From Planctomycetota bacterium (lineage in GTDB: Bacteria > Planctomycetota > SZUA-567 > H5-PLA8): a stretch of DNA of 64,000 nucleotides. The first letter of the stretch is position 1. Each line of letters opens with the position of its first letter. The notes below the pieces were generated by a model. It saw only the letters and a list, made by a program, of their open reading frames with translations. It made no database searches and had not been told where the DNA came from. The stretch covers positions 32,001 through 96,000 of the forward strand of contig JBBRPR010000015.1 of assembly GCA_038227875.1 (NCBI GenBank). Direction: 5' to 3'. Shown one piece after another: positions 1-64,000 of this stretch. Position numbers and translations under genes: made by a program.

Positions 1-477
1 GCCGGAAACCTTGACCACGTCGCCGCGGCAGGTTTCGGGTTTGTTCATCATCGTCACGTAGTTGATCTTGGGGTTGACGTTCTTGGTCAGAAATTCCTGC
101 GACGACGCGCGCACCGCTTTGAGGATGTCTTCCAGCGCATCGTGTTCGATGAATTCAGCTTCGCTGCCCGGCTTCTGTTCTTCGTCGATGTCGGCGAAGT
201 TGTCGGACTTCAGCGGAAAGGTCGGCGGCGTCCCCGAGATGACCGTGGGCTCCAGCGCACCGGCCACGGGAGCAGCGGCTGGCGCGGTTTTGTCGTCGGT
301 CTTCGTGCTGGTGTCTTTCTTCTCGGCCTCGGCAGCCGGTGCCGCTGGTTTTACATCAGGCGTCGCCGGGGCTGGAGCAGGCGCTGGAGCCGGCGGCGCA
401 TCCTCCGCGCGAACGCGCAGCAGCAACCCCAGGAGCAGTACGGCACAGAGCGGAAGGAAGCGAAGTTTGCGAAGCAT
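1..477 (-). CDS. Secreted or membrane-anchored hypothetical protein (runs off the window edge)
   Basis: Not in the ORF track. Manual translation from ATG 477 gives MLRKLRFLPLCAVLLLGLLRVRAEDAPPAPAPAPAP (signal peptide, Pro/Ala linker), open to base 1 and co-oriented with the exbBD cluster. Confidence 0.75.
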   Translation of the reverse strand, partial: MLRKLRFLPLCAVLLLGLLLRVRAEDAPPAPAPAPAPATPDVKPAAPAAEAEKKDTSTKTDDKTAPAAAPVAGALEPTVISGTPPTFPLKSDNFADIDEEQKPGSEAEFIEHDALEDILKAVRASSQEFLTKNVNPKINYVTMMNKPETCRGDVVKVSG

Positions 478-563
478 GAAGTGCCTTTCTTCGAGGCTTG
501 GAACGTCGGTGTACAGCTTACTTCAGAATGAAATCTCCCACCAGAACAAAGGGCGGTTTCCAG

Positions 564-1064
564 TCAGTTGCTCAACGGCTCAGCGGGGTCGAGAGTCACC
601 ATTTCTATGTGTTCTATCCTCAGCCGTTCGCACAAATTGATGACGTAAATGAACGCCTGCCAAGCGGCATTGGGGTCGTAGGAGATTCGAACTTGGACTG
701 TTGTTCCGGGCTTGGCGATGGTGGTGAGTTCCTCCTCAAATTGATCGAACAGAATTGTCTTATTTCGAATGGTATAGAATGGTTTTCCGTAGTTCTCGTG
801 CAGCTGAACATTAACAATTAATGGCGCGAAAGCTGTTTTATGACTTGGCCACAAGGCAGGGAATGTATTGAGTTGTACCTGCGGATGGATGAACATCGTA
901 TCGGAACAGCGAAAATGAAAACCGCTTGGAATTAACATCATGCAAACACAGCCAAGGCTGGTCGCGATCCACAACTTCGCCGCTTTAAACGCGGCGAAGG
1001 GTGCTGGAAGTTTGATGCCACGCCTGGGTTTTCGCATCGGCCTGGTTCCCGGCCTGAATGTCAT
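564..1064 (-). CDS. Divergent ExbD/TolR-like protein
   Basis: C-terminus VQVRISYDPNAAWQAFIYVINLCERLRIEHI aligns with the neighbouring ExbDs (VRVSYEPEVPWRDVMAVFNAC). Single TM lacks the conserved Asp. AT-richer than flanks. Confidence 0.65.
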   Translation of the reverse strand: MTFRPGTRPMRKPRRGIKLPAPFAAFKAAKLWIATSLGCVCMMLIPSGFHFRCSDTMFIHPQVQLNTFPALWPSHKTAFAPLIVNVQLHENYGKPFYTIRNKTILFDQFEEELTTIAKPGTTVQVRISYDPNAAWQAFIYVINLCERLRIEHIEMVTLDPAEPLSN

Positions 1065-1083
1065 TGAGTTCTCGACGGTTGGC

Positions 1084-1560
1084 TCAGCGCGGAGCGGCTT
1101 GATCTGCGCGCAGCGGGATGAGGCTGCACTTCTCGATCTTTAGTTTGGAGCATTCGTTCATCACATCGATCACCTTCTGCCATTCCACATTTGCGTCGTA
1201 TGAAAGATTTACCTTGAAAGTATTACGACCCGAAGCGACGCGACGAAGTGACTCTGAAAAGTTTGCAAAGTCGGTAGTGTGGTTTTGGAAAAGCATCGTC
1301 ACTTGGCCGTTTTCCTGCGAAATATGAACGGGCAAAATTTCATCCGGTGAATGTATGGGTTCAACGGGATGTTTATTTGTGTTCCCTGGCGGGTTCGTCC
1401 GCTCCAGGGAATACGTCGCTCCCGTCTTCGCATGAAACGCGATCAGGAAAAACTGCGTGATCAGAAAAAAACAATCCACCATGAAGTACACCCACGGCTT
1501 GTCGCCGTGCGGGGCGTCGGATCCGGAACCGATTGAGAGGATGCGGCGACGTCGGGACAT
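1084..1560 (-). CDS. exbD: ExbD/TolR family biopolymer transport protein
   Basis: TM PWVYFMVDCFFLITQFF with Asp; C-terminal VNLSYDANVEWQKVIDVMNECSKLKI. Start moved to ATG 1560 (MSRRRR) behind AGGAGAG. Confidence 0.8.
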   Translation of the reverse strand: MSRRRRILSIGSGSDAPHGDKPWVYFMVDCFFLITQFFLIAFHAKTGATYSLERTNPPGNTNKHPVEPIHSPDEILPVHISQENGQVTMLFQNHTTDFANFSESLRRVASGRNTFKVNLSYDANVEWQKVIDVMNECSKLKIEKCSLIPLRADQAAPR

Positions 1561-1723
1561 AGTTTCTCTCCTTTGAAAATGCGCGGCGCATGTCGCCTCG
1601 CGGTATACTGAGGTGATGGGGGTGGTCGAACGGTATACGTGGGTACGGCTACGGCTATTCTGGCACTGCAATTCAGATCGTTGCTCTTAACCTGCCCTCT
1701 CGCGTTGGATTGTTCGAGAGAGC

Positions 1724-1765
1724 GAGGTGAGGGGCCGTTGGCTGTTGCGAACGGCGCCTCACCTC
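1724..1765. other. Long intergenic inverted repeat (possible terminator or mRNA-processing hairpin) between exbD copies
   Basis: GAGGTGAGGGGCCGTT (1724-1739) pairs with AACGGCGCCTCACCTC (1750-1765), 15 of 16 complementary. Confidence 0.5.
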
Positions 1766-1804
1766 AGCGACACTCCGTTGCCGGAATGTCGCGAGGGGTG
1801 TGAA

Positions 1805-2293
1805 TTACTGACGCATTGGAGCAGCCTTGTCGCCGCGCAGAGGAATCAAGCCGCACTCGGCGATCTTGACCTTCGTGCAGGCATTGAACACGGCCATCAC
1901 ATCGCGCCACGGCACTTCCGGTTCGTACGAGACGCGCACCGAGTAGCGGTCGCCGCCGGCAGTCGTCGAGTTGGCCAGCTTCTGCTGCAGTTCGGCCAAT
2001 CCCGCCTGGCTGTCGAGGAACTTGTAGACGGCCTGGCCGCCATTGTTGAACACGTGGATGTTCAACTGTTCCTTGTTCGTGTGCGTGTCCTGATTCTTGC
2101 TCGGCACCGTTCCGCCCGGCGGAAGCTTCTGCGGCAGCACCGATTCTTCATTCTTGAACTTGAACGTGATGACGAAGAATTCCGTGATCAGGAAGAAGCA
2201 GTCGACCATGAAGTACACCCACGGACGGTCACCGTGGCCCATGCCACCATCGCCGTGTCCGCCGCCTCCGATCGTTCGTCGCTTGTGTGCCAT
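1805..2293 (-). CDS. exbD: ExbD/TolR family protein
   Basis: TM PWVYFMVDCFFLITEFFVITFKF followed by an ExbD-type periplasmic domain; directly downstream of exbB-exbD. Confidence 0.85.
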   Translation of the reverse strand: MAHKRRTIGGGGHGDGGMGHGDRPWVYFMVDCFFLITEFFVITFKFKNEESVLPQKLPPGGTVPSKNQDTHTNKEQLNIHVFNNGGQAVYKFLDSQAGLAELQQKLANSTTAGGDRYSVRVSYEPEVPWRDVMAVFNACTKVKIAECGLIPLRGDKAAPMRQ

Positions 2294-2380
2294 GACTTTT
2301 GGTACTCCTGAAGGTTCGTTGTCGTCGTTGTCAGGACTGAAGCGTTGCTGTTACCCGTCTTTCTGTTGTGGATCGGTACT

Positions 2381-2863
2381 TCAGTTCTTGGGCGCTTCGA
2401 CTGCGTAGTGCACGTTCACCAGCTTGGCCTGCGCGAGAGTCATCATGACGCGTTCGGCTTCCCGCATCGGCGCGTCTTCGGGAATGCGCAGCTTGACGGG
2501 GAAGGGGACTTCGCCCTGCGGTCCGAGCGTCACGCCGCCACCAGCGGTGCGCTGCGTGATCTGTTCCTGCAGGTACTTGATCAGCGATGAATTGTTGCCG
2601 CCCTGCACCAACTCGTATTCGCGGTTTTCAACGATCGCCTTGTACTGTCCGGTCGCCGTCTTCTTCAGCTGCACGACGATGCGGTTCTTGGTGTTGACGT
2701 CCTTGTCGTTCTTGGCCTGGTCGGCGCGCGGCAGCTTCATCTGCACCGAGGAGGTGCTCTTGGCCATGTCGCCCACCATCACCAGGAACATCAGGAGCAG
2801 TGAGATGATGTCGATCAGCGGAACCATGTCGACTTCTACTGTGTTATCTTCTTTGGCACTCAT
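2381..2863 (-). CDS. exbD: ExbD/TolR family protein
   Basis: Canonical VDMVPLIDIISLLLMFLVM motif, then LPRA and VKLRIPEDAPMR. Confidence 0.92.
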   Translation of the reverse strand: MSAKEDNTVEVDMVPLIDIISLLLMFLVMVGDMAKSTSSVQMKLPRADQAKNDKDVNTKNRIVVQLKKTATGQYKAIVENREYELVQGGNNSSLIKYLQEQITQRTAGGGVTLGPQGEVPFPVKLRIPEDAPMREAERVMMTLAQAKLVNVHYAVEAPKN

Positions 2864-2977
2864 GGTTGGGGCTCCAGTTTCAGTTCCAGTTTGTCTGCGG
2901 TTCGAACAACTCTTGTTTCAGCGCCGGGCTTTCAGGATATTCGCGTCTGAAAGCCCGGCACTCAAAACTGCCCTTTA

Positions 2978-3685
2978 TTACTCCGCGGCCTGTTCGCCGG
3001 CGGTCACGAGGCGGATGAGTTCGTTGCAGTCATTGGAGACTTCCAGCACCGTCTGGGTGACGCGATTCTTGAGGAAGAACGACACCGACAGCAGCGGAAT
3101 GGCGACCATCAGTCCGGTGAAGGTACAGATCAAGGCGATGGCGATACCCTTGGCCATGTCGGACGCGGTCACGGCGTCGGCCTTTTCGGCGATGACGGCG
3201 AACGTCGCGATCATACCGACGGTCGTTCCGGTCAGTCCCAACATCGGGGCCACGGCGGCGATCAGCTGGAGGACGCCGACCTTGTGGAGCAGCTTGTTGG
3301 CTTCGACTTCGCCCGTGTCAGCCATCGCACCTTCCATGGCTTCCTTGCCGTACTGCGCATTCGAGAGCGTCGCGAACGCGATCGTGCCGAGGAACGAGCT
3401 GTCGCCCTGAGCGGCTTCGACGGCGCCGTCCAAGTTGCCTTCCTGTACGCAGTTGATCAGTTCATTGGCCAGCTCCGGCGGGCGGAGCAGATGCGCGCGC
3501 AGCGTGACCAGTGCCTGGAAGCACAGCGCGAAGCCCGTCACGGACGTCAACAGCAGCACGTATTCCATGAACCCGGCTTCTTTGGCCAAGTCCAGAAAGC
3601 TTGCATGAGCCTGACCGCTGACCAGGACCACGCCCATGGCCAACACGGCAGCCACCTTCAACTTGCTCTGAAACACGTTCCGCAT
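2978..3685 (-). CDS. exbB: MotA/TolQ/ExbB proton channel family protein
   Basis: APMLGLTGTTVGMIATF and GIAIALICTFTGLMVAIP motifs. Start at ATG 3685 behind GGAAGGAG. Confidence 0.92.
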   Translation of the reverse strand: MRNVFQSKLKVAAVLAMGVVLVSGQAHASFLDLAKEAGFMEYVLLLTSVTGFALCFQALVTLRAHLLRPPELANELINCVQEGNLDGAVEAAQGDSSFLGTIAFATLSNAQYGKEAMEGAMADTGEVEANKLLHKVGVLQLIAAVAPMLGLTGTTVGMIATFAVIAEKADAVTASDMAKGIAIALICTFTGLMVAIPLLSVSFFLKNRVTQTVLEVSNDCNELIRLVTAGEQAAE

Positions 3686-3990
3686 CGCGTTCTCCTTCCA
3701 CATGTATTCAGCCGACACCGGCTGATGGATTAATCTGTTTCTCGTTCTTCCCCGTCATCTCATCAAAGATGAAGCTGGGGATATAACGAGCCAATGCACC
3801 CGTTCTTGCACAAATTTCGTTACTGCTAATCTTTTCCTCGAAACAACTTAAGTAAAACCTGTAAATTTCTTTGAAGACTGTTCTTCTCGTTTTGCACTGT
3901 GCACATTGTGTTTTGGTCGGAGTTCCGTCGTTTTCTTGCGCTTCCAAAAATTCAACGAATCGCTCCCGCGATTCCTGCGCATTTTCTTGA

Positions 3991-6075
<2,085 letters not shown>

Positions 6076-6228
6076 GGTTGCTTCCGGATCATAATCATTG
6101 AAACGCTGGCCGTCGTGGGGAGTCCATTACTGGACACCCGCGATACGCTGTTTGCTTTAGCAGGTAAAAAGCCGCACACTGTGCCGCTTCGTGACGTTCA
6201 AGCTCCGTGCCGTGAGAAAGACGAGTAG

Positions 6229-8334
6229 ATGCGAATAATCTGGGGCATAGCGGCGTGTCTGGTGATTGCAGGTCTGGCGTTGCTGCTGGCCTACGTCGCC
6301 GCTCCCAAGACGGCGACGACGACAGACGTCTCCACAAATGTCGCAACCGGAACCGCGACCTCCACGGCCAGCGGCACTGACACGAAAACCGACGCGCGCA
6401 CGGGAATCAACACGCGCTTCACCGGTGGCAACCCGCCCAAGGTCGAAGCGCCGGGTGACAGCCGCCCCGCGCCGGACGCCCACGCCGATCCGGCCACCAC
6501 CGTTTACATCGGCCGCGATTACGACGCCGCGACGCCGCGCACCATTCAGACCGTGCTCACCACCCGCCGCCGCGATGCCACGTACCAGGCCCTGGTCCGT
6601 TACCAGCCGCAGGAAGTGCTGACGGCCGAAATTCCCGGAGTCGGGGACGTGCGCCAGGCGCTGGCCGCCGAAGGCAAGATGCTGCCCTCCGTGATCCGCC
6701 GCGTCGATCAGGAAACGGAGATGTTCGTCGACAACCTCGGCCAGCCGCTCCATTCGATCATGAGTTACACCGCTTATGTGAACATCGACGGCACGGTCGT
6801 CGCCTACGATTTGGCGCAGACCAGCGGCGGACAGGCCGAGCGGCTCGTCGGGCATCGCACCAAGAAAGGTGCGATCGTCGACATTTACCGTGGCAACCAG
6901 CGCGTCGACACCAACGAAGTCACGTTCCCCAATTCCAAGACGTTCATTCCCGTCGAGATGGAATTGATTCCGCAGTGGTTCCAGACTCACGCCGACGCCG
7001 CGATGAAAAAAGAGCCGGTGCTCTTTTCACTCTTCATGCCGGAAGTGATGGGCTTCATTCTGCTCAAGGCTCAACCGCTGGCCGATCAAGTCGTGCCCAT
7101 CGGCACCGCCAACTGGGATTGCCAGCGCTACGAAGTCTGGACCAGTTCGATGCAGTCCAACGAAGGACAGAAGGCGCACCAGATCATGTGGTTCGACAAG
7201 CAGCCGAACTCGGGCTTGCTGATGCGCGTCGAGGATATCGATCCGAGTCTGAAGCCGGGCGAAGGTCCGGTGACAGAGCGGCGCAACGCCGAAGAGCTCA
7301 CGCATCTGCGCCAGTCCGTCGAACCGGTGCCGCAACTGCCCAAGCACGATTTCCCATATCCGCTCAACGAAACGCTGCTCTACACCGTCCACACCGGCGA
7401 GCAGGACATCGGGCACGTTCACATCAAGTTCGAGCAAGTGAGCGCCGAGGCCAATCCGAAAGCCGCGTACAAGGCGACGGCGATCGTCGACATTGGCGCC
7501 GTCGGCAACCAGCGCCACGAAACCGCATCGACGCTCTTCAACAAGAATTGGGAAGCGATCGACTATACCGCCGTGGGCCGCGAGAGCAGCGACGTGCGCA
7601 CGGATTACTCCGTCGACGCCAAGGTCGCCGCCGGAATGATGACCATGGCGCTGCAGCGCCACACCATCGTGCCGCCGCCGATGGCCAAAAAGCCGGAGAC
7701 CACAAATCCCACCGGACCCGCTACGCCGGAGAAGGACAAAGCCGACAAGGAAAAGGAAGAACTTTGGCCGACCGGAAAAGACCCGATGCGTCGCGTGCCG
7801 ATCAGCGATGAAGACGCCAAGGCCGAAGAAGATGCCAACACCGTAGCCAAGGACACGCACCAGGAACTCACGCGCCCGCTGACGCCCGGCAGCTTTCTCT
7901 TCGATCACAATCGTCTCGAACAGCTCGCTGCGATGGCGCACCGTCTGCCGCTGCCCGACCTAACCAAGCCCGATGCGCCGCGCACGCTCTATCAGAAAGC
8001 CGGCCTCTGTTTCGTGCGCCAGAACCGCGCCGGCGTGGTTCTCTTCGACATTTCACCGGAACCGAAACCGCAGCTGACCGAACGCCAGAAGCAGCGCGAA
8101 GAAGCCGAACGTTCGCTGGAACCGCAGCTTTATATTGTGAACGCGACGAGCGCGATGATGCCCTGCCAGATGCTGCTGGCCCCCGACGGCCGCATCCTGG
8201 AACTCACGCTGAAATTCGGCGCGAAAGAAATTACCTACACGCTCGACGACCCGATCATGCGCCGCCGCGCCGAACGCGCGAGCCGCGAAAAAATGAAACA
8301 AGGCCCCCGCCTGCTGCGCCCGAATTGGTGGTAA
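6229..8334 (+). CDS. Membrane-anchored or exported hypothetical protein with beta-rich domains (possibly DUF3108-like)
   Basis: N-terminal hydrophobic anchor, Thr-rich linker and ETLLYTVHTGEQDIGHVHIKF segment; host-like codon usage. Confidence 0.7.
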   Translation: MRIIWGIAACLVIAGLALLLAYVAAPKTATTTDVSTNVATGTATSTASGTDTKTDARTGINTRFTGGNPPKVEAPGDSRPAPDAHADPATTVYIGRDYDAATPRTIQTVLTTRRRDATYQALVRYQPQEVLTAEIPGVGDVRQALAAEGKMLPSVIRRVDQETEMFVDNLGQPLHSIMSYTAYVNIDGTVVAYDLAQTSGGQAERLVGHRTKKGAIVDIYRGNQRVDTNEVTFPNSKTFIPVEMELIPQWFQTHADAAMKKEPVLFSLFMPEVMGFILLKAQPLADQVVPIGTANWDCQRYEVWTSSMQSNEGQKAHQIMWFDKQPNSGLLMRVEDIDPSLKPGEGPVTERRNAEELTHLRQSVEPVPQLPKHDFPYPLNETLLYTVHTGEQDIGHVHIKFEQVSAEANPKAAYKATAIVDIGAVGNQRHETASTLFNKNWEAIDYTAVGRESSDVRTDYSVDAKVAAGMMTMALQRHTIVPPPMAKKPETTNPTGPATPEKDKADKEKEELWPTGKDPMRRVPISDEDAKAEEDANTVAKDTHQELTRPLTPGSFLFDHNRLEQLAAMAHRLPLPDLTKPDAPRTLYQKAGLCFVRQNRAGVVLFDISPEPKPQLTERQKQREEAERSLEPQLYIVNATSAMMPCQMLLAPDGRILELTLKFGAKEITYTLDDPIMRRRAERASREKMKQGPRLLRPNWW

Positions 8335-8520
8335 CGCGCGCTGCCGCGCAAGGGTGCCAGTGCCTTGGCCGGACAAATGACCAAGATGCCACTGCGGTCG
8401 CACCGGCAATGCCGGCTCTTCGCTTTGTTCAGAGCCGTCTGTGCCAGTGGCACATCGCACCGAGCGATGACGCCGTCGGCCGAGCGCTCGGCCTTCGGCG
8501 TTCATCACTCAGCTTCAGCA

Positions 8521-9645
8521 TTATTTTTCGGCGTCGTCGCTACGGAAGATGACGAAGCCGCGATCGAGCAACGTGGCGAAGCTCGTGATGCGTGTGAGCT
8601 CGCTCAGTTCACTGCGCCAGTTTTGGACGGAGAGCTTGAGGCACAGTCCCTCGTTGCGCCGTTTCAAACGGGCCGTACCACTGCGGATCTCCGCGATGAA
8701 CGTCTTATCGCGGGAATCTTCTTTGACGATAGCCAGCTTGGCCGCAGGCGCGGGTTGCCCCGGTTTGGCCGGCCGGAGCTTGGCGGCGAGTTCCCGGCGT
8801 GGAAGAGAAAGCAGACGCTGCTGCTCGTCGGGTGCAAGCCCGACAAGCTTCTCCGCCGTTGAGACCGCCAGCTTGCCCAAGTCCACACGAGCGACCAAGT
8901 CGGGTGTTCCGCGTTCAAGAATTCTGCACGCGGAGCTTACGCTTCTGCCGGAAACGCTCAACATTTCACCCACGAGGTCCGTGGTTTTTGGTGGTTGCAA
9001 ATTTGCAACCACGGTTTCGCGCACCTTGTAAGAATATTTCCGCTCCAATGCCTCCTCTTCGAAGAGCGGAATCATTCGAGCGGCCACCATGGCGCGCTGA
9101 TTCTCCTTCAAATGCCTCCGCCGCAGGTTCGCGGAGACAATGAATTCGAGCAGTGAACTCTGCCCGTCCCACTCGCGAGCCTTGGGCTTCAGCCCCAGTC
9201 TCTGGCACGCGAGCACGCGATGACGTCCGTCGATGACCTGGCCCTGCCAGGTCCAGATGGCCTCGAGTTGACCCTTTTCGCGAATGTCCGCGACAAGAGC
9301 TTCGAACTCCGCTTCCCGCATCGGCGGAAAGATTGCCGCTGAGGGATGGATGGTGAACCCCTCGACAGGCTCGGGGCAGGCTCCTTCGGCAGGCTCAGGG
9401 CAGGCTCCTTCGGCAGGCTCAGGGCAGGCTCCTTCGGCAGGCTCAGGGCAGGCTCCCTCGACAGGCTCGGGGCAGGCTCCTTCGACAGGCTGAGGGCTGG
9501 CCCCGTTAACAGGCACAGGGTTGGCTCCGTCGACAGGCGCGGGTCCGGAATCCGGAACCGACTGGGTCTGCGGGGCTGATACGGCGGGAGCCCCGGTCGT
9601 GCTGTTTGCCGCGGTCTGAGCCGCGGCGTCATGAAGGGGTTGCAT
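8521..9645 (-). CDS. ParB N-terminal-like domain protein with an N-terminal octapeptide repeat
   Basis: HPSAAIFPPM..EFEALVADIREKGQLEAI...VIDGRHRVLAC...SANLRRRHL, followed by an HTH-like segment (LVGEMLSVSGRSVSSA). RBS AAGGAG upstream. Confidence 0.8.
   Translation of the reverse strand: MQPLHDAAAQTAANSTTGAPAVSAPQTQSVPDSGPAPVDGANPVPVNGASPQPVEGACPEPVEGACPEPAEGACPEPAEGACPEPAEGACPEPVEGFTIHPSAAIFPPMREAEFEALVADIREKGQLEAIWTWQGQVIDGRHRVLACQRLGLKPKAREWDGQSSLLEFIVSANLRRRHLKENQRAMVAARMIPLFEEEALERKYSYKVRETVVANLQPPKTTDLVGEMLSVSGRSVSSACRILERGTPDLVARVDLGKLAVSTAEKLVGLAPDEQQRLLSLPRRELAAKLRPAKPGQPAPAAKLAIVKEDSRDKTFIAEIRSGTARLKRRNEGLCLKLSVQNWRSELSELTRITSFATLLDRGFVIFRSDDAEK
9359..9550. repeat. 24-bp tandem repeat (5 near-identical and 3 degenerate units) inside the ParB-like gene
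   Basis: Unit CC(C/T)TCG(A/G)CAGGCTC(A/G)GGGCAGGCT encodes ACPEP(V/A)EG on the minus strand. Confidence 0.95.
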
Positions 9646-9873
9646 GGCAACCTACTCCTTATAAAATAGGTCCTCCGGTTGAGAACCTGATACTAAGAGC
9701 ATACGCCATGAATAGACCGAAGTTCAAGACAAAACCGAATATATTCCTAATATGGAGTTAATGTTGGTTCGTTAGTTATTGCAAATAATATGAGTTATGG
9801 CTGACAAAAAGTTGGGATTATTTTATTGGAATTGGATTTATCCGCGCGGTTGGACCGAGCTTGGAGCCATCGA

Positions 9874-9912
9874 GAACGGTCCCCAGTACTCCTGAAAGGG
9901 TGGGGACCGTTC
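9874..9912. repeat. 12-bp inverted repeat (terminator-like or REP-like)
   Basis: GAACGGTCCCCA ... TGGGGACCGTTC, downstream of the 9990-13295 gene. Confidence 0.6.
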
Positions 9913-9989
9913 AAACAAGGTTCACAATCACAGGCCTGATTTCAATCGCAACGAGTTGTTGATGAGTTACTGTCTTCCCGAGTAAGCGC

Positions 9990-12900
9990 TCACTTCGATA
10001 GCTCGCCGATAAACTGTGCCAGCTTGCGCTTGAACCCGTCCAGATCGGCGTTGCTGTAGGGAGAAATCTTCTTTTCCAGGTCGACGGGCTCCATCGTCGC
10101 GTCGATGAACGCCTTAGCCTCCGCCGCTTTCGCTTTGGCTTCGGCGGAATCTCCGGCTTCGGCTTTGGCGATCAGGTTCGACAGCGTCTGCAGGTAACGG
10201 TGATCGTTCATGCCTTCGCGGATCATTTCCCATTCGCGGCGCGCCCGCTGACCTTCAGACGCGGTGAACGAGCAGCCGCTGTCGCCTTCGCTGCCGTCCA
10301 GATCGTAGTAGATGTCGCCGGTGTTGGTCGAATAGCCCCACTGGAACAGCGCCTCGACTCCCATCTTGGCGTGCGCTTTCCACAGCAGCCAGCCAAAGGT
10401 CAGACGGTTGGTGCCGATATTGTTGAACCAGTATTTCGCCCCGGCCTTCTTCACCGCTTCGGCGACCTGGTAGCGCGGCGAATTGGCCGAAATAATGTCG
10501 ATCGCTGGAATCACCGACCAGTGCCCCGGATCGCCCATCGCGTCTTCGCTCACAAATTTCATCTGCGGCGCGGCTCGGCGGTGCGCTTCGAAAACCTTGA
10601 CCACGTTCGCGGCAGAGATCCCGTGAATCAACGGCTCGTCGGCCAGCGCCCAGGCCATCGGCAGCCAGTTCTTCTCCTTGGCGTGAGCGCCCAGTTCCTG
10701 GTACGCAAGCCGGATGGCCTCTTCCAGCGGCACGCCGTACTCGGTGCGGGCCTGCGCTTCGATGTCGCCTTCGCGCACGTTGAACATCTGGGCGTAGGTG
10801 AAACAGGGATGATGGTAGCCGAGCTTGCGCAGCAGTTCCATCTGCTGGTCGGCGGCGCTGAAATCGAATTCCGCCTTGCCGTTCTTGATGCCGCGAAATC
10901 CCGGTGCGATCGGCGTCACCGCCGTCATCCCGTGTTCCTTCTGGTCGCGCAGCACTTCTTCGATGCGTTCGTCGAGCTTGAAGGCCGCGTTCAAACTCCC
11001 GCCCCCGCCCGTGGGGCGCCCGCCGCCATACATGCCGATGGACATCGACGGTTCGTCGAGCTTGATGGCGTGGACTTCCAGCGTGATGGGAATGGTGCGC
11101 GGTCCCCCGGCGATCGTGACCGTGAGCTGCCCGGTGTATGTTCCCGCCGGCGTGCCGTCGGGAACTTTGCAGGTGACCCAGAAGCGCCGCGTCACGTTTG
11201 CGGCGACGGGCTGCGCGGTAAAGTCCGTCAGCAGCCAGGGACGGTAGTCGTAGGAGCTGGTGATGCGGCTGCCGATGCGCTTCATCTTGTAACGGATTAC
11301 GCGGGTGTGGAGCGCGGACGCGGGGATTTTTCCGGCGGGGCCGCTCAATTCACTCGCCGCGACGGTCACGGCGCCGCAGTCCTTCAGCGGATAGATCGCG
11401 AAATTCCCCGACGCGTATTCGCCCGGTGAGCAGAGCCAGTTCAGTTTTACGTCGCGGGAATCGGATTTTTCGGCGCCGGGCGCGGAGTTGTAGCTGATCT
11501 CCTTCTCCAGGTCGCGCGTGAAGAGCACATAACCGTTGCTCAGTTCGTCGGCGCTGAGCTCCGGCTTCGGGTCGGCCTTGCGCACGACTTCAACGTAGCT
11601 GTTGCTGAATTCCGCGCGGCGCCGTTTTTCCAGCTGCGAAAGCCACGCCTGGCCCGCGTCGGAAGACTTCTGCGGGAAGATCACCAGCGTCGAGAGCGTC
11701 AGGCCCCACGTGTCGCCCAGGAAGCGCAGCTTCAACTGGCCGTTGGTCACCGAGGCCTTCACCGTCTTGGGCTGAAAATGCGCGTCGATGTAGCGGCTCC
11801 AGATATCCGTCCCGGGCAGGTCTTCGTCGTCCTGGTGCAGGAAGAAATACTTCTGGAGGAACTGCTCCGGCGTCACCGTTTCGTGGATCACGCGTTCGCC
11901 CTGGGCTTCGACGCTGCGCGTGCTGAAATAGGAATATTCCCAGTACTGCGGCGCATCCATGATCAGGTAGATGACGTAGTCGCCGTTGGGCAGATCGACA
12001 GCGAACGTTTCGCCGCCGGCGCAGCGGACAAAGTGGCCCGTCAGCGTATCCGGATGCTCGTAGTCCCGTTCGTCCCGCGGATTGCCGCCCAGCCAGCCGT
12101 AGCCCAGTTTCTCGGAGTACGAGGTGTCCTTGTGCACCGCGGTGAAGCCGGGAAACGTCGCCGACTTCGCCGGGCCGAAATTGAATTTCTTGATGCCTTC
12201 CACCACGGTGTCGTTGGCGCCCTTCACCAGGCGCACGTGGTCGATGAACAGGGTGACGTCGTTGGTCGAAATGCAGAAGCCGACCATCTTGTGCGGGTCC
12301 AGGAACTGACCGCTCCCTTTTTCGCCGCGATACAGGCCGCCGATGGGAAAGCGCAAGGTCGATGCGCCGGCCGCCAGGTTGGTCCGGTAGTTGTGCCGCT
12401 TCCAGTAATCGTTGTCGGTCTTCTGCGCGTCGGCGTCGGCGAACCAGCCGCTGAGCGTGATGGACTTCGCGGAGGTGTTGAAGCAATCAATCTCCAGCGT
12501 GTCGAACTTGCTCCAATCCGGATCGGCGAAACTGCCGAAGTGAATCCCGCCGCCATTGGCGCGGATCTCCATCTTCAACGCTTTCTTGCCGTGAGTGGCA
12601 TGTTCTTCTGAAATCGACGCCGTGGATTTTCCCGGCTTGTCCTCCGGCCAGTCTTCCATGCTCCACTTTGCGGCCGGTTCAGCGTTGGCTTCGAAGTCCA
12701 GCAGCACTTCTGTCTTGGGCTGCTCGCCGGACGTGGCGGACTCGGCGTCCTTCGACAGGCGGAAGTTGTCGATAAAAAAGCTCTGCTTGCCGTCGCTGGG
12801 AAAGCTGAGCAGCAGCTGCACGATCTTTTTGTTGTCCAGAAACTGGCCGCTGCCCTTTTCACCGCGGAAGAGTCCGCCGACGGGAATCGTAATGGTATTC

Positions 12901-13295
12901 TGCCCCGCGCGCAGCGGCACGCGATTGTTGTGGCGCTTCCAATAGTCGTTGCCGGCGCCGTCGGTGATCCACAACGAGAGATTCGTGGTTTCGCCGGGAT
13001 TGAAGACGTCCAGTCGCAACTGGTCAAAGCCGCTCCAGTCTTTCGGCAGGCCCGTCCACTCACCGCAACTGAGTGAGAAACCCGGCGCGACCTTGCCCGC
13101 TTTCTTGCCCTGCGTGGCGTGCTCGGCGACCAATTCGACGCCGCCGCGGGATTCGATCACCTTCATGCCCTCAGGCGATTCAAAATCGCAGATCATCTGC
13201 TCGTCACTGGCGCCGGCCCCGGAGCAGACACAGGCGCACAGGCAGACCAGGGAGGCCAGCAGGATGGAAGTGGTGCGAAGCGTAGTCGGCTGCAT
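9990..13295 (-). CDS. Large secreted putative glycoside hydrolase (two CBM-like repeats plus GH123-like region)
   Basis: Signal peptide; duplicated module DYWKRHN...IPxGGLxRGEKGSGQFLD; KFNFGP..GYGW module; PGEYASGNFAIYP, FWVTCKVPDGTPAGTYTG, ADEP and REWEMIREGMNDHRYL motifs. Start ATG 13295 behind GAGGAG. Confidence 0.7.
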   Translation of the reverse strand: MQPTTLRTTSILLASLVCLCACVCSGAGASDEQMICDFESPEGMKVIESRGGVELVAEHATQGKKAGKVAPGFSLSCGEWTGLPKDWSGFDQLRLDVFNPGETTNLSLWITDGAGNDYWKRHNNRVPLRAGQNTITIPVGGLFRGEKGSGQFLDNKKIVQLLLSFPSDGKQSFFIDNFRLSKDAESATSGEQPKTEVLLDFEANAEPAAKWSMEDWPEDKPGKSTASISEEHATHGKKALKMEIRANGGGIHFGSFADPDWSKFDTLEIDCFNTSAKSITLSGWFADADAQKTDNDYWKRHNYRTNLAAGASTLRFPIGGLYRGEKGSGQFLDPHKMVGFCISTNDVTLFIDHVRLVKGANDTVVEGIKKFNFGPAKSATFPGFTAVHKDTSYSEKLGYGWLGGNPRDERDYEHPDTLTGHFVRCAGGETFAVDLPNGDYVIYLIMDAPQYWEYSYFSTRSVEAQGERVIHETVTPEQFLQKYFFLHQDDEDLPGTDIWSRYIDAHFQPKTVKASVTNGQLKLRFLGDTWGLTLSTLVIFPQKSSDAGQAWLSQLEKRRRAEFSNSYVEVVRKADPKPELSADELSNGYVLFTRDLEKEISYNSAPGAEKSDSRDVKLNWLCSPGEYASGNFAIYPLKDCGAVTVAASELSGPAGKIPASALHTRVIRYKMKRIGSRITSSYDYRPWLLTDFTAQPVAANVTRRFWVTCKVPDGTPAGTYTGQLTVTIAGGPRTIPITLEVHAIKLDEPSMSIGMYGGGRPTGGGGSLNAAFKLDERIEEVLRDQKEHGMTAVTPIAPGFRGIKNGKAEFDFSAADQQMELLRKLGYHHPCFTYAQMFNVREGDIEAQARTEYGVPLEEAIRLAYQELGAHAKEKNWLPMAWALADEPLIHGISAANVVKVFEAHRRAAPQMKFVSEDAMGDPGHWSVIPAIDIISANSPRYQVAEAVKKAGAKYWFNNIGTNRLTFGWLLWKAHAKMGVEALFQWGYSTNTGDIYYDLDGSEGDSGCSFTASEGQRARREWEMIREGMNDHRYLQTLSNLIAKAEAGDSAEAKAKAAEAKAFIDATMEPVDLEKKISPYSNADLDGFKRKLAQFIGELSK

Positions 13296-13345
13296 ATTCA
13301 AGCTCCTCATTAGATGGGTCACCGCCCTGCTGCATACACCGATCT

Positions 13346-13370
13346 GAGTGATTTAGTGATTAAATCACTC
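13346..13370. promoter_or_regulatory. Palindromic candidate operator
   Basis: GAGTGATTTA-GTGAT-TAAATCACTC, perfect 10-bp arms, upstream of the glycoside hydrolase gene. Confidence 0.7.
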
Positions 13371-13401
13371 TCTTTTTCGAACCGCATTGCGCCCCATGGA
13401 C

Positions 13402-14568
13402 TTATGACGCCGAGGCCACGCTGCCCCGCACCACCAGCCGCCCCGCGTGGCGGCGGACCAGCCCGCGCGCCTTGCTTTTCCAGAGCGTGTAGGCCATGCG
13501 TCCCATCTCGATTTCATCAAACGCCAGCGTGTCGATCGCGCCCACGTCCTCCGTCGGACCGTTGCCGAAGCCCACGACGCTCACGTCTTCCGGCACGCGC
13601 AGACCGCAACTGCGCGCCGCGTCGGCTGCGAGTTTCGCGTACGCATCCATGAAGCCCACAAAGGCCGTCGGACGCTTCGCGGCGTTCTGCGCAAGCATTT
13701 TCTTCAAGGCCTCAAGGACCGCGTCGTAATCGCCGAGCACCACCGGCGCGCTCTGCGGATTCAACCCCGCCGCCTCCAGCGCCGCGCGAAAACCGGCGAG
13801 CCGTTCGTCGCCGGGCTGGCCCACGTTCCCCGCCGGGCCGATGTACGCCAGCCGCGTGTGGCCGTGAGCGATGCAGTGTCCGGCCGCCTCGCGCGTGCCG
13901 CCGAAATTGTCGAAGACCACCGAGTTGAGCCCGCGCTCCGGAGCCGCGAAATCGAACGCGACGACGCGCCGTCCTTCCTCGAGAAACCGCCACAGGCTGC
14001 GGTAGTCCGGCACACCGCACTCGACGAAAATCGCGCCTTCGATGCTGGGGCTGGCGAACGTGTTCTCGGCCAGCGCTTCGGTGCCGTCGGAGTTCAGTGC
14101 AAACGGCGTAGGCATCACTTCGTAGCCATCGGCACCCGCCGCTTCGCGCACCCCTTTATAGAACGACGCGAGGTAGTTGCGGCTGCCGGCCACGAGGATG
14201 CGTTCCGGATCGCGCGCAATGAAGCGGATCAACTTCAGTCCGCTCGGCGCCGCAAGCTGGATCGCCTTGCGTTCCGCGACAAACGTGCCCTGCCCGCGGC
14301 GCCGCTCGACGAGGCCCTCCGTCGCCAGCGTGGCGAGCACCTTGTTGACCGTGAGCAGGCTCAATCCCGATTCGCGGGCGAGCTCGCGTTCACTGGCCAC
14401 CCGCGCCCCCGGAGACAAATGCGCAAACTCGCGAACCAGGTGTTCCCGGAACTGTTCGCTCCGCAACTGCCCCTTAAACCGCTTGACCCCCAAAGCAGCC
14501 GGAGCCGCCGCAGGACGAGTCGCAGAGGCGAGAACGGGTTTCTTTTTCAAGTCGGACGTACGTGCCAT
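13402..14568 (-). CDS. GntR HTH plus LacI-type sugar-binding domain regulator
   Basis: SERELARESGLSLLTVNKVLATLATEGLVERRRGQGTFV; HGHTRLAYIG, ERLAGF and GLRVPEDVSVVGF. Confidence 0.92.
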   Translation of the reverse strand: MARTSDLKKKPVLASATRPAAAPAALGVKRFKGQLRSEQFREHLVREFAHLSPGARVASERELARESGLSLLTVNKVLATLATEGLVERRRGQGTFVAERKAIQLAAPSGLKLIRFIARDPERILVAGSRNYLASFYKGVREAAGADGYEVMPTPFALNSDGTEALAENTFASPSIEGAIFVECGVPDYRSLWRFLEEGRRVVAFDFAAPERGLNSVVFDNFGGTREAAGHCIAHGHTRLAYIGPAGNVGQPGDERLAGFRAALEAAGLNPQSAPVVLGDYDAVLEALKKMLAQNAAKRPTAFVGFMDAYAKLAADAARSCGLRVPEDVSVVGFGNGPTEDVGAIDTLAFDEIEMGRMAYTLWKSKARGLVRRHAGRLVVRGSVASAS

Positions 14569-14587
14569 TGGCGAGGCCCCACCGGAT

Positions 14588-14602
14588 GAGTGATTTAATC
14601 AT
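14588..14602. promoter_or_regulatory. Second copy of the candidate operator, upstream of the regulator
   Basis: GAGTGATTTAATCAT matches the reverse complement of 13356-13370 at 14 of 15 positions. Confidence 0.6.
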
Positions 14603-14681
14603 AAGGGCACCGCCGCATTTTTCCATAACTATCGCCCACCCGGACTTTTCATGGCACCTGGGCTTTCGCATTGCAAATCTT

Positions 14682-17453
14682 CTACTTCGCCGGGGTCCCC
14701 GCCGGATCGATAAACACTCCGGCAACATAGATCCCCGAGGACTCCGGACTCTCGAGGTTCACGGCGTGAATGATCACGCTGCCCTTCAGATTCCACGAAA
14801 GATAGGTATAGGGACTCCTCCCAGCAACAGACTGCGTGTCCAAAACCGCCTTCGTGTCGGCATCCAGCACTTCAAGGGTCAGATTACGAATGGACGGAGC
14901 CATATAAACACTGACCTGGTGCTCCTTGCCGTCTGTCAATTCGAGGTCGATGAAAAGCTGATCGCCGGCATGCCATTCCTGAATGGACCGGGACTGGGTG
15001 TCGCCCGACTTCATCGGGTGCCCCGTATCTTTTTCCGTCGTCGCCCAGCGCGTGTGGACCTCGCAGTCCCGGAACTCGACGAGCGCGCACTTCGGTGCTT
15101 CCGACGTGTTCTTGTCACCGGCAACCATAGCGCCTTCCCTGCCGTATTTTCCCTTCCAGTCACCGGACGTGTTGGGGTCTTTCCCGACGAACTTCGCGGC
15201 GGCCCGCTGGGCCTCGACGACCGTGGCCGTCACGCTTTCAAACCGCGCCTCGCCCTGCGCCATGGGGAAACAAGGATACGTCACCTTGACCGTTTCACCC
15301 GCCTTCCACTTCTTGTCTGTAATCAGACGCATGCTCCTGCCCTTCGCGTCGACCTCCACCGCCGTGACCTTCGCTCCGGCAACGGCATAGGTCGACGTCT
15401 CCGCCCACGCGGGTGAGAAGAGAGGAGCCGAGGGAGTCAGTAGAATGGAATCCTCGAACGCATTGCGGTACTTCAGAACCCGCACCTCGTTCCAGCCGAA
15501 AGCCGGCAACGGCTTGCCGTTCTTTCCGGCGATCGAGTTGGCCGCCGCGCACGAGACTGCAAACGGCACCGCTTCATCCTTGATGTCCACGACAATATTT
15601 TCGCCGTTGATCTGCGCTTTTGCCGGTTTGTCCTTGCCGTCGGCAGTGGCGATCCGGATGGCCGTCAAGTCTCCCGACAGACCGCCGCCGGTTTGTTTGA
15701 ACGGGAAGGTGAGCGTATCTTTGGCGGCAATCACGCCGTCCACATACACACCGTGATCCTGCAGGTCGTAGCAGGCAATCGAGTCCATTGTGCGAATGAA
15801 CAGTTTGCCGCCGGCGATGGTTGGTCCACTGAGGGGACAGGCCTGTGGCGAGAAACGACCCAGTTCCACGTACTTCTCGGGCGTGGCCTTGAACATGCCA
15901 AACTCTTCGGGCTCCTGGTAGCCACCCGCCCCCACATGGCCATAGATTTTTCCATCCGCTGCGATCTGTGCATCAACCCCAGCGGTGTGGTTGTTTTCCA
16001 GCACCTTCCAGTGCACGGCGCCGTTCTTCAGGTTCACACAGAGTCCCCTTCCAAACGCCATGCCCTGGTAACGCAGACCGGGGCACTGAAAGCGCCCTTT
16101 CCAGAGTTCCTCCCTGCCGGTGGGTGTCACCTTGTAGGCGGTGGTGATCGGGATGTTCGGCGCCGCCCCGGAAAGCATGATGTCGCCGGAGATGCCGCCG
16201 CCGAACTTGTACTTCCAGACGACTTTTCCAGTTTCCAGTTCAAGGCCCACCTGAGACCAGTTGTCCTCAGCCCCACCATCATTGGCGAGGATGTATTTTT
16301 TGCCTCCCGACTTCCACAGGCCTGCGCCACAGTAGCGCGCCACCCACTCCATTTTCGAATGTTTTCCATCGTGAAGCATCCACTCGGGGTTCTTCCACAG
16401 GACTTTGCCGGTTTCAGCATCGTACGCGACCCCAAGCAGATAGAGGATGCCGTCCTCGACCAGCGGCGAGGCATGTTCAGGCCCACTCTTATGCTGCCAT
16501 ACAAGCGTTCCGTCCTTCGTTGAAAGGCAATAAAGGCCCGCCGAACCGACCATGTAGCATTTGCCATTCCAGACCGCGGGCGTGGCACAGGCACCGAGTC
16601 CCTCAAACACCCACCACTGAATCCCAGGATAAGGTGGGGACTTCAACGTGGCCTTATCCACCGGGAAAGATTTCCGCCACAGTTCTTTGCCCGTGGCCGC
16701 GTCCAGGCAGATCATGGTGTCGGACCAGACAAACGCACGCCGCCAGAGCGCTTCGAGATTCGGATTGATTCCAATGTGGTGCGCGATCGTAAATCCGCCG
16801 ACGCCGTTCAGGGCTTTCGCCCATTCCACTGTGTTCGGATGTCCTTCGTCCTTGAACTTGCTCAACTTGACCAGTTGATCCCAGGTGAAACCGTTGGTGC
16901 ACAGTCGCCGCTGGATATAGCTACCGTACTTCTTGGCGTCATCCGGGGGCAGGTCTGCTAGAAAGTCCTTGGTGTATTTGTCCATATCGGCGTTTTTGGA
17001 GAGGAAATCGTCCAGAGTTCCGCCTTCGCTTGACCACCTTGCCTTGGGCCGTTGGGCCGAGGTCCGTGCCTCTTCAATCTTCTTGACCAGCGGCTCGGGA
17101 ATATCCGGCAGCCAACCGAGATCAGCCAGGATTTCCGAAGTGACAAACTTCAAGGTGTCACCGCCGCTCACCGGCAGTTTGTTGGCGTAAACAAAGACCT
17201 TCCCATCCGCCACGATCGGATGGGCACAGCCACCATCGCGCCACGACGGAATAAACCCGCTCTTCCATACCAGAGGCGGACCATCCTTGGGCCAGGTGTC
17301 GAGCAGTTTCGGCGAATTCACCACCACGCCGTCGCGGTCGGGACCGCCCTGCTGCGACCCATCGCTGTTGGCGGACGAGGCCGTTTCGCCGGCCCAAACG
17401 GAACAGATGGAAAGCAACAGCAGCCCCGGAACAGCTCGACGCAAGCTAAACAT
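14682..17453 (-). CDS. Secreted PQQ-like (BamB-like) beta-propeller protein with a helical insertion and extra C-terminal domains
   Basis: Signal peptide; GPDRDG...WPKDGPPLVWK; repeated CLDAATGKELW, AYDAETGKVLW and GPTIAGGKLFIR blades. Confidence 0.82.
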   Translation of the reverse strand: MFSLRRAVPGLLLLSICSVWAGETASSANSDGSQQGGPDRDGVVVNSPKLLDTWPKDGPPLVWKSGFIPSWRDGGCAHPIVADGKVFVYANKLPVSGGDTLKFVTSEILADLGWLPDIPEPLVKKIEEARTSAQRPKARWSSEGGTLDDFLSKNADMDKYTKDFLADLPPDDAKKYGSYIQRRLCTNGFTWDQLVKLSKFKDEGHPNTVEWAKALNGVGGFTIAHHIGINPNLEALWRRAFVWSDTMICLDAATGKELWRKSFPVDKATLKSPPYPGIQWWVFEGLGACATPAVWNGKCYMVGSAGLYCLSTKDGTLVWQHKSGPEHASPLVEDGILYLLGVAYDAETGKVLWKNPEWMLHDGKHSKMEWVARYCGAGLWKSGGKKYILANDGGAEDNWSQVGLELETGKVVWKYKFGGGISGDIMLSGAAPNIPITTAYKVTPTGREELWKGRFQCPGLRYQGMAFGRGLCVNLKNGAVHWKVLENNHTAGVDAQIAADGKIYGHVGAGGYQEPEEFGMFKATPEKYVELGRFSPQACPLSGPTIAGGKLFIRTMDSIACYDLQDHGVYVDGVIAAKDTLTFPFKQTGGGLSGDLTAIRIATADGKDKPAKAQINGENIVVDIKDEAVPFAVSCAAANSIAGKNGKPLPAFGWNEVRVLKYRNAFEDSILLTPSAPLFSPAWAETSTYAVAGAKVTAVEVDAKGRSMRLITDKKWKAGETVKVTYPCFPMAQGEARFESVTATVVEAQRAAAKFVGKDPNTSGDWKGKYGREGAMVAGDKNTSEAPKCALVEFRDCEVHTRWATTEKDTGHPMKSGDTQSRSIQEWHAGDQLFIDLELTDGKEHQVSVYMAPSIRNLTLEVLDADTKAVLDTQSVAGRSPYTYLSWNLKGSVIIHAVNLESPESSGIYVAGVFIDPAGTPAK

Positions 17454-17688
17454 TCGTTGTATCTCCTGTAATCCGGCCTCACCGCCTCATGGGTATGTAC
17501 ACTAAAAGAGCGCATGGAGGGGACTGGATTTGGCGCGTGCGGGCAACTGATTCCGATCTGATACCAAAAAGAGCGGGTTCGTTTGAATTAAGTTTCGGCA
17601 GGAGAAGTCCTTAGATCAGAAAAAGGCCCTGTAGGCGTTGCCTACGCCAGTTGCGTTAGCGTCTCACAACGGCCACCAATGACAGCCA

Positions 17689-18750
17689 TTAACGGGGAGC
17701 GGAAGTCGTCTGTCCTTCGTGCCAGGTGCACGCCAAGCGGACCCGCTGAGGAGGAGAGACTGGAGCGTCCAGCAATGCCAGTCCACGCAGCGCCATCTCT
17801 CTAAAGTCGATACGTGGGCCAGAAATGTTATCTGTGTGTGTATGATCGCCGAATGACACCACGCTCAGATCACGAGGCACCCGCAGATCGGGTTCTTTAA
17901 GAAACCGCCAGGCATGACTGTGCCCGCTGCAGATTACGGCCGTGAATCGTGGGCGTACGGCGCACACTCCAGTGGCAACGGAACATTGCTCTTGGCTGTG
18001 GGTGAATACCCCGTAGTGATCTTCCCTGATTCCCGCTTGTCGACAGCCTTCAAGGAATCCTTCTGTGCGTTCGGCCGCATCAGGGTCAATGCCTTCAACC
18101 AGACGTCTGCCGTGAAAAGGACGGACAAAAGCAATTCGACGGTGCCCCAGCGCCGCCAGGTGCTTGACCGCCTCAATTGAGGCTTCGTACCCTGCAATTG
18201 AAACACTATGAATCTTTGAATGCTGGGCCGATTCGTCAAGCAGCACGACGGGCCGACCCAGTTCACCGTAGCGATTCAACAGCTGTGGCGCAAACTGACC
18301 GACCAGCACGATTCCGCGCACTGGCATAGCTGCCAGACCTGCTGGAAATTCCTGGGTCCAACGGACACCCTGCAGGATCACTCGAGAGTCGCCTAATGAG
18401 CGCAGAATGGTTTGGATCATTTCGTTGTAATAGTTGCGTCCTCGAAAATCGAAAAGATTGGCTGTGGAGACCAGTGCGATCGCAGTACTGAAAATCGATT
18501 GAATCGACACGTCCCGGCAAAGAAGTACGCGTGAGCGTGCACGAACCTGGACGATACCTCGATTTTTCAGGAGGTGAAGGGCCTTGACGATCGTGTGCGT
18601 GCTGACTTTGTAGACAGAGGCCAGTTCCCGCGTTGAAGGCATGTCTGCGCTGTCGGCGATCTTGCCGTCCGCAATCCTTTTGGAGAGACGCGATGCTATG
18701 GCTTTGTACTTTGCATGCCGATGACCGGTACGCCGGTTCATGCTACCCAT
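17689..18750 (-). CDS. GntR HTH plus LacI-type effector domain regulator
   Basis: KYKAIA...MPSTRELASVYKVSTHTIVKAL; LAALGHRRIAF, ERTEGF and LRVPRDLSVVSF. Atypical codon usage. Confidence 0.85.
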   Translation of the reverse strand: MGSMNRRTGHRHAKYKAIASRLSKRIADGKIADSADMPSTRELASVYKVSTHTIVKALHLLKNRGIVQVRARSRVLLCRDVSIQSIFSTAIALVSTANLFDFRGRNYYNEMIQTILRSLGDSRVILQGVRWTQEFPAGLAAMPVRGIVLVGQFAPQLLNRYGELGRPVVLLDESAQHSKIHSVSIAGYEASIEAVKHLAALGHRRIAFVRPFHGRRLVEGIDPDAAERTEGFLEGCRQAGIREDHYGVFTHSQEQCSVATGVCAVRPRFTAVICSGHSHAWRFLKEPDLRVPRDLSVVSFGDHTHTDNISGPRIDFREMALRGLALLDAPVSPPQRVRLACTWHEGQTTSAPR

Positions 18751-19070
18751 TGGCGGCTCCTATGGTCCCTGGGCTCGCGTGAGCGTCAACATATACCGCC
18801 AACCCGGGAAAAGCCATGCTCTCGCACGGTTCCGGGTTGGGATCGTTTTGCAAAGAAATCTCATTCACCGGGTCGCGGCCGCAGGATGTGTACTGCCACC
18901 GGAAAATGATTATTGAGGCGAGAGCTGGAATGTTGCTCGCGGGTTGGCCAGGCGCAGTGCGGGTGCGTCGCTTCGCTCCGTACCTGCACTGGCCGGCCAA
19001 CCCGGTGATGGGAACTTTCAGTGCTTTTCAGCTATCATTCTTTTGTGCTGCATCGAGTCTGCAACTAGGT

Positions 19071-19227
19071 CTAATTGGACGCAGGCGCTTCAGAAATTAA
19101 GTTCAGCCGAGTATTAACCTCTCGTGGATAATCGCCTCCCGTCAGGGATAAGATGCCCTCGATGTTCGCCCGGTAGTCTTCCACCAATTGGCTTTGGTAC
19201 GTAACCATTCCCTCTGGCCACATAACA
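19071..19227 (-). pseudogene. Frameshifted remnant of a His-Me finger DNA/RNA non-specific endonuclease toxin domain
   Basis: Manual translation: ARGNGYVPKPIGGRLPGEHRGHLIPDG, then after a one-base shift GDYPREVNTRLNLISEAPASN*. Adjacent to the SUFU gene. Confidence 0.5.
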
Positions 19228-19241
19228 TCAATGGCCTAAGC

Positions 19242-19808
19242 TCAAATGCACGATGGCCGAGAAATGCTGTAAGGATCTACACCTTTTTCCATGAGCAGCT
19301 TTTCCAAATTCTTGGCGCCGTGGTCCGCAAAGTAATTGTGTTCTTGCCGAGTAAGTAGTATTGCCAGGAATATTCTTCCATATTGCTCGCGAAGTTTAAT
19401 GTCACCAAACTCTTCAGGTAGTCCGTATGTATGTGCAAGGTAGACAGCAGATTTGTTATATCTTGACGAAAATCCTAAATCGAACGATTCGATCCCGATG
19501 CTTGTGCCTTGGCCTACTGAAAATCTTTTCTGAACAAGATAAAATATTGTATTTGCAAGAATTTTAGGAATTACTTCCCAGCCATCGTCTGCCGGCATAT
19601 AGATCTCACAAATGTCGTGTATTTCATTCGAGAAGTGTGTCAGCCCCAAAGAAGCGAACACTCGACATCCCTTGAATACTTTGTCAAATCTCAATATCTG
19701 TATCGTTGGACTGTCGGTTCCCAAAGATACAAAACTTTGCGACTCGACAGGTGGCCGAAAGTACTTCTCGTAGTGGCTAAGGTATGCATCACCCCAATCT
19801 TCGTTCAT
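19242..19808 (-). CDS. Suppressor-of-fused (SUFU) domain protein, putative toxin immunity protein
   Basis: YLSHYEKYF...FASLGL...FLAILLTRQEHNYFADHGAKNLEKLLMEKGVDPYSISRPSCI is the typical SUFU layout. Strongly AT-rich. Confidence 0.85.
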   Translation of the reverse strand: MNEDWGDAYLSHYEKYFRPPVESQSFVSLGTDSPTIQILRFDKVFKGCRVFASLGLTHFSNEIHDICEIYMPADDGWEVIPKILANTIFYLVQKRFSVGQGTSIGIESFDLGFSSRYNKSAVYLAHTYGLPEEFGDIKLREQYGRIFLAILLTRQEHNYFADHGAKNLEKLLMEKGVDPYSISRPSCI

Positions 19809-20034
19809 CAGAAGTTAAATCCGCCTCGTAAACCCCTGCATTCTCGAAGCCATGTCCAGAATTGCAAGTGGGCACCGAAGGCGAACATCCTGCTCGTATA
19901 TCCGTGCCCTCTCGTCCCGGCACGTTCAACGCACATGTGGGCCGGGGATGCAAGAATGAGGGAATCGATTAGGCTTCGGAGTGCCCTAAAGCATGCTCTG
20001 TTCTTCGACTTCGGCACTCTACGCGGGGAAATAC

Positions 20035-21513
20035 ATGGCTCGATTCGATCTCCGGACCGCCTTCAAATTCAGCGTGATCGCCATTTTTGCATGTTTTACC
20101 TGTTGGACGCGCGCCGAAGACGCGGCGGTGGCGCCGCGGATCGTCGATGGCACGCCGCAGCCGGTTTCCGCGTTTCCGGCGGTGGGCGTGATTGAAGATG
20201 ACACGCATTCGTTCACCTGCACCGGCACGCTGATCGATCCGACTCACGTGCTCACGGCCGGACACTGCGCCACCGATGAAGCGACCGGCAAGCCTGTCGC
20301 CGATGGGGCGGGGCGCTTTACGATTGGCGGCACCACGTACAAGACCGCTCGCATTTTCGTTCATCCCAGCTACAGCGGCGCGGTGGTCGGCTCGGACAAT
20401 GTTTTCGACGTCGCCGTTTTTCAGCTCGAACGCGCTGTGCCCAACGTGACGCCTGTGCCGATCAACCGGACTCCGCCCACGGTTGGACAGACCGTGACGC
20501 TGGTCGGCTTTGGCCTCGTCGGCTCGGGCAAATCCGGCACGCTGAAAAAAGTGCCGCCGCCCGGCATCGTCTACAAGGGCACCAATACGATTCAGACCAT
20601 CACCAACAGCGAACTGATCTGGACCTTCACGCAAGGCACCAGCAGCAATGCGCCGGGCGATTCGGGCGGGCCGGCGTTCGTCGATGTCAACGGCACGATG
20701 GCGATCGCCGGCATTACGTCCCTGGGCGAAACGATCGGCGGAAACAAGATCCGCTTTGGCGCGAAGAACTTCGACACGCGCATCGACACGCTGGCGCCGT
20801 GGATCGACCGCATCCTCACCGGCACCTCGCTGGACGTGCCGCCGACGTTCGTTTCGCCGATCACGATTAATCCCAATCCGGCGACCGTGGGTGATTCCGT
20901 CCAATTCACCGCTGCCGCGACGGATCCGGACGACGCGAGCATTTTCTACCTCTGGAATTTTGGCGACGGCACCGCCTCGACCGGATCGACGGTGGCTCAT
21001 AACTACGTCTTTCCCGGCACGTACGCGGTCTCGGTCACGGCCAGCGATATTGTGACGGGCGTGACCTCCAATGCCAACGTGGTGGTGTTGCCGCAGAGCA
21101 CCGGCACGATCAGCGTCGACAAATTGCAGATCGGCGTCTCGTTCTCCGCCTCGAACAAGGATTCGGTCTCGCTGCAGGCGACGTTGCAGCCGCTTTCGAG
21201 CCTCACGGCGCTGCCGGCGGTCGGCGTGTTAAGCATCGGTGGCGCACAGATTCAATTCATGCTCGACCAGCGCGGGCAGGCCAAAATTCCCCTGGGCATC
21301 TTGAAGTTCAATTTGCTGAAGGGCACGTTCACCGCAAACCTGCGCAACACAAATCTATCGAGTCAGCTCGGCAGCACGGGCATCATCAACACCACCGTGA
21401 CTAATGCCAAAGTGACCGTGCCCATCGGATTGATTTTGAATGGCGTGGCATTTCAGGCGGACAAGTCGCTGCTCTATTCCGCCAAGGCCGACAAGAGCGG
21501 CAAAGCGAAGTGA
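20035..21513 (+). CDS. Secreted trypsin-like (S1) serine protease plus PKD plus conserved C-terminal domain
   Basis: PRIVDG activation site, CTGTLI, VLTAGHC, DVAV and GDSGGP; PKD motif WNFGDG. Start ATG 20035. Confidence 0.92.
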   Translation: MARFDLRTAFKFSVIAIFACFTCWTRAEDAAVAPRIVDGTPQPVSAFPAVGVIEDDTHSFTCTGTLIDPTHVLTAGHCATDEATGKPVADGAGRFTIGGTTYKTARIFVHPSYSGAVVGSDNVFDVAVFQLERAVPNVTPVPINRTPPTVGQTVTLVGFGLVGSGKSGTLKKVPPPGIVYKGTNTIQTITNSELIWTFTQGTSSNAPGDSGGPAFVDVNGTMAIAGITSLGETIGGNKIRFGAKNFDTRIDTLAPWIDRILTGTSLDVPPTFVSPITINPNPATVGDSVQFTAAATDPDDASIFYLWNFGDGTASTGSTVAHNYVFPGTYAVSVTASDIVTGVTSNANVVVLPQSTGTISVDKLQIGVSFSASNKDSVSLQATLQPLSSLTALPAVGVLSIGGAQIQFMLDQRGQAKIPLGILKFNLLKGTFTANLRNTNLSSQLGSTGIINTTVTNAKVTVPIGLILNGVAFQADKSLLYSAKADKSGKAK

Positions 21514-21586
21514 TTGCGGATTGCGGATTGCGGATTGCGGATTGCGGATTGCGGATTGCGGATTGCGGATTGCGGATTGCGGATTG
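21512..21586. repeat. Heptanucleotide microsatellite (GATTGCG)x10 plus a partial unit
   Basis: Perfect tandem array beginning within the protease stop codon, between convergent genes. Confidence 0.97.
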
Positions 21587-21751
21587 GATGTCGATGCGCC
21601 GCGGATCGAAAGCGCGCGCTGTGAGGCGCGAGATTCACGCGCAAGCGGATTGATTATTATAATTGAGAAGGTGCTCAGCCCGAATGCGGTGCGCTGAGCA
21701 GGGAGCAAGCAAACGGCCACTTGCTCCCTGACACACGTTCGGGTCTGTGCG

Positions 21752-23524
21752 TCAGTTGGCGCTTCCGGAAATTCCCTTCCGTACGGTGTAGTTCACGGTG
21801 CGTGTGGTCTGGTAGGTCGTGGCGTTGACGATCAGGGTGATCATCATCCCCAGTTGCTGATTCTTTACCGTCGCGTCGCTCGTGAATCCCGACGACGCCA
21901 GAGTGGCGGCTAAGTCAGCTTTGTTCAACTTTAGTGTGAAAGCGGTCGAACCGGCGTGCGGTTTGGCGACGGTAAGTTCGCGGCTGCGGCCCCGGGCGTC
22001 CAGCTGGATCGCCAGCGAAATGCCGCTGGCATTCACGATCACCGAGGTGCTCCGCAAGGGTGTTTCATTCGGCAATGTGCCGCGGAGCAGGAATTGATCG
22101 TGCTGCGCGCGCTGGAAGTCGAGCTTTAACTTCAACGCTTTAATTTTCAGCGGCTGGATCAGCGGCGGCGGCGGAAACGGATCGACCGAACTTCCCGTCC
22201 CCACGACCACGGAGACCCATGCGGTGGTGACCTTTCCGCGTTCGTCACTCACGACCAGCAGCACCGCGTACGTCCCGTCCGCTGCGAAGGCATGCGTGAC
22301 GGAACTTCCCGGCGCGGTCGTGCCGTCGCCGAAATTCCACAGATAGCTGATCGTGTCGCCTTCGGCGTCGAACGCCGCAGCTGTAAACACGACATCCTGC
22401 AACACGGCCGCGTTGGACGGCGTCGCCAGCGGCGCGGAAATCAGCGTGGGCGCGCTGTTCGCACCGGTGTACCAGAAGCGCAGGACCTTCGCGGCGAGTT
22501 TTCCGCGCGCGGTATAGTCTCGATCGTCGGAAGCCGGAACGGGCGCTTTCCAGCCCCACCAGAACATGCCTTTCAGCCACGGTTCCTGCGCGAAAACTTC
22601 GAACGCGGCTTCGTAGCAATTGGCCTGCTCCTGCTGATCGGGCACCGCCGTCGCCACGTTCACGTAATAGGGCGTGATGTTCGTCCCCTGCGCGCTCTGG
22701 TAGCCGATCTCGGTGAACATCACGGGCTGGTTGAGCGAGGCCTGCCAGGTCCGGTACGCGAGCACCATGTCCTGCCCGAAGAAATCGTGGCGCCACGCGG
22801 CGGTCAGTTCGGACACGGTCGGATCGTTTTTCGATGTCAGCGGGCAGTAGACGTCGAGGCCCGCGATGTCCAGCAGTGGCCAGAACGAACACGTCAGGTA
22901 CTCATCGCCGATTTGAAACGCATTCGCCGCGTAGGTCAGCGGACCGGTATAGACGGCACGGATGTTCTGAATAATGGTCGCCCAGCGTGCCGCGTTGGCT
23001 GAAGGGGTCATTGTTTTCAACTCGCAGCCAATGCAGAACAGGTCCACGTGCTGCGCCTGCGCCAGCGCCGCGAAATGCATGATGAACGTGTTGTAGCTGG
23101 CAAACCAGGCGTCGATATCCGCGGGCGCAATCGTGCCGCGAAAAGTTCCATCGTAGATGTCCACCTGCGGTTTGAGCATCACGCGCAGACCGCGGGCGTG
23201 CATGTCCGAAATGGCCTGCACCAACGCGGCGTCCGTGGGCGTGACGCCCGTGTCCACATGGATCGTCGAAGCCGTCTTCGAATCCATGAACCATGTCGAC
23301 AGCAGCGACGCCCAGTTCGCTCCGGTGGCGCGCAGATCGGTCAGCGAAGCTCCGGAATCCGGCAGTTGGTACTCGCTGGTCTGATACGAAATGTAGGCCA
23401 CGCCGCGGTACGTGAATGCCGTCGCGTCGGTCGCTGCGAAAATTGAACGCGACCCCGCCGCAAGACACGCGATGCCCGCTGCAATCAAAATCAGATTTTG
23501 CCATCGCAATCGCACGCCACTCAC
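21752..23524 (-). CDS. Secreted glycoside hydrolase family 113 (beta-mannanase-like) plus PKD plus conserved C-terminal domain
   Basis: GLRVMLKPQVD, WFASY, FCIGCEL, TYAAN, FTEIGY, DQQEQANCY and GMFWW; PKD motif WNFGDG. Confidence 0.88.
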   Translation of the reverse strand: MSGVRLRWQNLILIAAGIACLAAGSRSIFAATDATAFTYRGVAYISYQTSEYQLPDSGASLTDLRATGANWASLLSTWFMDSKTASTIHVDTGVTPTDAALVQAISDMHARGLRVMLKPQVDIYDGTFRGTIAPADIDAWFASYNTFIMHFAALAQAQHVDLFCIGCELKTMTPSANAARWATIIQNIRAVYTGPLTYAANAFQIGDEYLTCSFWPLLDIAGLDVYCPLTSKNDPTVSELTAAWRHDFFGQDMVLAYRTWQASLNQPVMFTEIGYQSAQGTNITPYYVNVATAVPDQQEQANCYEAAFEVFAQEPWLKGMFWWGWKAPVPASDDRDYTARGKLAAKVLRFWYTGANSAPTLISAPLATPSNAAVLQDVVFTAAAFDAEGDTISYLWNFGDGTTAPGSSVTHAFAADGTYAVLLVVSDERGKVTTAWVSVVVGTGSSVDPFPPPPLIQPLKIKALKLKLDFQRAQHDQFLLRGTLPNETPLRSTSVIVNASGISLAIQLDARGRSRELTVAKPHAGSTAFTLKLNKADLAATLASSGFTSDATVKNQQLGMMITLIVNATTYQTTRTVNYTVRKGISGSAN

Positions 23525-23788
23525 CTCGACACATCTCTTAAACTCAAGATGTACTAATTGTTGTGGTTTCTTCAGCGCACTTCAAGTTTTAGTGTGGAAT
23601 TCGGGTGAAATAGGTTAACGCGCGCCGTCGAAACCCGCTCAAAAATATTTTGTCGATTTCCTTGGTGAAACCGCGACCGTGCGGGTGTGGAGGGTTGAAG
23701 TGCAGCGTGCGGAGCGGAACGGATGCATTCAGTTGTCAATAGTGTAGACTGCCAGCACACACGCACCGCACCTTCGGGGCAGGGCCTG

Positions 23789-25183
23789 ATGACGAGCGAA
23801 CGCGATGACGCTGCCTTGCTACTGGCGATCTCAAAAAATCGCGACCGTGAGGCCTTCGCCGAACTCTATCGTCGGCACGCCCAAGCCGGTTTGAATCTCG
23901 CACTCTACATCACCAACAACCGGGAATCGGCCGAAGAGGCACTTCAAGAGGCGTTGCTGCGCGTCTGGCGCTCGGCGACCCCGGTGACCGGCAACGGACG
24001 CGCGTGGGTACTCCGCATCGTGGTGCACGAGGCACTCCGCGCCATTCGCAAGAATCGCAAAGGAAAAGCAGTGCAGGCAACCTATGCAGAACCGGCCGCG
24101 CCGCGTGTGGATGCGCAGATCGAGCACAGTGAATTGCTCGCTGGCCTCAACTCCGTGCTGGAGAAGCTGCCGCAACTGGAACGCAAACTGGTGGTGATGA
24201 GTTTCGCGGGAGGATTGTCGCAGGACGAGATCGCCGATTCGCTTTCCATGCCGCAGCAGACGGTCTCCTACAAGCTGGCGGAAGCGCTCAAGCAACTCAA
24301 GCGGTCGCTGACGGAGCTGGGTTTTGCGGCGGCATTGCCGCTGGTCTCCGCAGAGGGCATCGTCGAAGCGTTGTCGGCCAAACCGGCGGCTGCTCCGCCC
24401 TTGAATCTGGCACTGCTTGATCGCATTCAATCCGACGCCCGGAAATCGATGCGTCGCGCCACGACCAAGTCGGGAAAATCCGCAATCGTCTGGAGCACGG
24501 GCGTGTTCGCCGTGGCCATCGCCGCGAGTGGTCTGTGGTACGCCACGGCGAAGCAACCGACCGCAACCGTTGCTCCACCGCCTGTCAGTAAAGCACCGGC
24601 CGACGACGGATGGCGAAACGTGGCCGTGTCGCCGATCGTGAAATTTCATTCCGAGATTCCCGCCAACGATATTGCGCTGAAGGCAATTCCGGATGGCGAT
24701 GGTGAGTGGAAAGTTTCACAGAATGCAGGCGGGACGCAGATTGAACAGGTCAATCCGCGCGTGACCGGCGCGCAATATATCACCGTCGGTGAATTGGTTT
24801 CGGGCGCCTGCGAATGGAGTGCGGACGTCGAAGAACCCGCCGCAGGCATCGCGGGCTACATGGCCCTACTGCCGCCCGTTGAAAACAAAATTATCGGCCT
24901 GCACCTGGCCCAGAACGGAACCGCGCCCCTGCGTATTGTTTCCTGGCCGATTCACAAAGGGGTTCGCGTGGTCTCGATCCGGAAGCTTCAAGACAAACTT
25001 TCGGTGGGCATGCAAACGCTCGTGACGCCCGACGGCACCTTCAACATTGGATTCTTCACCAGCTCGACGCTGACCATTCGGAATCTCCGCTGGAGATCGC
25101 TGCCGAAAGATTGGAAGCCCGAACTGGACCCGGAACTCAAGAAGCTCGGGCCCGCCGTATTCAAAACGGAAGCAGAGCGCTAA
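23789..25183 (+). CDS. ECF sigma factor with a fused TM helix and extracytoplasmic domain
   Basis: DREAFAELYRRH, AEEALQEALLRVW and GLSQDEIADSLSMPQQTV; TM AIVWSTGVFAVAIAASGLWY; ~200-aa C-terminal domain. Confidence 0.88.
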   Translation: MTSERDDAALLLAISKNRDREAFAELYRRHAQAGLNLALYITNNRESAEEALQEALLRVWRSATPVTGNGRAWVLRIVVHEALRAIRKNRKGKAVQATYAEPAAPRVDAQIEHSELLAGLNSVLEKLPQLERKLVVMSFAGGLSQDEIADSLSMPQQTVSYKLAEALKQLKRSLTELGFAAALPLVSAEGIVEALSAKPAAAPPLNLALLDRIQSDARKSMRRATTKSGKSAIVWSTGVFAVAIAASGLWYATAKQPTATVAPPPVSKAPADDGWRNVAVSPIVKFHSEIPANDIALKAIPDGDGEWKVSQNAGGTQIEQVNPRVTGAQYITVGELVSGACEWSADVEEPAAGIAGYMALLPPVENKIIGLHLAQNGTAPLRIVSWPIHKGVRVVSIRKLQDKLSVGMQTLVTPDGTFNIGFFTSSTLTIRNLRWRSLPKDWKPELDPELKKLGPAVFKTEAER

Positions 25184-25294
25184 CCAGCAGATTTAAAGCT
25201 TTCAAACAGCAGCAGGCGATCCCGCAGAGCCGGGCGCGCAGGGTGGCGTGTTGCCCAACGACAATCGATGGCGTTTTGGAATGGAGCGCACCGC

Positions 25295-25606
25295 ATGAGT
25301 AACGCCGCCTCATCACGAGCTACTTTCGACACCACCGCGCGGCAATCCGCGCCGTGGAGCGTGGACCGCTGGGGCCGCTTGCTCTCCGGGACGTTGATCC
25401 TGACGTTCACGCTGCTGGGACTGTTCCATCATCCCGTCTGGCTCTACGTCACCGCCTGCGTTTCGGCCAGCCTGATCATGACGTCACTGACCGACCGCTG
25501 CCTGGTGCGGCGAGCGCTGCTGGCTCTGGGCGCCAAAGAACGTGAAGACTTGTTTCTCCCCGGTGGAGTGGTCCGCGGATCGAATGTGAAAGCTCTTCAG
25601 AAGTGA
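25295..25606 (+). CDS. DUF2892 / YgaP-like small membrane protein
   Basis: WSVDRWGRLLSG, two TM helices and SLTDRC. Confidence 0.8.
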   Translation: MSNAASSRATFDTTARQSAPWSVDRWGRLLSGTLILTFTLLGLFHHPVWLYVTACVSASLIMTSLTDRCLVRRALLALGAKEREDLFLPGGVVRGSNVKALQK

Positions 25607-25634
25607 ACAGGCCACGCTGAGAAAAGGAGCGACC

Positions 25635-26339
25635 ATGCCAGAACTCAACGCTGTGGACACCGAAGTTCCGCGCCTCGACGAGAGACGCGTGCGCAGGGCG
25701 TCGAATATTTCCAGCGCACTGAGCGCCGTCGCGATGAACGACGAGCTTCAGGCAGACCTGTCGGAGATCGACGTGCGTCCGATCTGCAGTGACGCGGAAC
25801 TCGACGCCGTCTACCGCCTCACCCACGACGCCTACGTTGAACGGGGTTACTGCGCGCCGCAACCGGACGGCCGCTTGATTCACTACCCGCACCTGGACCG
25901 CATTCCTGAAACGACCATATTGGTGGCGTGTTCAGCTGGAGAGGTCATCGGAACGATTTCCTGGACCCGCGACAACGCGAACGGACTTCACGTCGATTCC
26001 GATTTCAAGACCGAGTGCGATCTCATTCGCGAGGAAGGGCGGGGCCTCGCGGCGTCGTGGCGAATCGCCACAAAGAACACCTGCCGCGCCGAGCGACGGT
26101 GTGTCATGGCCTTGATTCAGGCCGCGGTCAATCTCTGGTTCGAGTCCCGCGTGCCGACCTGCGTCTTTACCTTCAACCCGCGTCACGAACGCATTTACCA
26201 GCGCATGCTGAACATGACCACCGTCGCGCGCAGCGCCGGGACGCACGGCCTGAACGCCGCGCCGGCCGTGCTGATGCGCGCGGAGATTGAGAATCTTCCC
26301 GAGCGATTCGCGCGGGGTCTCACGTCGGTGAAGGCGTGA
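25635..26339 (+). CDS. FeeM-like N-acyl amino acid synthase / GNAT-fold acyltransferase
   Basis: AVYRLTHDAYVERGY, VIGTIS, GLHVD, NPRHERIYQRML and APAVLM. Confidence 0.72.
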   Translation: MPELNAVDTEVPRLDERRVRRASNISSALSAVAMNDELQADLSEIDVRPICSDAELDAVYRLTHDAYVERGYCAPQPDGRLIHYPHLDRIPETTILVACSAGEVIGTISWTRDNANGLHVDSDFKTECDLIREEGRGLAASWRIATKNTCRAERRCVMALIQAAVNLWFESRVPTCVFTFNPRHERIYQRMLNMTTVARSAGTHGLNAAPAVLMRAEIENLPERFARGLTSVKA

Positions 26340-26351
26340 AACTTTTCGAAA

Positions 26352-29090
26352 TCAGCGGGCCATGCCGTTGCGCCCGGCTCGGGCCTTGTAGAGCAGTCCT
26401 TGAGAGGCCGAAAGTATCGAGCTGTTGAAGAGCACCTGGATCTTCAGGTTCACGGTGGTGGTCACGTCGTCGTTGACGAAACCCGCGGCGTTCAGCGATT
26501 TGACAAAATCGCCGCGGCTGAACTTCATCGTGAACTTCGCCGATTGCGCTGCGATCGAGCCTTGTTGTGCGCGCGCCTGTAACATGAATTGGCCCTTGGA
26601 GCCGATGCCCTTGCCGCGGGAGCTCAAGGTGAAGGAATCTTCCACGCCGCCGACATCCACGATCACTTTTTGACTGCCGAGTTGGATGTTGGCCGGCAGG
26701 TTAATCGTGCCCATCGCCATGATGCTGTCCGATCCACTGCGCAGGAAGTTCAGCTTGACCATCGCGCGCGTCACATTTAACGGCGTCGGTGCCGCGTTGG
26801 GATCGGTCACGGGACTGGAATTGGGATCATTCGGATTCGTTCCGGCGAGCAGTTCGATCGAATCGGAAACGCCGTCACCGTCGGAATCGTTCCCCGTGCC
26901 CAGCACCGGCGCTTTCACGGTAATGCTCGTGTTTGCACTGCTCGTGTCGCCGGCCGGATCGGAGACAGTCACTGTCGCGGTGTAGTCTCCGGCTGTGGCA
27001 TAGGAGTAGGTGACCGTCGGGCCCGAGCCGCTCCCGCCGTCTCCGAACGACCAGTCATAGGTGATCGACGGATCGCCCGTCGCCACCGCGGAGAACGTGA
27101 CCGTCTGTCCCTGGCTGGCGGGATTGGGCGTCGCGGTCGGCGGAGAAGTGAAGATCAACGTGCCCGGCCCGGCGGGAACCACCGTACCCAGGACCACGTA
27201 AGCCTGAGTCGCGTTGATCAACCCCGCGCCGGTGTAGGTGTCAGTGCCGCCCATCGGTTCACCTGGGTCCTCAGTAGGCGCCTGGGTGATGTCGGTTGCC
27301 GACGATTTAAACACGCCGAGCAATTGCGAGGGTGAGACGTGCGAGGCCTGCAGCAGCAGTGCGGCGACCGCCGCCGCGTTGGGCGCGGCGCAGGACGTGC
27401 CGGAGAAATTCGGGAAGCCGGAGTTGTCGGAATCGTTGCCGGTGCCGCCGGGGAACACCGTCGTGTCGATGTCATCGCACGCCGCGATGTCCGGCGTCTG
27501 GCGCATCACCACGCGCGGGTTGCCCTTGGTGTCGAAGTAATAGGGGACCGTACCGCCCTTGCTGGTGAAATTCTCCGGGATGGCTGGCTGTGCATAGTCG
27601 ATCGCGGCGACGCCGATGCAGGACGCTGCCGTGGGATGACCGTAGGAACTGATGGTGTTGCCGCCAACGGGATTGATCGTCGGCAGTGCTCCCGCGCCGT
27701 TGTCGTCGAAGACGATGCGCATGACGTTGCTGCCCGTTCCCGTGCTGCTGACGCGCGAGCCGGCGTGGTGATTGATCGCCAGGTACAGCGTCTTGGAATT
27801 GCTGGAGGTATTCTGGTAGTCGATCACTTCCATCGCATCGCCGGCGGGCGCGCCGACGGTGCCCTGGCGCTGTTCGCTCTTCATGATCACATTGGCGATG
27901 CTCGGGGCGCTGCAGAGATACAGATCGAGATCGCAATTCGATCCCGGTCCGAGATTGAAACTGCTCCACGGCTGATCCCATTGCAGGATCAGTGAAATCT
28001 GATCCTGGCCCGGAATGGCAATCGGTAAAAACGCACCGATGCCGTTGCCCCAGTCATGCAGACACGAACCACTTGGCGGAACGACGCCGTCGTCGCTCGT
28101 CACGCCGGGGTTGATGGGCTTGAATGTGGTCAGCACGCCCTGGTTGGCATCGTTGCCGAACGCGGAGAAGTGGGGGACACCCGCCACGCGATTGGCGGTG
28201 ATCGCCTGCGAGATGGGACCGTCCTGGAAGAAGGGTTCGTCTTCGAAGCCGATGTCATCGCAGGTGATCGTGCAGTGACCGGCGGTGCGCAGCAGGCCCA
28301 GGTTCATGCCCATCGCCGTCTGATCGTTGCCGCTCGACGCGAACGCCAGTGCCGCTCCCGGGGCGACATCGTGGATCACTTCCATCATGCCTTCGCCTTC
28401 GTCAGCTCCGCCGCCGGGTCCGAAGTCGACGACCTGAAACGAGGAGGGCAGATCGTGCGTGCCGCCGGGTCCGTTGGTCAGTTGCGGCTTGGTGCCGGTG
28501 ACGATCGCGTTGGGAGCGCTGCCGGTGACCGTGCCTTTGCCGACAGCGGTCGTATCCGTCACTGAATCGGAGACCACGCCGATGGTCTGGCCGGCGCCGG
28601 TCAGATTCTGCTGCGTGCGGAGCACATCCGACTTCATCACCGCGTCGCCTTGATTATTGGCGATGCCCTGTTGCCGCGCGCGCGGCCGGGGCTGCAGCTT
28701 GATCGACTTGATCACGCCCAGCGTGGAGAGCCCGTCGATCTGCGTCAACGTGGCGAGGACGCAGATGGTGTTCCACTGCGGAGCAGTGCTGGTGACCGTC
28801 GCGCCGGTGGCCTTGATCAGCGTCAGCAGATTTTCGGAGACTGGCGCATCGATCCGCACCGCGAACTGATTCACGTTGGCCGTGCTGCGCGAAACTGAGC
28901 GCGGGTGCGCGGCCTTGATGTCCGTGGCTGCCTGAGCATCGGTGGTGTTGTTGGCGTGCAAGGCGTCGAGCGCATCGAGCAGCCGCGCGTCGACTTTATG
29001 CGCGAGCGGGTGATCGGCCGCCAACGTCCCGGACATCGCGCAACTGAACAACAGACTTGAGATCAGAACGTTGAAAAACGTGCCTCGCAC
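26352..29090 (-). CDS. Secreted S8/S53-like subtilase plus PKD plus Ca-binding repeat plus conserved C-terminal domain
   Basis: IGVVSDS, DEGEGMMEVIHDVAPGA, SAFGN and FSGTSCAAP; PKD motif WSFGDG; DSDGDGVSDSIE..GTNP. Confidence 0.9.
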   Translation of the reverse strand: MRGTFFNVLISSLLFSCAMSGTLAADHPLAHKVDARLLDALDALHANNTTDAQAATDIKAAHPRSVSRSTANVNQFAVRIDAPVSENLLTLIKATGATVTSTAPQWNTICVLATLTQIDGLSTLGVIKSIKLQPRPRARQQGIANNQGDAVMKSDVLRTQQNLTGAGQTIGVVSDSVTDTTAVGKGTVTGSAPNAIVTGTKPQLTNGPGGTHDLPSSFQVVDFGPGGGADEGEGMMEVIHDVAPGAALAFASSGNDQTAMGMNLGLLRTAGHCTITCDDIGFEDEPFFQDGPISQAITANRVAGVPHFSAFGNDANQGVLTTFKPINPGVTSDDGVVPPSGSCLHDWGNGIGAFLPIAIPGQDQISLILQWDQPWSSFNLGPGSNCDLDLYLCSAPSIANVIMKSEQRQGTVGAPAGDAMEVIDYQNTSSNSKTLYLAINHHAGSRVSSTGTGSNVMRIVFDDNGAGALPTINPVGGNTISSYGHPTAASCIGVAAIDYAQPAIPENFTSKGGTVPYYFDTKGNPRVVMRQTPDIAACDDIDTTVFPGGTGNDSDNSGFPNFSGTSCAAPNAAAVAALLLQASHVSPSQLLGVFKSSATDITQAPTEDPGEPMGGTDTYTGAGLINATQAYVVLGTVVPAGPGTLIFTSPPTATPNPASQGQTVTFSAVATGDPSITYDWSFGDGGSGSGPTVTYSYATAGDYTATVTVSDPAGDTSSANTSITVKAPVLGTGNDSDGDGVSDSIELLAGTNPNDPNSSPVTDPNAAPTPLNVTRAMVKLNFLRSGSDSIMAMGTINLPANIQLGSQKVIVDVGGVEDSFTLSSRGKGIGSKGQFMLQARAQQGSIAAQSAKFTMKFSRGDFVKSLNAAGFVNDDVTTTVNLKIQVLFNSSILSASQGLLYKARAGRNGMAR

Positions 29091-29300
29091 GAGGGACCTC
29101 CCGGATGGCGTTCATGGGCATTCAATTCACCTAGTGATGGCAATGGTATGCCAGCGTTTACCAGATTCATGGGTTTCTTAACCATATATGTGAAAATAGA
29201 CTTATGCCCTCGTGCAGAGCCGTAAAGATTGCTGGAATTGAGCGAATTGGTGTCCAAAAAGTGGCGTCGAGATGGCGCTGCGTGGCGACCAGAACGGTGG

Positions 29301-29453
29301 GTGTCACGGAGCAAGCGGCTGTATGCTTGCTCCGTGCTTAGCGCGCGTCTTTCTAAAAAGTAAGCTTAGTTCGTTACACCATTCCAACCGCTTGCGCGAA
29401 AGTCTCGAGCGTTACAGCAAGGAGCAAGCATACAGCCGCTTGCTCCTTGGCAC
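29301..29453. repeat. REP-doublet / MITE-like element, copy 1
   Basis: Two inverted 38-bp arms (29301-29338, 29416-29453), each containing the hairpin GGAGCAAGC-N8-GCTTGCTCC. Confidence 0.85.
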
Positions 29454-29491
29454 ACACCCACGCCTTGCGAGATGGAAAATGAGGCGTTCGC

Positions 29492-31450
29492 TCACGCTTG
29501 CCGGATACGGTTGTGGCGGTAGGCCTCGACGACGCGTTCCAGCATGCGGATCTGCGCGCGGATCTGCGCGCCGCGCTCGGTGTCGCGGACGCGGTGTGGC
29601 GTCTCCCACGTTCGCACCACGGTTGTGGTGGGGATGATGTCCACACCGTCGCGAATCGCAGCTTCGACGGATTCGAAATGATAATGCGACGCGAGGAACG
29701 TCTTGTCCGCTTCCAGCACCAGCGTGTATCCGTGATCGCCGTACGCTTCCGAAAATGCACCGTCGATGGTGATTGCCTTGTTGCTGCGCTTGATCGGGTT
29801 CTCGCCCTTCTCGATTTTCACCGGCACGTGTCCGTTGACGATCAATCCCTGCTTCGCGTCGACGCCGAACTCGTTGAGCACTTTGTCGCAGAACGGAACT
29901 TCGTGGATCAGCGAGAAGTACGGATCCTTCTTCTCTTCATGCGTCGCCTTGTCGGCGATGAAGTAACTTTCCAGCGTCGCGATGCGGTCCTTCCCGAACA
30001 GCGGTGAGCGCGGACCGCTCCACAAATACCAAAGCATGTCGTTGCCCTTGTCCGTGGGCTTCTGCAGATTTCTGACAATCGCCTGCTCGATCGCTTCAAA
30101 CAGCGCGCGGCCGGAGTACGGCTTGCCATCGACGCTCATCGGCAGGAACGTGCCGTCGGAACTGCAGGGCACGCAGCCGTGGAAGATCAAATGGTTGTCG
30201 CGGCGCAGGTACATTGAGCCGTGGCTGACGATCGTGCGCATGTGGCGCGCCAGCTTTTCACTGCGCAGGAACGAGGTCCGGATGCGCTCCATGCACTTCT
30301 TTTCCTCGGCGGACAATTCGTACGGATTGGCCGGATCGATCGTGGGAAATTTGGTGTCCAGCAGCGGGTACGACTTGCCGTCGACTTCCACCGTGCCGGC
30401 CTTGTAATTGATCTTGTGCAGTAGGCGGCGGTGGTCGAGTTGCCATTCGGGATTGCGCGCGATCATCTGGCCTTCGAGCTTGAATTGGATGATGGCCGCC
30501 GCCTTCTGCATGCGCATCATCACGATCGCTTCGCGCAGGCCGGTGCCCTTGATCTTGAAGCAGTCGCACGGATCGTCCTCGTAGACTTCGCGTACGAGAA
30601 ATTCCAGCGGCTGCATGGTGATGCCGTAGCCTTCTTCCAACTGCGAGAGGCGGCGGTAGCGCATGGAGATGCGCAGCACGTGAGCGATCAGCGCGTCGTG
30701 GCCGAGCGCCGCACCAATCCACGCGACGTCATGGTTGCCGTAAACGAACGAGACATTGGGCTGCTGAAAGAGGTACTCAACGCAGTAGTCGCCGCGCGGG
30801 CCGCGGTCCCAGCAGTCGCCGTCGAGAATGATTTCGTTCACCGCGAGGTTGCGGATGGCGCGGCAGGTCAGGTGGATGAGATGGAGCACGCGGCCGCGGC
30901 GCGCGAGCTCGTCGATCATCGTGCGCGTGTATTCCGGCGACGGCGACAGCGGCTCCTGCAGAATTTCCGCCAGCAGGTTGCGGTAGTCGGACGGGAAAAT
31001 GCTGAGCGTGTGCCGCAGACTGTAGTTAGCCGCGACGACGCGGATGACCTTGAATAGATCATGGAGCACGCGCTGCGCGAAGACGCGAAGCTGTTCGGGA
31101 TCGGCGAGCTTCGCTTCCAGATGCTGGACCATCTCCGCCGGGTAGAAAATCAGCGTCAGAAACTCCTGGAACTGTTTCGGGTCCAGCTTGTCTTTGAACA
31201 ACCGCTCCACCAGCGGCCGGAGCGTGCCAGAGGCGTTGTTGATGATGTGACGGAGTTTTTTGTCTTCACCGTGGACGTCGCTGATGACGTGGATGGCACC
31301 CTTGGGCAGCGTGAGTTCCGCCGAGAGCCGCGCGATCTCGGCCATCGCCAGGTCCATGTTCGGAAAGTCGCGCGCCAGCGGCAGCAGCGCGGCGCGTTCG
31401 TCGGCCTGGCGTTCAATTTCGCTGGCGGTGGGTGTCGTCGGCGTGGCCAT
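29492..31450 (-). CDS. fbp: Fructose-1,6-bisphosphatase class III
   Basis: LTLPKGAIHVISDVHGE, GDCWDRGP, GNHD, AIIQFKLEGQ, FHGC, LWYLWSGPRSPLFGKDR, INGHVP-like VNGHVP and IDGAFSEAY. Confidence 0.93.
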   Translation of the reverse strand: MATPTTPTASEIERQADERAALLPLARDFPNMDLAMAEIARLSAELTLPKGAIHVISDVHGEDKKLRHIINNASGTLRPLVERLFKDKLDPKQFQEFLTLIFYPAEMVQHLEAKLADPEQLRVFAQRVLHDLFKVIRVVAANYSLRHTLSIFPSDYRNLLAEILQEPLSPSPEYTRTMIDELARRGRVLHLIHLTCRAIRNLAVNEIILDGDCWDRGPRGDYCVEYLFQQPNVSFVYGNHDVAWIGAALGHDALIAHVLRISMRYRRLSQLEEGYGITMQPLEFLVREVYEDDPCDCFKIKGTGLREAIVMMRMQKAAAIIQFKLEGQMIARNPEWQLDHRRLLHKINYKAGTVEVDGKSYPLLDTKFPTIDPANPYELSAEEKKCMERIRTSFLRSEKLARHMRTIVSHGSMYLRRDNHLIFHGCVPCSSDGTFLPMSVDGKPYSGRALFEAIEQAIVRNLQKPTDKGNDMLWYLWSGPRSPLFGKDRIATLESYFIADKATHEEKKDPYFSLIHEVPFCDKVLNEFGVDAKQGLIVNGHVPVKIEKGENPIKRSNKAITIDGAFSEAYGDHGYTLVLEADKTFLASHYHFESVEAAIRDGVDIIPTTTVVRTWETPHRVRDTERGAQIRAQIRMLERVVEAYRHNRIRQA

Positions 31451-31524
31451 GGAAGATCTCCCGCGGTCGTTGAGCGCTCGTCAATACATTGATGATCGAG
31501 TGGTAACCATAGTGCGCCGAAACG

Positions 31525-31824
31525 CTATTTGAAATCGTAAATCAGCACCTTCTGCCAATGCGCCTTATGCTTGGCGATGAATTCCAGATGCTTCTCGTGC
31601 TTCTGATAAACCTCGTGTCCCGCGTCGTCGTCGAGGATCACCGTCAATCCGACCGAGTACGAATTGTCCACCACTTCACGGGGCGTCATCGCCGGCTTGC
31701 CCGCCCAGAGCTGCTTGACCGATGGAATTCTCGTGAGCAAGTCATTGCAACTCGCAATCAGCGCCGCCTGCTCGGAAGCCGGCGTGCCTTCTTTCAGCCA
31801 GAAGTAAACGGAATGAATGAACAT
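31525..31824 (-). CDS. Dabb family (stress-responsive A/B barrel) protein
   Basis: MFIHSVYFWLK...IPSV...REVVDNSY...YQKHEKHLEF...YDF. Start ATG 31824 behind GGAGG. Confidence 0.9.
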   Translation of the reverse strand: MFIHSVYFWLKEGTPASEQAALIASCNDLLTRIPSVKQLWAGKPAMTPREVVDNSYSVGLTVILDDDAGHEVYQKHEKHLEFIAKHKAHWQKVLIYDFK

Positions 31825-31897
31825 GTCGTGATGCCTCCAGGAATGGTTGAATGCCACGTCTTATCGCGGGCGCTGGGAATGTGAAATGCCGTTTTAA

Positions 31898-32052
31898 ATC
31901 TCACGCAAAGCCGCAAAGAACGGCAACTGCAACGGCGGGAATGGGGATTCGGGAATCGGGAATCGTCGCACTCCGCATTCGGCGAATCCCGAGTCCCGAA
32001 TCCCGATTCCCGCAGTTGCAGTTCTTTGCGTCTTTGCGGCTTTGCGTGAGAT
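31898..32052. repeat. Nested-palindrome MITE-like element, copy 1
   Basis: 22-bp terminal inverted repeats ATCTCACGCAAAGCCGCAAAGA / TCTTTGCGGCTTTGCGTGAGAT enclosing inverted GGGA(A/T)TC heptamers. Confidence 0.85.
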
Positions 32053-32065
32053 AAAAAACCTCATC

Positions 32066-32947
32066 TTAAGCTTCGCGCGCCGACTCCGACTGCTTCCGGT
32101 ACTGCAGCGGCGTCATTTTGAAGCGTTCGCGGAAGCTGCGGTGGAAATGCGAGATTTCGCCGAAGCCGCTGCGCAGCGCGGTGTCGAGAATCGAAACGTT
32201 GGTGTGCTGCAGTAGTCCGGCGGCGGTGCGCAGGCGGGCTTCGACCAGGAGTTTGAGAAAAGTTTTCCCGCATGCTTCCTTCACGGCGTGGCCGGCGCGG
32301 CTTTCGCTAAGATGGAGAACCTCCGCGAGATCTTCCAGTCGGACCGGCTGTGTATGCCGCATGTGGATGAAGCTGCGGATCAGCGAGCGGCGGGTGGACA
32401 GGTCGTCGTGGAACTTGTCGCGGTGGAATGGCGAATCGGTGCCGACGACGGCCATCTCGGTGCTCCAAAGTCGCAAGCGCGCGGCGAGTTGGCGCAAATT
32501 TTCGAGCACTGATTGCGCCTCGTCGTCGTCGATGGGTTTGGCCGTCGCGGTGCCGCGTGGCCAGGGCGATTTTCCAGGCATCGGTTGCGTGTCGCGGGCG
32601 GCGATGCTTAAGCCCGATCCGGCGCTGCGCGGACCGGCGAAGAAAATCCATTCCAGTTCGTGCGCCTGAAAGACCGGCACGACGAATTCGACGATCCCCG
32701 CGAAGCACACGTTGACGCGGCCCTCGGGCAGTCCGGAAATCTCGCGGCGTAGACGGCGTACATCGAAGTTCACGCACGCTTCGCCGTGATTCACTTTCAT
32801 CGCCGCGCAGAGCGGGTGAATGTGCGTGGCACGCTCGGGCGGCAGGAACGGGATTAGCGATCCACGCAAGTCGTGAACCGTCACCCGCATCTGGGTAAGG
32901 CGCTCAAATGCCTCGATGGCCTGCTCCGGAACCGCGAATTTGTCCAT
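32066..32947 (-). CDS. AraC family regulator with a PocR-like sensor domain
   Basis: HIHPLC...C...CFAGIVEFVVPV sensor; LEDLAEVLHLSESR and SGFGEISHFHRSFRERFKMTPLQYRK. Confidence 0.9.
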   Translation of the reverse strand: MDKFAVPEQAIEAFERLTQMRVTVHDLRGSLIPFLPPERATHIHPLCAAMKVNHGEACVNFDVRRLRREISGLPEGRVNVCFAGIVEFVVPVFQAHELEWIFFAGPRSAGSGLSIAARDTQPMPGKSPWPRGTATAKPIDDDEAQSVLENLRQLAARLRLWSTEMAVVGTDSPFHRDKFHDDLSTRRSLIRSFIHMRHTQPVRLEDLAEVLHLSESRAGHAVKEACGKTFLKLLVEARLRTAAGLLQHTNVSILDTALRSGFGEISHFHRSFRERFKMTPLQYRKQSESAREA

Positions 32948-33069
32948 AGCTCAAACGATAGCAGAATTTGCAACGTTTTCAACTTTTTGCACAACTCCCC
33001 CCGGCGCAACCAGTGATAGATTACGTGCGATTGCTCGAAGACGAGCTTTCAACCAGAGGACCCACCGCC

Positions 33070-33915
33070 ATGGAATTCACCGCCATCACCGCCGAACAGC
33101 GCAAACAATTTTACGAACAAGGCTACATGATCGTGCGCAAGGCGCTCGACGTAGACCAGATCGCCCGCCTGATCGACGCTGGCGACCGGCTTGTCGCGAC
33201 GGATCGCCTGCGCGACCGCCAGCGCAGCAACGATGGCCAGTACGACGGCTTCCGCAACGTTATTGCGCTCGACGACGCGTACATTCCACTGCTCACGCAC
33301 AACAAAACCGTGCCGCTGATCGCGCAGCTCTTCGGGCCCAACATCCACCTCGCCACCAGCCACCTCATTTACAAGCAGGCCGACAAACCCGGCACGCCTC
33401 TCAATCGCCGACTACCCGGCTGGCATCGCGACGTCTCGGGCACGCCGGAAGATCTCGGCCACGCGTACCTGCCGCGCCTGGAAATGAAGTGCGCGTATTA
33501 CCTCACGGATTTAAGCGAACCGAATTCCGGCGCGACGTTGCTTTCGCCGGGCAGCAATCAGCTGAAGAAGCCGTTGGTGATCAACAAAGAGACCGGCGAT
33601 CCCGACAATGTGCTCGAACCCTTGTTGCAGCCTGGCGACGCGGTGTTTTTCGAGAACCGCACGTGGCACGCCGGCGGCCTGAATTTGACCGGCCGCATGC
33701 GCAAGGCGGTGATGTTTGGCTACGCGTATCGCTGGATGCGCCCGATGGACTACCTGATCCAGCCGAAGGAACTCGTCAGCAAAGTCGATCGCATCGGCCA
33801 GCAGCTGCTTGGCGCGACGGAAGATCCGGACGGCAAGTTCGTCGCCGGCGGTGGCGCGGAACCGCTGATCGAGTGGTGCACGAAGCACGGCGTGAAGTAC
33901 GAGCCGGTCGCGTGA
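33070..33915 (+). CDS. Phytanoyl-CoA dioxygenase (PhyH) family Fe/2OG enzyme
   Basis: QFYEQGYMIV, WHRD (HxD), YLTD, GAT...PGS and PGDAVFF...WHAG. Start ATG 33070. Confidence 0.9.
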   Translation: MEFTAITAEQRKQFYEQGYMIVRKALDVDQIARLIDAGDRLVATDRLRDRQRSNDGQYDGFRNVIALDDAYIPLLTHNKTVPLIAQLFGPNIHLATSHLIYKQADKPGTPLNRRLPGWHRDVSGTPEDLGHAYLPRLEMKCAYYLTDLSEPNSGATLLSPGSNQLKKPLVINKETGDPDNVLEPLLQPGDAVFFENRTWHAGGLNLTGRMRKAVMFGYAYRWMRPMDYLIQPKELVSKVDRIGQQLLGATEDPDGKFVAGGGAEPLIEWCTKHGVKYEPVA

Positions 33916-33986
33916 AAGTGGTAGTTTTTAACATTCAGGCCAATTGGCCTGAAGGTATACCCTGTGCCAATTGGCACAGCGGTCGG

Positions 33987-35813
33987 CTACTTGCCCGCCG
34001 CAATCTCGCTCACGTCGAAGCACGCGGCTTCTTCGCCGTTGCGCACAAAAAGTTTGCCGTGCGCGACGACCGGGTGGTTCCAGGTCTTGCCTTCGATGCC
34101 CGGAATCTTTCCGCGTTCGGTGTACGACGCGGGCTTGGCGTCGACGAGCGCGATCTCGCCTTTTTCGGAGAGGATCAGCAGCAGATCCTGATCGGCCAGG
34201 AGCAGCACCTGTCCGTTGCCGTAGCCGGTCGTGCGCCAGACGCTGCTGCCGTCGTCGAGTTTCACGCAGGTGAGGATGTTGCCGTCGAAGCCGTAGAGAT
34301 AGTCGTGATGGATGACCAGATCGTTGTAGTAGGGCTTGATCGCGGTGGTCTTCCACACCACGTCCGTCGACCACGTATCGCCCTCGTGCTTCACGCGCAC
34401 GCGCTGTGTGCCCATGCCGAAGCCCGTTCCCAGCAACAGATCGGTGTCGCTGACCACGGCCGGCTGCACCACGCGGCTCATTCCCGGAATAACCCATTTG
34501 TGCTGCCAGAGCACTGTGCCGGTCTTCATTGCGTACGACGAGATCCCGCGGTCGGTGGCGATCACGGCCTGCTCGACGCCGCACAGTTTCACCGACTGCA
34601 GCGAGCAGTAGCTCTGCGTCCCGTCGCCGCCCAACCATTTCGGCTCGCCCTTCTCGATGTCGTAACCCTGCACGCTCTTGCCGCTGGGACCGCCCACGAA
34701 TACGGCGACGATGCCGTCGGCAATCAGTGGCGAGGCAGCGAAACCCCACTGCGGAACTTTCGCACCGGAATCCGCGGCGACATCGCGCGTCCAGATTACG
34801 CTGCCGGTCAGCGCATCCAGGCAATTGAGTTTCCCGGTCGCGCCCTGCACGTAGAGCCGTCCGTCATGAAATGTGGGCGTGGCGCGCGGCCCCGGACCGG
34901 CCATGTTTTCCGTGAAACGCACCGGGTCGGCGTGCGCCCAGAGTTCCGTGCCGGTCGCCGCGTCGTAGCAGATCACGAGTTCGTTATCGCCGCGCTGCTC
35001 CTGCGTGAAGACGTGCGAACCAATCACCGAAAACGAAGACCAGCTCGGCCCGACGCGGTGTTTCCAGAGCAGCTTCGGTGGATGCGCGGCCCAGTCGGCA
35101 TTGATCTTCACGCCCGTCAGCCTGCCGTCGCGCTGAGCGCCGCGGAACGCCGGCCAGTCGCCAACGGACAATTCGAGTTTCGCCGGCTGAGCGGGGGTCA
35201 CAGGCGCGGCCGCTGGAGTTTTTTCCGTGGCCAATTCCGCGAGGTAGCGTTCTTCCGCCGTGGGGATCCAGCGCAACGTGAACTCCGCGGCAATGGTTCC
35301 GGTCGTGCCCTTCATGCGGAGTCCGTCAAGCCAGAACCACGCCAATACGGTGACCACCAGCAGGCCGGTGCGCCGTGTATTCCAGCTCAACGACGGCGTC
35401 AGCGCCATCCATGCGACTACCGCAGTGTTCGCAATCGGCAGCCCGTACATGATAATGCCATACAACCCGACGGTCGGATGCGACGCCAGCAGCGCTCCGA
35501 CGGCAGAGACTACGAATACCAGTACGACCAGCCAGCGTCCCTCGCGCGGCGCGCGGCTGGCGAACAACCACCAGATCAGCAGCCCAATCGTTCCCAACAC
35601 CGGTCCAAAAAACCAGCCCAGGAACTGTGTCATAGTCAACGGCGAAATCCGACCGGGAATCACGGTGATCAACCATTGCAGCACTACAATCAGAATGGCC
35701 GGCCAGAGTCGGAACGCCGAGCCGTCCGCAGGAACGACTTTGGATCGCGCCGACGACGGAGTAGGGGAGGTGGGTGTGCCCGAATCGAGGGACGCGGGAT
35801 TGGCGGTGCTCAT
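33987..35813 (-). CDS. Membrane-anchored PQQ-like beta-propeller protein
   Basis: About 5 N-terminal TMs; DWPAFRGAQRDG, GPRATPT, WGFAASP and TWNHPVVAHGKLFVRN. Confidence 0.88.
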   Translation of the reverse strand: MSTANPASLDSGTPTSPTPSSARSKVVPADGSAFRLWPAILIVVLQWLITVIPGRISPLTMTQFLGWFFGPVLGTIGLLIWWLFASRAPREGRWLVVLVFVVSAVGALLASHPTVGLYGIIMYGLPIANTAVVAWMALTPSLSWNTRRTGLLVVTVLAWFWLDGLRMKGTTGTIAAEFTLRWIPTAEERYLAELATEKTPAAAPVTPAQPAKLELSVGDWPAFRGAQRDGRLTGVKINADWAAHPPKLLWKHRVGPSWSSFSVIGSHVFTQEQRGDNELVICYDAATGTELWAHADPVRFTENMAGPGPRATPTFHDGRLYVQGATGKLNCLDALTGSVIWTRDVAADSGAKVPQWGFAASPLIADGIVAVFVGGPSGKSVQGYDIEKGEPKWLGGDGTQSYCSLQSVKLCGVEQAVIATDRGISSYAMKTGTVLWQHKWVIPGMSRVVQPAVVSDTDLLLGTGFGMGTQRVRVKHEGDTWSTDVVWKTTAIKPYYNDLVIHHDYLYGFDGNILTCVKLDDGSSVWRTTGYGNGQVLLLADQDLLLILSEKGEIALVDAKPASYTERGKIPGIEGKTWNHPVVAHGKLFVRNGEEAACFDVSEIAAGK

Positions 35814-35926
35814 GATTGACTCCAAACAGTTTGGGCAAAAATGTTAGCACGCAACGCTGGCGTCTCTAATTGATTTATGCGGGGCGGGCATTCAAGATCA
35901 TTGGAATCTTAAAAAGGAGCAATTTC

Positions 35927-36688
35927 ATGCGCATTAATCTCGACAAACGTGTGGCCGTGGTGACCGGCGCTTCCGGGGAGCTCGGCCGCGTTATCGCTCG
36001 AACGCTGGCGCAGTGCGGCGCAGATGTCGCCGTTCACTACCTCAATTCCAAAGACAAGGCCGAGCGCGTCTGTGCGGAGATCAAGCAGCTTGGCCGCCGC
36101 GCGATCACCGTCCAAGCCGACGTCACCGACAAGAAATCCGTCTTCGCGATGCGCGATGCCATCGCCAAAGATCTCGGGCACCCCAACATCATCGTCAACA
36201 ACGCCGTGATCCAGTACACGTGGACCAGTGTGCTGGAACAGGAACCTGCCGACTACGAGAGCCAGTTCAAATCCTGCGTGCTTCATAATGTGCTGATGGC
36301 CAAGGCCTTCGTCCCTGCGATGGTCGAAAGGAAATGGGGCCGCGTGATCGGGATCAACACCGAATGCGCGATGCAGAATTTCCCGTCGCAGTCCGCGTAT
36401 GTTGCCGGCAAACGCGGCATGGACGGCGTGCTGCGCATCCTCGCCAAGGAAGTCGGCGCGCACCAGATCACCGTCAACCAGGTCGCCCCCGGCTGGATGA
36501 TCAGCGAGCGCTTCCGCGAAGCCGGCACCGAACGGCAGGAAGCCTACGAGAAAAACGTCCCTCTTAAGCGGCGCGGCACCGACCAGAACATCGCCGACGC
36601 CGTCGCGTTCCTGGCCTCGGATCTGGCGGAGTTCATCACGGGAGCGTACCTGCCTGTTTGCGGCGGAAACGTGATGCCGGCGATATAA
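35927..36688 (+). CDS. Short-chain dehydrogenase/reductase
   Basis: TGASGELG, QADVT, VNNA, YVAGK and ITVNQVAPG. Start behind AAGGAG. Confidence 0.93.
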   Translation: MRINLDKRVAVVTGASGELGRVIARTLAQCGADVAVHYLNSKDKAERVCAEIKQLGRRAITVQADVTDKKSVFAMRDAIAKDLGHPNIIVNNAVIQYTWTSVLEQEPADYESQFKSCVLHNVLMAKAFVPAMVERKWGRVIGINTECAMQNFPSQSAYVAGKRGMDGVLRILAKEVGAHQITVNQVAPGWMISERFREAGTERQEAYEKNVPLKRRGTDQNIADAVAFLASDLAEFITGAYLPVCGGNVMPAI

Positions 36689-36770
36689 AGGGCGGTCTAA
36701 CAGAGTCATTGACCAATGACTCTGTTAAGCTCAAACTCCAGTTCTACGAAATTCCGCCGATACAGTACTC

Positions 36771-37349
36771 ATGAACCTCTTCCGCAAGAAGAAACTGTTC
36801 GTGGTGGTGTTGATTGCTCTGCTGACCGTTTCGCTGGTCGGCCTGACCGGTGTGGCGATTGTCGTGGATGGGCTGCACGACCGCATCGAGTCGGTCGACG
36901 TTGCCATCGTGCTCGGCAGCGCGGTCGACGAACATGGTGAGCCGTCGATCCGGCTGCGCGCGCGGTTGGACAAGGCGGCGGAGCTCTATCAGCGCAAACT
37001 TTTCAAGAAAGTGCTCGTCAGCGGCGGCGTCGATTGGCGCGGTTTTGATGAAGCGAAGATCATGGCGCACTACCTGTCCGTTCACGGTGTCGCCGACTCC
37101 GATATTCTCACCGACAGCGGCGGCCGCACGACGTGGCACACAGCTCAGAACGCCGTCGGAATTCTGCGCGCCAACGACCTGCATAGCGCGATGGCGATCA
37201 CGCAATACTTCCACATCTCGCGCACTCGGCTGGCGCTCCGCCACTTTGGCATCGATTGCCCTGCCAACGCGCACGCCGATCTCTTCGAACCGCGCGACGC
37301 TTACTCCACGCTGCGGGAGATTGTCGGGTACTACGCGTATTGGTTGTGA
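36771..37349 (+). CDS. YdcF/SanA/ElyC (DUF218) family protein
   Basis: DVAIVLG, LRARLD, VSGG, EAKIM, TQYFHISR and LRE. Confidence 0.9.
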   Translation: MNLFRKKKLFVVVLIALLTVSLVGLTGVAIVVDGLHDRIESVDVAIVLGSAVDEHGEPSIRLRARLDKAAELYQRKLFKKVLVSGGVDWRGFDEAKIMAHYLSVHGVADSDILTDSGGRTTWHTAQNAVGILRANDLHSAMAITQYFHISRTRLALRHFGIDCPANAHADLFEPRDAYSTLREIVGYYAYWL

Positions 37350-37407
37350 GGTTGGTGGATTCTAACCCTGTGACCAATTGGTCATATGGTCCGTGCATAG
37401 AATTTAG

Positions 37408-38769
37408 TCATACGGTTCTGGCCAACGTATCCTTGATCGCTCCGACCAGATACAGCGAGCCCGTGATCAGAATCAGTCCGTCAGATCCGGTGAGTTTCCG
37501 CGCCGCCGCGAGTCCGGACGAGGCGTCGGCAGATGTATGTACGGGAAGCTTTGAGAGCGTGCTCCACAGCTGCGCCAGATCAGCAGGCTCGCGACCGCGG
37601 ACGTTGCCGGAGTGCGTGAAGACGATCGCGTCGGGCTTGGCGTCGGCGAGCGCACGGAGCATCGCGCCGTGGTCTTTGTCTTTGGCGCACGCGAAGAGGA
37701 CGACGAACGGGCGGCTTGCGGGTTTCACGCGCGCCAGCAGTTCGTTGCAGACGAGTTTGATCGAGTAATCGTTGTGCGCGCCGTCGAGAATGAGGCGCGG
37801 CGCGGCGCTGACCTCCTCCAAGCGGCCCGGCCAGACGACGTTGCGTGAGCCGCTTTCGACTGCCGCTTGCGGGAGCGGACGGCCGCGGAGGTTGGCGTGC
37901 AGAATGTCGGCCATGCGCACGGCGGTGGCCCAGTTCTCGATCTGAAATGGGCCGTGCAAACCCAGCGTTGCGGTAAACGTGCGGCTGTCCGGCAGCGTGA
38001 TGGTGGCGCGCGGCAGCGGCCACGCGGTCGCCGTGTCTTCGGAATTGAGCGTGGTCACCTTCAGATCCGCGCCGACGAGTTCGAGCGGCGCGCCGACAGC
38101 CGTTGCTTTCTCCCGGATCGAACGCAGGGCTTCATCGCACTGCGGCGCGACGACGGCGGTGACGCCTTTTTTCAGAATGCCGGCTTTTTCGCCGGCGATC
38201 TCAGCGAGCGTATTGCCCAGAATCGCCATGTGATCGAAACTGATGCTCGTGATCGCGCAGACCACCGGCTGGACGATGTTGGTCGCATCCAGTCGTCCGC
38301 CGAGACCCACTTCCACCACCGCGCAGTCGACGTTCTCTTCGGCAAAGTGCGTGAACGCCAGATGCGTCAGGATTTCGAAGTACGTCGGCCGGCGTTCACC
38401 CGGCGGACGGTTGCGGAGTTCGTTCAACACCGGATGCGCAGCGGTGAGAATGCGGGCGAACGCGGATTCGGGGATCAGAGCGCCGTTGATCGAAATGCGT
38501 TCACGAATGTCCTGCAGATGCGGTGACGTGTACAGCCCCACGCGCAGGCCGGCGGCGGAGAGAATCGAGGCGGCGAAGGCACAGGTCGAGCCCTTGCCTT
38601 TGGTTCCGGCCACGTGGAGCGCCGGAAATTTTAGCTCGGGATTGCCCAGTCGACCGGCGAATTCGCGCACGCTGTCGAGCGTGATGACGGCGCGCGTCGC
38701 GGCGGTCTGAGCGCTGCGTTCCAGGTTGATGAAACTGTCGAGGTACGCGAGCGCTTCGGTGTAATTCAT
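37408..38769 (-). CDS. folC: Folylpolyglutamate synthase / dihydrofolate synthase
   Basis: HVAGTKGKGST, YTSPHL, EVGLGGRLDATN, EKAGI, WPGRLE, DGAHN and TGSLYLVG. Confidence 0.97.
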   Translation of the reverse strand: MNYTEALAYLDSFINLERSAQTAATRAVITLDSVREFAGRLGNPELKFPALHVAGTKGKGSTCAFAASILSAAGLRVGLYTSPHLQDIRERISINGALIPESAFARILTAAHPVLNELRNRPPGERRPTYFEILTHLAFTHFAEENVDCAVVEVGLGGRLDATNIVQPVVCAITSISFDHMAILGNTLAEIAGEKAGILKKGVTAVVAPQCDEALRSIREKATAVGAPLELVGADLKVTTLNSEDTATAWPLPRATITLPDSRTFTATLGLHGPFQIENWATAVRMADILHANLRGRPLPQAAVESGSRNVVWPGRLEEVSAAPRLILDGAHNDYSIKLVCNELLARVKPASRPFVVLFACAKDKDHGAMLRALADAKPDAIVFTHSGNVRGREPADLAQLWSTLSKLPVHTSADASSGLAAARKLTGSDGLILITGSLYLVGAIKDTLARTV

Positions 38770-38790
38770 CGGTGGCGGGCAAAGTCCGTT

Positions 38791-39720
38791 TTACTTGTCG
38801 AGCTTCGGTGCGCTGCCAGGAACCACGGGCGCAGGAACGCTCACGGTCAGACCCCGGCTGAGCTCGATGCGTGGCTCCACGTTTTCGCTCTGCACCGTTG
38901 CGCGGACCAGCTTATCGATGCTCTGCAGCAGGATCAGCAATTCAGGCAGCGAATCGATCGTGACCATGTTGGGACCATCGGACAGCGCCTTGTCAGGATT
39001 GGGATGCGCTTCCAGGAAGACACCGTCGACGCCCGTCGCCACGGCAGCTCGCGCAAGCGCCGGAACGTACTGACGTTCACCGCCGGACTTGGTGCCCTGG
39101 CCGCCGGGAATCTGGACGGAATGCGTGGCGTCGAAGATCACCGGGTAGCCCAGGCGCCGCATCGCGGGGAGGCCGCGCATGTCGTTGACCAGGCAATGGT
39201 AGCCGAAGCTGGTGCCGCGTTCAGTCAGGAGGATGTCGTCGTTGTCGGTGGAGCGGATTTTCTCGACAACGTTGCGCATATCGTTGGGCGCAAGAAATTG
39301 TCCCTTCTTAACGTTCACCACGCAGCCGGTCTTGCCCGCGGCAATCAGCAGGTCGGTCTGGCGGCAGAGGAACGCGGGAATCTGGATGATGTCGACCACC
39401 GCCGCAGCGGCTTCACACTGATCGGCTTCGTGCACGTCGGTGAGGATCGGGACATTCAGATCCTTTTTGATCTTGGCCAGAATTTCCAGGCCCAACTTGA
39501 GACCCGGGCCGCGGAAGCTCTGCGACGACGACCGGTTGGCTTTGTCGAACGAGGATTTGAAGATAAATGGAATGTTGGCGCGTGCAGCGGCTTCCTTGAT
39601 GCCGATGGCCGCTTCGTAGCAGGCTTCCTGGCTTTCGATCACGCAGGGACCGGCGATCAAAACCAGACCATTGCCTCCGCCGATGTTGACGGATCCAACT
39701 TTAATCTCTCGAGTCAGCAC
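38791..39720 (-). CDS. kdsA: KDO-8-phosphate synthase
   Basis: IAGPCVIES, FKSSFDKANRSS, IPAFLCRQTDL, KKGQF, DATHSVQ and SDG. Likely GTG start at 39720; short C-terminal extension. Confidence 0.97.
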   Translation of the reverse strand: MLTREIKVGSVNIGGGNGLVLIAGPCVIESQEACYEAAIGIKEAAARANIPFIFKSSFDKANRSSSQSFRGPGLKLGLEILAKIKKDLNVPILTDVHEADQCEAAAAVVDIIQIPAFLCRQTDLLIAAGKTGCVVNVKKGQFLAPNDMRNVVEKIRSTDNDDILLTERGTSFGYHCLVNDMRGLPAMRRLGYPVIFDATHSVQIPGGQGTKSGGERQYVPALARAAVATGVDGVFLEAHPNPDKALSDGPNMVTIDSLPELLILLQSIDKLVRATVQSENVEPRIELSRGLTVSVPAPVVPGSAPKLDK

Positions 39721-40193
39721 GGAACTTCCCTCTGGTTTACATAGCGACGACCTACTATTTAAGACATGGCGTGGCAATTACCAGTGCGGGCTGTTGCTTG
39801 CGTGGTTTTTTTGCGGCTAAGGAGTCTTGTAGCGAAGTCGATTTCAGTCTGGGTAAAAGTTGTCGGTTCTACAGGCCTAACGAAAGACCCAACGAACGAA
39901 TTGTATTCTATTGTGCATTGCAGCAATGGCATTGACTGTCTTTCGTCGCCGCTACCGACAACTTTTAGCCGGACTGATTCTAAGAACGACATAAGTTATT
40001 TCGCTCCAACATCGTTGCACTCGCCGGGAGCTGACCACTGACCCCTTTTCGCCGGACAGATAAGGAATACGTTGAAAGCGCATTCGCTCTCGACGCTTCG
40101 CACTGGCGGAGAGCCCAATTTTCATTCCCAAAAACCCGCTAAGTACGTTACACTCATGTGCGTCTTAAATTTTTGAACCTGGAGACCACGTCG

Positions 40194-41372
40194 ATGGCTT
40201 TGAAGGCGCGCCGCCCGATCGTCAAGAAGGCACCTGGTGAAGTTCAGAAGGCAGGATTGTTCACAGGCATCGCTCAGAACGGTGCCGCCCGGCAGAAGCG
40301 CGCTCACGCGCTGGCCGAAGAACTGCTGGCCCGCGGATGTCTCTACATCCAGAGCCAGGTGTGGGACGAAGCCGCGCGCGAGTTCCGCAAAGCGATCAAG
40401 ATGGAAGAAGATTACGCCGAGGCGTACAACAATCTCGGCCTGGCGATGCTCTACGCTAACAAGCCTTCGGAAGCGGTGGAAGCGCTCGAAACAGCGCTGA
40501 ATCTCTTCCCGAACTGGCACATCGCCGAAGTCAATCTGGCTCTGGCGCTGCAGCGCGTCAACCGCCTTGAAGAAGCCTGCGAATACTACCGCAAGGCGCT
40601 GAAGAAGAAGAACGCGCAGCCGACCGTCTGGTTGGCGCTCGGCGATACGCTGATGAGCTTGAACAAGACCGACGAAGCGCTCGAAGCGTTCAACACCGCC
40701 GTCGAACTGAATCCGAAGTACGACATTGCCTTCCACCGCATCGGCATGATCAATGCCAAGCGCAACAACATCGACGAAGCTCAGGCCGCGCTGACGAAAG
40801 CGCTGGCGATCGATCCTGACAACGCCGACGCGGCCGCGGTGCTGGGCGCCATCTCCGCGCGCCAGGGCGAACTGAACTCCGCACGCGATTACTTCGCGCA
40901 GGTCCAGGACCTCGATCCAATGCCGGCAGTCGCGCGCCGCGGCATGCACCGCCTGCAGGTTTTCCGGCAGGGCTTGCGCACCGCGTTCGACGAATGGAAG
41001 ACGGGGATGCCCCAGCCGCCGACGCTGGCGGTCTGTTATTATAATCTCGGCTTGGCGCAGTTGGCCGCCGAAAACGATCATGAAGCGAAGGAAGCGTTCC
41101 AGCGCGCGGCCGACCTACAGCCGGATTGGGCGGAGCCTGTAATCTGGTTCGGCTTCTTCGCGGCGCTCGACGGCGACGCCAATTCCGCGCGCAAGTACTG
41201 GGAAAGCGCGGTCAATCTCGAACCCGAAAACGGCATGCTCCGCGAACAGCTCGGCTACCTGGCCATCGCCATGGGCCTGCAGAAGGAAGCCGACGCGCAC
41301 TTCCAGGCCGCGATCGATCTGGGCCGCGAGATTCCGGAAGAAGACCTCAAACCGGATGCGAATGCTGGATAA
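40194..41372 (+). CDS. Tetratricopeptide repeat protein
   Basis: Repeated TPR units (AEAYNNLGLA, WLALGDTL, YYNLGLA). Confidence 0.9.
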   Translation: MALKARRPIVKKAPGEVQKAGLFTGIAQNGAARQKRAHALAEELLARGCLYIQSQVWDEAAREFRKAIKMEEDYAEAYNNLGLAMLYANKPSEAVEALETALNLFPNWHIAEVNLALALQRVNRLEEACEYYRKALKKKNAQPTVWLALGDTLMSLNKTDEALEAFNTAVELNPKYDIAFHRIGMINAKRNNIDEAQAALTKALAIDPDNADAAAVLGAISARQGELNSARDYFAQVQDLDPMPAVARRGMHRLQVFRQGLRTAFDEWKTGMPQPPTLAVCYYNLGLAQLAAENDHEAKEAFQRAADLQPDWAEPVIWFGFFAALDGDANSARKYWESAVNLEPENGMLREQLGYLAIAMGLQKEADAHFQAAIDLGREIPEEDLKPDANAG

Positions 41373-41473
41373 CGGAGCCATTGGTCATCGGGCATTGGTC
41401 ATGTTTCATTTGTCATTTTTAACGGCAACGGCAACAACGTTCCGCCAAAGGCGGGGCGCGGGATCTGAGCGAT

Positions 41474-41627
41474 GTGTCAAGGAGCAAGCGGCTGTTTGCT
41501 TGCTCCTTGCTTAGATCATCGAACACGGGAAGGACGCTGCTCTCCGATCCATTTAATCGAACCGCTTGCGCGTAAGACGCGAGCGTCACAGCAAGGAGCA
41601 AGCATAGGGCCGCTTGCTCCTTGACAC
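41474..41627. repeat. REP-doublet / MITE-like element, copy 2
   Basis: Same inverted arms as 29301-29453, near-equal length (154 vs 153 bp), and shared spacer segment AACCGCTTGCGCG..CGAGCGT.ACAGC. Confidence 0.85.
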
Positions 41628-41688
41628 ACAGGTTTGCTTGAACGCTTCACTCGTCAATGCATAAAGGCTCGCGACAATTGTTTCGTTT

Positions 41689-42354
41689 ATGAAAACCCGC
41701 GCGCCGTCTCCTCAAAAAATTGAGCAAGCCAAACGCGTCGATGCGCTGTTGAACGCGTCGTATCCGAACGCCAAGTGCGCGCTCATTTATTCCAATCCGC
41801 TGCAACTGTTGATCGCGACGATTCTCTCCGCGCAGTGCACGGACGCGCGGGTCAACATGGTTACTCCGATCCTTTTCGCGAAGTATTCCAACGCGAAGGC
41901 GTTTGCGGATGCGACTCAGGGCGAGATCGAGAAGGTCGTGCAGTCGACGGGATTCTTTCGGAGCAAAGCGCGTTCAATCCGCGAAGCGTGCCGGGACATT
42001 GTCGAGAAGCATGGCGGCGAGGTCCCGCGGACGATGGATGAACTCTTCGCGCTGCGCGGCGTCGGGCGGAAGACGGCGAACGTAGTTTTGGGCAACGCGT
42101 TCGGGACGCCCGGGATGGTCGTCGACACGCACATTGGCCGAGTCTCGCGACGACTGGGCCTGACCAAGCAGACCGACCCGGTGAAAGTGGAGGCCGAGTT
42201 AATGAAGCTCGTCCCGCCGGACCGCTGGACGCAACTGGGGCACGAAATGATTCTCCACGGCCGCAAACACTGCAAAGCGCCGACGCCGCGCTGCGGTGGG
42301 TGCCCGTTGTTGGAGATCTGTCCGTATTCAAAGAAAAACCTTGTCGCGCCGTAG
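41689..42354 (+). CDS. nth: Endonuclease III
   Basis: LLIATILSAQCTDARVN, HhH LRGVGRKTANVVL, VDTH and C-X6-C-X2-C-X5-C. Confidence 0.97.
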   Translation: MKTRAPSPQKIEQAKRVDALLNASYPNAKCALIYSNPLQLLIATILSAQCTDARVNMVTPILFAKYSNAKAFADATQGEIEKVVQSTGFFRSKARSIREACRDIVEKHGGEVPRTMDELFALRGVGRKTANVVLGNAFGTPGMVVDTHIGRVSRRLGLTKQTDPVKVEAELMKLVPPDRWTQLGHEMILHGRKHCKAPTPRCGGCPLLEICPYSKKNLVAP

Positions 42355-42359
42355 TTTTT

Positions 42360-42462
42360 AACGGCGGGATTCGGGATTTGGGATTCGTCGCGCGTCCGTG
42401 TTCGGCGAATCCCGAATCCCGATTCCCGTTGTTCTTTTCGTCTTTGCGGCTTTGCGTGAGAT
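42360..42462. repeat. Truncated copy of the 31898-32052 element
   Basis: Shares AACGGCGGGA, inverted GGGATTC heptamers and TCTTTGCGGCTTTGCGTGAGATAAAAAAC; the left terminal repeat is missing. Confidence 0.8.
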
Positions 42463-42530
42463 AAAAAACGCAATTTTCCCGCGCACTTCCTCCCACAACA
42501 ACGTTCTAATCATCGTGAGGTTACTTCGCG

Positions 42531-43184
42531 ATGCTTGAATCGAATGCTATCAGTGCTTCCAATATCAGCTTGGCGCCTGCTCGGAGTGAGCCCGAGGTGG
42601 TGGTAACTGCTAAGCCTGTAGAGAGTTGCAGTGACGAGGTGCTGGTGTCTCGCAGTCGTAAGGGCGAGCGAGCGGCGTTTGAGGAACTGGTGCGCCGTAC
42701 GAGCAGATTGATTTACGCGCATCTGCTACTGGAGCTCGGCGACACGCATCGCGCGGAAGATTTGACGCAGGAGACGTATCTAAACGCGTACCGGGCGATC
42801 GGGCAGATGACCGACGCGGCCGGATTTCGCGCGTGGTTGTTGAAGATCGCGCATTCGGTTCTGGTCGATCACCTGCGGCGAACCGGCCGCAAGAAGCGTG
42901 CGGGAAAACATGCGGCGCCAGAGATGCTGGAGCAGGTTCCAGACGACGCGTCGGTGGATCCCGCGGCGCAGAGCGAATTGTCGGAAGCGCGTGCGCGGGC
43001 GCTGGAGTTGCTCCGCACGCTGCCGGAAGAGTACCGCCAGCCGTTGATGCTGCGGTACCTGGGCGGCGCGGATTACGAGACGATCGGCAAACAACTTGGA
43101 CTCACCAGCGGATCGCTGCGCGGCCTCCTCAGCCGGGGCCTGGCGCTGCTTCGAGCCGAATTTTTTAAGGAAAGCAAATCATGA
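42531..43184 (+). CDS. ECF sigma factor
   Basis: AFEELVRR, AEDLTQETY, FRAWLLKIA, LPEEYRQPLMLRY and YETIGKQLG. Confidence 0.93.
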   Translation: MLESNAISASNISLAPARSEPEVVVTAKPVESCSDEVLVSRSRKGERAAFEELVRRTSRLIYAHLLLELGDTHRAEDLTQETYLNAYRAIGQMTDAAGFRAWLLKIAHSVLVDHLRRTGRKKRAGKHAAPEMLEQVPDDASVDPAAQSELSEARARALELLRTLPEEYRQPLMLRYLGGADYETIGKQLGLTSGSLRGLLSRGLALLRAEFFKESKS

Positions 43185-46100
43185 AGAAGTCTGAACAGGA
43201 TTCCGATCACGCGTGGTTCAAGGAGCGCATCGGCGCGTTTGTCGTCGGAGCGCTGGAAGCCGACGAATCCGAACGCTTCAGTGCACACCGCACCGATTGC
43301 CCCGAATGCGCGACGCGTTTGGAGAAAATCGAACGCACGGACAAGGCGATGCAGGATGCCTTCGCCGGCATGCAGCCGGGCGGGCACATGGATGCCCGGA
43401 TCATTCAAGCTCTGCGCAAAGAAGACGCGAAGCGCTCGCGCTTTTCGCCTTTTTTTAGAAACGCCGCAGCCGCGTGCGCGGCGTTGGTGATGTGCGGAGC
43501 GATGGGGTATGTGATCGATGGGATGCAACGAGGGAAGTTTGATCATAAAGGTGATACTGTTGTGATGGTGACGGAGTTGGCGCGGCAAAAGGAAAAGCTG
43601 GAGACGACACCAACGGCTCCGGCGATTCCAAAGGCGGGTTACGTGTTTACGCCGACATCGCGGGCTCCGACTGATGCAAAATCTCAAATGACCTTGGGCT
43701 TTGCCGCAAATGCAGATCCGGGCAAGTGGGATAGCTCGGGCCGCGATCAGTTTGTCATCAACAACAACGGAACGATTTTTCAGAAAGAAGGTGCGGCGAT
43801 CAAGACGCCGGATGAAATGGCGCGCGACTTCAACGAGAAAATAACTTTGGGTGGGATCGGAAATGCTCGGACGCGTGATGTATCCGGGAAGGACGCGATA
43901 AATATGAACGACGTCAACGACGTGGTCGTTCCGTCAGACGTTCTCGCCAAGGCCGAACTGGGCGATCACTTCGAAACAATTGATCCAGACAAACCGGATT
44001 CGCATACCGCACAGGGGAATCCCGACGCTCTAACGTTCCACAGTGTAGCGGGAAAAGAGATAGCTGGCGGTGGCGGTTCGGATGGCTTGCGCATGGAGGA
44101 CATCATTGGCGTCGGTGGCCAGGCGAGTCCGGGCACCGGGGGCGGATGGGGTGGGGGAAGTGCAAGTTATGCGGACTTTACTTCACGAAACGGCGGCGGT
44201 CGCAAGCTGATGGTTAAGCGTCAACACGGTAGTGAGGATGTTGAAAAGAAGACAGATTCTTCCGTCTATTACACTTATCAGGATCAACAAAAGAATGCCG
44301 GCGAAGGTCAACAAGCGCAACAGGGCCAGCGCTTCAAGCCCACGGATCTGAATGCGAAGAAGGTGGTCGAAGATTCGGAAGCCAAGCGCCCTGCCGCCAA
44401 GACCGATCCAAAATCTTCTGCTGGTAAGCCGGTGGAGACCAAGGCCGACGGCGAGCAGCCGAAGAACGATCCGGCACCATCGCCCGCGCTGACCGCTGAA
44501 AAGGCCGCGCCGCGCTTCATCATCCGCAATGGCGAAATGGAATTCGAAGTCGACAGCTTCGACAGCGCGTACGTGCAGATCAGCAAAATCGCCGCGGAAG
44601 AAAGCGGCCTGATCGCGACGACCAACTCCGAGAAACTCGCCAACGGCAAAGTTCGCGGTTCGATCACGCTGCGCGTGCCGCCAGAGCACCTCGACGTCCT
44701 CGTCCTGAAACTCCGTGCGCTCGGCGAACTCAAGAATCAGCGCATCACCTCGCAGGACGTCTCGAAGCTGTACACCGACACAGAAAGCGAACTGCGCGCC
44801 GGCCGTGCGATGGAAGTGCGCCTGCTGGAAATGATCAAGACCGGTAAGGGCGACGTCTCCGATCTGCTCAAGGCCGAGAAGGAACTGGGCGTCTGGCGCG
44901 AGAAAATCGAGAAATTGGAAGGCGAGATCCGCTACTACAACAATCTCATTTCGCTCTCGACGCTGACGTTGACGCTCTCTGAGCGCGACATCAAGACGCC
45001 GACCTCGGCGACCGAACAGCAGACGGTCAACATGGGCATCGAGATCGACGACGTTGAGAAGGCGTACAACGACGCGCTGAAGGCGATCTCCGAACTCAAA
45101 GGGCGCGTGACGGCGTCCGAACTGAAGAAATACGAAGCCGGCCAGTTCGGCGCGTCGATCACCTGCTCGATCACGCCGGAAGCGGCGGGCCCGCTCCAGG
45201 ACCGCTTGAAGCAGCTGGGCCGCGTGGCACGGTTGAACGTCGAACACAAGCAGACGACGCTGGGCGGAACGGGTGCGCCGGCAGTGAAAGTGGAGCGCAA
45301 AGAGACGGAGTTCGTGATCTCGATCTACAATCTGGCCAACGTCGCGCCGCGGCTGACGCACCATATCAACCTCGCCGCTGCCGATCCGGAAGTCGCCTTC
45401 CAGGCGATTCTGGCGAGCATCGAAAAAGCCGGCGGCCGCGTCGTGACCTCGGCGCTCAACCGCGACAAGCCAGAGCAGACCACCGCGAATTTGAGCTTTG
45501 AAGTCAAGCGCGCTGACGTCGACGCGGTGCTCACCGCGGTCAAGAGCGGCGGTGAAGTGATGCAGCTCAATCGGACCGAAAACCCCGACACCAATAACGT
45601 TACGGAAGTGAAGGAAGGCTTTGTCGTGCAGATCTTCGCGCAGAGCCAGGTGCCGCCGCGAGAAAGCGCTCAGTTGCAGGTCGCGACGCTGCAGGTTGCG
45701 GAGTCCTACAGGAAACTGGCCGACGCGGTGCTCGCCGCGAAGGGACGCGTGCTGGTCTCGCAGCTCGATGAGAAGGACCGCCAGAACGTGGTCGGCCGCC
45801 TCGAATTCGAAATCGCGCGCACGGAAGTTCAGGCCATCGAAAAGCTGATCGGCACGCTGGGCGATCTGAATTCGAACGCCGTGCAGCGTTCGCCCGACAC
45901 GACCAGCACCATCGACAGCAAGAAACGCTACGACCTCACGCTCTTCAACGCCGAACGCCTGGCTCCGCGCGAGACCACGACGCTGGCGATTGAGCTCAAC
46001 GATGTCGACAAAGCCGCAACGGAGATCGCCGCACTGGCAGTGACCGCCAACGGCCGCACGATCGAATCCCACGTCTCGAAAGACCGCAGTGGCCGCGTGG

Positions 46101-46444
46101 TGGGGAAAGTGATCATCGACGTTCCGATGAGCAAGGGTGCGGAAACCGTCAGCGCCATCCGCGGGCTCGGCACGCTGCGCATGATCGAAGCCTCGCGCAA
46201 TTCGCAGGTTCCCGAAGGCCAGCTCACCCGCGCGCGCATCGACATTACGCTGGCCAACGCCGACTCCATCGTCCCCGACGACAAAGGCCTCTCGACGACG
46301 CTCCGCGGTTCGATCTCGACGACGGTGACGGGACTGCTCTGGAGTTTGCAGCTCATCATTGTCGGCCTCTGCTTCGTCGGACCGTGGGCGCTGATCATCT
46401 GGTTGGTGGTCCGCTGGTATCGGAAGTCGGCGGCGAAGGCGTAG
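43181..46444 (+). CDS. Putative anti-sigma factor: zf-HC2, TM, linker, DUF4349 and four further repeats, C-terminal TM
   Basis: ATGA overlap with the sigma gene; HRTDCPEC; IIRNGEMEFEV...ITLRVP...QDVSKLYTD...IEKLEG. Confidence 0.8.
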   Translation: MKKSEQDSDHAWFKERIGAFVVGALEADESERFSAHRTDCPECATRLEKIERTDKAMQDAFAGMQPGGHMDARIIQALRKEDAKRSRFSPFFRNAAAACAALVMCGAMGYVIDGMQRGKFDHKGDTVVMVTELARQKEKLETTPTAPAIPKAGYVFTPTSRAPTDAKSQMTLGFAANADPGKWDSSGRDQFVINNNGTIFQKEGAAIKTPDEMARDFNEKITLGGIGNARTRDVSGKDAINMNDVNDVVVPSDVLAKAELGDHFETIDPDKPDSHTAQGNPDALTFHSVAGKEIAGGGGSDGLRMEDIIGVGGQASPGTGGGWGGGSASYADFTSRNGGGRKLMVKRQHGSEDVEKKTDSSVYYTYQDQQKNAGEGQQAQQGQRFKPTDLNAKKVVEDSEAKRPAAKTDPKSSAGKPVETKADGEQPKNDPAPSPALTAEKAAPRFIIRNGEMEFEVDSFDSAYVQISKIAAEESGLIATTNSEKLANGKVRGSITLRVPPEHLDVLVLKLRALGELKNQRITSQDVSKLYTDTESELRAGRAMEVRLLEMIKTGKGDVSDLLKAEKELGVWREKIEKLEGEIRYYNNLISLSTLTLTLSERDIKTPTSATEQQTVNMGIEIDDVEKAYNDALKAISELKGRVTASELKKYEAGQFGASITCSITPEAAGPLQDRLKQLGRVARLNVEHKQTTLGGTGAPAVKVERKETEFVISIYNLANVAPRLTHHINLAAADPEVAFQAILASIEKAGGRVVTSALNRDKPEQTTANLSFEVKRADVDAVLTAVKSGGEVMQLNRTENPDTNNVTEVKEGFVVQIFAQSQVPPRESAQLQVATLQVAESYRKLADAVLAAKGRVLVSQLDEKDRQNVVGRLEFEIARTEVQAIEKLIGTLGDLNSNAVQRSPDTTSTIDSKKRYDLTLFNAERLAPRETTTLAIELNDVDKAATEIAALAVTANGRTIESHVSKDRSGRVVGKVIIDVPMSKGAETVSAIRGLGTLRMIEASRNSQVPEGQLTRARIDITLANADSIVPDDKGLSTTLRGSISTTVTGLLWSLQLIIVGLCFVGPWALIIWLVVRWYRKSAAKA

Positions 46445-46569
46445 AGTGGCTCGTGGCTCTTGGTGGTCCTGTCGGGCTAGTATTGGTGCCAGTGGCGCCA
46501 AGTTATCCCGAAGGGACTTCCAAGAGCCACCCCTCTTGCAACTGACCTCGCAGTCTCTACTCTAAGTCC

Positions 46570-47169
46570 ATGTCTTCTCCATCTGCTCCATCTTCCCCAC
46601 TCACTCGCGGCGCGATCATTCTCTGTGGTGGGGAATCGTCGCGCATGGGGTCGCCCAAGGCGCTCTTGCTGTGGCGCGGGGTGCCGATGATTTCACACGT
46701 CGTCGGCGTGGTCTCGACAGTGGTTCCCGAAATCGTCGTGGTGTCCAGCGCCGGGCTGAAACTTCCGGCGCTGCCGGCGCACGTTCGAGTCATCTACGAC
46801 AGTGAGCCGGGCCGCGGGCCGCTGGCTTCGTTGCGTGACGGACTGAACTCGATCCGCGCGGAACTGGCGTTTGCGACGAGCACCGACGCGCCGTTTTTGT
46901 CGGCGGCATTCATCGAAACGATGCTCTCCTTTGGCGGCGCGGCGGCACCGGAGATCGATGGATTTCTTCAGCCGCTGGCGGCGACGTATCCGAAGTCACT
47001 GAGCGGACTGGCGACATCGCTACTCGCCGAGCCACGCGCGGGGCTCACGGATCTGCTGAAGCGCGCGAACGCCCGGCGCGTGCAGGCGACGGAACTGCCG
47101 GATCTAAAGTCGCTCCAGACGTTTAACACGCCCGACGAATATCGCGCGGCGCTGGAAGCAGCGGGATGA
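46570..47169 (+). CDS. mobA: Molybdenum cofactor guanylyltransferase
   Basis: IILCGGESSRMGSPKA, GRGPL, TDAPF, QPLAATY and NTPDEY. Confidence 0.88.
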   Translation: MSSPSAPSSPLTRGAIILCGGESSRMGSPKALLLWRGVPMISHVVGVVSTVVPEIVVVSSAGLKLPALPAHVRVIYDSEPGRGPLASLRDGLNSIRAELAFATSTDAPFLSAAFIETMLSFGGAAAPEIDGFLQPLAATYPKSLSGLATSLLAEPRAGLTDLLKRANARRVQATELPDLKSLQTFNTPDEYRAALEAAG

Positions 47170-47211
47170 AGTGGACTTTTCTAAAATCTCTATTAAATTG
47201 CTGAATAGAGT

Positions 47212-47256
47212 TTGACAACCGCGGCGGGAATGGTATTAATCTACCAACCCGATAGG
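47212..47256 (+). promoter_or_regulatory. Sigma70-type promoter and candidate Rrf2 box upstream of the Rrf2 gene
   Basis: TTGACA 47212-47217, TG-n-TATTAA 47231-47239, followed by CTACCAACCCGATAGG. Confidence 0.6.
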
Positions 47257-47267
47257 GTAAGTAGTAT

Positions 47268-47723
47268 ATGTTGTCGAAGAAAACGCAGTACGCGCTAAGA
47301 GCGATGATCTCTCTGGCGCATGAACAGCCAGGCCAACCGATCATGATCGCGGCGCTGGCGGAGAAGGAACAGATTCCCAAGAAGTTTTTGGAGCTGATCC
47401 TGCTCGACCTGAAGAGTATCGGGGTGGTTCAAAGTAAGAAGGGCAAGCAGGGCGGGTACTACCTAAGTCGAAAGCCTGCTGAGATTAAGCTCGGCCATAT
47501 CATGCGGGGAATCGAAGGACCGCTGGCGCTGTTGCCCTGCGTCAGTTTGACGGCATACGAACGCTGTGAAGGGTGCAAGGACGAACGGACCTGCGGATTG
47601 AGGTTGGTCATGAAAGACGTGCGAGACCAGACCGCAAAGATCTTGGACAACACCAGCTTGGCGGACGTGATGGATCGAGTCGAAGCAGAGAAGTCAAAGC
47701 CGGACATGATGTTCCACATCTAA
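47268..47723 (+). CDS. Rrf2 family transcriptional regulator with four Cys
   Basis: MLSKKTQYALRA, IPKKFLELIL, SKKGKQGGYYL and PCVSLTAYERCEGCKDERTC. Confidence 0.95.
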   Translation: MLSKKTQYALRAMISLAHEQPGQPIMIAALAEKEQIPKKFLELILLDLKSIGVVQSKKGKQGGYYLSRKPAEIKLGHIMRGIEGPLALLPCVSLTAYERCEGCKDERTCGLRLVMKDVRDQTAKILDNTSLADVMDRVEAEKSKPDMMFHI

Positions 47724-47780
47724 TTTTTTTAACACATAAGACGACTAAAACTATAGGCATAATAGTTAAGGATGAGACCC

Positions 47781-47969
47781 ATGAGTGCCACCAACGGACA
47801 TGCGATACACGAAAGCAAGAACGTCGACGAGCCGCTGGAGATCGTCCGTCGCGCGCTGCAAGGACTGCGCTTCGGATCCATCGAGATCATTGTTCACGAC
47901 TCGCGCGTCGTGCAGGTCGAGCGCAAAGAAAAGGTGCGCTTGGTCTCGGACGCGCCGGGACGGAGATAG
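47781..47969 (+). CDS. YezD/OscA (DUF2292) family small protein
   Basis: ALQGLRFGSIEIIVHDSRVVQVERKEKVR signature; sulfur-uptake context. Confidence 0.92.
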   Translation: MSATNGHAIHESKNVDEPLEIVRRALQGLRFGSIEIIVHDSRVVQVERKEKVRLVSDAPGRR

Positions 47970-48043
47970 AAACGTGTTTTCCCCGGGGACCAATTGGTCC
48001 CCAGGTTAAACAGCGCTGCCTCCCTTATTAGAGGCAGCTTGGA

Positions 48044-48109
48044 GCTGACTGCGATGACAGAAGCATTTAACGAATGGACTCAAGTAAGCCGACCCGTGCG
48101 CGGAGGTTT
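48044..48109 (+). ncRNA. Two tandem candidate cis-regulatory RNA hairpins with a GA/A internal loop
   Basis: GCT-GA-CTG-cgatga-CAG-A-AGC (48044-48064) and AAGCC-GA-CC-cgtgcgc-GG-A-GGTTT (48086-48109). Confidence 0.5.
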
Positions 48110-48131
48110 GCGAACAGAGGAACGCAAACGT

Positions 48132-48551
48132 ATGAGCCAGTCATCTGAAATCGTACGCGTGTTTGGAGCGCGTGTAAATCCGGCGGTCATGGTTGTGGAA
48201 GCGGACACCGACACTCCGCATTCCCTGACGCAGACCTTGAAGGCGCGCGGCTTCCGCGTGGCGCTGGCGCAATCGGTGCGCGAAGCCGAAGAGATGCTCC
48301 ACGATCTGCGCGACCTGCACCTGCCGGTGGACGGGTTGCTGGCCGACTACCGGCTGAGCGACGGATTCGGCTGCCGGATTCTGCGCCGCTTCCAGGACGA
48401 ATTTCCGAATCTGCCGGCCGCGGTGATGGTCGACGGTGAAGACGTCAGCATCGAATTGTGGGCGCGCTCGCGCAACATTCTGCTGCTGCGAAAACCGCTG
48501 GCACTGCCGGCGTTGAGTCCCTGGCTGGAGCAACTACCCGTTCCGGCCTGA
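48132..48551 (+). CDS. Single-domain response regulator receiver-like protein
   Basis: VMVVEAD, LLADYRLSDGFG and LRKPL. Confidence 0.82.
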   Translation: MSQSSEIVRVFGARVNPAVMVVEADTDTPHSLTQTLKARGFRVALAQSVREAEEMLHDLRDLHLPVDGLLADYRLSDGFGCRILRRFQDEFPNLPAAVMVDGEDVSIELWARSRNILLLRKPLALPALSPWLEQLPVPA

Positions 48552-48560
48552 TGCAAAAAC

Positions 48561-48583
48561 GCCGACCGCCAATGCACGGAGGC
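48561..48583 (+). ncRNA. Candidate GA/A internal-loop hairpin, copy 3
   Basis: GCC-GA-CCG-ccaatgca-CGG-A-GGC. Confidence 0.5.
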
Positions 48584-48646
48584 TCAAAACAAATTTTCCG
48601 AAGGCCACCAGACTGCTGGGCTTTCGCAGGGAGAGGGGAAACCGAC

Positions 48647-49627
48647 GTGGATGTAAGACGGACGTTAATGGCGCCAATCGTGTTGGCGCTCATCGCAAGC
48701 GCAACAACCGCATTTAGTCAGGAGGGCTTGGAAACACCGGAGGCAGGCCATCGAGCGATCGCGTTGACGCCGAGCGTCTCCGGCGCATCGTTGTTCCCGC
48801 TGAAGAATCCGGGCATCGTGACGCTGGGCACACTTTCGATTCAGAACCGCATCGACTTTGCCATCAGCGCGAGTTCGACGTCGAATGGCAATCTTGCCTA
48901 CTCGTGGAATTGGGGCGACGGCACCCCCAATGGCACGGGCCCTTTTCCAAATCACACGTACATCGTCGCCGGAATCTACAACGTCACAGTGACGACGACC
49001 GAGACAATTAAAGGCGCCGTGGCCAACACTCGCACCGACACGATTGTGACCACGGTGACCGACGCAGTGAAGGCCAACAAGCTTCAGACCAATGAGAACT
49101 GGGCGACGGCCAGCGGCAACGACTCGTTGCGCTTTCAGGGCACGCTTCACATTCCATCCGGGGCGAAACTTGCCGGACAGGTCGTGCAAATCAGCCTGGG
49201 AAATCTGAATCTGCCATTCAACCCTGCCAGCCTGGGCACCAACGACGGCGTAGTGTTCACCTTTACCCTCAACGACAAGGGTATCGCGACGTTCACCACA
49301 AACGCCAATGCCATCTACGATCCCACCACCGGTTCCAGCCCAACGACTGGCACCAGCGCGTTGAGTCAGGCCAGCGGCAAGGGCCAGTTCAAGCTCGCCT
49401 ACCGCGCTCGCGCCGGCGGTACGGCATTCGTTGACGCGCCGTTCCTGCTGACGCTCAAGGGCGGCACGTTTGCGAAGGCGCTGGCCAACGAAGGCGTCAC
49501 CAACGTCGACGCCAGCCGCGAAAACGTGCGCATCACGGCACGTGTCCTGGCTTTCAACATCCTGTACCAGTCCGGCATCAATTCTCTGTTCTCCTCCACG
49601 AAGGGTGGAAAGGGGAAGACGCGATGA
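48647..49627 (+). CDS. Secreted PKD plus conserved C-terminal domain protein with no catalytic domain
   Basis: GTG start behind GAGAGGGG gives signal peptide MDVRRTLMAPIVLALIASATTAFS; PKD motif YSWNWGDG..HTY..AGIYNVTVT. Confidence 0.82.
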   Translation: MDVRRTLMAPIVLALIASATTAFSQEGLETPEAGHRAIALTPSVSGASLFPLKNPGIVTLGTLSIQNRIDFAISASSTSNGNLAYSWNWGDGTPNGTGPFPNHTYIVAGIYNVTVTTTETIKGAVANTRTDTIVTTVTDAVKANKLQTNENWATASGNDSLRFQGTLHIPSGAKLAGQVVQISLGNLNLPFNPASLGTNDGVVFTFTLNDKGIATFTTNANAIYDPTTGSSPTTGTSALSQASGKGQFKLAYRARAGGTAFVDAPFLLTLKGGTFAKALANEGVTNVDASRENVRITARVLAFNILYQSGINSLFSSTKGGKGKTR

Positions 49628-49713
49628 CCAAATACATGCAGCGTTTTCACCCGCGCGCGGAATTGTTCCGCGTGTCTCCGCCGACGACAAAATTCCAATT
49701 CCTGGAGGGGAAG

Positions 49714-51304
49714 ATGAATTCACGACTGAAAGTTAATGCCTTGAGATTCCTGACTGCCATGCTGTTCGTGGCGACGATTGGCTCCGCCGTCCGCGCCGCC
49801 GATGGTGCGGCCGCGGACTTCGAATCGCTGAAAAAGGAGATCGAGGAGCTCAAGAAAGACAACGCCGACATCAAGAAAGCCAACTCCGATCTCGCTGCGA
49901 AAATTGCGCCGACGAAATCCAGCTCTGCCGAGAAGGCGCTCGATACCAAGTACGGTCCGAATGCCTCAGTGATCACGAAGACCGGCAAGCTGCGTATCGG
50001 CGGACTGATTCAGGTCTGGTACTACAATGCTCAGAAGGACAACAACGGGCTCTTCCAGGACGCGGCGGGCAATGGTGTTTTCGATACCAACGAAGCGTCC
50101 GACAACAGCAGTTTCCGCATCCGCCGCACAGAAATGCGGTTTACGATGGACCTGACGGACAACATCACGTCGGTGGTGATGATCGACCCGGCGCGTGAAG
50201 CGCAGAGTTTTCCCGGCGTGCCGGACAATCAGTTTACGCAGAGTATTTTCAAGCGCACCGTCAACGCCAATCTGGCCAACGTTCAGAGCGGCGCGGGCAG
50301 CGCTCCACGCTTGCTTCAAGACGCGTACACCAACTTCCACAATTTTGTGCCGCACCATGATTTTCAGATCGGACAGTTCAAGCCGTTCATCGGCGAAGAA
50401 GGCATTCGCGCGAGCGCCGAACTTGATTTCGCGGAACGTTCGATGGTGGGCCAGCTGGCCGACAACCGCGACCTGGGCGCGGTCGCACACGGCGAATGGT
50501 GGCACGCCGATGGCAAGGGCGGCGGGCAGGTACAGTATTGGATTGGACTCTTCGATGGCGCGGGAAATCTGTATCAGTCCGGCGGCCAGGCGCAAAATCG
50601 AGCCGACGACAACGATCAGAAAGACTTTAACTATCGCTTCCTTGTTCGCCCATTCTGGAAACGCGACGCGTGCGATCAGTGGTGGGGCAGTTCTGGAACT
50701 GGGCGTCTCCGGCGAATTCGGCAAACACGGCGAAGCCGGCGGTCCGGATCCGGTCGACGCACCCGTCAATGGTCTCAACCGTCGCCGCACGTGGGCCAGC
50801 CGCCAGGATGCGTGGGGTTATTACGCGCCAGCCGGCGCGGTCAGCGGGCTGTGGTTCCGCGGTGAGTGGGAATGGCAGAAGGACCGCAACGCTCCGTCAT
50901 CGGTGATCGATCTGCTCGGCCAGGCTAACGCGGGCGATGGCACGCTGCAGACGAATGGGAAACCGTTCGCGTCGCAGGGCTTCTACGTGTCGACGGGCTA
51001 CAAGCTTTCACAGAGCAAACTGTTCTCGTGCGAATGCCCGGCCTGGTACAAGAATCTGGAATTCCTCTTCCGCTACGAGCAGTACCAGAACGTGGAAATC
51101 GCAGACCCGGCGAATCCCAGCCGCACGAATGTCTTCGAAACCAAGCTCTACACGGGCGGCATCAATTACTACATCGAGGGCAACACAAAGATTCAGTTGA
51201 ACTACAGCTCGATCCGCAATCCCGATGGTGGTTCGAGCGCGCCGTACACGTTTCACAATCCGCGCAACAATTTGTTCCTCGTGAACTTTCAGGTGGCTTT
51301 CTAA
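49714..51304 (+). pseudogene. OprO/OprP-like outer-membrane porin with a one-base frameshift
   Basis: Signal peptide, coiled coil, FRIRR, DAY, GQFKPF, LDFAERS and RDLG in one frame; LELGVSG...YEQY...NFQVAF (terminal Phe) in the next. Extra base near 50691-50692. Confidence 0.8.
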
Positions 51305-51362
51305 GCCTCGACCGCCGGGATGGCTGATTCATCCGTGGCCTAGTTAAACCAAGGAGTGTCCC

Positions 51363-52370
51363 ATGAAATCCCTGTCTTTGTTTCTCGCTACGCTGGCCCT
51401 CGTCGCGCTCACGCCTGTTCTGACGCGCGCTGCGGAGGTCACGCTGCTCAACGTTTCTTACGATCCGACCCGCGAGTTGTATCAGGATTACAACGCGGCT
51501 TTTGGCGCGTACTGGAAGAAAAAGACTGGCGACACGGTTGCCGTCAAGCAGTCGCACGGTGGCTCGGCCAAACAGGCGCGGTCGGTGATCGACGGCTTGG
51601 AAGCCGATGTCGTCACGCTGGGTTTGGCGTACGACATTGATGTCATCGCCGAAAAAGCGCAGTTGCTGCCGGTCGACTGGCAGAAGCGCAATCCCAACAA
51701 CAGTTCGCCGTACACCTCGACCATCGTGTTCCTGGTGCGCAAAGGCAATCCCAAGCAGATCAAGGATTGGGATGACCTGGTCAAGCCGGGGATTGAAGTG
51801 ATCACGCCGAATCCGAAGACGTCCGGCGGCGCGCGTTGGAACTATCTCGCCGCGTGGGGCTTCGCAGTCAAAAAGCAGGGCGCAGATGATGCGAAGGCGA
51901 AGGATTTTGTCACCGCGCTCTATAAAAACGTGCCGGTGCTCGACTCCGGCGCGCGCGGTTCGACGACGACGTTCACCGAACGCGGCATCGGCGACGTGCT
52001 GATCGCGTGGGAGAACGAGGCGTATCTGGCGCTGAAGGAACTGGGCAAGGACAAGGTTGAGATCGTCATCCCCAGCATCAGTATTCTCGCCGAACCTCCG
52101 GTGAGCGTGGTCGACAAGATCGCTCAGAAGAAGGGCACCGAAGCGGTCGCCAAGGCCTATGTCGAATACCTCTATAGTGAAGAAGGCCAGGAGATCGCCG
52201 CGCGCAATTTCTATCGTCCGCGCAACGAAGGCATCGCCTCGAAGCATGCCGATCAGTTCGCGAAACTGACGTTGTTCACGATCGACGATCTCTTCGGCGG
52301 TTGGCAGAAAGCGCAGAAGACGCACTTCGCCGATGGTGGACTGTTCGACCAGATCTATCAGCCAAAATAG
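51363..52370 (+). CDS. sbp: Sulfate ABC transporter substrate-binding protein
   Basis: [29 protein letters not shown] and WENEA. Confidence 0.97.
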
Positions 52371-52511
52371 GAGCAAAAGGACCGCGGAGGTTTCTCGGTT
52401 TTGAGCCTCGAGTTTTGACTGCGCAAGCAAAACGCGAAGCTCAAGATACTCCTCGCCTCCGCGGCCCTGCCCGTCTTAAGTGCGATGTTTTTCGTGGCAT
52501 AAAAAGATCCA

Positions 52512-52532
52512 TCAGACCGCACCCGCGGATGA
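52512..52532 (+). ncRNA. Candidate GA/A internal-loop hairpin, copy 4, just upstream of the cysT RBS
   Basis: TCA-GA-CCGC-accc-GCGG-A-TGA. Confidence 0.5.
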
Positions 52533-52541
52533 GGCAAGGAC

Positions 52542-53387
52542 ATGAAACTGAAAGACCGCAGCATTCTTCCCGGTTTTCGTTGGACGTTGGCGTTCACGTT
52601 GTTTTATCTCTCGCTGATCGTCCTGATTCCGCTCTCCGCCACGTTTTTGAAGTCCATGACCGGCACGTGGGCGCATTTCTGGGACGCCATTTCCAACGCG
52701 CGCGTTGTGGCCTCCTTCAAAATCAGTTTCATCTGCTCGTTCGCTGCGGCGATCATTAATCTGATCTTCGGACTGCTCGTAGCGTGGGTGCTCGTCCGCT
52801 ACAAATTTCCCGGCCGCGCGATCGCCGATGCGATCATCGATCTGCCATTCGCGCTGCCCACCGCGGTGGCCGGCATCGCGCTGGTCACGCTCTACGCGCC
52901 GAAAGGTTTGATCGGCAGCCGATTGCAACCGCTGCTCACGCCGTTGGGCTGGAAGCTCGCCTACTCGCCCATCGGGATCACGCTGGCGCTCGTCTTCATC
53001 GGTCTTCCATTCGTGGTCCGCACAGTCCAACCGGTGCTGCAGGATCTCGATCTGGAAGTGGAGGAAGCCGCATCCAGTCTCGGCGCGACGCGCTGGCAGA
53101 CATTCTGGCGCGTAATCATTCCGTCGCTGACGCCTGCGCTGCTGACGGGCTTCGCGCTCTCGTTTGCCCGGTCGCTGGGTGAGTACGGTTCGGTCGTCTT
53201 CATCTCCGGCAACATGCCGATGAAGACCGAAATCGTCCCGCTGATCATCATCACCAAGCTGGAGGAATACGATTACACCGGCGCGACAGCGATCGCCGTG
53301 GTGATGCTCTTGATTTCATTCGTGCTGCTCCTGCTGATCAATTATTTGCAGGCTTGGAGCGGCCGCCACTTAAGCGCGAAGAACTAG
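52542..53387 (+). CDS. cysT: Sulfate ABC transporter permease CysT (CysU)
   Basis: DLPFALPTAVAGI, PFVVRTVQPV, EEAASSLGA and GEYGSV. Confidence 0.97.
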   Translation: MKLKDRSILPGFRWTLAFTLFYLSLIVLIPLSATFLKSMTGTWAHFWDAISNARVVASFKISFICSFAAAIINLIFGLLVAWVLVRYKFPGRAIADAIIDLPFALPTAVAGIALVTLYAPKGLIGSRLQPLLTPLGWKLAYSPIGITLALVFIGLPFVVRTVQPVLQDLDLEVEEAASSLGATRWQTFWRVIIPSLTPALLTGFALSFARSLGEYGSVVFISGNMPMKTEIVPLIIITKLEEYDYTGATAIAVVMLLISFVLLLLINYLQAWSGRHLSAKN

Positions 53388-53397
53388 GAGCCCAATC

Positions 53398-54264
53398 ATG
53401 CACGGAGGTTCACTCACTTCGGCGGCGCTGGGCTCAGGCAAGCGTCGTACCACGACTGAAAGCGGCCCGATCAAATGGCTGCTGATCACCATCGCCATGC
53501 TGTTCTTGTTAATCATTCTGGTGCTGCCCATCGGCATCGTCTTCAGCGAAGCGCTGGCGAAAGGATTTTCCACTTACACCAAGGCGTTGCAGGACGCAGA
53601 CACGTGGTCGTCGATCCGTCTGACGTTGATCGCGGCGGGCATCGCCGTTCCGCTGAACCTGGTCTTCGGCGTCGCGGCGGCATGGGCGATCGCCAAGTTC
53701 AATTTCTTCGGCAAGAATTTTCTGCTGACGCTGATCGATCTTCCGTTCTCCGTCTCCCCGGTGATCTCCGGACTGATCTACGTGCTGATGTTCGGCCTGC
53801 AAGGCTGGATGGGCGGTTGGCTGCGCGATCACGATTTGAAGATCATTTTCGCGGTGCCGGGCATCGTGCTGGCCACGATCTTCGTCACGTTTCCCTTCGT
53901 GGCGCGCGAGCTGATTCCGCTGATGGAAGCGCAGGGCAAGGAGGAAGAGGAAGCGGCGATCGTGCTCGGCGCGAATGGCTGGCAGACGTTTTTTCGCGTG
54001 ACGCTGCCGAACATCAAATGGGGGCTGCTCTATGGCGTGATCCTTTGCAATGCCCGCGCGATGGGTGAATTCGGCGCGGTGTCGGTGGTCTCCGGCCACA
54101 TCCGCGGGCTCACCAACACGATGCCGTTGCATATTGAAATTCTTTACAACGAATACAATTTCGCCGCCGCGTTCGCTGTCGCGTCGCTGCTGGCATTGCT
54201 GGCTGTCGTAACCTTGATCTTGAAGAAAATCGTCGAGTGGCGCGCTGGAGAGAGCGAACAATGA
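53398..54264 (+). CDS. cysW: Sulfate ABC transporter permease CysW
   Basis: [18 protein letters not shown] and [19 protein letters not shown]. Confidence 0.97.
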
Positions 54265-55349
54265 GTATCGAAGTCGCAAACATTACCAAGACGTTTGGCG
54301 CGTTCTCAGCGCTCAACAATGTCAGCCTGACCGTGCCAACCGGAGAGCTCGTCGCGCTGCTCGGTCCGTCGGGCTCCGGCAAGACGACGTTGCTGCGCAT
54401 CATCGCGGGGTTGGAACATCAGGACGCTGGCTCCGTCAATTTTTACGGCGAAGATACGTCCAACGTTCACGTGCGCGACCGCAATGTCGGCTTTGTCTTT
54501 CAACATTACGCGCTCTTCCGCCATATGAGCGTCTTTGAGAACATCGCTTTCGGTCTGCGGGTCCGGCCCCGCGACCGGCGACCGTCGGAGGCGGAAATTC
54601 AGGAGCGGGTGATGAAGCTCCTGCGGCTGGTCCAACTTGAAAATCTCGCGCAGCGCTATCCTTCGCAGCTCTCCGGCGGGCAGCGGCAGCGCGTAGCGCT
54701 CGCCCGGGCACTGGCCGTCGAGCCGAAAGTGCTGCTGCTCGACGAACCCTTCGGCGCGCTCGACGCAAAAGTGCGCAAGGAACTGCGCACCTGGCTGCGC
54801 CGGTTGCATGATGAGATCAGCGTCACCAGCGTGTTCGTCACGCACGATCAGGAAGAAGCTCTCGAAGTTTCCGACCGTGTCGTGGTAATGAACGCGGGAA
54901 AAATCGAGCAGGCTGGAACGCCGGAGGAGGTCTACACGCATCCGGCGACGCCGTTCGTCTACAACTTCCTCGGCAATGTGAATATTTTTCACGGCCGCGT
55001 CGCCGACGGGAAAGTTCAGATCGGCGAAATGTCCGTGCCGCTGACGTCCAGTGCGCACGGCGCGCTGCAGAATGGCAACAGCGGGGAGGACAAAGCCGCG
55101 GTCTTTATCCGGCCTCATCTGCTGGACCTGACGCGCGTGCCTGACGGCAAGACCAACTTCAAGGCGACGGTTTCGCACATCAACCCCGCCGGGCCGCTGG
55201 TCCGCGTGGAGTTGACCAGCGATGGCAAGGATTCGATTCTCGTCGAGCTGCCGCAGGACCGGTACCGCGAATTGAGCGTCAAAAAGGGCGACGAAATCTA
55301 CGTGCGGCCCAAGGAGATGAAAGTCTTCTCGGAGGATTATTCGATTTAG
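54261..55349 (+). CDS. cysA: Sulfate ABC transporter ATP-binding protein
   Basis: [23 protein letters not shown] and TOBE-like C-terminus. ATGA overlap with cysW. Confidence 0.97.
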
Positions 55350-55445
55350 GCGCAGGCAAATTCCAGTTGTCGTCACGCTTGAAAGGCACTATCCCTTAGC
55401 GCTTCCAAAAAGCGCATTTTAATAATTAAGGGAGCGACGCGAACG

Positions 55446-56552
55446 ATGAGTGCTCTGCCTCCGAAAGCGGAATTAAAGGCCAGGCTCAACGGATTTCGGG
55501 AGATCATGCACCGCCGCAACATTTCGTCGGCGCTGATCACCAACGAAGAAAACGTCCGCTACCTTTCCGGTTTCACCGGCGGCGATAGCGCCCTGCTGAT
55601 TACCAAGAATAAGAAATTCATTCTCACCGATTTCCGCTTTATCGAAGAAGCTCAGAACACCGCCAAAGGCTTCAAGATCACGCTGGAACCGCGCGGCATC
55701 ATGGAAAAGGCCGCGGCACTGGCGAAGAAACTGCGCCAGCGGCGGCTGGCCGTCGAGCCTGGCAATCTGCGCATGGTCGATGTCAAAGCACTGCGCAAAT
55801 TCGCGCGTGGCATCAAGATCGTGCCTGAAAATGCAATGGTCGGAGAACTGCGGCTTTTCAAGAGCCCCTGGGAAGTCGCACAGATCGAGAAGGGCGTGCG
55901 CATCCAGGAATTGTGCTTTCAACAGCTGTGCGAGGGCCTTCGGGACGGCATTTCGGAACGCGAAGCCGCCGCGTACCTGCGCTTCTTAATGGTAAAGGCG
56001 GGGGCCGACGACCAGGCGTTCCAGGTCATGTTTCAGATCGGCAACCACTCCAGTTTGCCGCATGGACGGCCTACGATGCGCACCTTAAAGGGGGATGCCA
56101 TCATCCTCTGCGACTGGGGCGCGAAAGTAAACGGCTACCACTCCGACTTGACGCGCACATTCTTCATCGGTAGGATTCCGCCTCAATTACGCCACATCCA
56201 CGGCCTCGTGTTGGAAGCGCAACGTCAAGCCATTGAACGGATTGCGCCGGGTGTTGAATTCGTGACCGTGGACAAGGCGGCGCGGGACGTGATCGCCAAG
56301 GCCGGATTTGGCAAGCAGTTCGGGCACTCAACAGGGCATGGCGTGGGATTGGACATCCACGAGCAGCCGTCCCTGTCGATGCGCGCGGAAGGCGTGCTGC
56401 AACCGGGGATGGTAGTGACCGTTGAGCCGGGGATTTACCTGCCCGGCGTCGGCGGCGTGCGCATTGAAGACGATGTGCTCGTCACCGAAAACGGGTACCG
56501 GGTTCTGAGCCGACTCAGCCGGAACCTACGCTGGAACGGCGAAAACAGCTGA
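55446..56552 (+). CDS. Xaa-Pro peptidase (M24B)
   Basis: YLSGFTG, DWGA..GYHSDLTRT, HSTGHGVGLDIHE, TVEPGIY and GVRIED. Confidence 0.93.
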   Translation: MSALPPKAELKARLNGFREIMHRRNISSALITNEENVRYLSGFTGGDSALLITKNKKFILTDFRFIEEAQNTAKGFKITLEPRGIMEKAAALAKKLRQRRLAVEPGNLRMVDVKALRKFARGIKIVPENAMVGELRLFKSPWEVAQIEKGVRIQELCFQQLCEGLRDGISEREAAAYLRFLMVKAGADDQAFQVMFQIGNHSSLPHGRPTMRTLKGDAIILCDWGAKVNGYHSDLTRTFFIGRIPPQLRHIHGLVLEAQRQAIERIAPGVEFVTVDKAARDVIAKAGFGKQFGHSTGHGVGLDIHEQPSLSMRAEGVLQPGMVVTVEPGIYLPGVGGVRIEDDVLVTENGYRVLSRLSRNLRWNGENS

Positions 56553-56660
56553 CGTGCAGTACTGGACTAAGAGTTGGGCGGGAACCACCCGAAGTCTCCT
56601 GACGTGCTGTAATGGAGAGGGCAGGGTGGAGGGACTACGCAGAGGCTTGCCAAGGATCGC

Positions 56661-57113
<453 letters not shown>

Positions 57114-57115
57114 GG

Positions 57116-57190
57116 AATTAAAAATCAAAAGTTAAACGTGGCGCGCCCTGTGTCCGCGCCGCGAAAAGGTTTAATTTTTAATTTTTAGTT
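57116..57190. repeat. Inverted AT-rich heptamer repeats around a GC hairpin
   Basis: AATTAAA-AATCAAA-AGTTAAA ... TTTAATT-TTTAATT-TTTAGTT between accB and accC. Confidence 0.7.
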
Positions 57191-57205
57191 TGGAATCCAT
57201 TCACC

Positions 57206-58570
57206 ATGTTCTCCAGAATTCTGATCGCCAACCGCGGCGAAATCGCGCTGCGCATCATCCGCACCTGCAAACGGCTCAACATTGAGACCGTCGTCGTCTA
57301 CTCGCAGGCCGACAAGGACGCCGTCTACCTCAAGCTCGCCGACCGCGCCATCTGCATCGGACCGCCGCCGGCGCGCGAAAGCTACCTCAAGATCAACAAC
57401 ATCATCGCCGCCGCGGAGATCACCGACGTCGAAGCGATCCACCCCGGCTACGGATTCTTAAGCGAAAACGCGCATTTCGCGGAAGTCTGCCGCGCGTGCA
57501 AAATCGCCTTCATCGGACCGCCGACGCAGGCGATCGAAAAGCTCGGCGACAAGATCAGCGCCAAGCAGATCGCCAAGCTCGCCGGCGTGCCGACCGTGCC
57601 CGGTTCTGAAGGCGCACTCGACAATGTCGATGCGGCGCTGAAGATCGCCAACCAGATCGGCTATCCCGTGCTGCTCAAAGCCGCCTCCGGCGGCGGCGGA
57701 CGCGGCATGCGCGTGAGCCACACCGAAGTTTCGCTGCGCGCCAATTTCTCCCAGGCGAAAAACGAAGCCGAGGCTGCGTTTGGCGACGGCACGCTGTACA
57801 TGGAGAAGTTCATCGAATCGGCGCGCCACATCGAAGTCCAGATCCTGGGCGACGACAACGGCACCGTGCTCCATCTCGGTGAGCGTGATTGCACGGTCCA
57901 GCGCCGCAACCAGAAATTGATTGAAGAATCGCCGTCGGGCGCGCCGGGTTTCGACAAGCGACTGCGCTACGACATTCAGATGGCCGCGGTGAAACTGATG
58001 AAGGCCGCCAAGTACACCAACGCCGGCACGGTTGAATTCATCTTCGACAACAAGCAGCGCAAATTCTATTTCATGGAAGTGAACACGCGGCTGCAGGTCG
58101 AACATCCGGTGACCGAAATGGTGACGGGGCTGGATCTGGTCGAAGAACAGTTGCGCATCGCCAGCGGCGAAAAGCTGCGCTGGCGCCAGAAGGATATCGA
58201 TCAGCGCCTGAAGATGGGCGGACACGCGATCGAGTGCCGCATCAACGCCGAAGATCCGCGCCGCAAGTTCGCGCCATCGCCGGGCAAGATCGGCATGTTC
58301 TCCTCGCCGGCCGGTGAACGCATTCGCATGGATTCGCATATCTATTCCGGCTACACCGTGCCGCCGAACTACGATTCGATGCTGGCCAAGCTGATCGTCC
58401 ACGGCACTGACCGCCTGGATGCCGTCGGCCGCATGCGCGGGGCGCTCGACCAGCTGGTGCTCGAAGGCGTTTCGACGACGGTTCCGTTCCTGCGCGAGAT
58501 TTTCGGCCACGTGAAGTTTGTCGCCGGCGCGTACGACACCTCGTTCGTCGCCAGCGAGATGGGGCTGTAA
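57206..58570 (+). CDS. accC: Biotin carboxylase
   Basis: ANRGEIA, HPGYGFLSEN, GGGGRG, EVNTRLQVEHPVTE and ECRINAED. Confidence 0.98.
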   Translation: MFSRILIANRGEIALRIIRTCKRLNIETVVVYSQADKDAVYLKLADRAICIGPPPARESYLKINNIIAAAEITDVEAIHPGYGFLSENAHFAEVCRACKIAFIGPPTQAIEKLGDKISAKQIAKLAGVPTVPGSEGALDNVDAALKIANQIGYPVLLKAASGGGGRGMRVSHTEVSLRANFSQAKNEAEAAFGDGTLYMEKFIESARHIEVQILGDDNGTVLHLGERDCTVQRRNQKLIEESPSGAPGFDKRLRYDIQMAAVKLMKAAKYTNAGTVEFIFDNKQRKFYFMEVNTRLQVEHPVTEMVTGLDLVEEQLRIASGEKLRWRQKDIDQRLKMGGHAIECRINAEDPRRKFAPSPGKIGMFSSPAGERIRMDSHIYSGYTVPPNYDSMLAKLIVHGTDRLDAVGRMRGALDQLVLEGVSTTVPFLREIFGHVKFVAGAYDTSFVASEMGL

Positions 58571-58603
58571 AGCCGCTCACGAAAATTCCGGAAGAAATAA
58601 AAA

Positions 58604-58633
58604 CGGCGCCGCGGATCGAAATCCGCGGCGCCG
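58604..58633. terminator. Strong hairpin, likely intrinsic or bidirectional terminator
   Basis: CGGCGCCGCGGAT-CGAA-ATCCGCGGCGCCG with an A-tract on the left (U-tract on the minus strand). Confidence 0.7.
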
Positions 58634-59045
58634 AGTCATTTAACTTCATCGCCGCCGTTCACACTCTTCACGTTCAAGACGACTAGGTCCAAACAATCGT
58701 TCACGGTTTTGACGTGGCGTTCTCGCAGATCGCGGAGTTGGTGCACTTCCATGAGATAAATGCGGTTTTCTTTTTTTCGCGACGGTGGGTTGCTTCATCG
58801 AGCGTGCGGCCTGATCGCGGCAGCGCCGCGGCAAGAATCCCTTTTTGATACAAGGTTGGAAATAAAAGCGCGCGATTTTTCAAAGCGTGGCGGGTGCAGT
58901 TGCGAAGTGCGACGAGCGTGCTATGTTAGCGAAAGGTTTGGGGCGAAAAGTTCTCGCAACAGACTCATGAGATTCGAGCGGAATGAGTCGGTGAAACGCA
59001 GGAAAAAAGAATGTGCGTAAATTGCGCGCGTTTTTTGATCCATGC

Positions 59046-59073
59046 TTGACACACACGCCGGGTTCCATATAGT
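59046..59073 (+). promoter_or_regulatory. Sigma70 promoter of tRNA-Thr/tuf
   Basis: TTGACA-N16-TATAGT. Confidence 0.75.
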
Positions 59074-59095
59074 CATCGCCTTGCCCTTGCCGGGC

Positions 59096-59171
59096 GCTGC
59101 GATAGCTCAGCTGGTAGAGCACGTCCTTGGTAAGGACGAGGTCTTGGGTTCAATTCCCAATCGCAGCTCCA
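59096..59171 (+). tRNA. tRNA-Thr(GGT)
   Basis: GCTGCGA/TCGCAGC acceptor stem, TAGCTCAGCTGGTAGAGC D-arm, TT-GGT-AA loop, GGTTCAATTCC and CCA end. Confidence 0.97.
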
Positions 59172-59406
59172 TTTGCTTCCGCGACGCAATGCATCAACGC
59201 GGAATTGGATGGAAGGACAGTGGCGAGACGGCAAAAGAACGCAACGCGCTTTGCCGCGCGAAGTACTCTCGGCATCCAGTAGCTTGCGACTGGGATGCGG
59301 AGGGGGCTTTGTCCAAAATGGGACAAAGCTTTTGTCATTTTAACATCGATCCACTTGCGGACTCGTCGGGAAAACGGCGCAGACTGTAGAAAACAGGAGA
59401 GCAGAG

Positions 59407-60627
<1,221 letters not shown>

Positions 60628-60702
60628 ACACCAACGGTGTGCGGAGTCCGGATCAATCCGGACTCCGCGCCAACCGTGCAGAACAGATGAACGGACAGGA
60701 CG

Positions 60703-60852
60703 ATGAGAGAAGCGATTATTCTGGAATGTTCCGAGTGCAAAGGTCGTAACTACATGACCACTCTGGACACGCGCGGCGGCAAGAAGCTGGAACTGAAGAA
60801 GTACTGCAAGCGCTGCTGCAAACACCAGCCGCACAAGTCGCGCAAGACCTGA
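60703..60852 (+). CDS. rpmG: 50S ribosomal protein L33 (Zn-ribbon form)
   Basis: Manual translation MREAIILECSECKGRNYMTT...KLELKKYCKRCCKHQPHK; below the ORF-track cutoff. Confidence 0.95.
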   Translation: MREAIILECSECKGRNYMTTLDTRGGKKLELKKYCKRCCKHQPHKSRKT

Positions 60853-61019
60853 GGCGCCTGCTGTTGCTGGGTAGGTTGTAGATGTACAATTTTGGAAATT
60901 GTTTTTGGATTCTGGCCGGGAGTCGGTAAGCTTTACGTCCGTTTTGAGTTGGAATGATGCGGACGCTGTAAAGCTCATCTGAATTTTCGGACTTCCCGGA
61001 ATGCACACTCAATTCATAC

Positions 61020-61095
61020 AGGAGCGTAGCTCAATTGGCAGAGCAGCCGTCTCCAAAGCGGCAGGTTGGGGGTTCAAGTCCCTCCGCTCCTGCCA
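61020..61095 (+). tRNA. tRNA-Trp(CCA)
   Basis: AGGAGCG/CGCTCCT acceptor stem, CT-CCA-AA loop, GGTTCAAGTCC and CCA end; canonical position before secE. Confidence 0.97.
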
Positions 61096-61167
61096 ATAGC
61101 CGAAGTTAGGCGACGCTACGCAGCGCATTTTGGTATCTTCGAAAAGAGATCTGTGAAAGAAGACAAG

Positions 61168-61743
61168 ATGTCAACAGCCGTTACAGCAGCCGGAACCACC
61201 GGCACCGGTGGCGATGCACGCAAGACATCGCCCTCACCCGACGGGCCTCAGCCGGAAGGCTTCCAGGTCTACAAGCCGGGTGAAGGTTACACCACGCGCA
61301 TCGGAATGATGGGCGTTGTGGCGGCCTACGTCGGCTTCGCGGCCTGGCACTGGTACTACAACTGGGTGTTCGTCCGAGATTTCGTCGACGACATCTTCAC
61401 CGGCATGAATCTGGCCAAGCTCACGCGCTGGATGCTCGATCCGGGTGCGTCGTCGGTGCTGGGCATCGGCGGCACGATCCTGATTGTGGCACTGGGTGCG
61501 CTGTCGGGGTTCTTCCTGATCTACGTCAAGAAGGGCACCGCCGAATACCTGATCAAGACGGACACGGAACTCCACAAGGTCACGTGGCCCAAGATTACGC
61601 CTTGGTTCAAGTCCGACACGCTGGTCTGGGGTTCGACCTACGTGGTGTTGATTGTCGTGGTGGCGATGACCGTGTACGTCTTCGGTGTCGACATGATTTT
61701 GCAGCGAATCAGTCAGTGGCTCTTCTACGGAACGTCCCGTTAG
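61168..61743 (+). CDS. secE: Preprotein translocase subunit SecE (three-TM form)
   Basis: YLIKTDTELHKVTWP motif plus final TM; lies between tRNA-Trp and nusG. Confidence 0.9.
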   Translation: MSTAVTAAGTTGTGGDARKTSPSPDGPQPEGFQVYKPGEGYTTRIGMMGVVAAYVGFAAWHWYYNWVFVRDFVDDIFTGMNLAKLTRWMLDPGASSVLGIGGTILIVALGALSGFFLIYVKKGTAEYLIKTDTELHKVTWPKITPWFKSDTLVWGSTYVVLIVVVAMTVYVFGVDMILQRISQWLFYGTSR

Positions 61744-61806
61744 GCCAGGTCTGAGACAGTTTGGAATGGCCGGATAACCGGCAATCGGCGGGTGTGATTG
61801 ATACGA

Positions 61807-62361
61807 ATGGCCAATAAAGCATGGTACGCGCTGCGGGTGCAGTCGGAGCGGGAAGAAAAGATCAAGGAAAGCCTGGTCGCCCGGATTCGCGCCAAGGGTT
61901 TGGAACAACACGTTTCGCAGATCGTCGTTCCGGCTGAAAACGTGTCGGAAATCAAGGAAGGAAAGAAGCGGGTCTCCCAGCAGAAGATGTTCCCTGGGTA
62001 CATCCTCATCGAGATGGCGCTCAACGATCAGGGCGAGGTTCCGGAAGGAATCTGGTTCGCGGTCATGGAGACGCCGGGGATTAGCGGGTTTGTGAGCCCC
62101 GATCGCCGGAAGCCCGAGCCCCTCGACGAAACGGAAGTGCGGCGCATCCTCAACGACATCGAGTCGCGCAAGGAGAAGCCCAAGCCCAAGGTTGAATTCG
62201 AACCGGGCAACAAGGTTCGCATCAAGGAAGGCCCGTTCGAGAACTTCGACGGCACGGTGGAATCGGTGGATTCGACCAAGTGGATGCTCAAAGTGAAGGT
62301 CTCCATCTTCGGCCGCGATACCTCGGTTGAAATGGAATACGGCAAGGTCGAGAAAATCTAA
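61807..62361 (+). CDS. nusG: Transcription termination/antitermination factor NusG
   Basis: [20 protein letters not shown] motif [13 protein letters not shown] and IFGRDT. Confidence 0.98.
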
Positions 62362-62417
62362 CGACGCCACAGGCAATGCCCGTAAAACCGGGCCAGACAA
62401 GCAAGGGTACGACGGAA

Positions 62418-62846
62418 ATGGCAAAGAAAGAAATCAAGGCGAAGGTCAAGCTGCAGTGTCCCGCGGGCGGCGCCAATCCGGCCCCGCCGGTCGGCCCGGC
62501 GCTTTCGCAGCACGGCGTGAACATCGGCGAATTCGTCAAGCGCTTCAACGGCGACACCGCCAAGCAGAAGGGGATGATCATCCCCGTGATCGTAACGGTT
62601 TATATGGACAAATCGTTCGATCTGATGTACAAGACTCCGCCCGCGAGCGTGTTGCTGTGCAAAGCCGCCGGGATTGAGAAGGGTTCGGGCGAACCGAACA
62701 AGAACAAGGTCGGCAAGGTGACCCGCGCGCAGGTAGCGGAAATCGCCAAGGTAAAGGCCAAGGATTTGAACGCCGCCTCGCCGGAAGCCGCCAGCCGGGT
62801 AATTGAAGGAACGGCTCGCAGCATGGGAATTGAAGTGGTAGGATAA
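62418..62846 (+). CDS. rplK: 50S ribosomal protein L11
   Basis: [17 protein letters not shown] and GTARSMG. Confidence 0.98.
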
Positions 62847-62947
62847 GAAGAAGTTGCGCGACGAGTGATTCGTCGCCTGGACATAAGACAAACGGAGGAG
62901 AGCGGATTGAAATCCGCTCGCTCGAACTCCAGAAAGAGCAAGCCTAA

Positions 62948-63649
62948 ATGCCGCGCAAAACCGGCGTCTCCATTCCGTCGCGTCGTTACCGTGAGTTGGC
63001 TGCCAAAGTCGAACCCACGAAGTCGTACAGCATCGACGATGCAATCGGGATTCTCAAATCCGGCCAGAAGAAGTGCAAATTCGACGAATCTGTCGACCTG
63101 GCCATCAAGCTCGACATCGACACCAAGCAGGCCGATCAACTCGTTCGCGGTTCCTTCTCGCTGCCCAAGGGCACGGGAAAGAGCATGCGCGTGATCTGCT
63201 TCGCCGACGGTGCGATGGCTGAAGCCGCGCGGCAGGCCGGTGCGCTCGAAGCGGGCGGTGAAGACCTCGCCAAGAAAGTGGAAGCTGGCTGGCTCGATTT
63301 CGACGTCGCTGTCGCGCATCCCGCGACCATGCGTTACGTCGGCCGCCTGGGTAAGGTGCTCGGACCGAAAGGCCTGATGCCCAGTCCCAAGTCCGGTACG
63401 GTGACCACCGATGTTGCCAAGGCCGTGCAGGAATTCAAAGCCGGCAAGATCGAGTTCCGCAACGACTCGTTCGGCAATGTTCACGTCACGGTTGGCAAGC
63501 TCAGCTTCAGCAAGGAAGACCTGCAAGTGAACGTGAAGGCGATGTTGGAACACATCATCGCCATCCGCCCGCAGGCGGTGAAGGGCAATTACCTGCGCAA
63601 GGCCTCGCTGACCAGCACGATGGGACCGGGCCTGCGCCTGGCCATGTAA
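62948..63649 (+). CDS. rplA: 50S ribosomal protein L1
   Basis: [28 protein letters not shown] and STMGPG. Confidence 0.98.
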
Positions 63650-63692
63650 CAATTGGATTTTGGATTCGGATTTTGATTCTGGAGTTTTAAAC

Positions 63693-64000
63693 ATGGCCGA
63701 CCGCAGACCGCAAGACAAGAAGCCAAAGGGATCAGGCAATCCCAACCGCATCAACCGCCTGCTCGTGAAGAAGGTGGAAGCGGATTACAGCAAGATGACC
63801 AACATGGTCCTCCTGGTGAACTTGAAGGTCACCAGCGAAGAGAACCAGGAAATCCGCAACACGCTGCGCGAGAGCAAGATCAAGCTGCGCATGGTCCGCA
63901 ACCGCCTCTCAATGAAGGCGTTTTCGGAACTGGGCCTGAAAGACGCGCAGAAGCTGTTCCTCGGACCGACCTGCATCGTCGATGCGGACGATCCGGTGAC
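63693..64000 (+). CDS. rplJ: 50S ribosomal protein L10 (partial, runs off the window)
   Basis: Manual translation ...EIRNTLRESKIKLRMVRNRL...LFLGPT; follows rplA. Confidence 0.9.
   Translation, partial: MADRRPQDKKPKGSGNPNRINRLLVKKVEADYSKMTNMVLLVNLKVTSEENQEIRNTLRESKIKLRMVRNRLSMKAFSELGLKDAQKLFLGPTCIVDADDPV

Follow-up and report, generated by a model that had tools for sequence, protein, structure and literature searches.

Four otherwise unrelated, predicted secreted proteins encoded in the window (the whole stretch of 64,000 nucleotides analyzed here) end in one homologous domain of ~140 residues that has no name, hereafter the CTD. The same domain recurs in 113 ORFs of the source genome, where it is polycationic and is attached to acidic cargo, a contrast that is a new observation here. 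The CTD may help to place exported proteins at the cell envelope, as discussed later.

A shared C-terminal domain in the window and its source genome

The original prediction held that an S1 protease, a GH113 glycoside hydrolase, an S8-like peptidase, and a non-catalytic protein share a PKD domain and a homologous C-terminal domain. The four ORFs and their tails occur in the window as it described them (Table 1). Pfam agrees with the identities of these proteins, with a weak match for the S8-like peptidase, and with a PKD domain in all four (PF00801/PF18911, E 1e-8 to 2.5e-17). Signal-peptide-like N-termini can be read from the sequence in 4/4 proteins, and the last ~140 residues of each are without any Pfam or NCBIfam model. 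Pairwise BLASTP of the tails was significant for P0001 and P0002 (6e-9), P0001 and P0003 (8e-8), P0002 and P0003 (4e-14), and P0003 and P0004 (1e-8). The direct comparison of P0001 with P0004 was non-significant (0.018), and P0004 is therefore linked to the group via P0003.

A profile of the four tails matched 84 ORFs in the 9.3-Mb source genome at E ≤ 1e-3, far above chance, and the iterated profile matched 113, with a single CTD copy per ORF. The family forms the genome's largest shared-C-terminus cluster (97 ORFs), and CTD-marked genes amount to approximately 1 in 70 of this 9-Mb genome. An HMM search had been expected to return many C-terminal matches, and it did: the CTD ends ≤16 residues from the stop in 106 of the 113 genomic copies, and 148 of the best 150 public cluster representatives end ≤13 residues after the last copy. 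The remaining seven genomic copies are followed by a further 169–210 residues, for which Pfam returned nothing. Considered as a second CTD, one group of these extensions (group A) had at most slight hhalign support (probability 27%, E 6.6e-4) and the other (group B) had none. Two CTD copies are present in 10 of the best 150 representatives. Given these and the 7/113 non-terminal copies, strict terminal placement is not obligatory.

Sequence conservation across the copies is low (mean column identity 18%), and the positions kept are mainly Gly, core aromatic residues, and D21. In the aligned columns, Y/F134 is found in 85 and G142 in 91 of 108 copies, and Cys is absent from 84 of them. The last 12 residues had been described as lying in exact register, which is true of the four window proteins but not of the 102 genomic copies compared, in which the tail length varies by 1–3 residues (Tyr at −12 in 21, Gly at −5 in 44, and Gly at −4 in 23).

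Table 1. Positions of the four CTD-bearing proteins and their parts in the window.
Feature	Position	Strand	Support or remark
P0001, S1 (trypsin-like) protease + PKD + CTD, predicted secreted	20035..21513	+	Trypsin residues 50-271, E 2.5e-25
P0001 ORF opening	19993	+	signal-peptide-like start = 20035
PKD of P0001	20866..21087	+	PF00801/PF18911, residues 292-365
Polycationic CTD of P0001	21103..21510	+	profile match, 176 bits
P0002, GH113 glycoside hydrolase + PKD + CTD, predicted secreted	21752..23524	-	GH113 E 1.8e-56
PKD of P0002	22202..22429	-	residues 366-441
CTD of P0002	21755..22165	-	profile match
P0003, S8-like peptidase + PKD + TSP3 + CTD, predicted secreted	26352..29090	-	Peptidase_S8 weak match, E 1.6e-6
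PKD of P0003	26916..27140	-	residues 651-725
Bacterial TSP3 calcium-binding repeat of P0003, between PKD and CTD	26823..26888	-	PF18884, residues 735-756, E 6e-7
CTD of P0003 (copy chosen for modeling)	26355..26789	-	AF2 pLDDT 97.6, pTM 0.89
P0004, small PKD + CTD protein without recognized catalytic domain, predicted secreted	48647..49627	+	
P0004 ORF opening	48458	+	signal-peptide-like GTG start = 48647
PKD of P0004	48842..49045	+	residues 129-196
CTD of P0004	49052..49624	+	profile match; ~50 residues of insertions

Charge, carriers, and predicted fold

Among 102 genomic copies, the CTD has a median net charge of +11 and a median pI of 10.2, and its charge is positive in 101, whereas 101 of the 102 cargo parts are acidic (median pI 4.76). 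Lys makes up 9.5% of CTD residues vs. 1.9% upstream, and it is the final residue in 61/102 copies. As a control, the last 145 residues of other ORFs of ≥500 aa carry a median charge of 0. The same contrast is seen in the best 150 of 3120 public representatives, with a median CTD charge of +11 (positive in 143), a negative upstream part in 109/109, and a final Lys in 105. The charge is thus kept while the sequence is poorly conserved, which suggests that a generic electrostatic role fits better than a precise protein-protein code.

The carriers are diverse, as originally claimed. Cargo domains in the first 46 carriers include NHL, GSDH, GH44, S8, PATR, beta-helix, Ig, Kelch, CBM6, LamG, and CAP. 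PKD lies upstream of the CTD in 86/113 carriers, and a CTD is present in 87 of the 106 PKD ORFs of the genome. A TSP3 calcium loop precedes the CTD in 23/109 genomic copies and in 75/122 public representatives. The carriers also mostly have a signal-peptide-like first start (74/113 vs. 635/2376 control ORFs), and a more permissive signal-peptide test, passed by 100/113 carriers and 1559/2376 controls, discriminates weakly. All ORFs at most 4 kb from any of the 113 carrier genes were clustered, and the resulting families (ECF-sigma-like, FeeM-like, and others) were compared with the expectation from their genome-wide numbers; none of the nine largest recurrent families was enriched (p 0.075 to 0.97). 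The sigma/FeeM cassette adjoining P0003 was therefore dropped as a member of the system.

The AF2 model of the P0003 CTD, which has high confidence scores (Table 1), is a beta-sandwich of ~11 strands and one helix. Its helix 96-102, G103, and strands 109-144 match the predicted helix ending in L-x3-G and the final beta-hairpin, and the tail lies within the last beta-strand, leaving no free tail. The comparison by AlphaFold and Foldseek that had been suggested thus yielded a confident fold with no Foldseek match at E ≤ 1e-3 (best TM about 0.4). The best VIA-align score was Z 6.6, to generic beta-sandwiches, and T9SS CTDs are absent among the matches listed. The PKD-TSP3-CTD module was also modeled confidently (pLDDT 95.7, pTM 0.87), with an ordered TSP3. 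A structure search with the whole module returned PKD matches and nothing else: its PKD part aligns to PKD structures at Z 10–12 (rmsd 1.4–1.9), including those of ColH and PrtV at Z 10–11.

Distribution and comparison with known systems

The CTD family was found in 17/201 sampled Planctomycetota genomes and 0/151 Verrucomicrobiota. The positive genomes represent six GTDB families. The CTD family is thus lineage-restricted in this sample, and it has no name in Pfam or NCBIfam. The original prediction had recognized no named family, and 108 CTD copies showed no CBM, Ig, or T9SS CTD match in Pfam/NCBIfam. In the hmmscan of these copies against Pfam, 7 weak matches were scattered over different families, each in 1–2 copies (best E 5e-4), and PPC, dockerin, and cohesin families were likewise not matched. 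A profile search of the PDB gave a best E of 0.35, a word-indexed homolog search with a single CTD recovered the query alone, and the nearest clusters in the ESM Atlas are without names. The titles and abstract openings of the papers returned by a full-text literature search mention no such domain.

In its layout, the CTD resembles the CTDs of the T9SS (type IX secretion system), which are likewise terminal beta-sandwiches on approximately 100 signal-peptide proteins per genome, with unrelated cargo and often an Ig-like spacer before them. T9SS CTDs are removed by PorU, with attachment to A-LPS. Copy numbers are also similar: Por_Secre_tail matches number 97, at least 150, and 99 in the three Bacteroidota genomes counted, vs. 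113 CTDs here (Bacteroidota MAG G202 gave no Por_Secre_tail match and was left out of this count). However, the CTD is about twice as long (142–151 vs. 72–75 model positions) and its charge is +11, compared with a median of −4 for 30 T9SS CTD stretches. None of 108 CTD copies matched Por_Secre_tail (TIGR04183/PF18962) in Pfam or NCBIfam at E ≤ 0.01, alignment of the family with 30 genuine T9SS CTDs gave an hhalign probability of 0.45% (E 0.13), and the one Por_Secre_tail match in the source genome is weak and internal. GldM (TIGR03517) went undetected in three genomes with the CTD family, G000 (88% complete), G066 (94%), and G204, although it was readily detected in G202 as a positive control (E 2.3e-90). 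Searches for SprA gave no signal in any genome, controls included. By these comparisons, the CTD is not a T9SS CTD; the layout is T9SS-like and the family is different, in agreement with the original prediction of an analogous but distinct system. The CTD also does not resemble sortase- or exosortase-type tags (LPXTG, PEP-CTERM), as a hydrophobic tail is absent and the end is the final beta-strand of a globular domain, and Exosortase_EpsH was not found in the source genome.

Two further arrangements are worth comparing. Secreted bacterial peptidases and clostridial collagenases combine a catalytic domain, PKD, and a PPC or collagen-binding domain, and the order of enzyme, PKD spacer, calcium-binding linker, and terminal beta-sandwich is the same here. 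By contrast, PF04151 is absent from the 108 CTD copies in Pfam, the CTD module is found on >100 proteins of many kinds beyond peptidases, and the domain at its end is strongly basic. SLH domains and Gram-positive wall-binding repeats are basic, non-covalent envelope anchors for diverse secreted proteins. The CTD may work on the same principle, in which a positively charged module attaches to an anionic polymer of the envelope, although fold and sequence are unrelated. The SLH and wall-binding modules are found typically in monoderm or SLH-bearing envelopes, mostly as repeats, and their position is not strictly C-terminal.

Possible roles of the CTD

We tentatively regard the CTD as a localization handle that binds an anionic envelope polymer non-covalently through its charge, which seems to us the most likely of the roles considered. 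The conserved C-terminal module consists of PKD, the CTD, and, between them, an optional TSP3 calcium loop or Gly-rich linker, and it has been grafted onto >100 different acidic, Sec-exported proteins in this uncultured planctomycete. The signal peptide would export the carrier first, after which the Lys-rich CTD may bind, largely electrostatically, an anionic envelope component such as lipopolysaccharide, an acidic surface polysaccharide, or peptidoglycan, while the PKD/TSP3 stalk would keep the enzyme or binding domain clear of the envelope surface. That the CTD localizes proteins, and does so by charge-based binding, is what we infer from the properties described above. The charge contrast would be equally suitable if the CTD bound extracellular substrates or particles that are anionic.

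The data are at least as consistent with a binding or retention module as with an export signal. If the CTD were a secretion signal, an undescribed outer-membrane translocon would carry the folded cargo across and may then remove the CTD, as in the T9SS. The layout of signal peptide, diverse cargo, Ig-like spacer, and terminal beta-sandwich is that of T9SS cargo, the number of copies per genome is of the same order as the Por_Secre_tail counts, and the final strand and Lys-rich end of the CTD are conserved. We nevertheless consider this unlikely, as no translocon candidate emerged, GldM was not found in the three carrier genomes, no neighboring family is enriched, and two-copy and non-terminal examples exist; moreover, conservation of net charge in an otherwise free sequence is unlike the need of specific recognition. 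It is similarly doubtful that the CTD tags cargo for an as yet undescribed sorting route of Planctomycetota that would be analogous to the T9SS yet independent of it, serve >100 substrates per genome, and use machinery without a named family. This analysis identified no binding partner, receptor, envelope polymer, translocon, or sortase-like enzyme for the CTD.

The CTD could instead be a CBM-like module that fixes secreted enzymes or adhesins to anionic polymers outside the cell and not to the cell itself. Candidate polymers include sulfated or uronic polysaccharides, humic matter, mineral surfaces, and eDNA. Such a role would suit a polycationic domain with a beta-sandwich fold, which is common among CBMs, and several carriers are glycoside hydrolases or related proteins (GH113, GH44, and CBM6-bearing proteins). 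It is made improbable by the failure of all 108 copies to match any Pfam CBM family, by conserved aromatic residues that look like core positions, with no conserved exposed Trp/Tyr platform evident, and by the many non-enzyme carriers (NHL, Kelch, PATR, Ig); in addition, CBMs are found N- or C-terminally and in arrays, whereas the CTD is almost always terminal and single. A docking or oligomerization module that inserts into a scaffold or surface lattice, by analogy with dockerin and cohesin, appears highly unlikely. Short representatives made mostly of two CTD copies (public-set entries P0006, P0008, and P0011) could be read in this way, as could the TSP3 calcium loop before many copies, which we take to resemble the calcium loops of dockerins, but the median net charge speaks against self-association, no family of acidic partners was found, and no copy among 108 matched a Pfam dockerin or cohesin. 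The terminal Lys raises one more scenario. In Braun's lipoprotein, a terminal Lys is joined to peptidoglycan by an L,D-transpeptidase, and a comparable covalent attachment might keep the carriers in the enlarged planctomycetal periplasm. Lys is indeed more frequent as the final residue (61/102 genomic and 105/150 best public copies) than within the domain (~10%), and the source genome has 2 matches to YkuD-type transpeptidases. However, 30–40% of copies end in another residue and the modeled tail belongs to the last beta-strand, and YkuD does not discriminate, because it occurs equally in two of the sampled genomes that lack the CTD family. We consider covalent attachment very improbable.

Planctomycetota export very many enzymes and adhesins that have to be placed in an unusual envelope, and the CTD provides a concrete handle on this placement that defines a cargo set in silico. 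If a dedicated pathway lies behind it, the CTD would be a second domain-type C-terminal sorting signal in diderm bacteria besides that of the T9SS. If it is a plain anchor, the CTD still merits a family entry, since ~3100 public cluster representatives carry this unannotated 140-residue end.

A C-terminal domain shared by diverse exported proteins

The four window ORFs P0001–P0004 translate as claimed in the original prediction, and the 12-residue C-terminal ends quoted there are exact. Their last ~140 residues, which share 23–25% identity in the alignment of the four, are not covered by any Pfam or NCBIfam model. The proposed homology of these tails was borne out by BLASTP, with significant matches (6e-9 to 4e-14) for pairs 1-2, 1-3, 2-3, and 3-4; the direct pair P0001–P0004 was not significant by itself.

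Features of the window
Feature	Position	Strand	Observation
P0001			Trypsin and PKD (Pfam)
P0002			GH113 and PKD (Pfam)
P0003			Peptidase_S8 (weak match), PKD, and one bacterial TSP3 repeat (Pfam)
P0004			PKD, no other domain (Pfam)
GH123-type ORF	9990–13319	−	1109 residues; sole Pfam match, GH123 N-terminal domain, E 1.5e-8
ECF-sigma-like protein	23723–25180	+	486 residues
Small ORF	25268–25603	+	Follows ECF-sigma-like gene
FeeM-type N-acyl amino acid synthase	25635–26336	+	Pfam E 5e-34; after small ORF
967-residue ORF	32916–35819	+	Low third-position GC (0.53); probably not a gene
PQQ_2 beta-propeller match	33987–35825	−	E 2e-24; overlaps 32916–35819 (+)
ECF sigma factor gene	42531–43181	+	Stop overlaps start of next ORF
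DUF4349 protein	43181–46441	+	1087 residues; sole match DUF4349, E 5e-58

A profile of the four C-termini, searched at E ≤ 1e-3 against all six-frame ORFs of ≥70 residues in the same genome (9.34 Mb in 176 contigs, window on contig 15; 88% complete, 4% contamination), matched 84 ORFs, and iteration converged on 113 carriers with one copy of the domain (CTD) each. The CTD family (97 ORFs) was the largest group obtained by clustering the final 170 residues of each of the genome's 7032 ORFs of ≥300 residues. The predicted C-terminal placement holds for 106 of the 113 copies, with ≤16 residues between the domain end and the stop; the other seven are followed by unannotated domains of 169–210 residues in two groups. 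Group A extensions (L073, L076, L080, and L092) are weakly CTD-like (hhalign probability 27%) and end in a conserved ...RKNANAKxWKxR tail, and those of group B (L102, L112, and L113) have no detectable relation to the CTD. By a crude rule, the first possible start is signal-peptide-like in 74/113 carriers vs. 635/2376 other long ORFs; a permissive version that accepts a start anywhere within codons 1–400 is uninformative, because 100/113 carriers and 1559/2376 controls then pass. Carrier genes are scattered over the genome, with nine pairs <3 kb apart, and neighborhood analysis of all 113 found no gene family enriched beside them.

Predicted fold, module architecture, and charge contrast

With a 108-copy alignment, AlphaFold2 modeled the P0003 tail (pLDDT 97.6, pTM 0.89) as a roughly eleven-stranded sandwich that includes a single short helix (96–102). 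D21 is conserved in 104/108 copies; other conserved columns are G27, G47, an F-T-L-D-x-K-G turn (53–59), F86, G103, Y126, Y/F134, and G142. Cysteine is absent from 84/108 copies, and there is no hydrophobic helix, in agreement with the claim that the tail lacks a transmembrane segment. The 108 copies match no Pfam or NCBIfam model beyond scattered weak hits, a PDB profile search was empty, and the model has no Foldseek match at E ≤ 1e-3. The best hit of an independent structure search was a LEA14-type sandwich (Z 6.6, rmsd 3.2, 112 residues aligned), a likeness within the range of chance arrangements. A full-text literature search, judged from titles and abstract openings, returned no description of such a domain.

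Full-length Pfam scans covered the first 46 of the 113 carriers, plus the seven with extensions. In the first 46, cargo is highly varied, including NHL and Kelch propellers, glucose/sorbosone dehydrogenase, GH44, S8-like peptidases, PATR repeats, beta-helices, Ig, He_PIG, cadherin-like arrays, CBM6, LamG, and CAP. A PKD domain lies immediately upstream of the tail in nearly all of them, often with a TSP3 repeat between. A locally built profile places PKD upstream in 86/113 carriers (gap 5–66 residues in 70 of the 86), and the tail is present on 87 of the genome's 106 PKD-bearing ORFs. The linker carries a DxDxDG calcium-loop motif in 23/109 genomic copies and 75/122 public representatives, and a Gly/Ser-rich linker replaces it in 15 of the 109. 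A 264-residue PKD-TSP3-CTD model (pLDDT 95.7, pTM 0.87) has an ordered linker, suggesting a fairly rigid composite module rather than beads on a string.

We also observed a new charge contrast between the CTD and its cargo. Across 102 terminal genomic copies with ≥100 residues of cargo each, the median net charge of the CTD is +11 (positive in 101/102) and its median pI 10.2, with 9.5% Lys and just 1.9% Arg; upstream cargo is acidic in 101/102 (median pI 4.76), with 1.9% Lys. The final residue is Lys in 61/102 and Lys or Arg in 69/102. The control set, C-terminal 145-residue stretches from 2376 long non-carrier ORFs, has a median charge of 0, and just 34 of these combine a charge ≥ +8 with ≥8% Lys. 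Among the best 150 of 3120 public representatives, the CTD median is likewise +11 (143/150 positive), the upstream part is negative in 109/109, and the final residue is Lys in 105.

Taxonomic range and proposed function

Against 1.84 billion cluster representatives, the CTD profile matched 3120 at E ≤ 1e-3, 2424 at 1e-10, and 467 at 1e-30. Of the best 150 of the 3120, 148 end ≤13 residues past the last CTD, 140 contain a single CTD and 10 contain two, and PKD is upstream in 74 of the 117 with room for it (modal gap ~48 residues). Public names of carriers reflect cargo only, and the closest ESM Atlas clusters are unnamed. Eight representatives (P0006, P0008, P0011, P0016, P0021, P0071, P0128, and P0152) are 360–500 residues long, with two tandem C-terminal CTDs and little else, and P0005 and P0034 have one CTD near each end. 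The window's AccC is nearest (77–79%) to three MAGs labeled Planctomycetota or Planctomycetia. The suggested search of related MAGs gave 14 matches in one Planctomycetota MAG; of 201 genomes spread evenly over the phylum, 17 matched at 1e-5, including all three of the window's family (15 to at least 19 matches each) and some from five further families. The 151 Verrucomicrobiota genomes sampled gave no match, and neither did one Bacteroidota, one Acidobacteriaceae, and one Nitrospira genome.

The layout of the CTD, a single copy at the extreme end of ~100 unrelated exported proteins and behind a stalk, is that of a localization tag. Since its net charge is strongly conserved, its sequence poorly conserved, and its cargo of opposite charge, putative electrostatic binding to an anionic polymer of the envelope would be the most economical mechanism, to which we give slightly less than an even chance on these sequence properties. 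The CTD would then hold exported cargo at the polymer by charge. A putative module binding external polyanions is an unlikely alternative reading of the domain, and a docking module or, marginally less probable still, covalent linkage via the terminal lysine would be quite improbable.

That the tail serves as an export signal, read by a translocon not yet known, is as unlikely as external polyanion binding. Nine secretin-domain ORFs make type II-like export available in this genome, but no link between secretin-type export and the tail was found, and GldM, a T9SS core component detected in a Bacteroidota control, was not found in the three carrier genomes searched. Exosortase was not found in the window's genome. 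Comparison with 30 aligned, bona fide T9SS CTDs gave an hhalign probability of 0.45%; the median charge of those 30 is −4 and their Lys content 4.3%, in contrast to +11 and 9.5% here. Among domain-type C-terminal tags, the CTD is set apart by being polycationic and by its fixed PKD-TSP3-CTD module.

Other genes in the window

The genome encodes 19 FeeM-like ORFs, 15 of them immediately preceded by a sigma-like gene in the same orientation, which is a recurrent regulator-plus-acyl-amino-acid-synthase cassette; it is not enriched beside CTD genes (p 0.075). ECF-sigma-like ORFs number ~139 (local profile, E ≤ 1e-10), and paralogue families are very large. The overlapping ECF sigma factor and DUF4349 genes resemble a sigma factor paired with a very large, anti-sigma-like partner. 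The GH123-type ORF adjoins a GntR/LacI-type regulator and a 922-residue PQQ_2 propeller protein, and this region may therefore be a small glycan-use cluster.

Follow-up and report, generated by a model that had tools for sequence, protein, structure and literature searches.

The window analysed here, a stretch of 64,000 nt from a Planctomycetota bacterium, holds an operon in which the DUF2292 gene yezD/oscA follows an Rrf2 gene and precedes genes for a receiver-domain protein, a PKD protein, a porin O/P, Sbp, and CysT, CysW and CysA (Table 1). This gene context, as given in the first-pass annotation, was confirmed by Pfam. The spacer between Rrf2 and yezD probably carries the operon promoter and a putative Rrf2 operator, and stronger AT-rich palindromes occupy the equivalent place in relatives (L025 1740-1800); it probably lies outside the hairpin RNA family described below.

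Table 1. Genes, spacers and hairpins of the yezD locus (positions in the window)
Feature	Position	Strand	Remarks
Rrf2 gene	47268-47723		Pfam
Rrf2-yezD spacer	47724..47771	+	AT-rich inverted repeat; sequence
yezD/oscA (DUF2292)	47772-47969	+	65 aa; Pfam PF10055, E 3.3e-16; candidate trans-acting partner of the hairpins
Two strong hairpins	47976..48038	+	Directly after yezD stop; ViennaRNA fold, region z -2.88
Copy 1	48044..48064	+	3+3 bp stem, GA/A loop, 6-nt hairpin loop; upstream half of tandem pair
Copy 2	48084..48111	+	Originally delimited core 48086-48109; start-codon-proximal, 5' of receiver-domain gene
Alternative hairpin	48106..48129	+	Formed by the copy 2 3' arm (48106-48112) and 48123-48129
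Receiver-domain gene	48132-48551		Pfam
Copy 3	48561..48583	+	After receiver gene; upstream half of second tandem pair
Degenerate variant hairpin	48600..48625	+	7-bp outer stem, 5' AC bulge, 3-bp inner stem; fold
PKD protein gene	48647-49627		Pfam
Porin O/P gene	49714-51304		Pfam
Sbp gene	51363-52370		Pfam
Copy 4	52512..52532	+	Overlaps cysT ribosome-binding region; atypical member
CysT, CysW, CysA genes	start 52542		Pfam

The two hairpins directly after the yezD stop codon consist of a palindrome core (47985-48002) and a second hairpin (48015-48038), both previously pointed out and both present in the fold. In L107, a 95% relative, they have accumulated more differences than the remainder of the spacer, and one compensatory change was recognised by eye. 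The pair was rejected as part of the hairpin family, and it also lacks a U-tract; no terminator-like site was called in the intergenic regions of the window, this stretch included. A further strong structure (z -4.66) appears at 52381-52466 in the fold of its intergenic region.

Four sense-strand hairpins with a GA/A internal loop had been proposed downstream of yezD. All of them are in the sequence, on the + strand, and each lies within the ViennaRNA minimum-free-energy fold of its own intergenic region. They were scored with R1, a covariance model whose training hairpins all come from the region after yezD in other phyla, with no window sequence used. Copy 3 (48555-48589) is the top member in the window (15.0 bits, E 0.036), and its orthologue in L107 reaches 19.0 bits with changes in the loop only. 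Copy 4 (52506-52538) ranks second with 13.7 bits, and its counterpart in the relative G012 (L025 5466-5486) has the same architecture of 3+4 bp, tetraloop and GA/A loop in other stem letters. Copy 2 (48082-48113) ranks third with 13.3 bits; it differs from L107 in loop bases alone, and 18 nt separate the end of the model from the ATG at 48132, within the family mode of 15-23 nt. Copy 1 (48038-48070), unchanged in L107, scores 7.5 bits and ranks 27th of the 28 matches in the window. The distance from copy 1 to copy 2 is 42 nt, similar to tandem pairs elsewhere, which are spaced 43-53 nt start to start, as read off rather than systematically collected. Copies 1 and 4 had been presented as full members, a status that turned out to be overstated given the score of the former and, in the latter, an atypical A-U pair adjoining the loop and a model end only 3 nt from the ATG.

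For copy 2 the hairpin exists, but the register first assigned to it fits only with a 2-bp inner stem; the structure favoured by ViennaRNA has three inner base pairs and a GAC/A loop. Its outer stem is mutually exclusive with the alternative hairpin of Table 1, which places the Shine-Dalgarno sequence in its loop and ends 2 nt before the ATG. The computed energies are -8.5 kcal/mol for the 3' part folded by itself and -12.1 for the complete element, in which the motif forms; the two structures may constitute a bistable switch. Two weaker variants had also been listed. The one at 48600-48625 is a real hairpin, which ends 21 nt before the GTG at 48647, 5' of the PKD gene, and keeps its pairing through two L107 changes (G-U to G-C and C-G to U-G), but it lacks the 3' A and is not matched by R1. 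The one at 51304-51325 was rejected as a member, as it has no R1 match and a different fold.

What distinguishes the window hairpins from chance is their membership of a family and not the loose pattern. Defined as an outer stem of at least 3 bp, GA, an inner stem of at least 3 bp opening with C-G, a loop of 3-9 nt and then A, this pattern has 1400 matches across the 9.3-Mb genome, with densities per strand-nt of 6.3e-5 in intergenic DNA, 7.0e-5 in coding sense and 8.5e-5 in coding antisense. No intergenic enrichment was found genome-wide, and within the window the pattern occurs six times on the + strand and five on the - strand. R1, run over both window strands (128 kb), places copies 3, 4 and 2 at ranks 1-3, and the chance that the top three would all fall in the ~620 nt of operon spacers among 128,000 strand-nt is, by our own arithmetic, ~1e-7. 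At 20-25 bits R1 also matches GC-rich coding DNA: among 35 matches in relatives, most of them without YezD, 20 were fetched and all 20 lie in frames open for at least 200 aa.

The consensus of the family is a hairpin in which a variable outer stem and an inner stem of 4 bp, closed by a tetraloop, are separated by an internal loop with GA unpaired in the 5' strand and a single unpaired A in the 3' strand. The inner stem is mostly CCGG/CCGG or CCAG/CUGG, the tetraloop is often ACNA (variants across the family include ACCA, ACAA, ACGA, AUGA, AUUU and GCAA), and the 3' arm frequently contains GGAGG or GGAAG. The stems covary around a GA/A internal loop that, like the C-G pairs on either side of it, is constant across phyla. 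A core pattern that uses sequence only and demands no pairing was searched at 46 yezD loci on genome contigs from many phyla. It gave 50 sense matches between 60 nt before and 350 nt after the yezD stop codon and 163 in the remaining ~1 Mb of strand space; outer positions 1-3 pair at frequencies of 0.74, 0.84 and 0.78 in the former, compared with 0.44, 0.41 and 0.25 in the latter. Variation of the stems under preserved pairing, claimed from the window copies, is borne out in 30 seed hairpins, where eight of nine pairs change on both sides (values reached in 0 of 500 shuffles), and in 80 independent metagenome loci, whose 77 matches show such changes in seven of nine pairs. The hairpins are diverged copies of a single RNA family, co-varying and sense-strand, that is physically tied to DUF2292 across phyla. 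Rfam 15 covariance models do not match the element and no published description was found in the literature; it is probably an uncatalogued cis-regulatory RNA of the sulfur-starvation regulon.

The proposed association with DUF2292 is also upheld by position. In 128 loci, all gathered by their yezD gene, 126 of 149 R1 matches are on the sense strand between -45 and +400 nt from the end of the yezD match, and none of the 149 lies inside yezD or within 400 nt upstream. Only five matches are on the opposite strand (143 of 148 are on the yezD strand when L027, with yezD on the - strand, is excluded). At least one near-yezD match is present in 94 of the 128 loci and at least two in 32, and in most loci yezD is the gene directly 5' of the element. 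Among 77 metagenome loci with enough downstream sequence, 25 have no R1 match near yezD at E ≤0.1.

Co-occurrence extends beyond the immediate neighbourhood of the gene. In a Methylomonadaceae-like family, R1 matches (E ≤0.01) occur in 21 of 24 YezD-positive genomes (the other three have none) and in 0 of 16 YezD-negative ones, and many of them are on other contigs or kilobases away from yezD. In a Nitrospiraceae-like family, 14 of 14 YezD-positive genomes have matches, as do three of 27 YezD-negative genomes, where all three matches are inside ORFs of the hit strand (618, 170 and 189 aa). Related genomes share genes, which makes these counts non-independent, and YezD and the element may just be members of one co-inherited regulon. 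Distal copies precede operons with cysK, cysE, an SrpI encapsulin and a cysteine desulfurase, and are also found 5' of ssu-like genes, of cysT, and of cysK after a sulfite-reductase-like gene.

Two expression platforms exist in the family, in agreement with the original suggestion of antitermination or translational control. In one family, 15 of the 18 distal copies in intergenic DNA carry a fused terminator. Its stem begins at model column 26 and is followed directly by 7-9 U; the terminator prevails in the fold predicted for the whole element. Elsewhere, the distance from model end to start codon is 15-23 nt in 34 of 59 matches, compared with 8% for random positions. The 3' arm is significantly complementary to the ribosome-binding region in some lineages only (z < -1 in 19 of 50 cases and > +1 in four, mean z -0.64). 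The window has the start-codon-proximal, terminator-free form; antitermination is unlikely there because its intergenic regions contain no terminator-like site. The earlier interpretation as a whole is partly supported.

With somewhat better than even confidence, we favour a protein-operated switch in which YezD/OscA is the binder of the element. The protein, encoded just upstream of the first copy by a gene not itself preceded by a copy, would attach to the inner hairpin and the GA/A loop and hold the weak outer stem closed, which would keep the 3' arm away from a competing downstream structure. Where this competitor is an intrinsic terminator, as in some lineages, the outcome would be antitermination. 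In the window and at most loci, where the element stands at a fixed distance 5' of a start codon, the competitor or the bound protein itself would act on the ribosome-binding region, and control would be translational. We infer both the direction of control, which would be activation, and any ligand; the element probably turns sulfur-starvation genes on, and YezD/OscA, a protein of unknown function, would, if this is true, gain a testable role. YezD is, from its genomic association, a candidate RNA-binding partner. Its AlphaFold model consists of a helix (13-29) and a beta-hairpin (35-53) with core pLDDT >90, for which no match was found among solved folds, RNA-binding ones included (best Foldseek E 1.7; best VIA-align Z 2.9), and a PDB sequence search found nothing. 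Several acidic residues among the conserved positions argue against RNA binding, and the window copies themselves fit the switch imperfectly, with 7.5-15 bits against 25-41 in typical members and loops of 6-8 nt instead of tetraloops.

The uninformative YezD fold leaves room for two alternatives, both of which we regard as unlikely. In one of them, a protein-free riboswitch of single or tandem hairpins would sense a sulfur-related metabolite or ion and toggle a terminator or ribosome-binding site, with yezD merely its commonest neighbour. The near-invariant core, the two interchangeable platforms and the tandem copies in a quarter of the loci, reminiscent of cooperative tandem riboswitches, are compatible with this. 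Nevertheless, the element measures only ~25 nt with three unpaired internal-loop bases, its hairpin loop varies, and it never precedes yezD, which would be odd for a riboswitch controlling the operon; moreover, it was not found in the YezD-negative genomes of the Methylomonadaceae-like family, which presumably still assimilate sulfur, and is confined to ORFs in those of the other. The second alternative is an operator for another RNA-binding protein or a small RNA co-inherited with yezD, the role of YezD in sulfur uptake being separate. The association is indeed purely genomic, and Rrf2 or LysR regulators and other genes recur in the yezD loci; yet it was yezD that collected all of these loci and that, in most of them, sits directly 5' of the element. 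Rrf2 matches are missing from many of the loci, and only the window and G012 gave a match to the receiver gene.

A constitutive mRNA structure without a sensor (a processing site, a 5' stabiliser after cleavage or a ribosome standby site) would account for the intercistronic position, the other strong hairpins alongside in the window and the GGAGG or GGAAG of the 3' arm. We consider it quite improbable, given that the unpaired GA/A and flanking pairs are kept across phyla, that terminator fusion in 5' leaders implies termination as the default state, and that the element and yezD strictly co-occur. More improbable still is a DNA operator bound by Rrf2 or by a LysR protein of the CysB type or, if only the window copies are considered, chance resemblance: the inner stem is a DNA palindrome and the GC-rich genome contains the loose pattern in abundance, but the strand specificity, the asymmetric internal loop (2 nt versus 1 nt), the variable hairpin loop length and an outer stem that retains pairing and not sequence speak against an operator, as the clustering of the top three R1 matches does against chance.

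Several known systems resemble the element in part. YezD, with ~60 aa, has no sequence or fold match to the 148-aa HutP, and the window has no terminator. The order of regulator gene, RNA site and structural genes is nonetheless like that of hutP and the hut terminator of Bacillus subtilis, in which the regulator gene adjoins the promoter, the stretch between its stop codon and the first structural gene holds the RNA target, and binding of HutP to two regions in tandem blocks terminator formation (PMC2425495). HutP is described there as a hexamer on single-stranded XAG repeats, in contrast to the structured hairpin with a GA/A internal loop. Guanidine-II (mini-ykkC) RNAs also have two tiny tandem hairpins with co-varying stems 5' of a start codon, and their defining ACGR loops pair mutually; in the element the loops vary, the conserved bases are in the internal loop and the gene context differs, and no Rfam match was obtained even at E ≤1. 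The MS2 and PP7 coat-protein operators are short hairpins whose 5' strand has an unpaired purine and whose small loop contains conserved A residues, placed at the ribosome-binding region and read by a small beta-sheet protein for translational control. This resemblance is one of design only, without homology, and the operon and regulon context differs.

A term search of a review of antiterminators (PMC12591593) turned up neither sulfur, sulfate nor cysteine, nor YezD. The targets of ANTAR proteins are hairpins in pairs, each with a hexaloop, in contrast to the tetraloops and internal loop of the element; genes with a CAT or ANTAR domain do not accompany it, and the Rfam models do not match. 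The element nonetheless resembles the BglG/SacY-RAT and ANTAR systems in that the small hairpin is made before the intrinsic terminator and has a few of its 3' nucleotides in common with the terminator base, and by this analogy the 15 terminator-fused copies suggest that protein binding would stabilise the hairpin.

The first-pass annotation had described four copies of one hairpin on the sense strand of the yezD operon (48044-48064, 48084-48111, 48561-48583, and 52512-52532, here copies 1 to 4), along with weaker variants at 48600-48625 and 51304-51325. All four copies were confirmed at these positions and on this strand, and each of them is part of the minimum-free-energy fold of its own spacer. 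An unpaired 5' GA and a single unpaired 3' A, placed between two stems, are present in every copy. In copies 1 to 3, the inner stem opens with a C-G pair, the second outer pair is C-G, and a pyrimidine-purine (Y-R) pair lies beside the loop, while copy 4 shows an A-U pair in this last position. A 4-bp inner stem closed by a tetraloop is exhibited only by copy 4, whereas copies 1 to 3 hold inner stems of 2-3 bp and loops of 6-8 nt. Family members are expected on the sense strand, up to ~400 nt 3' of a DUF2292 gene or at other genes of sulfur assimilation; copies 1 and 2 are located 75-142 nt past the yezD stop, and copies 3 and 4, in the same operon, are found ahead of the PKD-porin genes and of cysT, respectively.

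Genes of the yezD operon and hairpin copies in the window. R1 is the covariance model built from 30 hairpins downstream of yezD in other phyla, without window sequence; it was run on the window unfiltered and on both strands
Feature	Position	Strand	Assigned by	R1 score (bits)	E value	R1 rank
Rrf2 regulator	47268-47723	+	Pfam			
DUF2292/YezD	47772-47969	+	Pfam			
Copy 1	48038-48070	+	R1	7.5	8.9	27/28
Copy 2	48082-48113	+	R1	13.3		3/28
Stand-alone receiver domain	48132-48551	+	Pfam			
Copy 3	48555-48589	+	R1	15.0	0.036	1/28
PKD-domain protein, secreted	48647-49627	+	Pfam			
Phosphate-porin-type porin (porin O/P)	49714-51304	+	Pfam			
Sbp	51363-52370	+	Pfam			
Copy 4	52506-52538	+	R1	13.7		2/28
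CysT, CysW, CysA	from 52542	+	Pfam			

When the motif is described loosely (an outer stem of at least 3 bp, GA, an inner stem of at least 3 bp opened by C-G, a loop of 3-9 nt, and A), it matches 1400 times in the 9.3-Mb genome of the window (59.6% G+C), and within the window it appears six times on the + strand and five on the - strand. According to a crude gene call, its rate per strand-nucleotide is 6.3e-5 in spacers versus 7.0e-5 in coding sense and 8.5e-5 in antisense sequence, and no intergenic enrichment was found in this genome. The comparison with random GC-rich DNA that had been put forward as a check therefore went against the loose pattern, which is equally frequent there, and the case for the element must rest on comparative evidence.

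Operons with the order yezD-porin-sbp-cysTWA exist in three genomes of the window's own family, and their spacers carry related hairpins; a hairpin precedes the porin gene in genome G010, and a CA variant is found in G012 and G004. Beyond this family, a YezD scan of genome contigs yielded 47 loci from Nitrospira, Verrucomicrobiota, Pseudomonas, Methylobacter, Acidobacteriota, Gemmatimonadota, Chlorobium, and others, among which the order yezD-(porin)-sbp-cysTWA is common. A strict scanner detected a hairpin just 3' of yezD in nearly all of them, with a near-constant core and an outer stem that varies in sequence and retains its pairing. A less circular test is offered by a sequence-only core pattern in which no pairing is demanded. 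This pattern gave 50 sense matches near the 3' end of yezD versus 163 in the remaining ~1 Mb of strand space, and the fraction of paired bases at outer positions 1, 2, and 3 was 0.74, 0.84, and 0.78 near yezD versus 0.44, 0.41, and 0.25 elsewhere. Among the 30 seeds of R1, which were picked by a scanner that demands pairing, changes on both sides were observed in 8 of the 9 pairs, and no shuffle reached the observed values. The GA and the 3' A (columns G10, A11, and A24 of R1) are invariant in 30/30 seeds. Moreover, the inner stem is opened by C-G in 69/69 hairpins, the second outer pair is C-G in 68/69, and the loop-adjacent pair is C-G, U-A, or U-G (that is, Y-R) in 66/69. A 4-bp inner stem with a tetraloop is typical and not obligatory, as other members with 6-nt loops exist.

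R1 was validated on 80 further loci from a separate YezD scan of metagenomes, none of them included in the model. It gave 77 matches at E ≤0.1, of which 76 share the strand of yezD, and in 52 of the 77 metagenome loci with at least 150 nt downstream a match falls in the interval from -45 to +400 nt relative to the end of the yezD match. In this set, 7 of the 9 pairs vary on both sides, and the third outer pair is represented by GC (27), GU (18), AU (17), CG (3), and UA (1). The hairpin family is real. It is membership in this family that goes beyond chance; taken alone, the genome-wide count of the loose pattern offers no support.

The position of the element with respect to yezD is highly constrained. 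Of 149 R1 matches in the pooled sets, 126 are located just downstream of yezD, none lies inside this gene or within 400 nt upstream of it, and five are on the opposite strand; at least two tandem copies are present in 32 loci. Two genome families, to which we gave the working labels Nitrospiraceae-like and Methylomonadaceae-like, were used to study co-occurrence, which is given as counts and not as probabilities because kin are not independent. In the former (41 genomes, E ≤0.001), R1 matched in 14/14 YezD-positive and 3/27 YezD-negative genomes, and in the latter (40 genomes, E ≤0.01) in 21/24 and 0/16, respectively. Thirteen of the 14 Nitrospiraceae-like matches share the strand of yezD and follow it at a distance of 90-250 nt, and in the 14th genome (G071) yezD is at a contig end; the three matches in YezD-negative genomes are inside same-strand ORFs of 618, 170, and 189 aa. 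In the Methylomonadaceae-like family, many matches are found kilobases from yezD or not on its contig at all. Among 61 relatives of the window's genome, R1 gave 35 matches at E ≤0.05, mostly in genomes lacking YezD, which are treated as GC-rich coding noise because the 20 inspected all fall in frames open for at least 200 aa. In some lineages, the first copy overlaps the last ~30 nt of the yezD frame (L053 7154-7186; L070 7118-7150; L061 7262-7294; L066 7138-7170), so that a ribosome finishing yezD would unfold the hairpin.

Inspection of 22 distal matches in the Methylomonadaceae-like family revealed 18 intergenic sites and four cases of coding noise. Two of these four are in Tn3-family transposase genes (L188 and L197), where the R1 match is conserved; they are coding look-alikes and a caution for genome-wide counts. 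In the families taken together, copies away from yezD were found before cysT (after a LysR-family gene), before cysK (after a sulfite-reductase-like gene), before DUF3034 and a Cys/Met PLP enzyme (after an Rrf2 gene), before ssu-like genes (for an FMN reductase, an SsuA-like binding protein, and a luciferase-like monooxygenase), and repeatedly before a set of genes for CysK, CysE, an SrpI-type encapsulin, and a cysteine desulfurase. In the Methylomonadaceae-like family, an intrinsic terminator is fused to 15 of the 18 intergenic sites. Its stem starts at model column 26, in the 3' outer arm of the motif, and abuts 7-9 U, so that the 3' arm is common to the motif and to a terminator stem with a U-tract, as in intrinsic-terminator-coupled antiterminators, an arrangement that the window lacks. 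In the predicted fold of the fused element, the terminator prevails over the motif, of which just the inner hairpin is left, so that termination is the default state. Since the basal pairs of the terminator lie in the 3' outer arm, anything locking the outer stem would remove the pairs beside the U-tract.

At terminator-free loci, the end of the model is located 15-23 nt from the start codon in 34 of 59 independent matches versus 8% of random positions treated in the same way, and a second mode at 55-71 nt corresponds to the upstream members of tandem pairs. When the 3' arm was scored for its ability to pair with the ribosome-binding region, z was below -1 in 19/50 cases and above +1 in 4/50; pairing of this kind is strong in some lineages only and was discarded as a universal feature.

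The window carries a weak version of this element, its copies scoring 7.5-15.0 bits versus 25-41 bits for typical members. Three of them nevertheless take the top ranks among the R1 matches in the window, and as the sense-strand spacers of the operon amount to ~620 nt of 128,000 strand-nt, the odds of this happening by chance are ~1e-7 by our own arithmetic. On the whole genome, R1 gave nine matches (E 0.15-7.1), of which eight are inside genes according to a crude gene call and one, on contig C35, lies between two genes; the window's own copies are not among them, and at genome scale they are therefore inseparable from noise.

Copies 2 and 3 fit the family well. The model end of copy 2 is 18 nt ahead of the ATG at 48132, within the 15-23 nt mode, and its 3' arm (48106-48112) can pair instead with 48123-48129, the two states being close in energy; the alternative hairpin, with the Shine-Dalgarno in its loop, stops 2 nt short of the ATG. 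Copy 1, a probable member, is the upstream partner of copy 2 in a tandem pair, 42 nt 5' of it. A second tandem pair, with members 39 nt apart, is formed before the PKD gene by copy 3, which as the upstream member lies 57 nt from the start codon, and the 48600-48625 variant, which ends 21 nt before the GTG at 48647 and is equivalent to a start-proximal site. Copy 4 is a possible member, uncertain because of its atypical A-U pair. It overlaps the cysT ribosome-binding region with a model end only 3 nt from the ATG, outside the 15-23 nt mode, and its orthologue in G012 exhibits the same geometry and the same design (3+4 bp, tetraloop, GA/A) with other stem letters. The weak variant at 51304-51325 did not hold up as a member. 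L107 is a metagenome contig with 95% identity to the window; on it, copy 1 has the same sequence, copies 2 and 3 vary in loop bases only, and the 48600-48625 hairpin shows two changes that keep its pairing. No terminator-like site was found in the operon spacers of the window, which accordingly represents the translational form.

These data are best read as a protein-operated switch in which YezD would be the operator protein. This reading is preferred because all loci were collected by means of yezD, which always lies 5' of the first copy, because yezD itself is never preceded by a copy, and because the element was found only in YezD-encoding genomes once ORF-internal matches are set aside. 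On these genomic grounds, a partnership of YezD with the hairpin appears well motivated. A DNA operator was rejected on account of the strand bias and the asymmetry. Another factor, co-inherited with yezD, might be the true partner of the hairpin, which we consider unlikely; an equally small probability is assigned to a protein-free riboswitch, and a purely structural role of the hairpins seems quite improbable.

If YezD is indeed the operator, this protein, possibly gated by a sulfur metabolite, would bind the 25-nt GA/A hairpin, and the bound hairpin would turn on the sulfur-starvation regulon via antitermination or freed ribosome-binding sites. The order of gene, site, and structural genes in yezD loci is the same as in the hutP/hut terminator layout, where the regulator gene is followed by the RNA site and the structural genes (PMC2425495). 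We tentatively propose that YezD/OscA (DUF2292) could be the founding member of a new family of RNA-binding regulators of very small size, with the GA/A hairpin switching on a cross-phylum sulfur-starvation regulon that would cover sulfate uptake, cysteine synthesis, sulfonate use, and SrpI encapsulins in Nitrospirota, Verrucomicrobiota, Gammaproteobacteria, Acidobacteriota, Gemmatimonadota, and others. The AlphaFold model of YezD consists of a helix (13-29) and a beta-hairpin (35-53), with a core pLDDT >90; it matched no solved fold (best E 1.7 with Foldseek pdb, best Z 2.9 with VIA-align wide), and a sequence comparison with the PDB found nothing.

The Rfam check proposed with the motif was run, and no Rfam 15 family matched the hairpins: the window gave only two tRNAs, the operon region only three chance miRNA/snoRNA rows at E ≤10, and 16 related loci no match at gathering score or E ≤1. 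Guanidine-II (mini-ykkC) elements consist of two hairpins with ACGR tetraloops, and this identity was rejected given the variable loops of the family (ACCA, ACAA, AUGA, AUUU, among others) and the lack of an Rfam match. In kink-turns, a 3-nt bulge precedes tandem sheared G-A/A-G pairs, which are impossible here because the 3' strand offers a single unpaired purine (A), so the element is not a kink-turn. The hairpin family is uncatalogued. In freely accessible full texts, no description was found of an RNA element or RNA binding for DUF2292, yezD, or oscA and sulfur, nor of this element as an RNA motif with covariation at sulfate/sbp genes; among these texts, those on DUF2292 do not deal with RNA, and yezD appears only in transcriptome lists. 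A term search of a 2025 review of RNA-binding antiterminators gave no mention of sulfur, sulfate, cysteine, or YezD. OscA is known only as a small protein of unknown function, which shares a transcription unit with sbp and responds to chromate or sulfur starvation by induction (PMC2996968).

Should the proposal be correct, the widespread DUF2292/YezD/OscA would gain a concrete, testable function, the few bacterial antiterminator and translational-operator systems would be joined by one more regulator-RNA pair, and a cross-phylum sulfur-starvation regulon, SrpI encapsulin operons included, would be defined. The element is short and lends itself readily to tests in Pseudomonas, where oscA-sbp is a defined transcription unit. 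SrpI encapsulin operons are reportedly induced by sulfur starvation, and we know of no RNA-level control described for them. Hairpin-terminator leaders precede these operons in Methylomonadaceae-like loci (L189, L190, L193, L194, L196, L198, L199, L201, L202, and L205), which would place encapsulin expression under the RNA element. In several Verrucomicrobiota, yezD and hairpins are found before genes for an AstE/AspA-like protein, 2-3 proteins without Pfam match, and a ShlB/POTRA outer-membrane protein (L067 1255-6218; L052 7210-10199; L050 1918-2745; L029 10351-14162), a set that may be a sulfur-scavenging module.

Several other features of the window's operon were observed. The porin O/P gene occupies two overlapping frames (49714-50865 and 50195-51304), with a shift apparently at ~50690, as judged by eye, which points to either an assembly error or a pseudogene; a single frame encodes the orthologues of G012, G004, and G010, as well as a paralogue found on contig C81 of the window's genome. 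The genes for the receiver domain and the PKD protein constitute an insertion between yezD and the porin gene. Among three relatives compared, the receiver has a match in G012 only, and the PKD-porin pair is also present on C81, with 73-86% protein identity. The spacer from the Rrf2 gene to yezD carries AT-rich inverted repeats in the window (47724-47771) and in loci L025 (1740-1800) and L027 (1650-1710, reverse complement), the repeat being very strong in G012, and they probably form an Rrf2 (CymR-like) operator over the operon promoter. A CTGGAGG...GC stretch was considered as a sigma-54 promoter and rejected, its spacing being inconsistent among relatives by eye. Finally, the sbp-cysT spacer (fold of -69.9 kcal/mol, z -4.66) contains a long, nearly perfect hairpin at 52381-52466. 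BLAST revealed no second genomic copy, against a repeated REP-like element, and this hairpin may be an intercistronic site of stabilisation or processing by which the sbp:cysTWA ratio is set.
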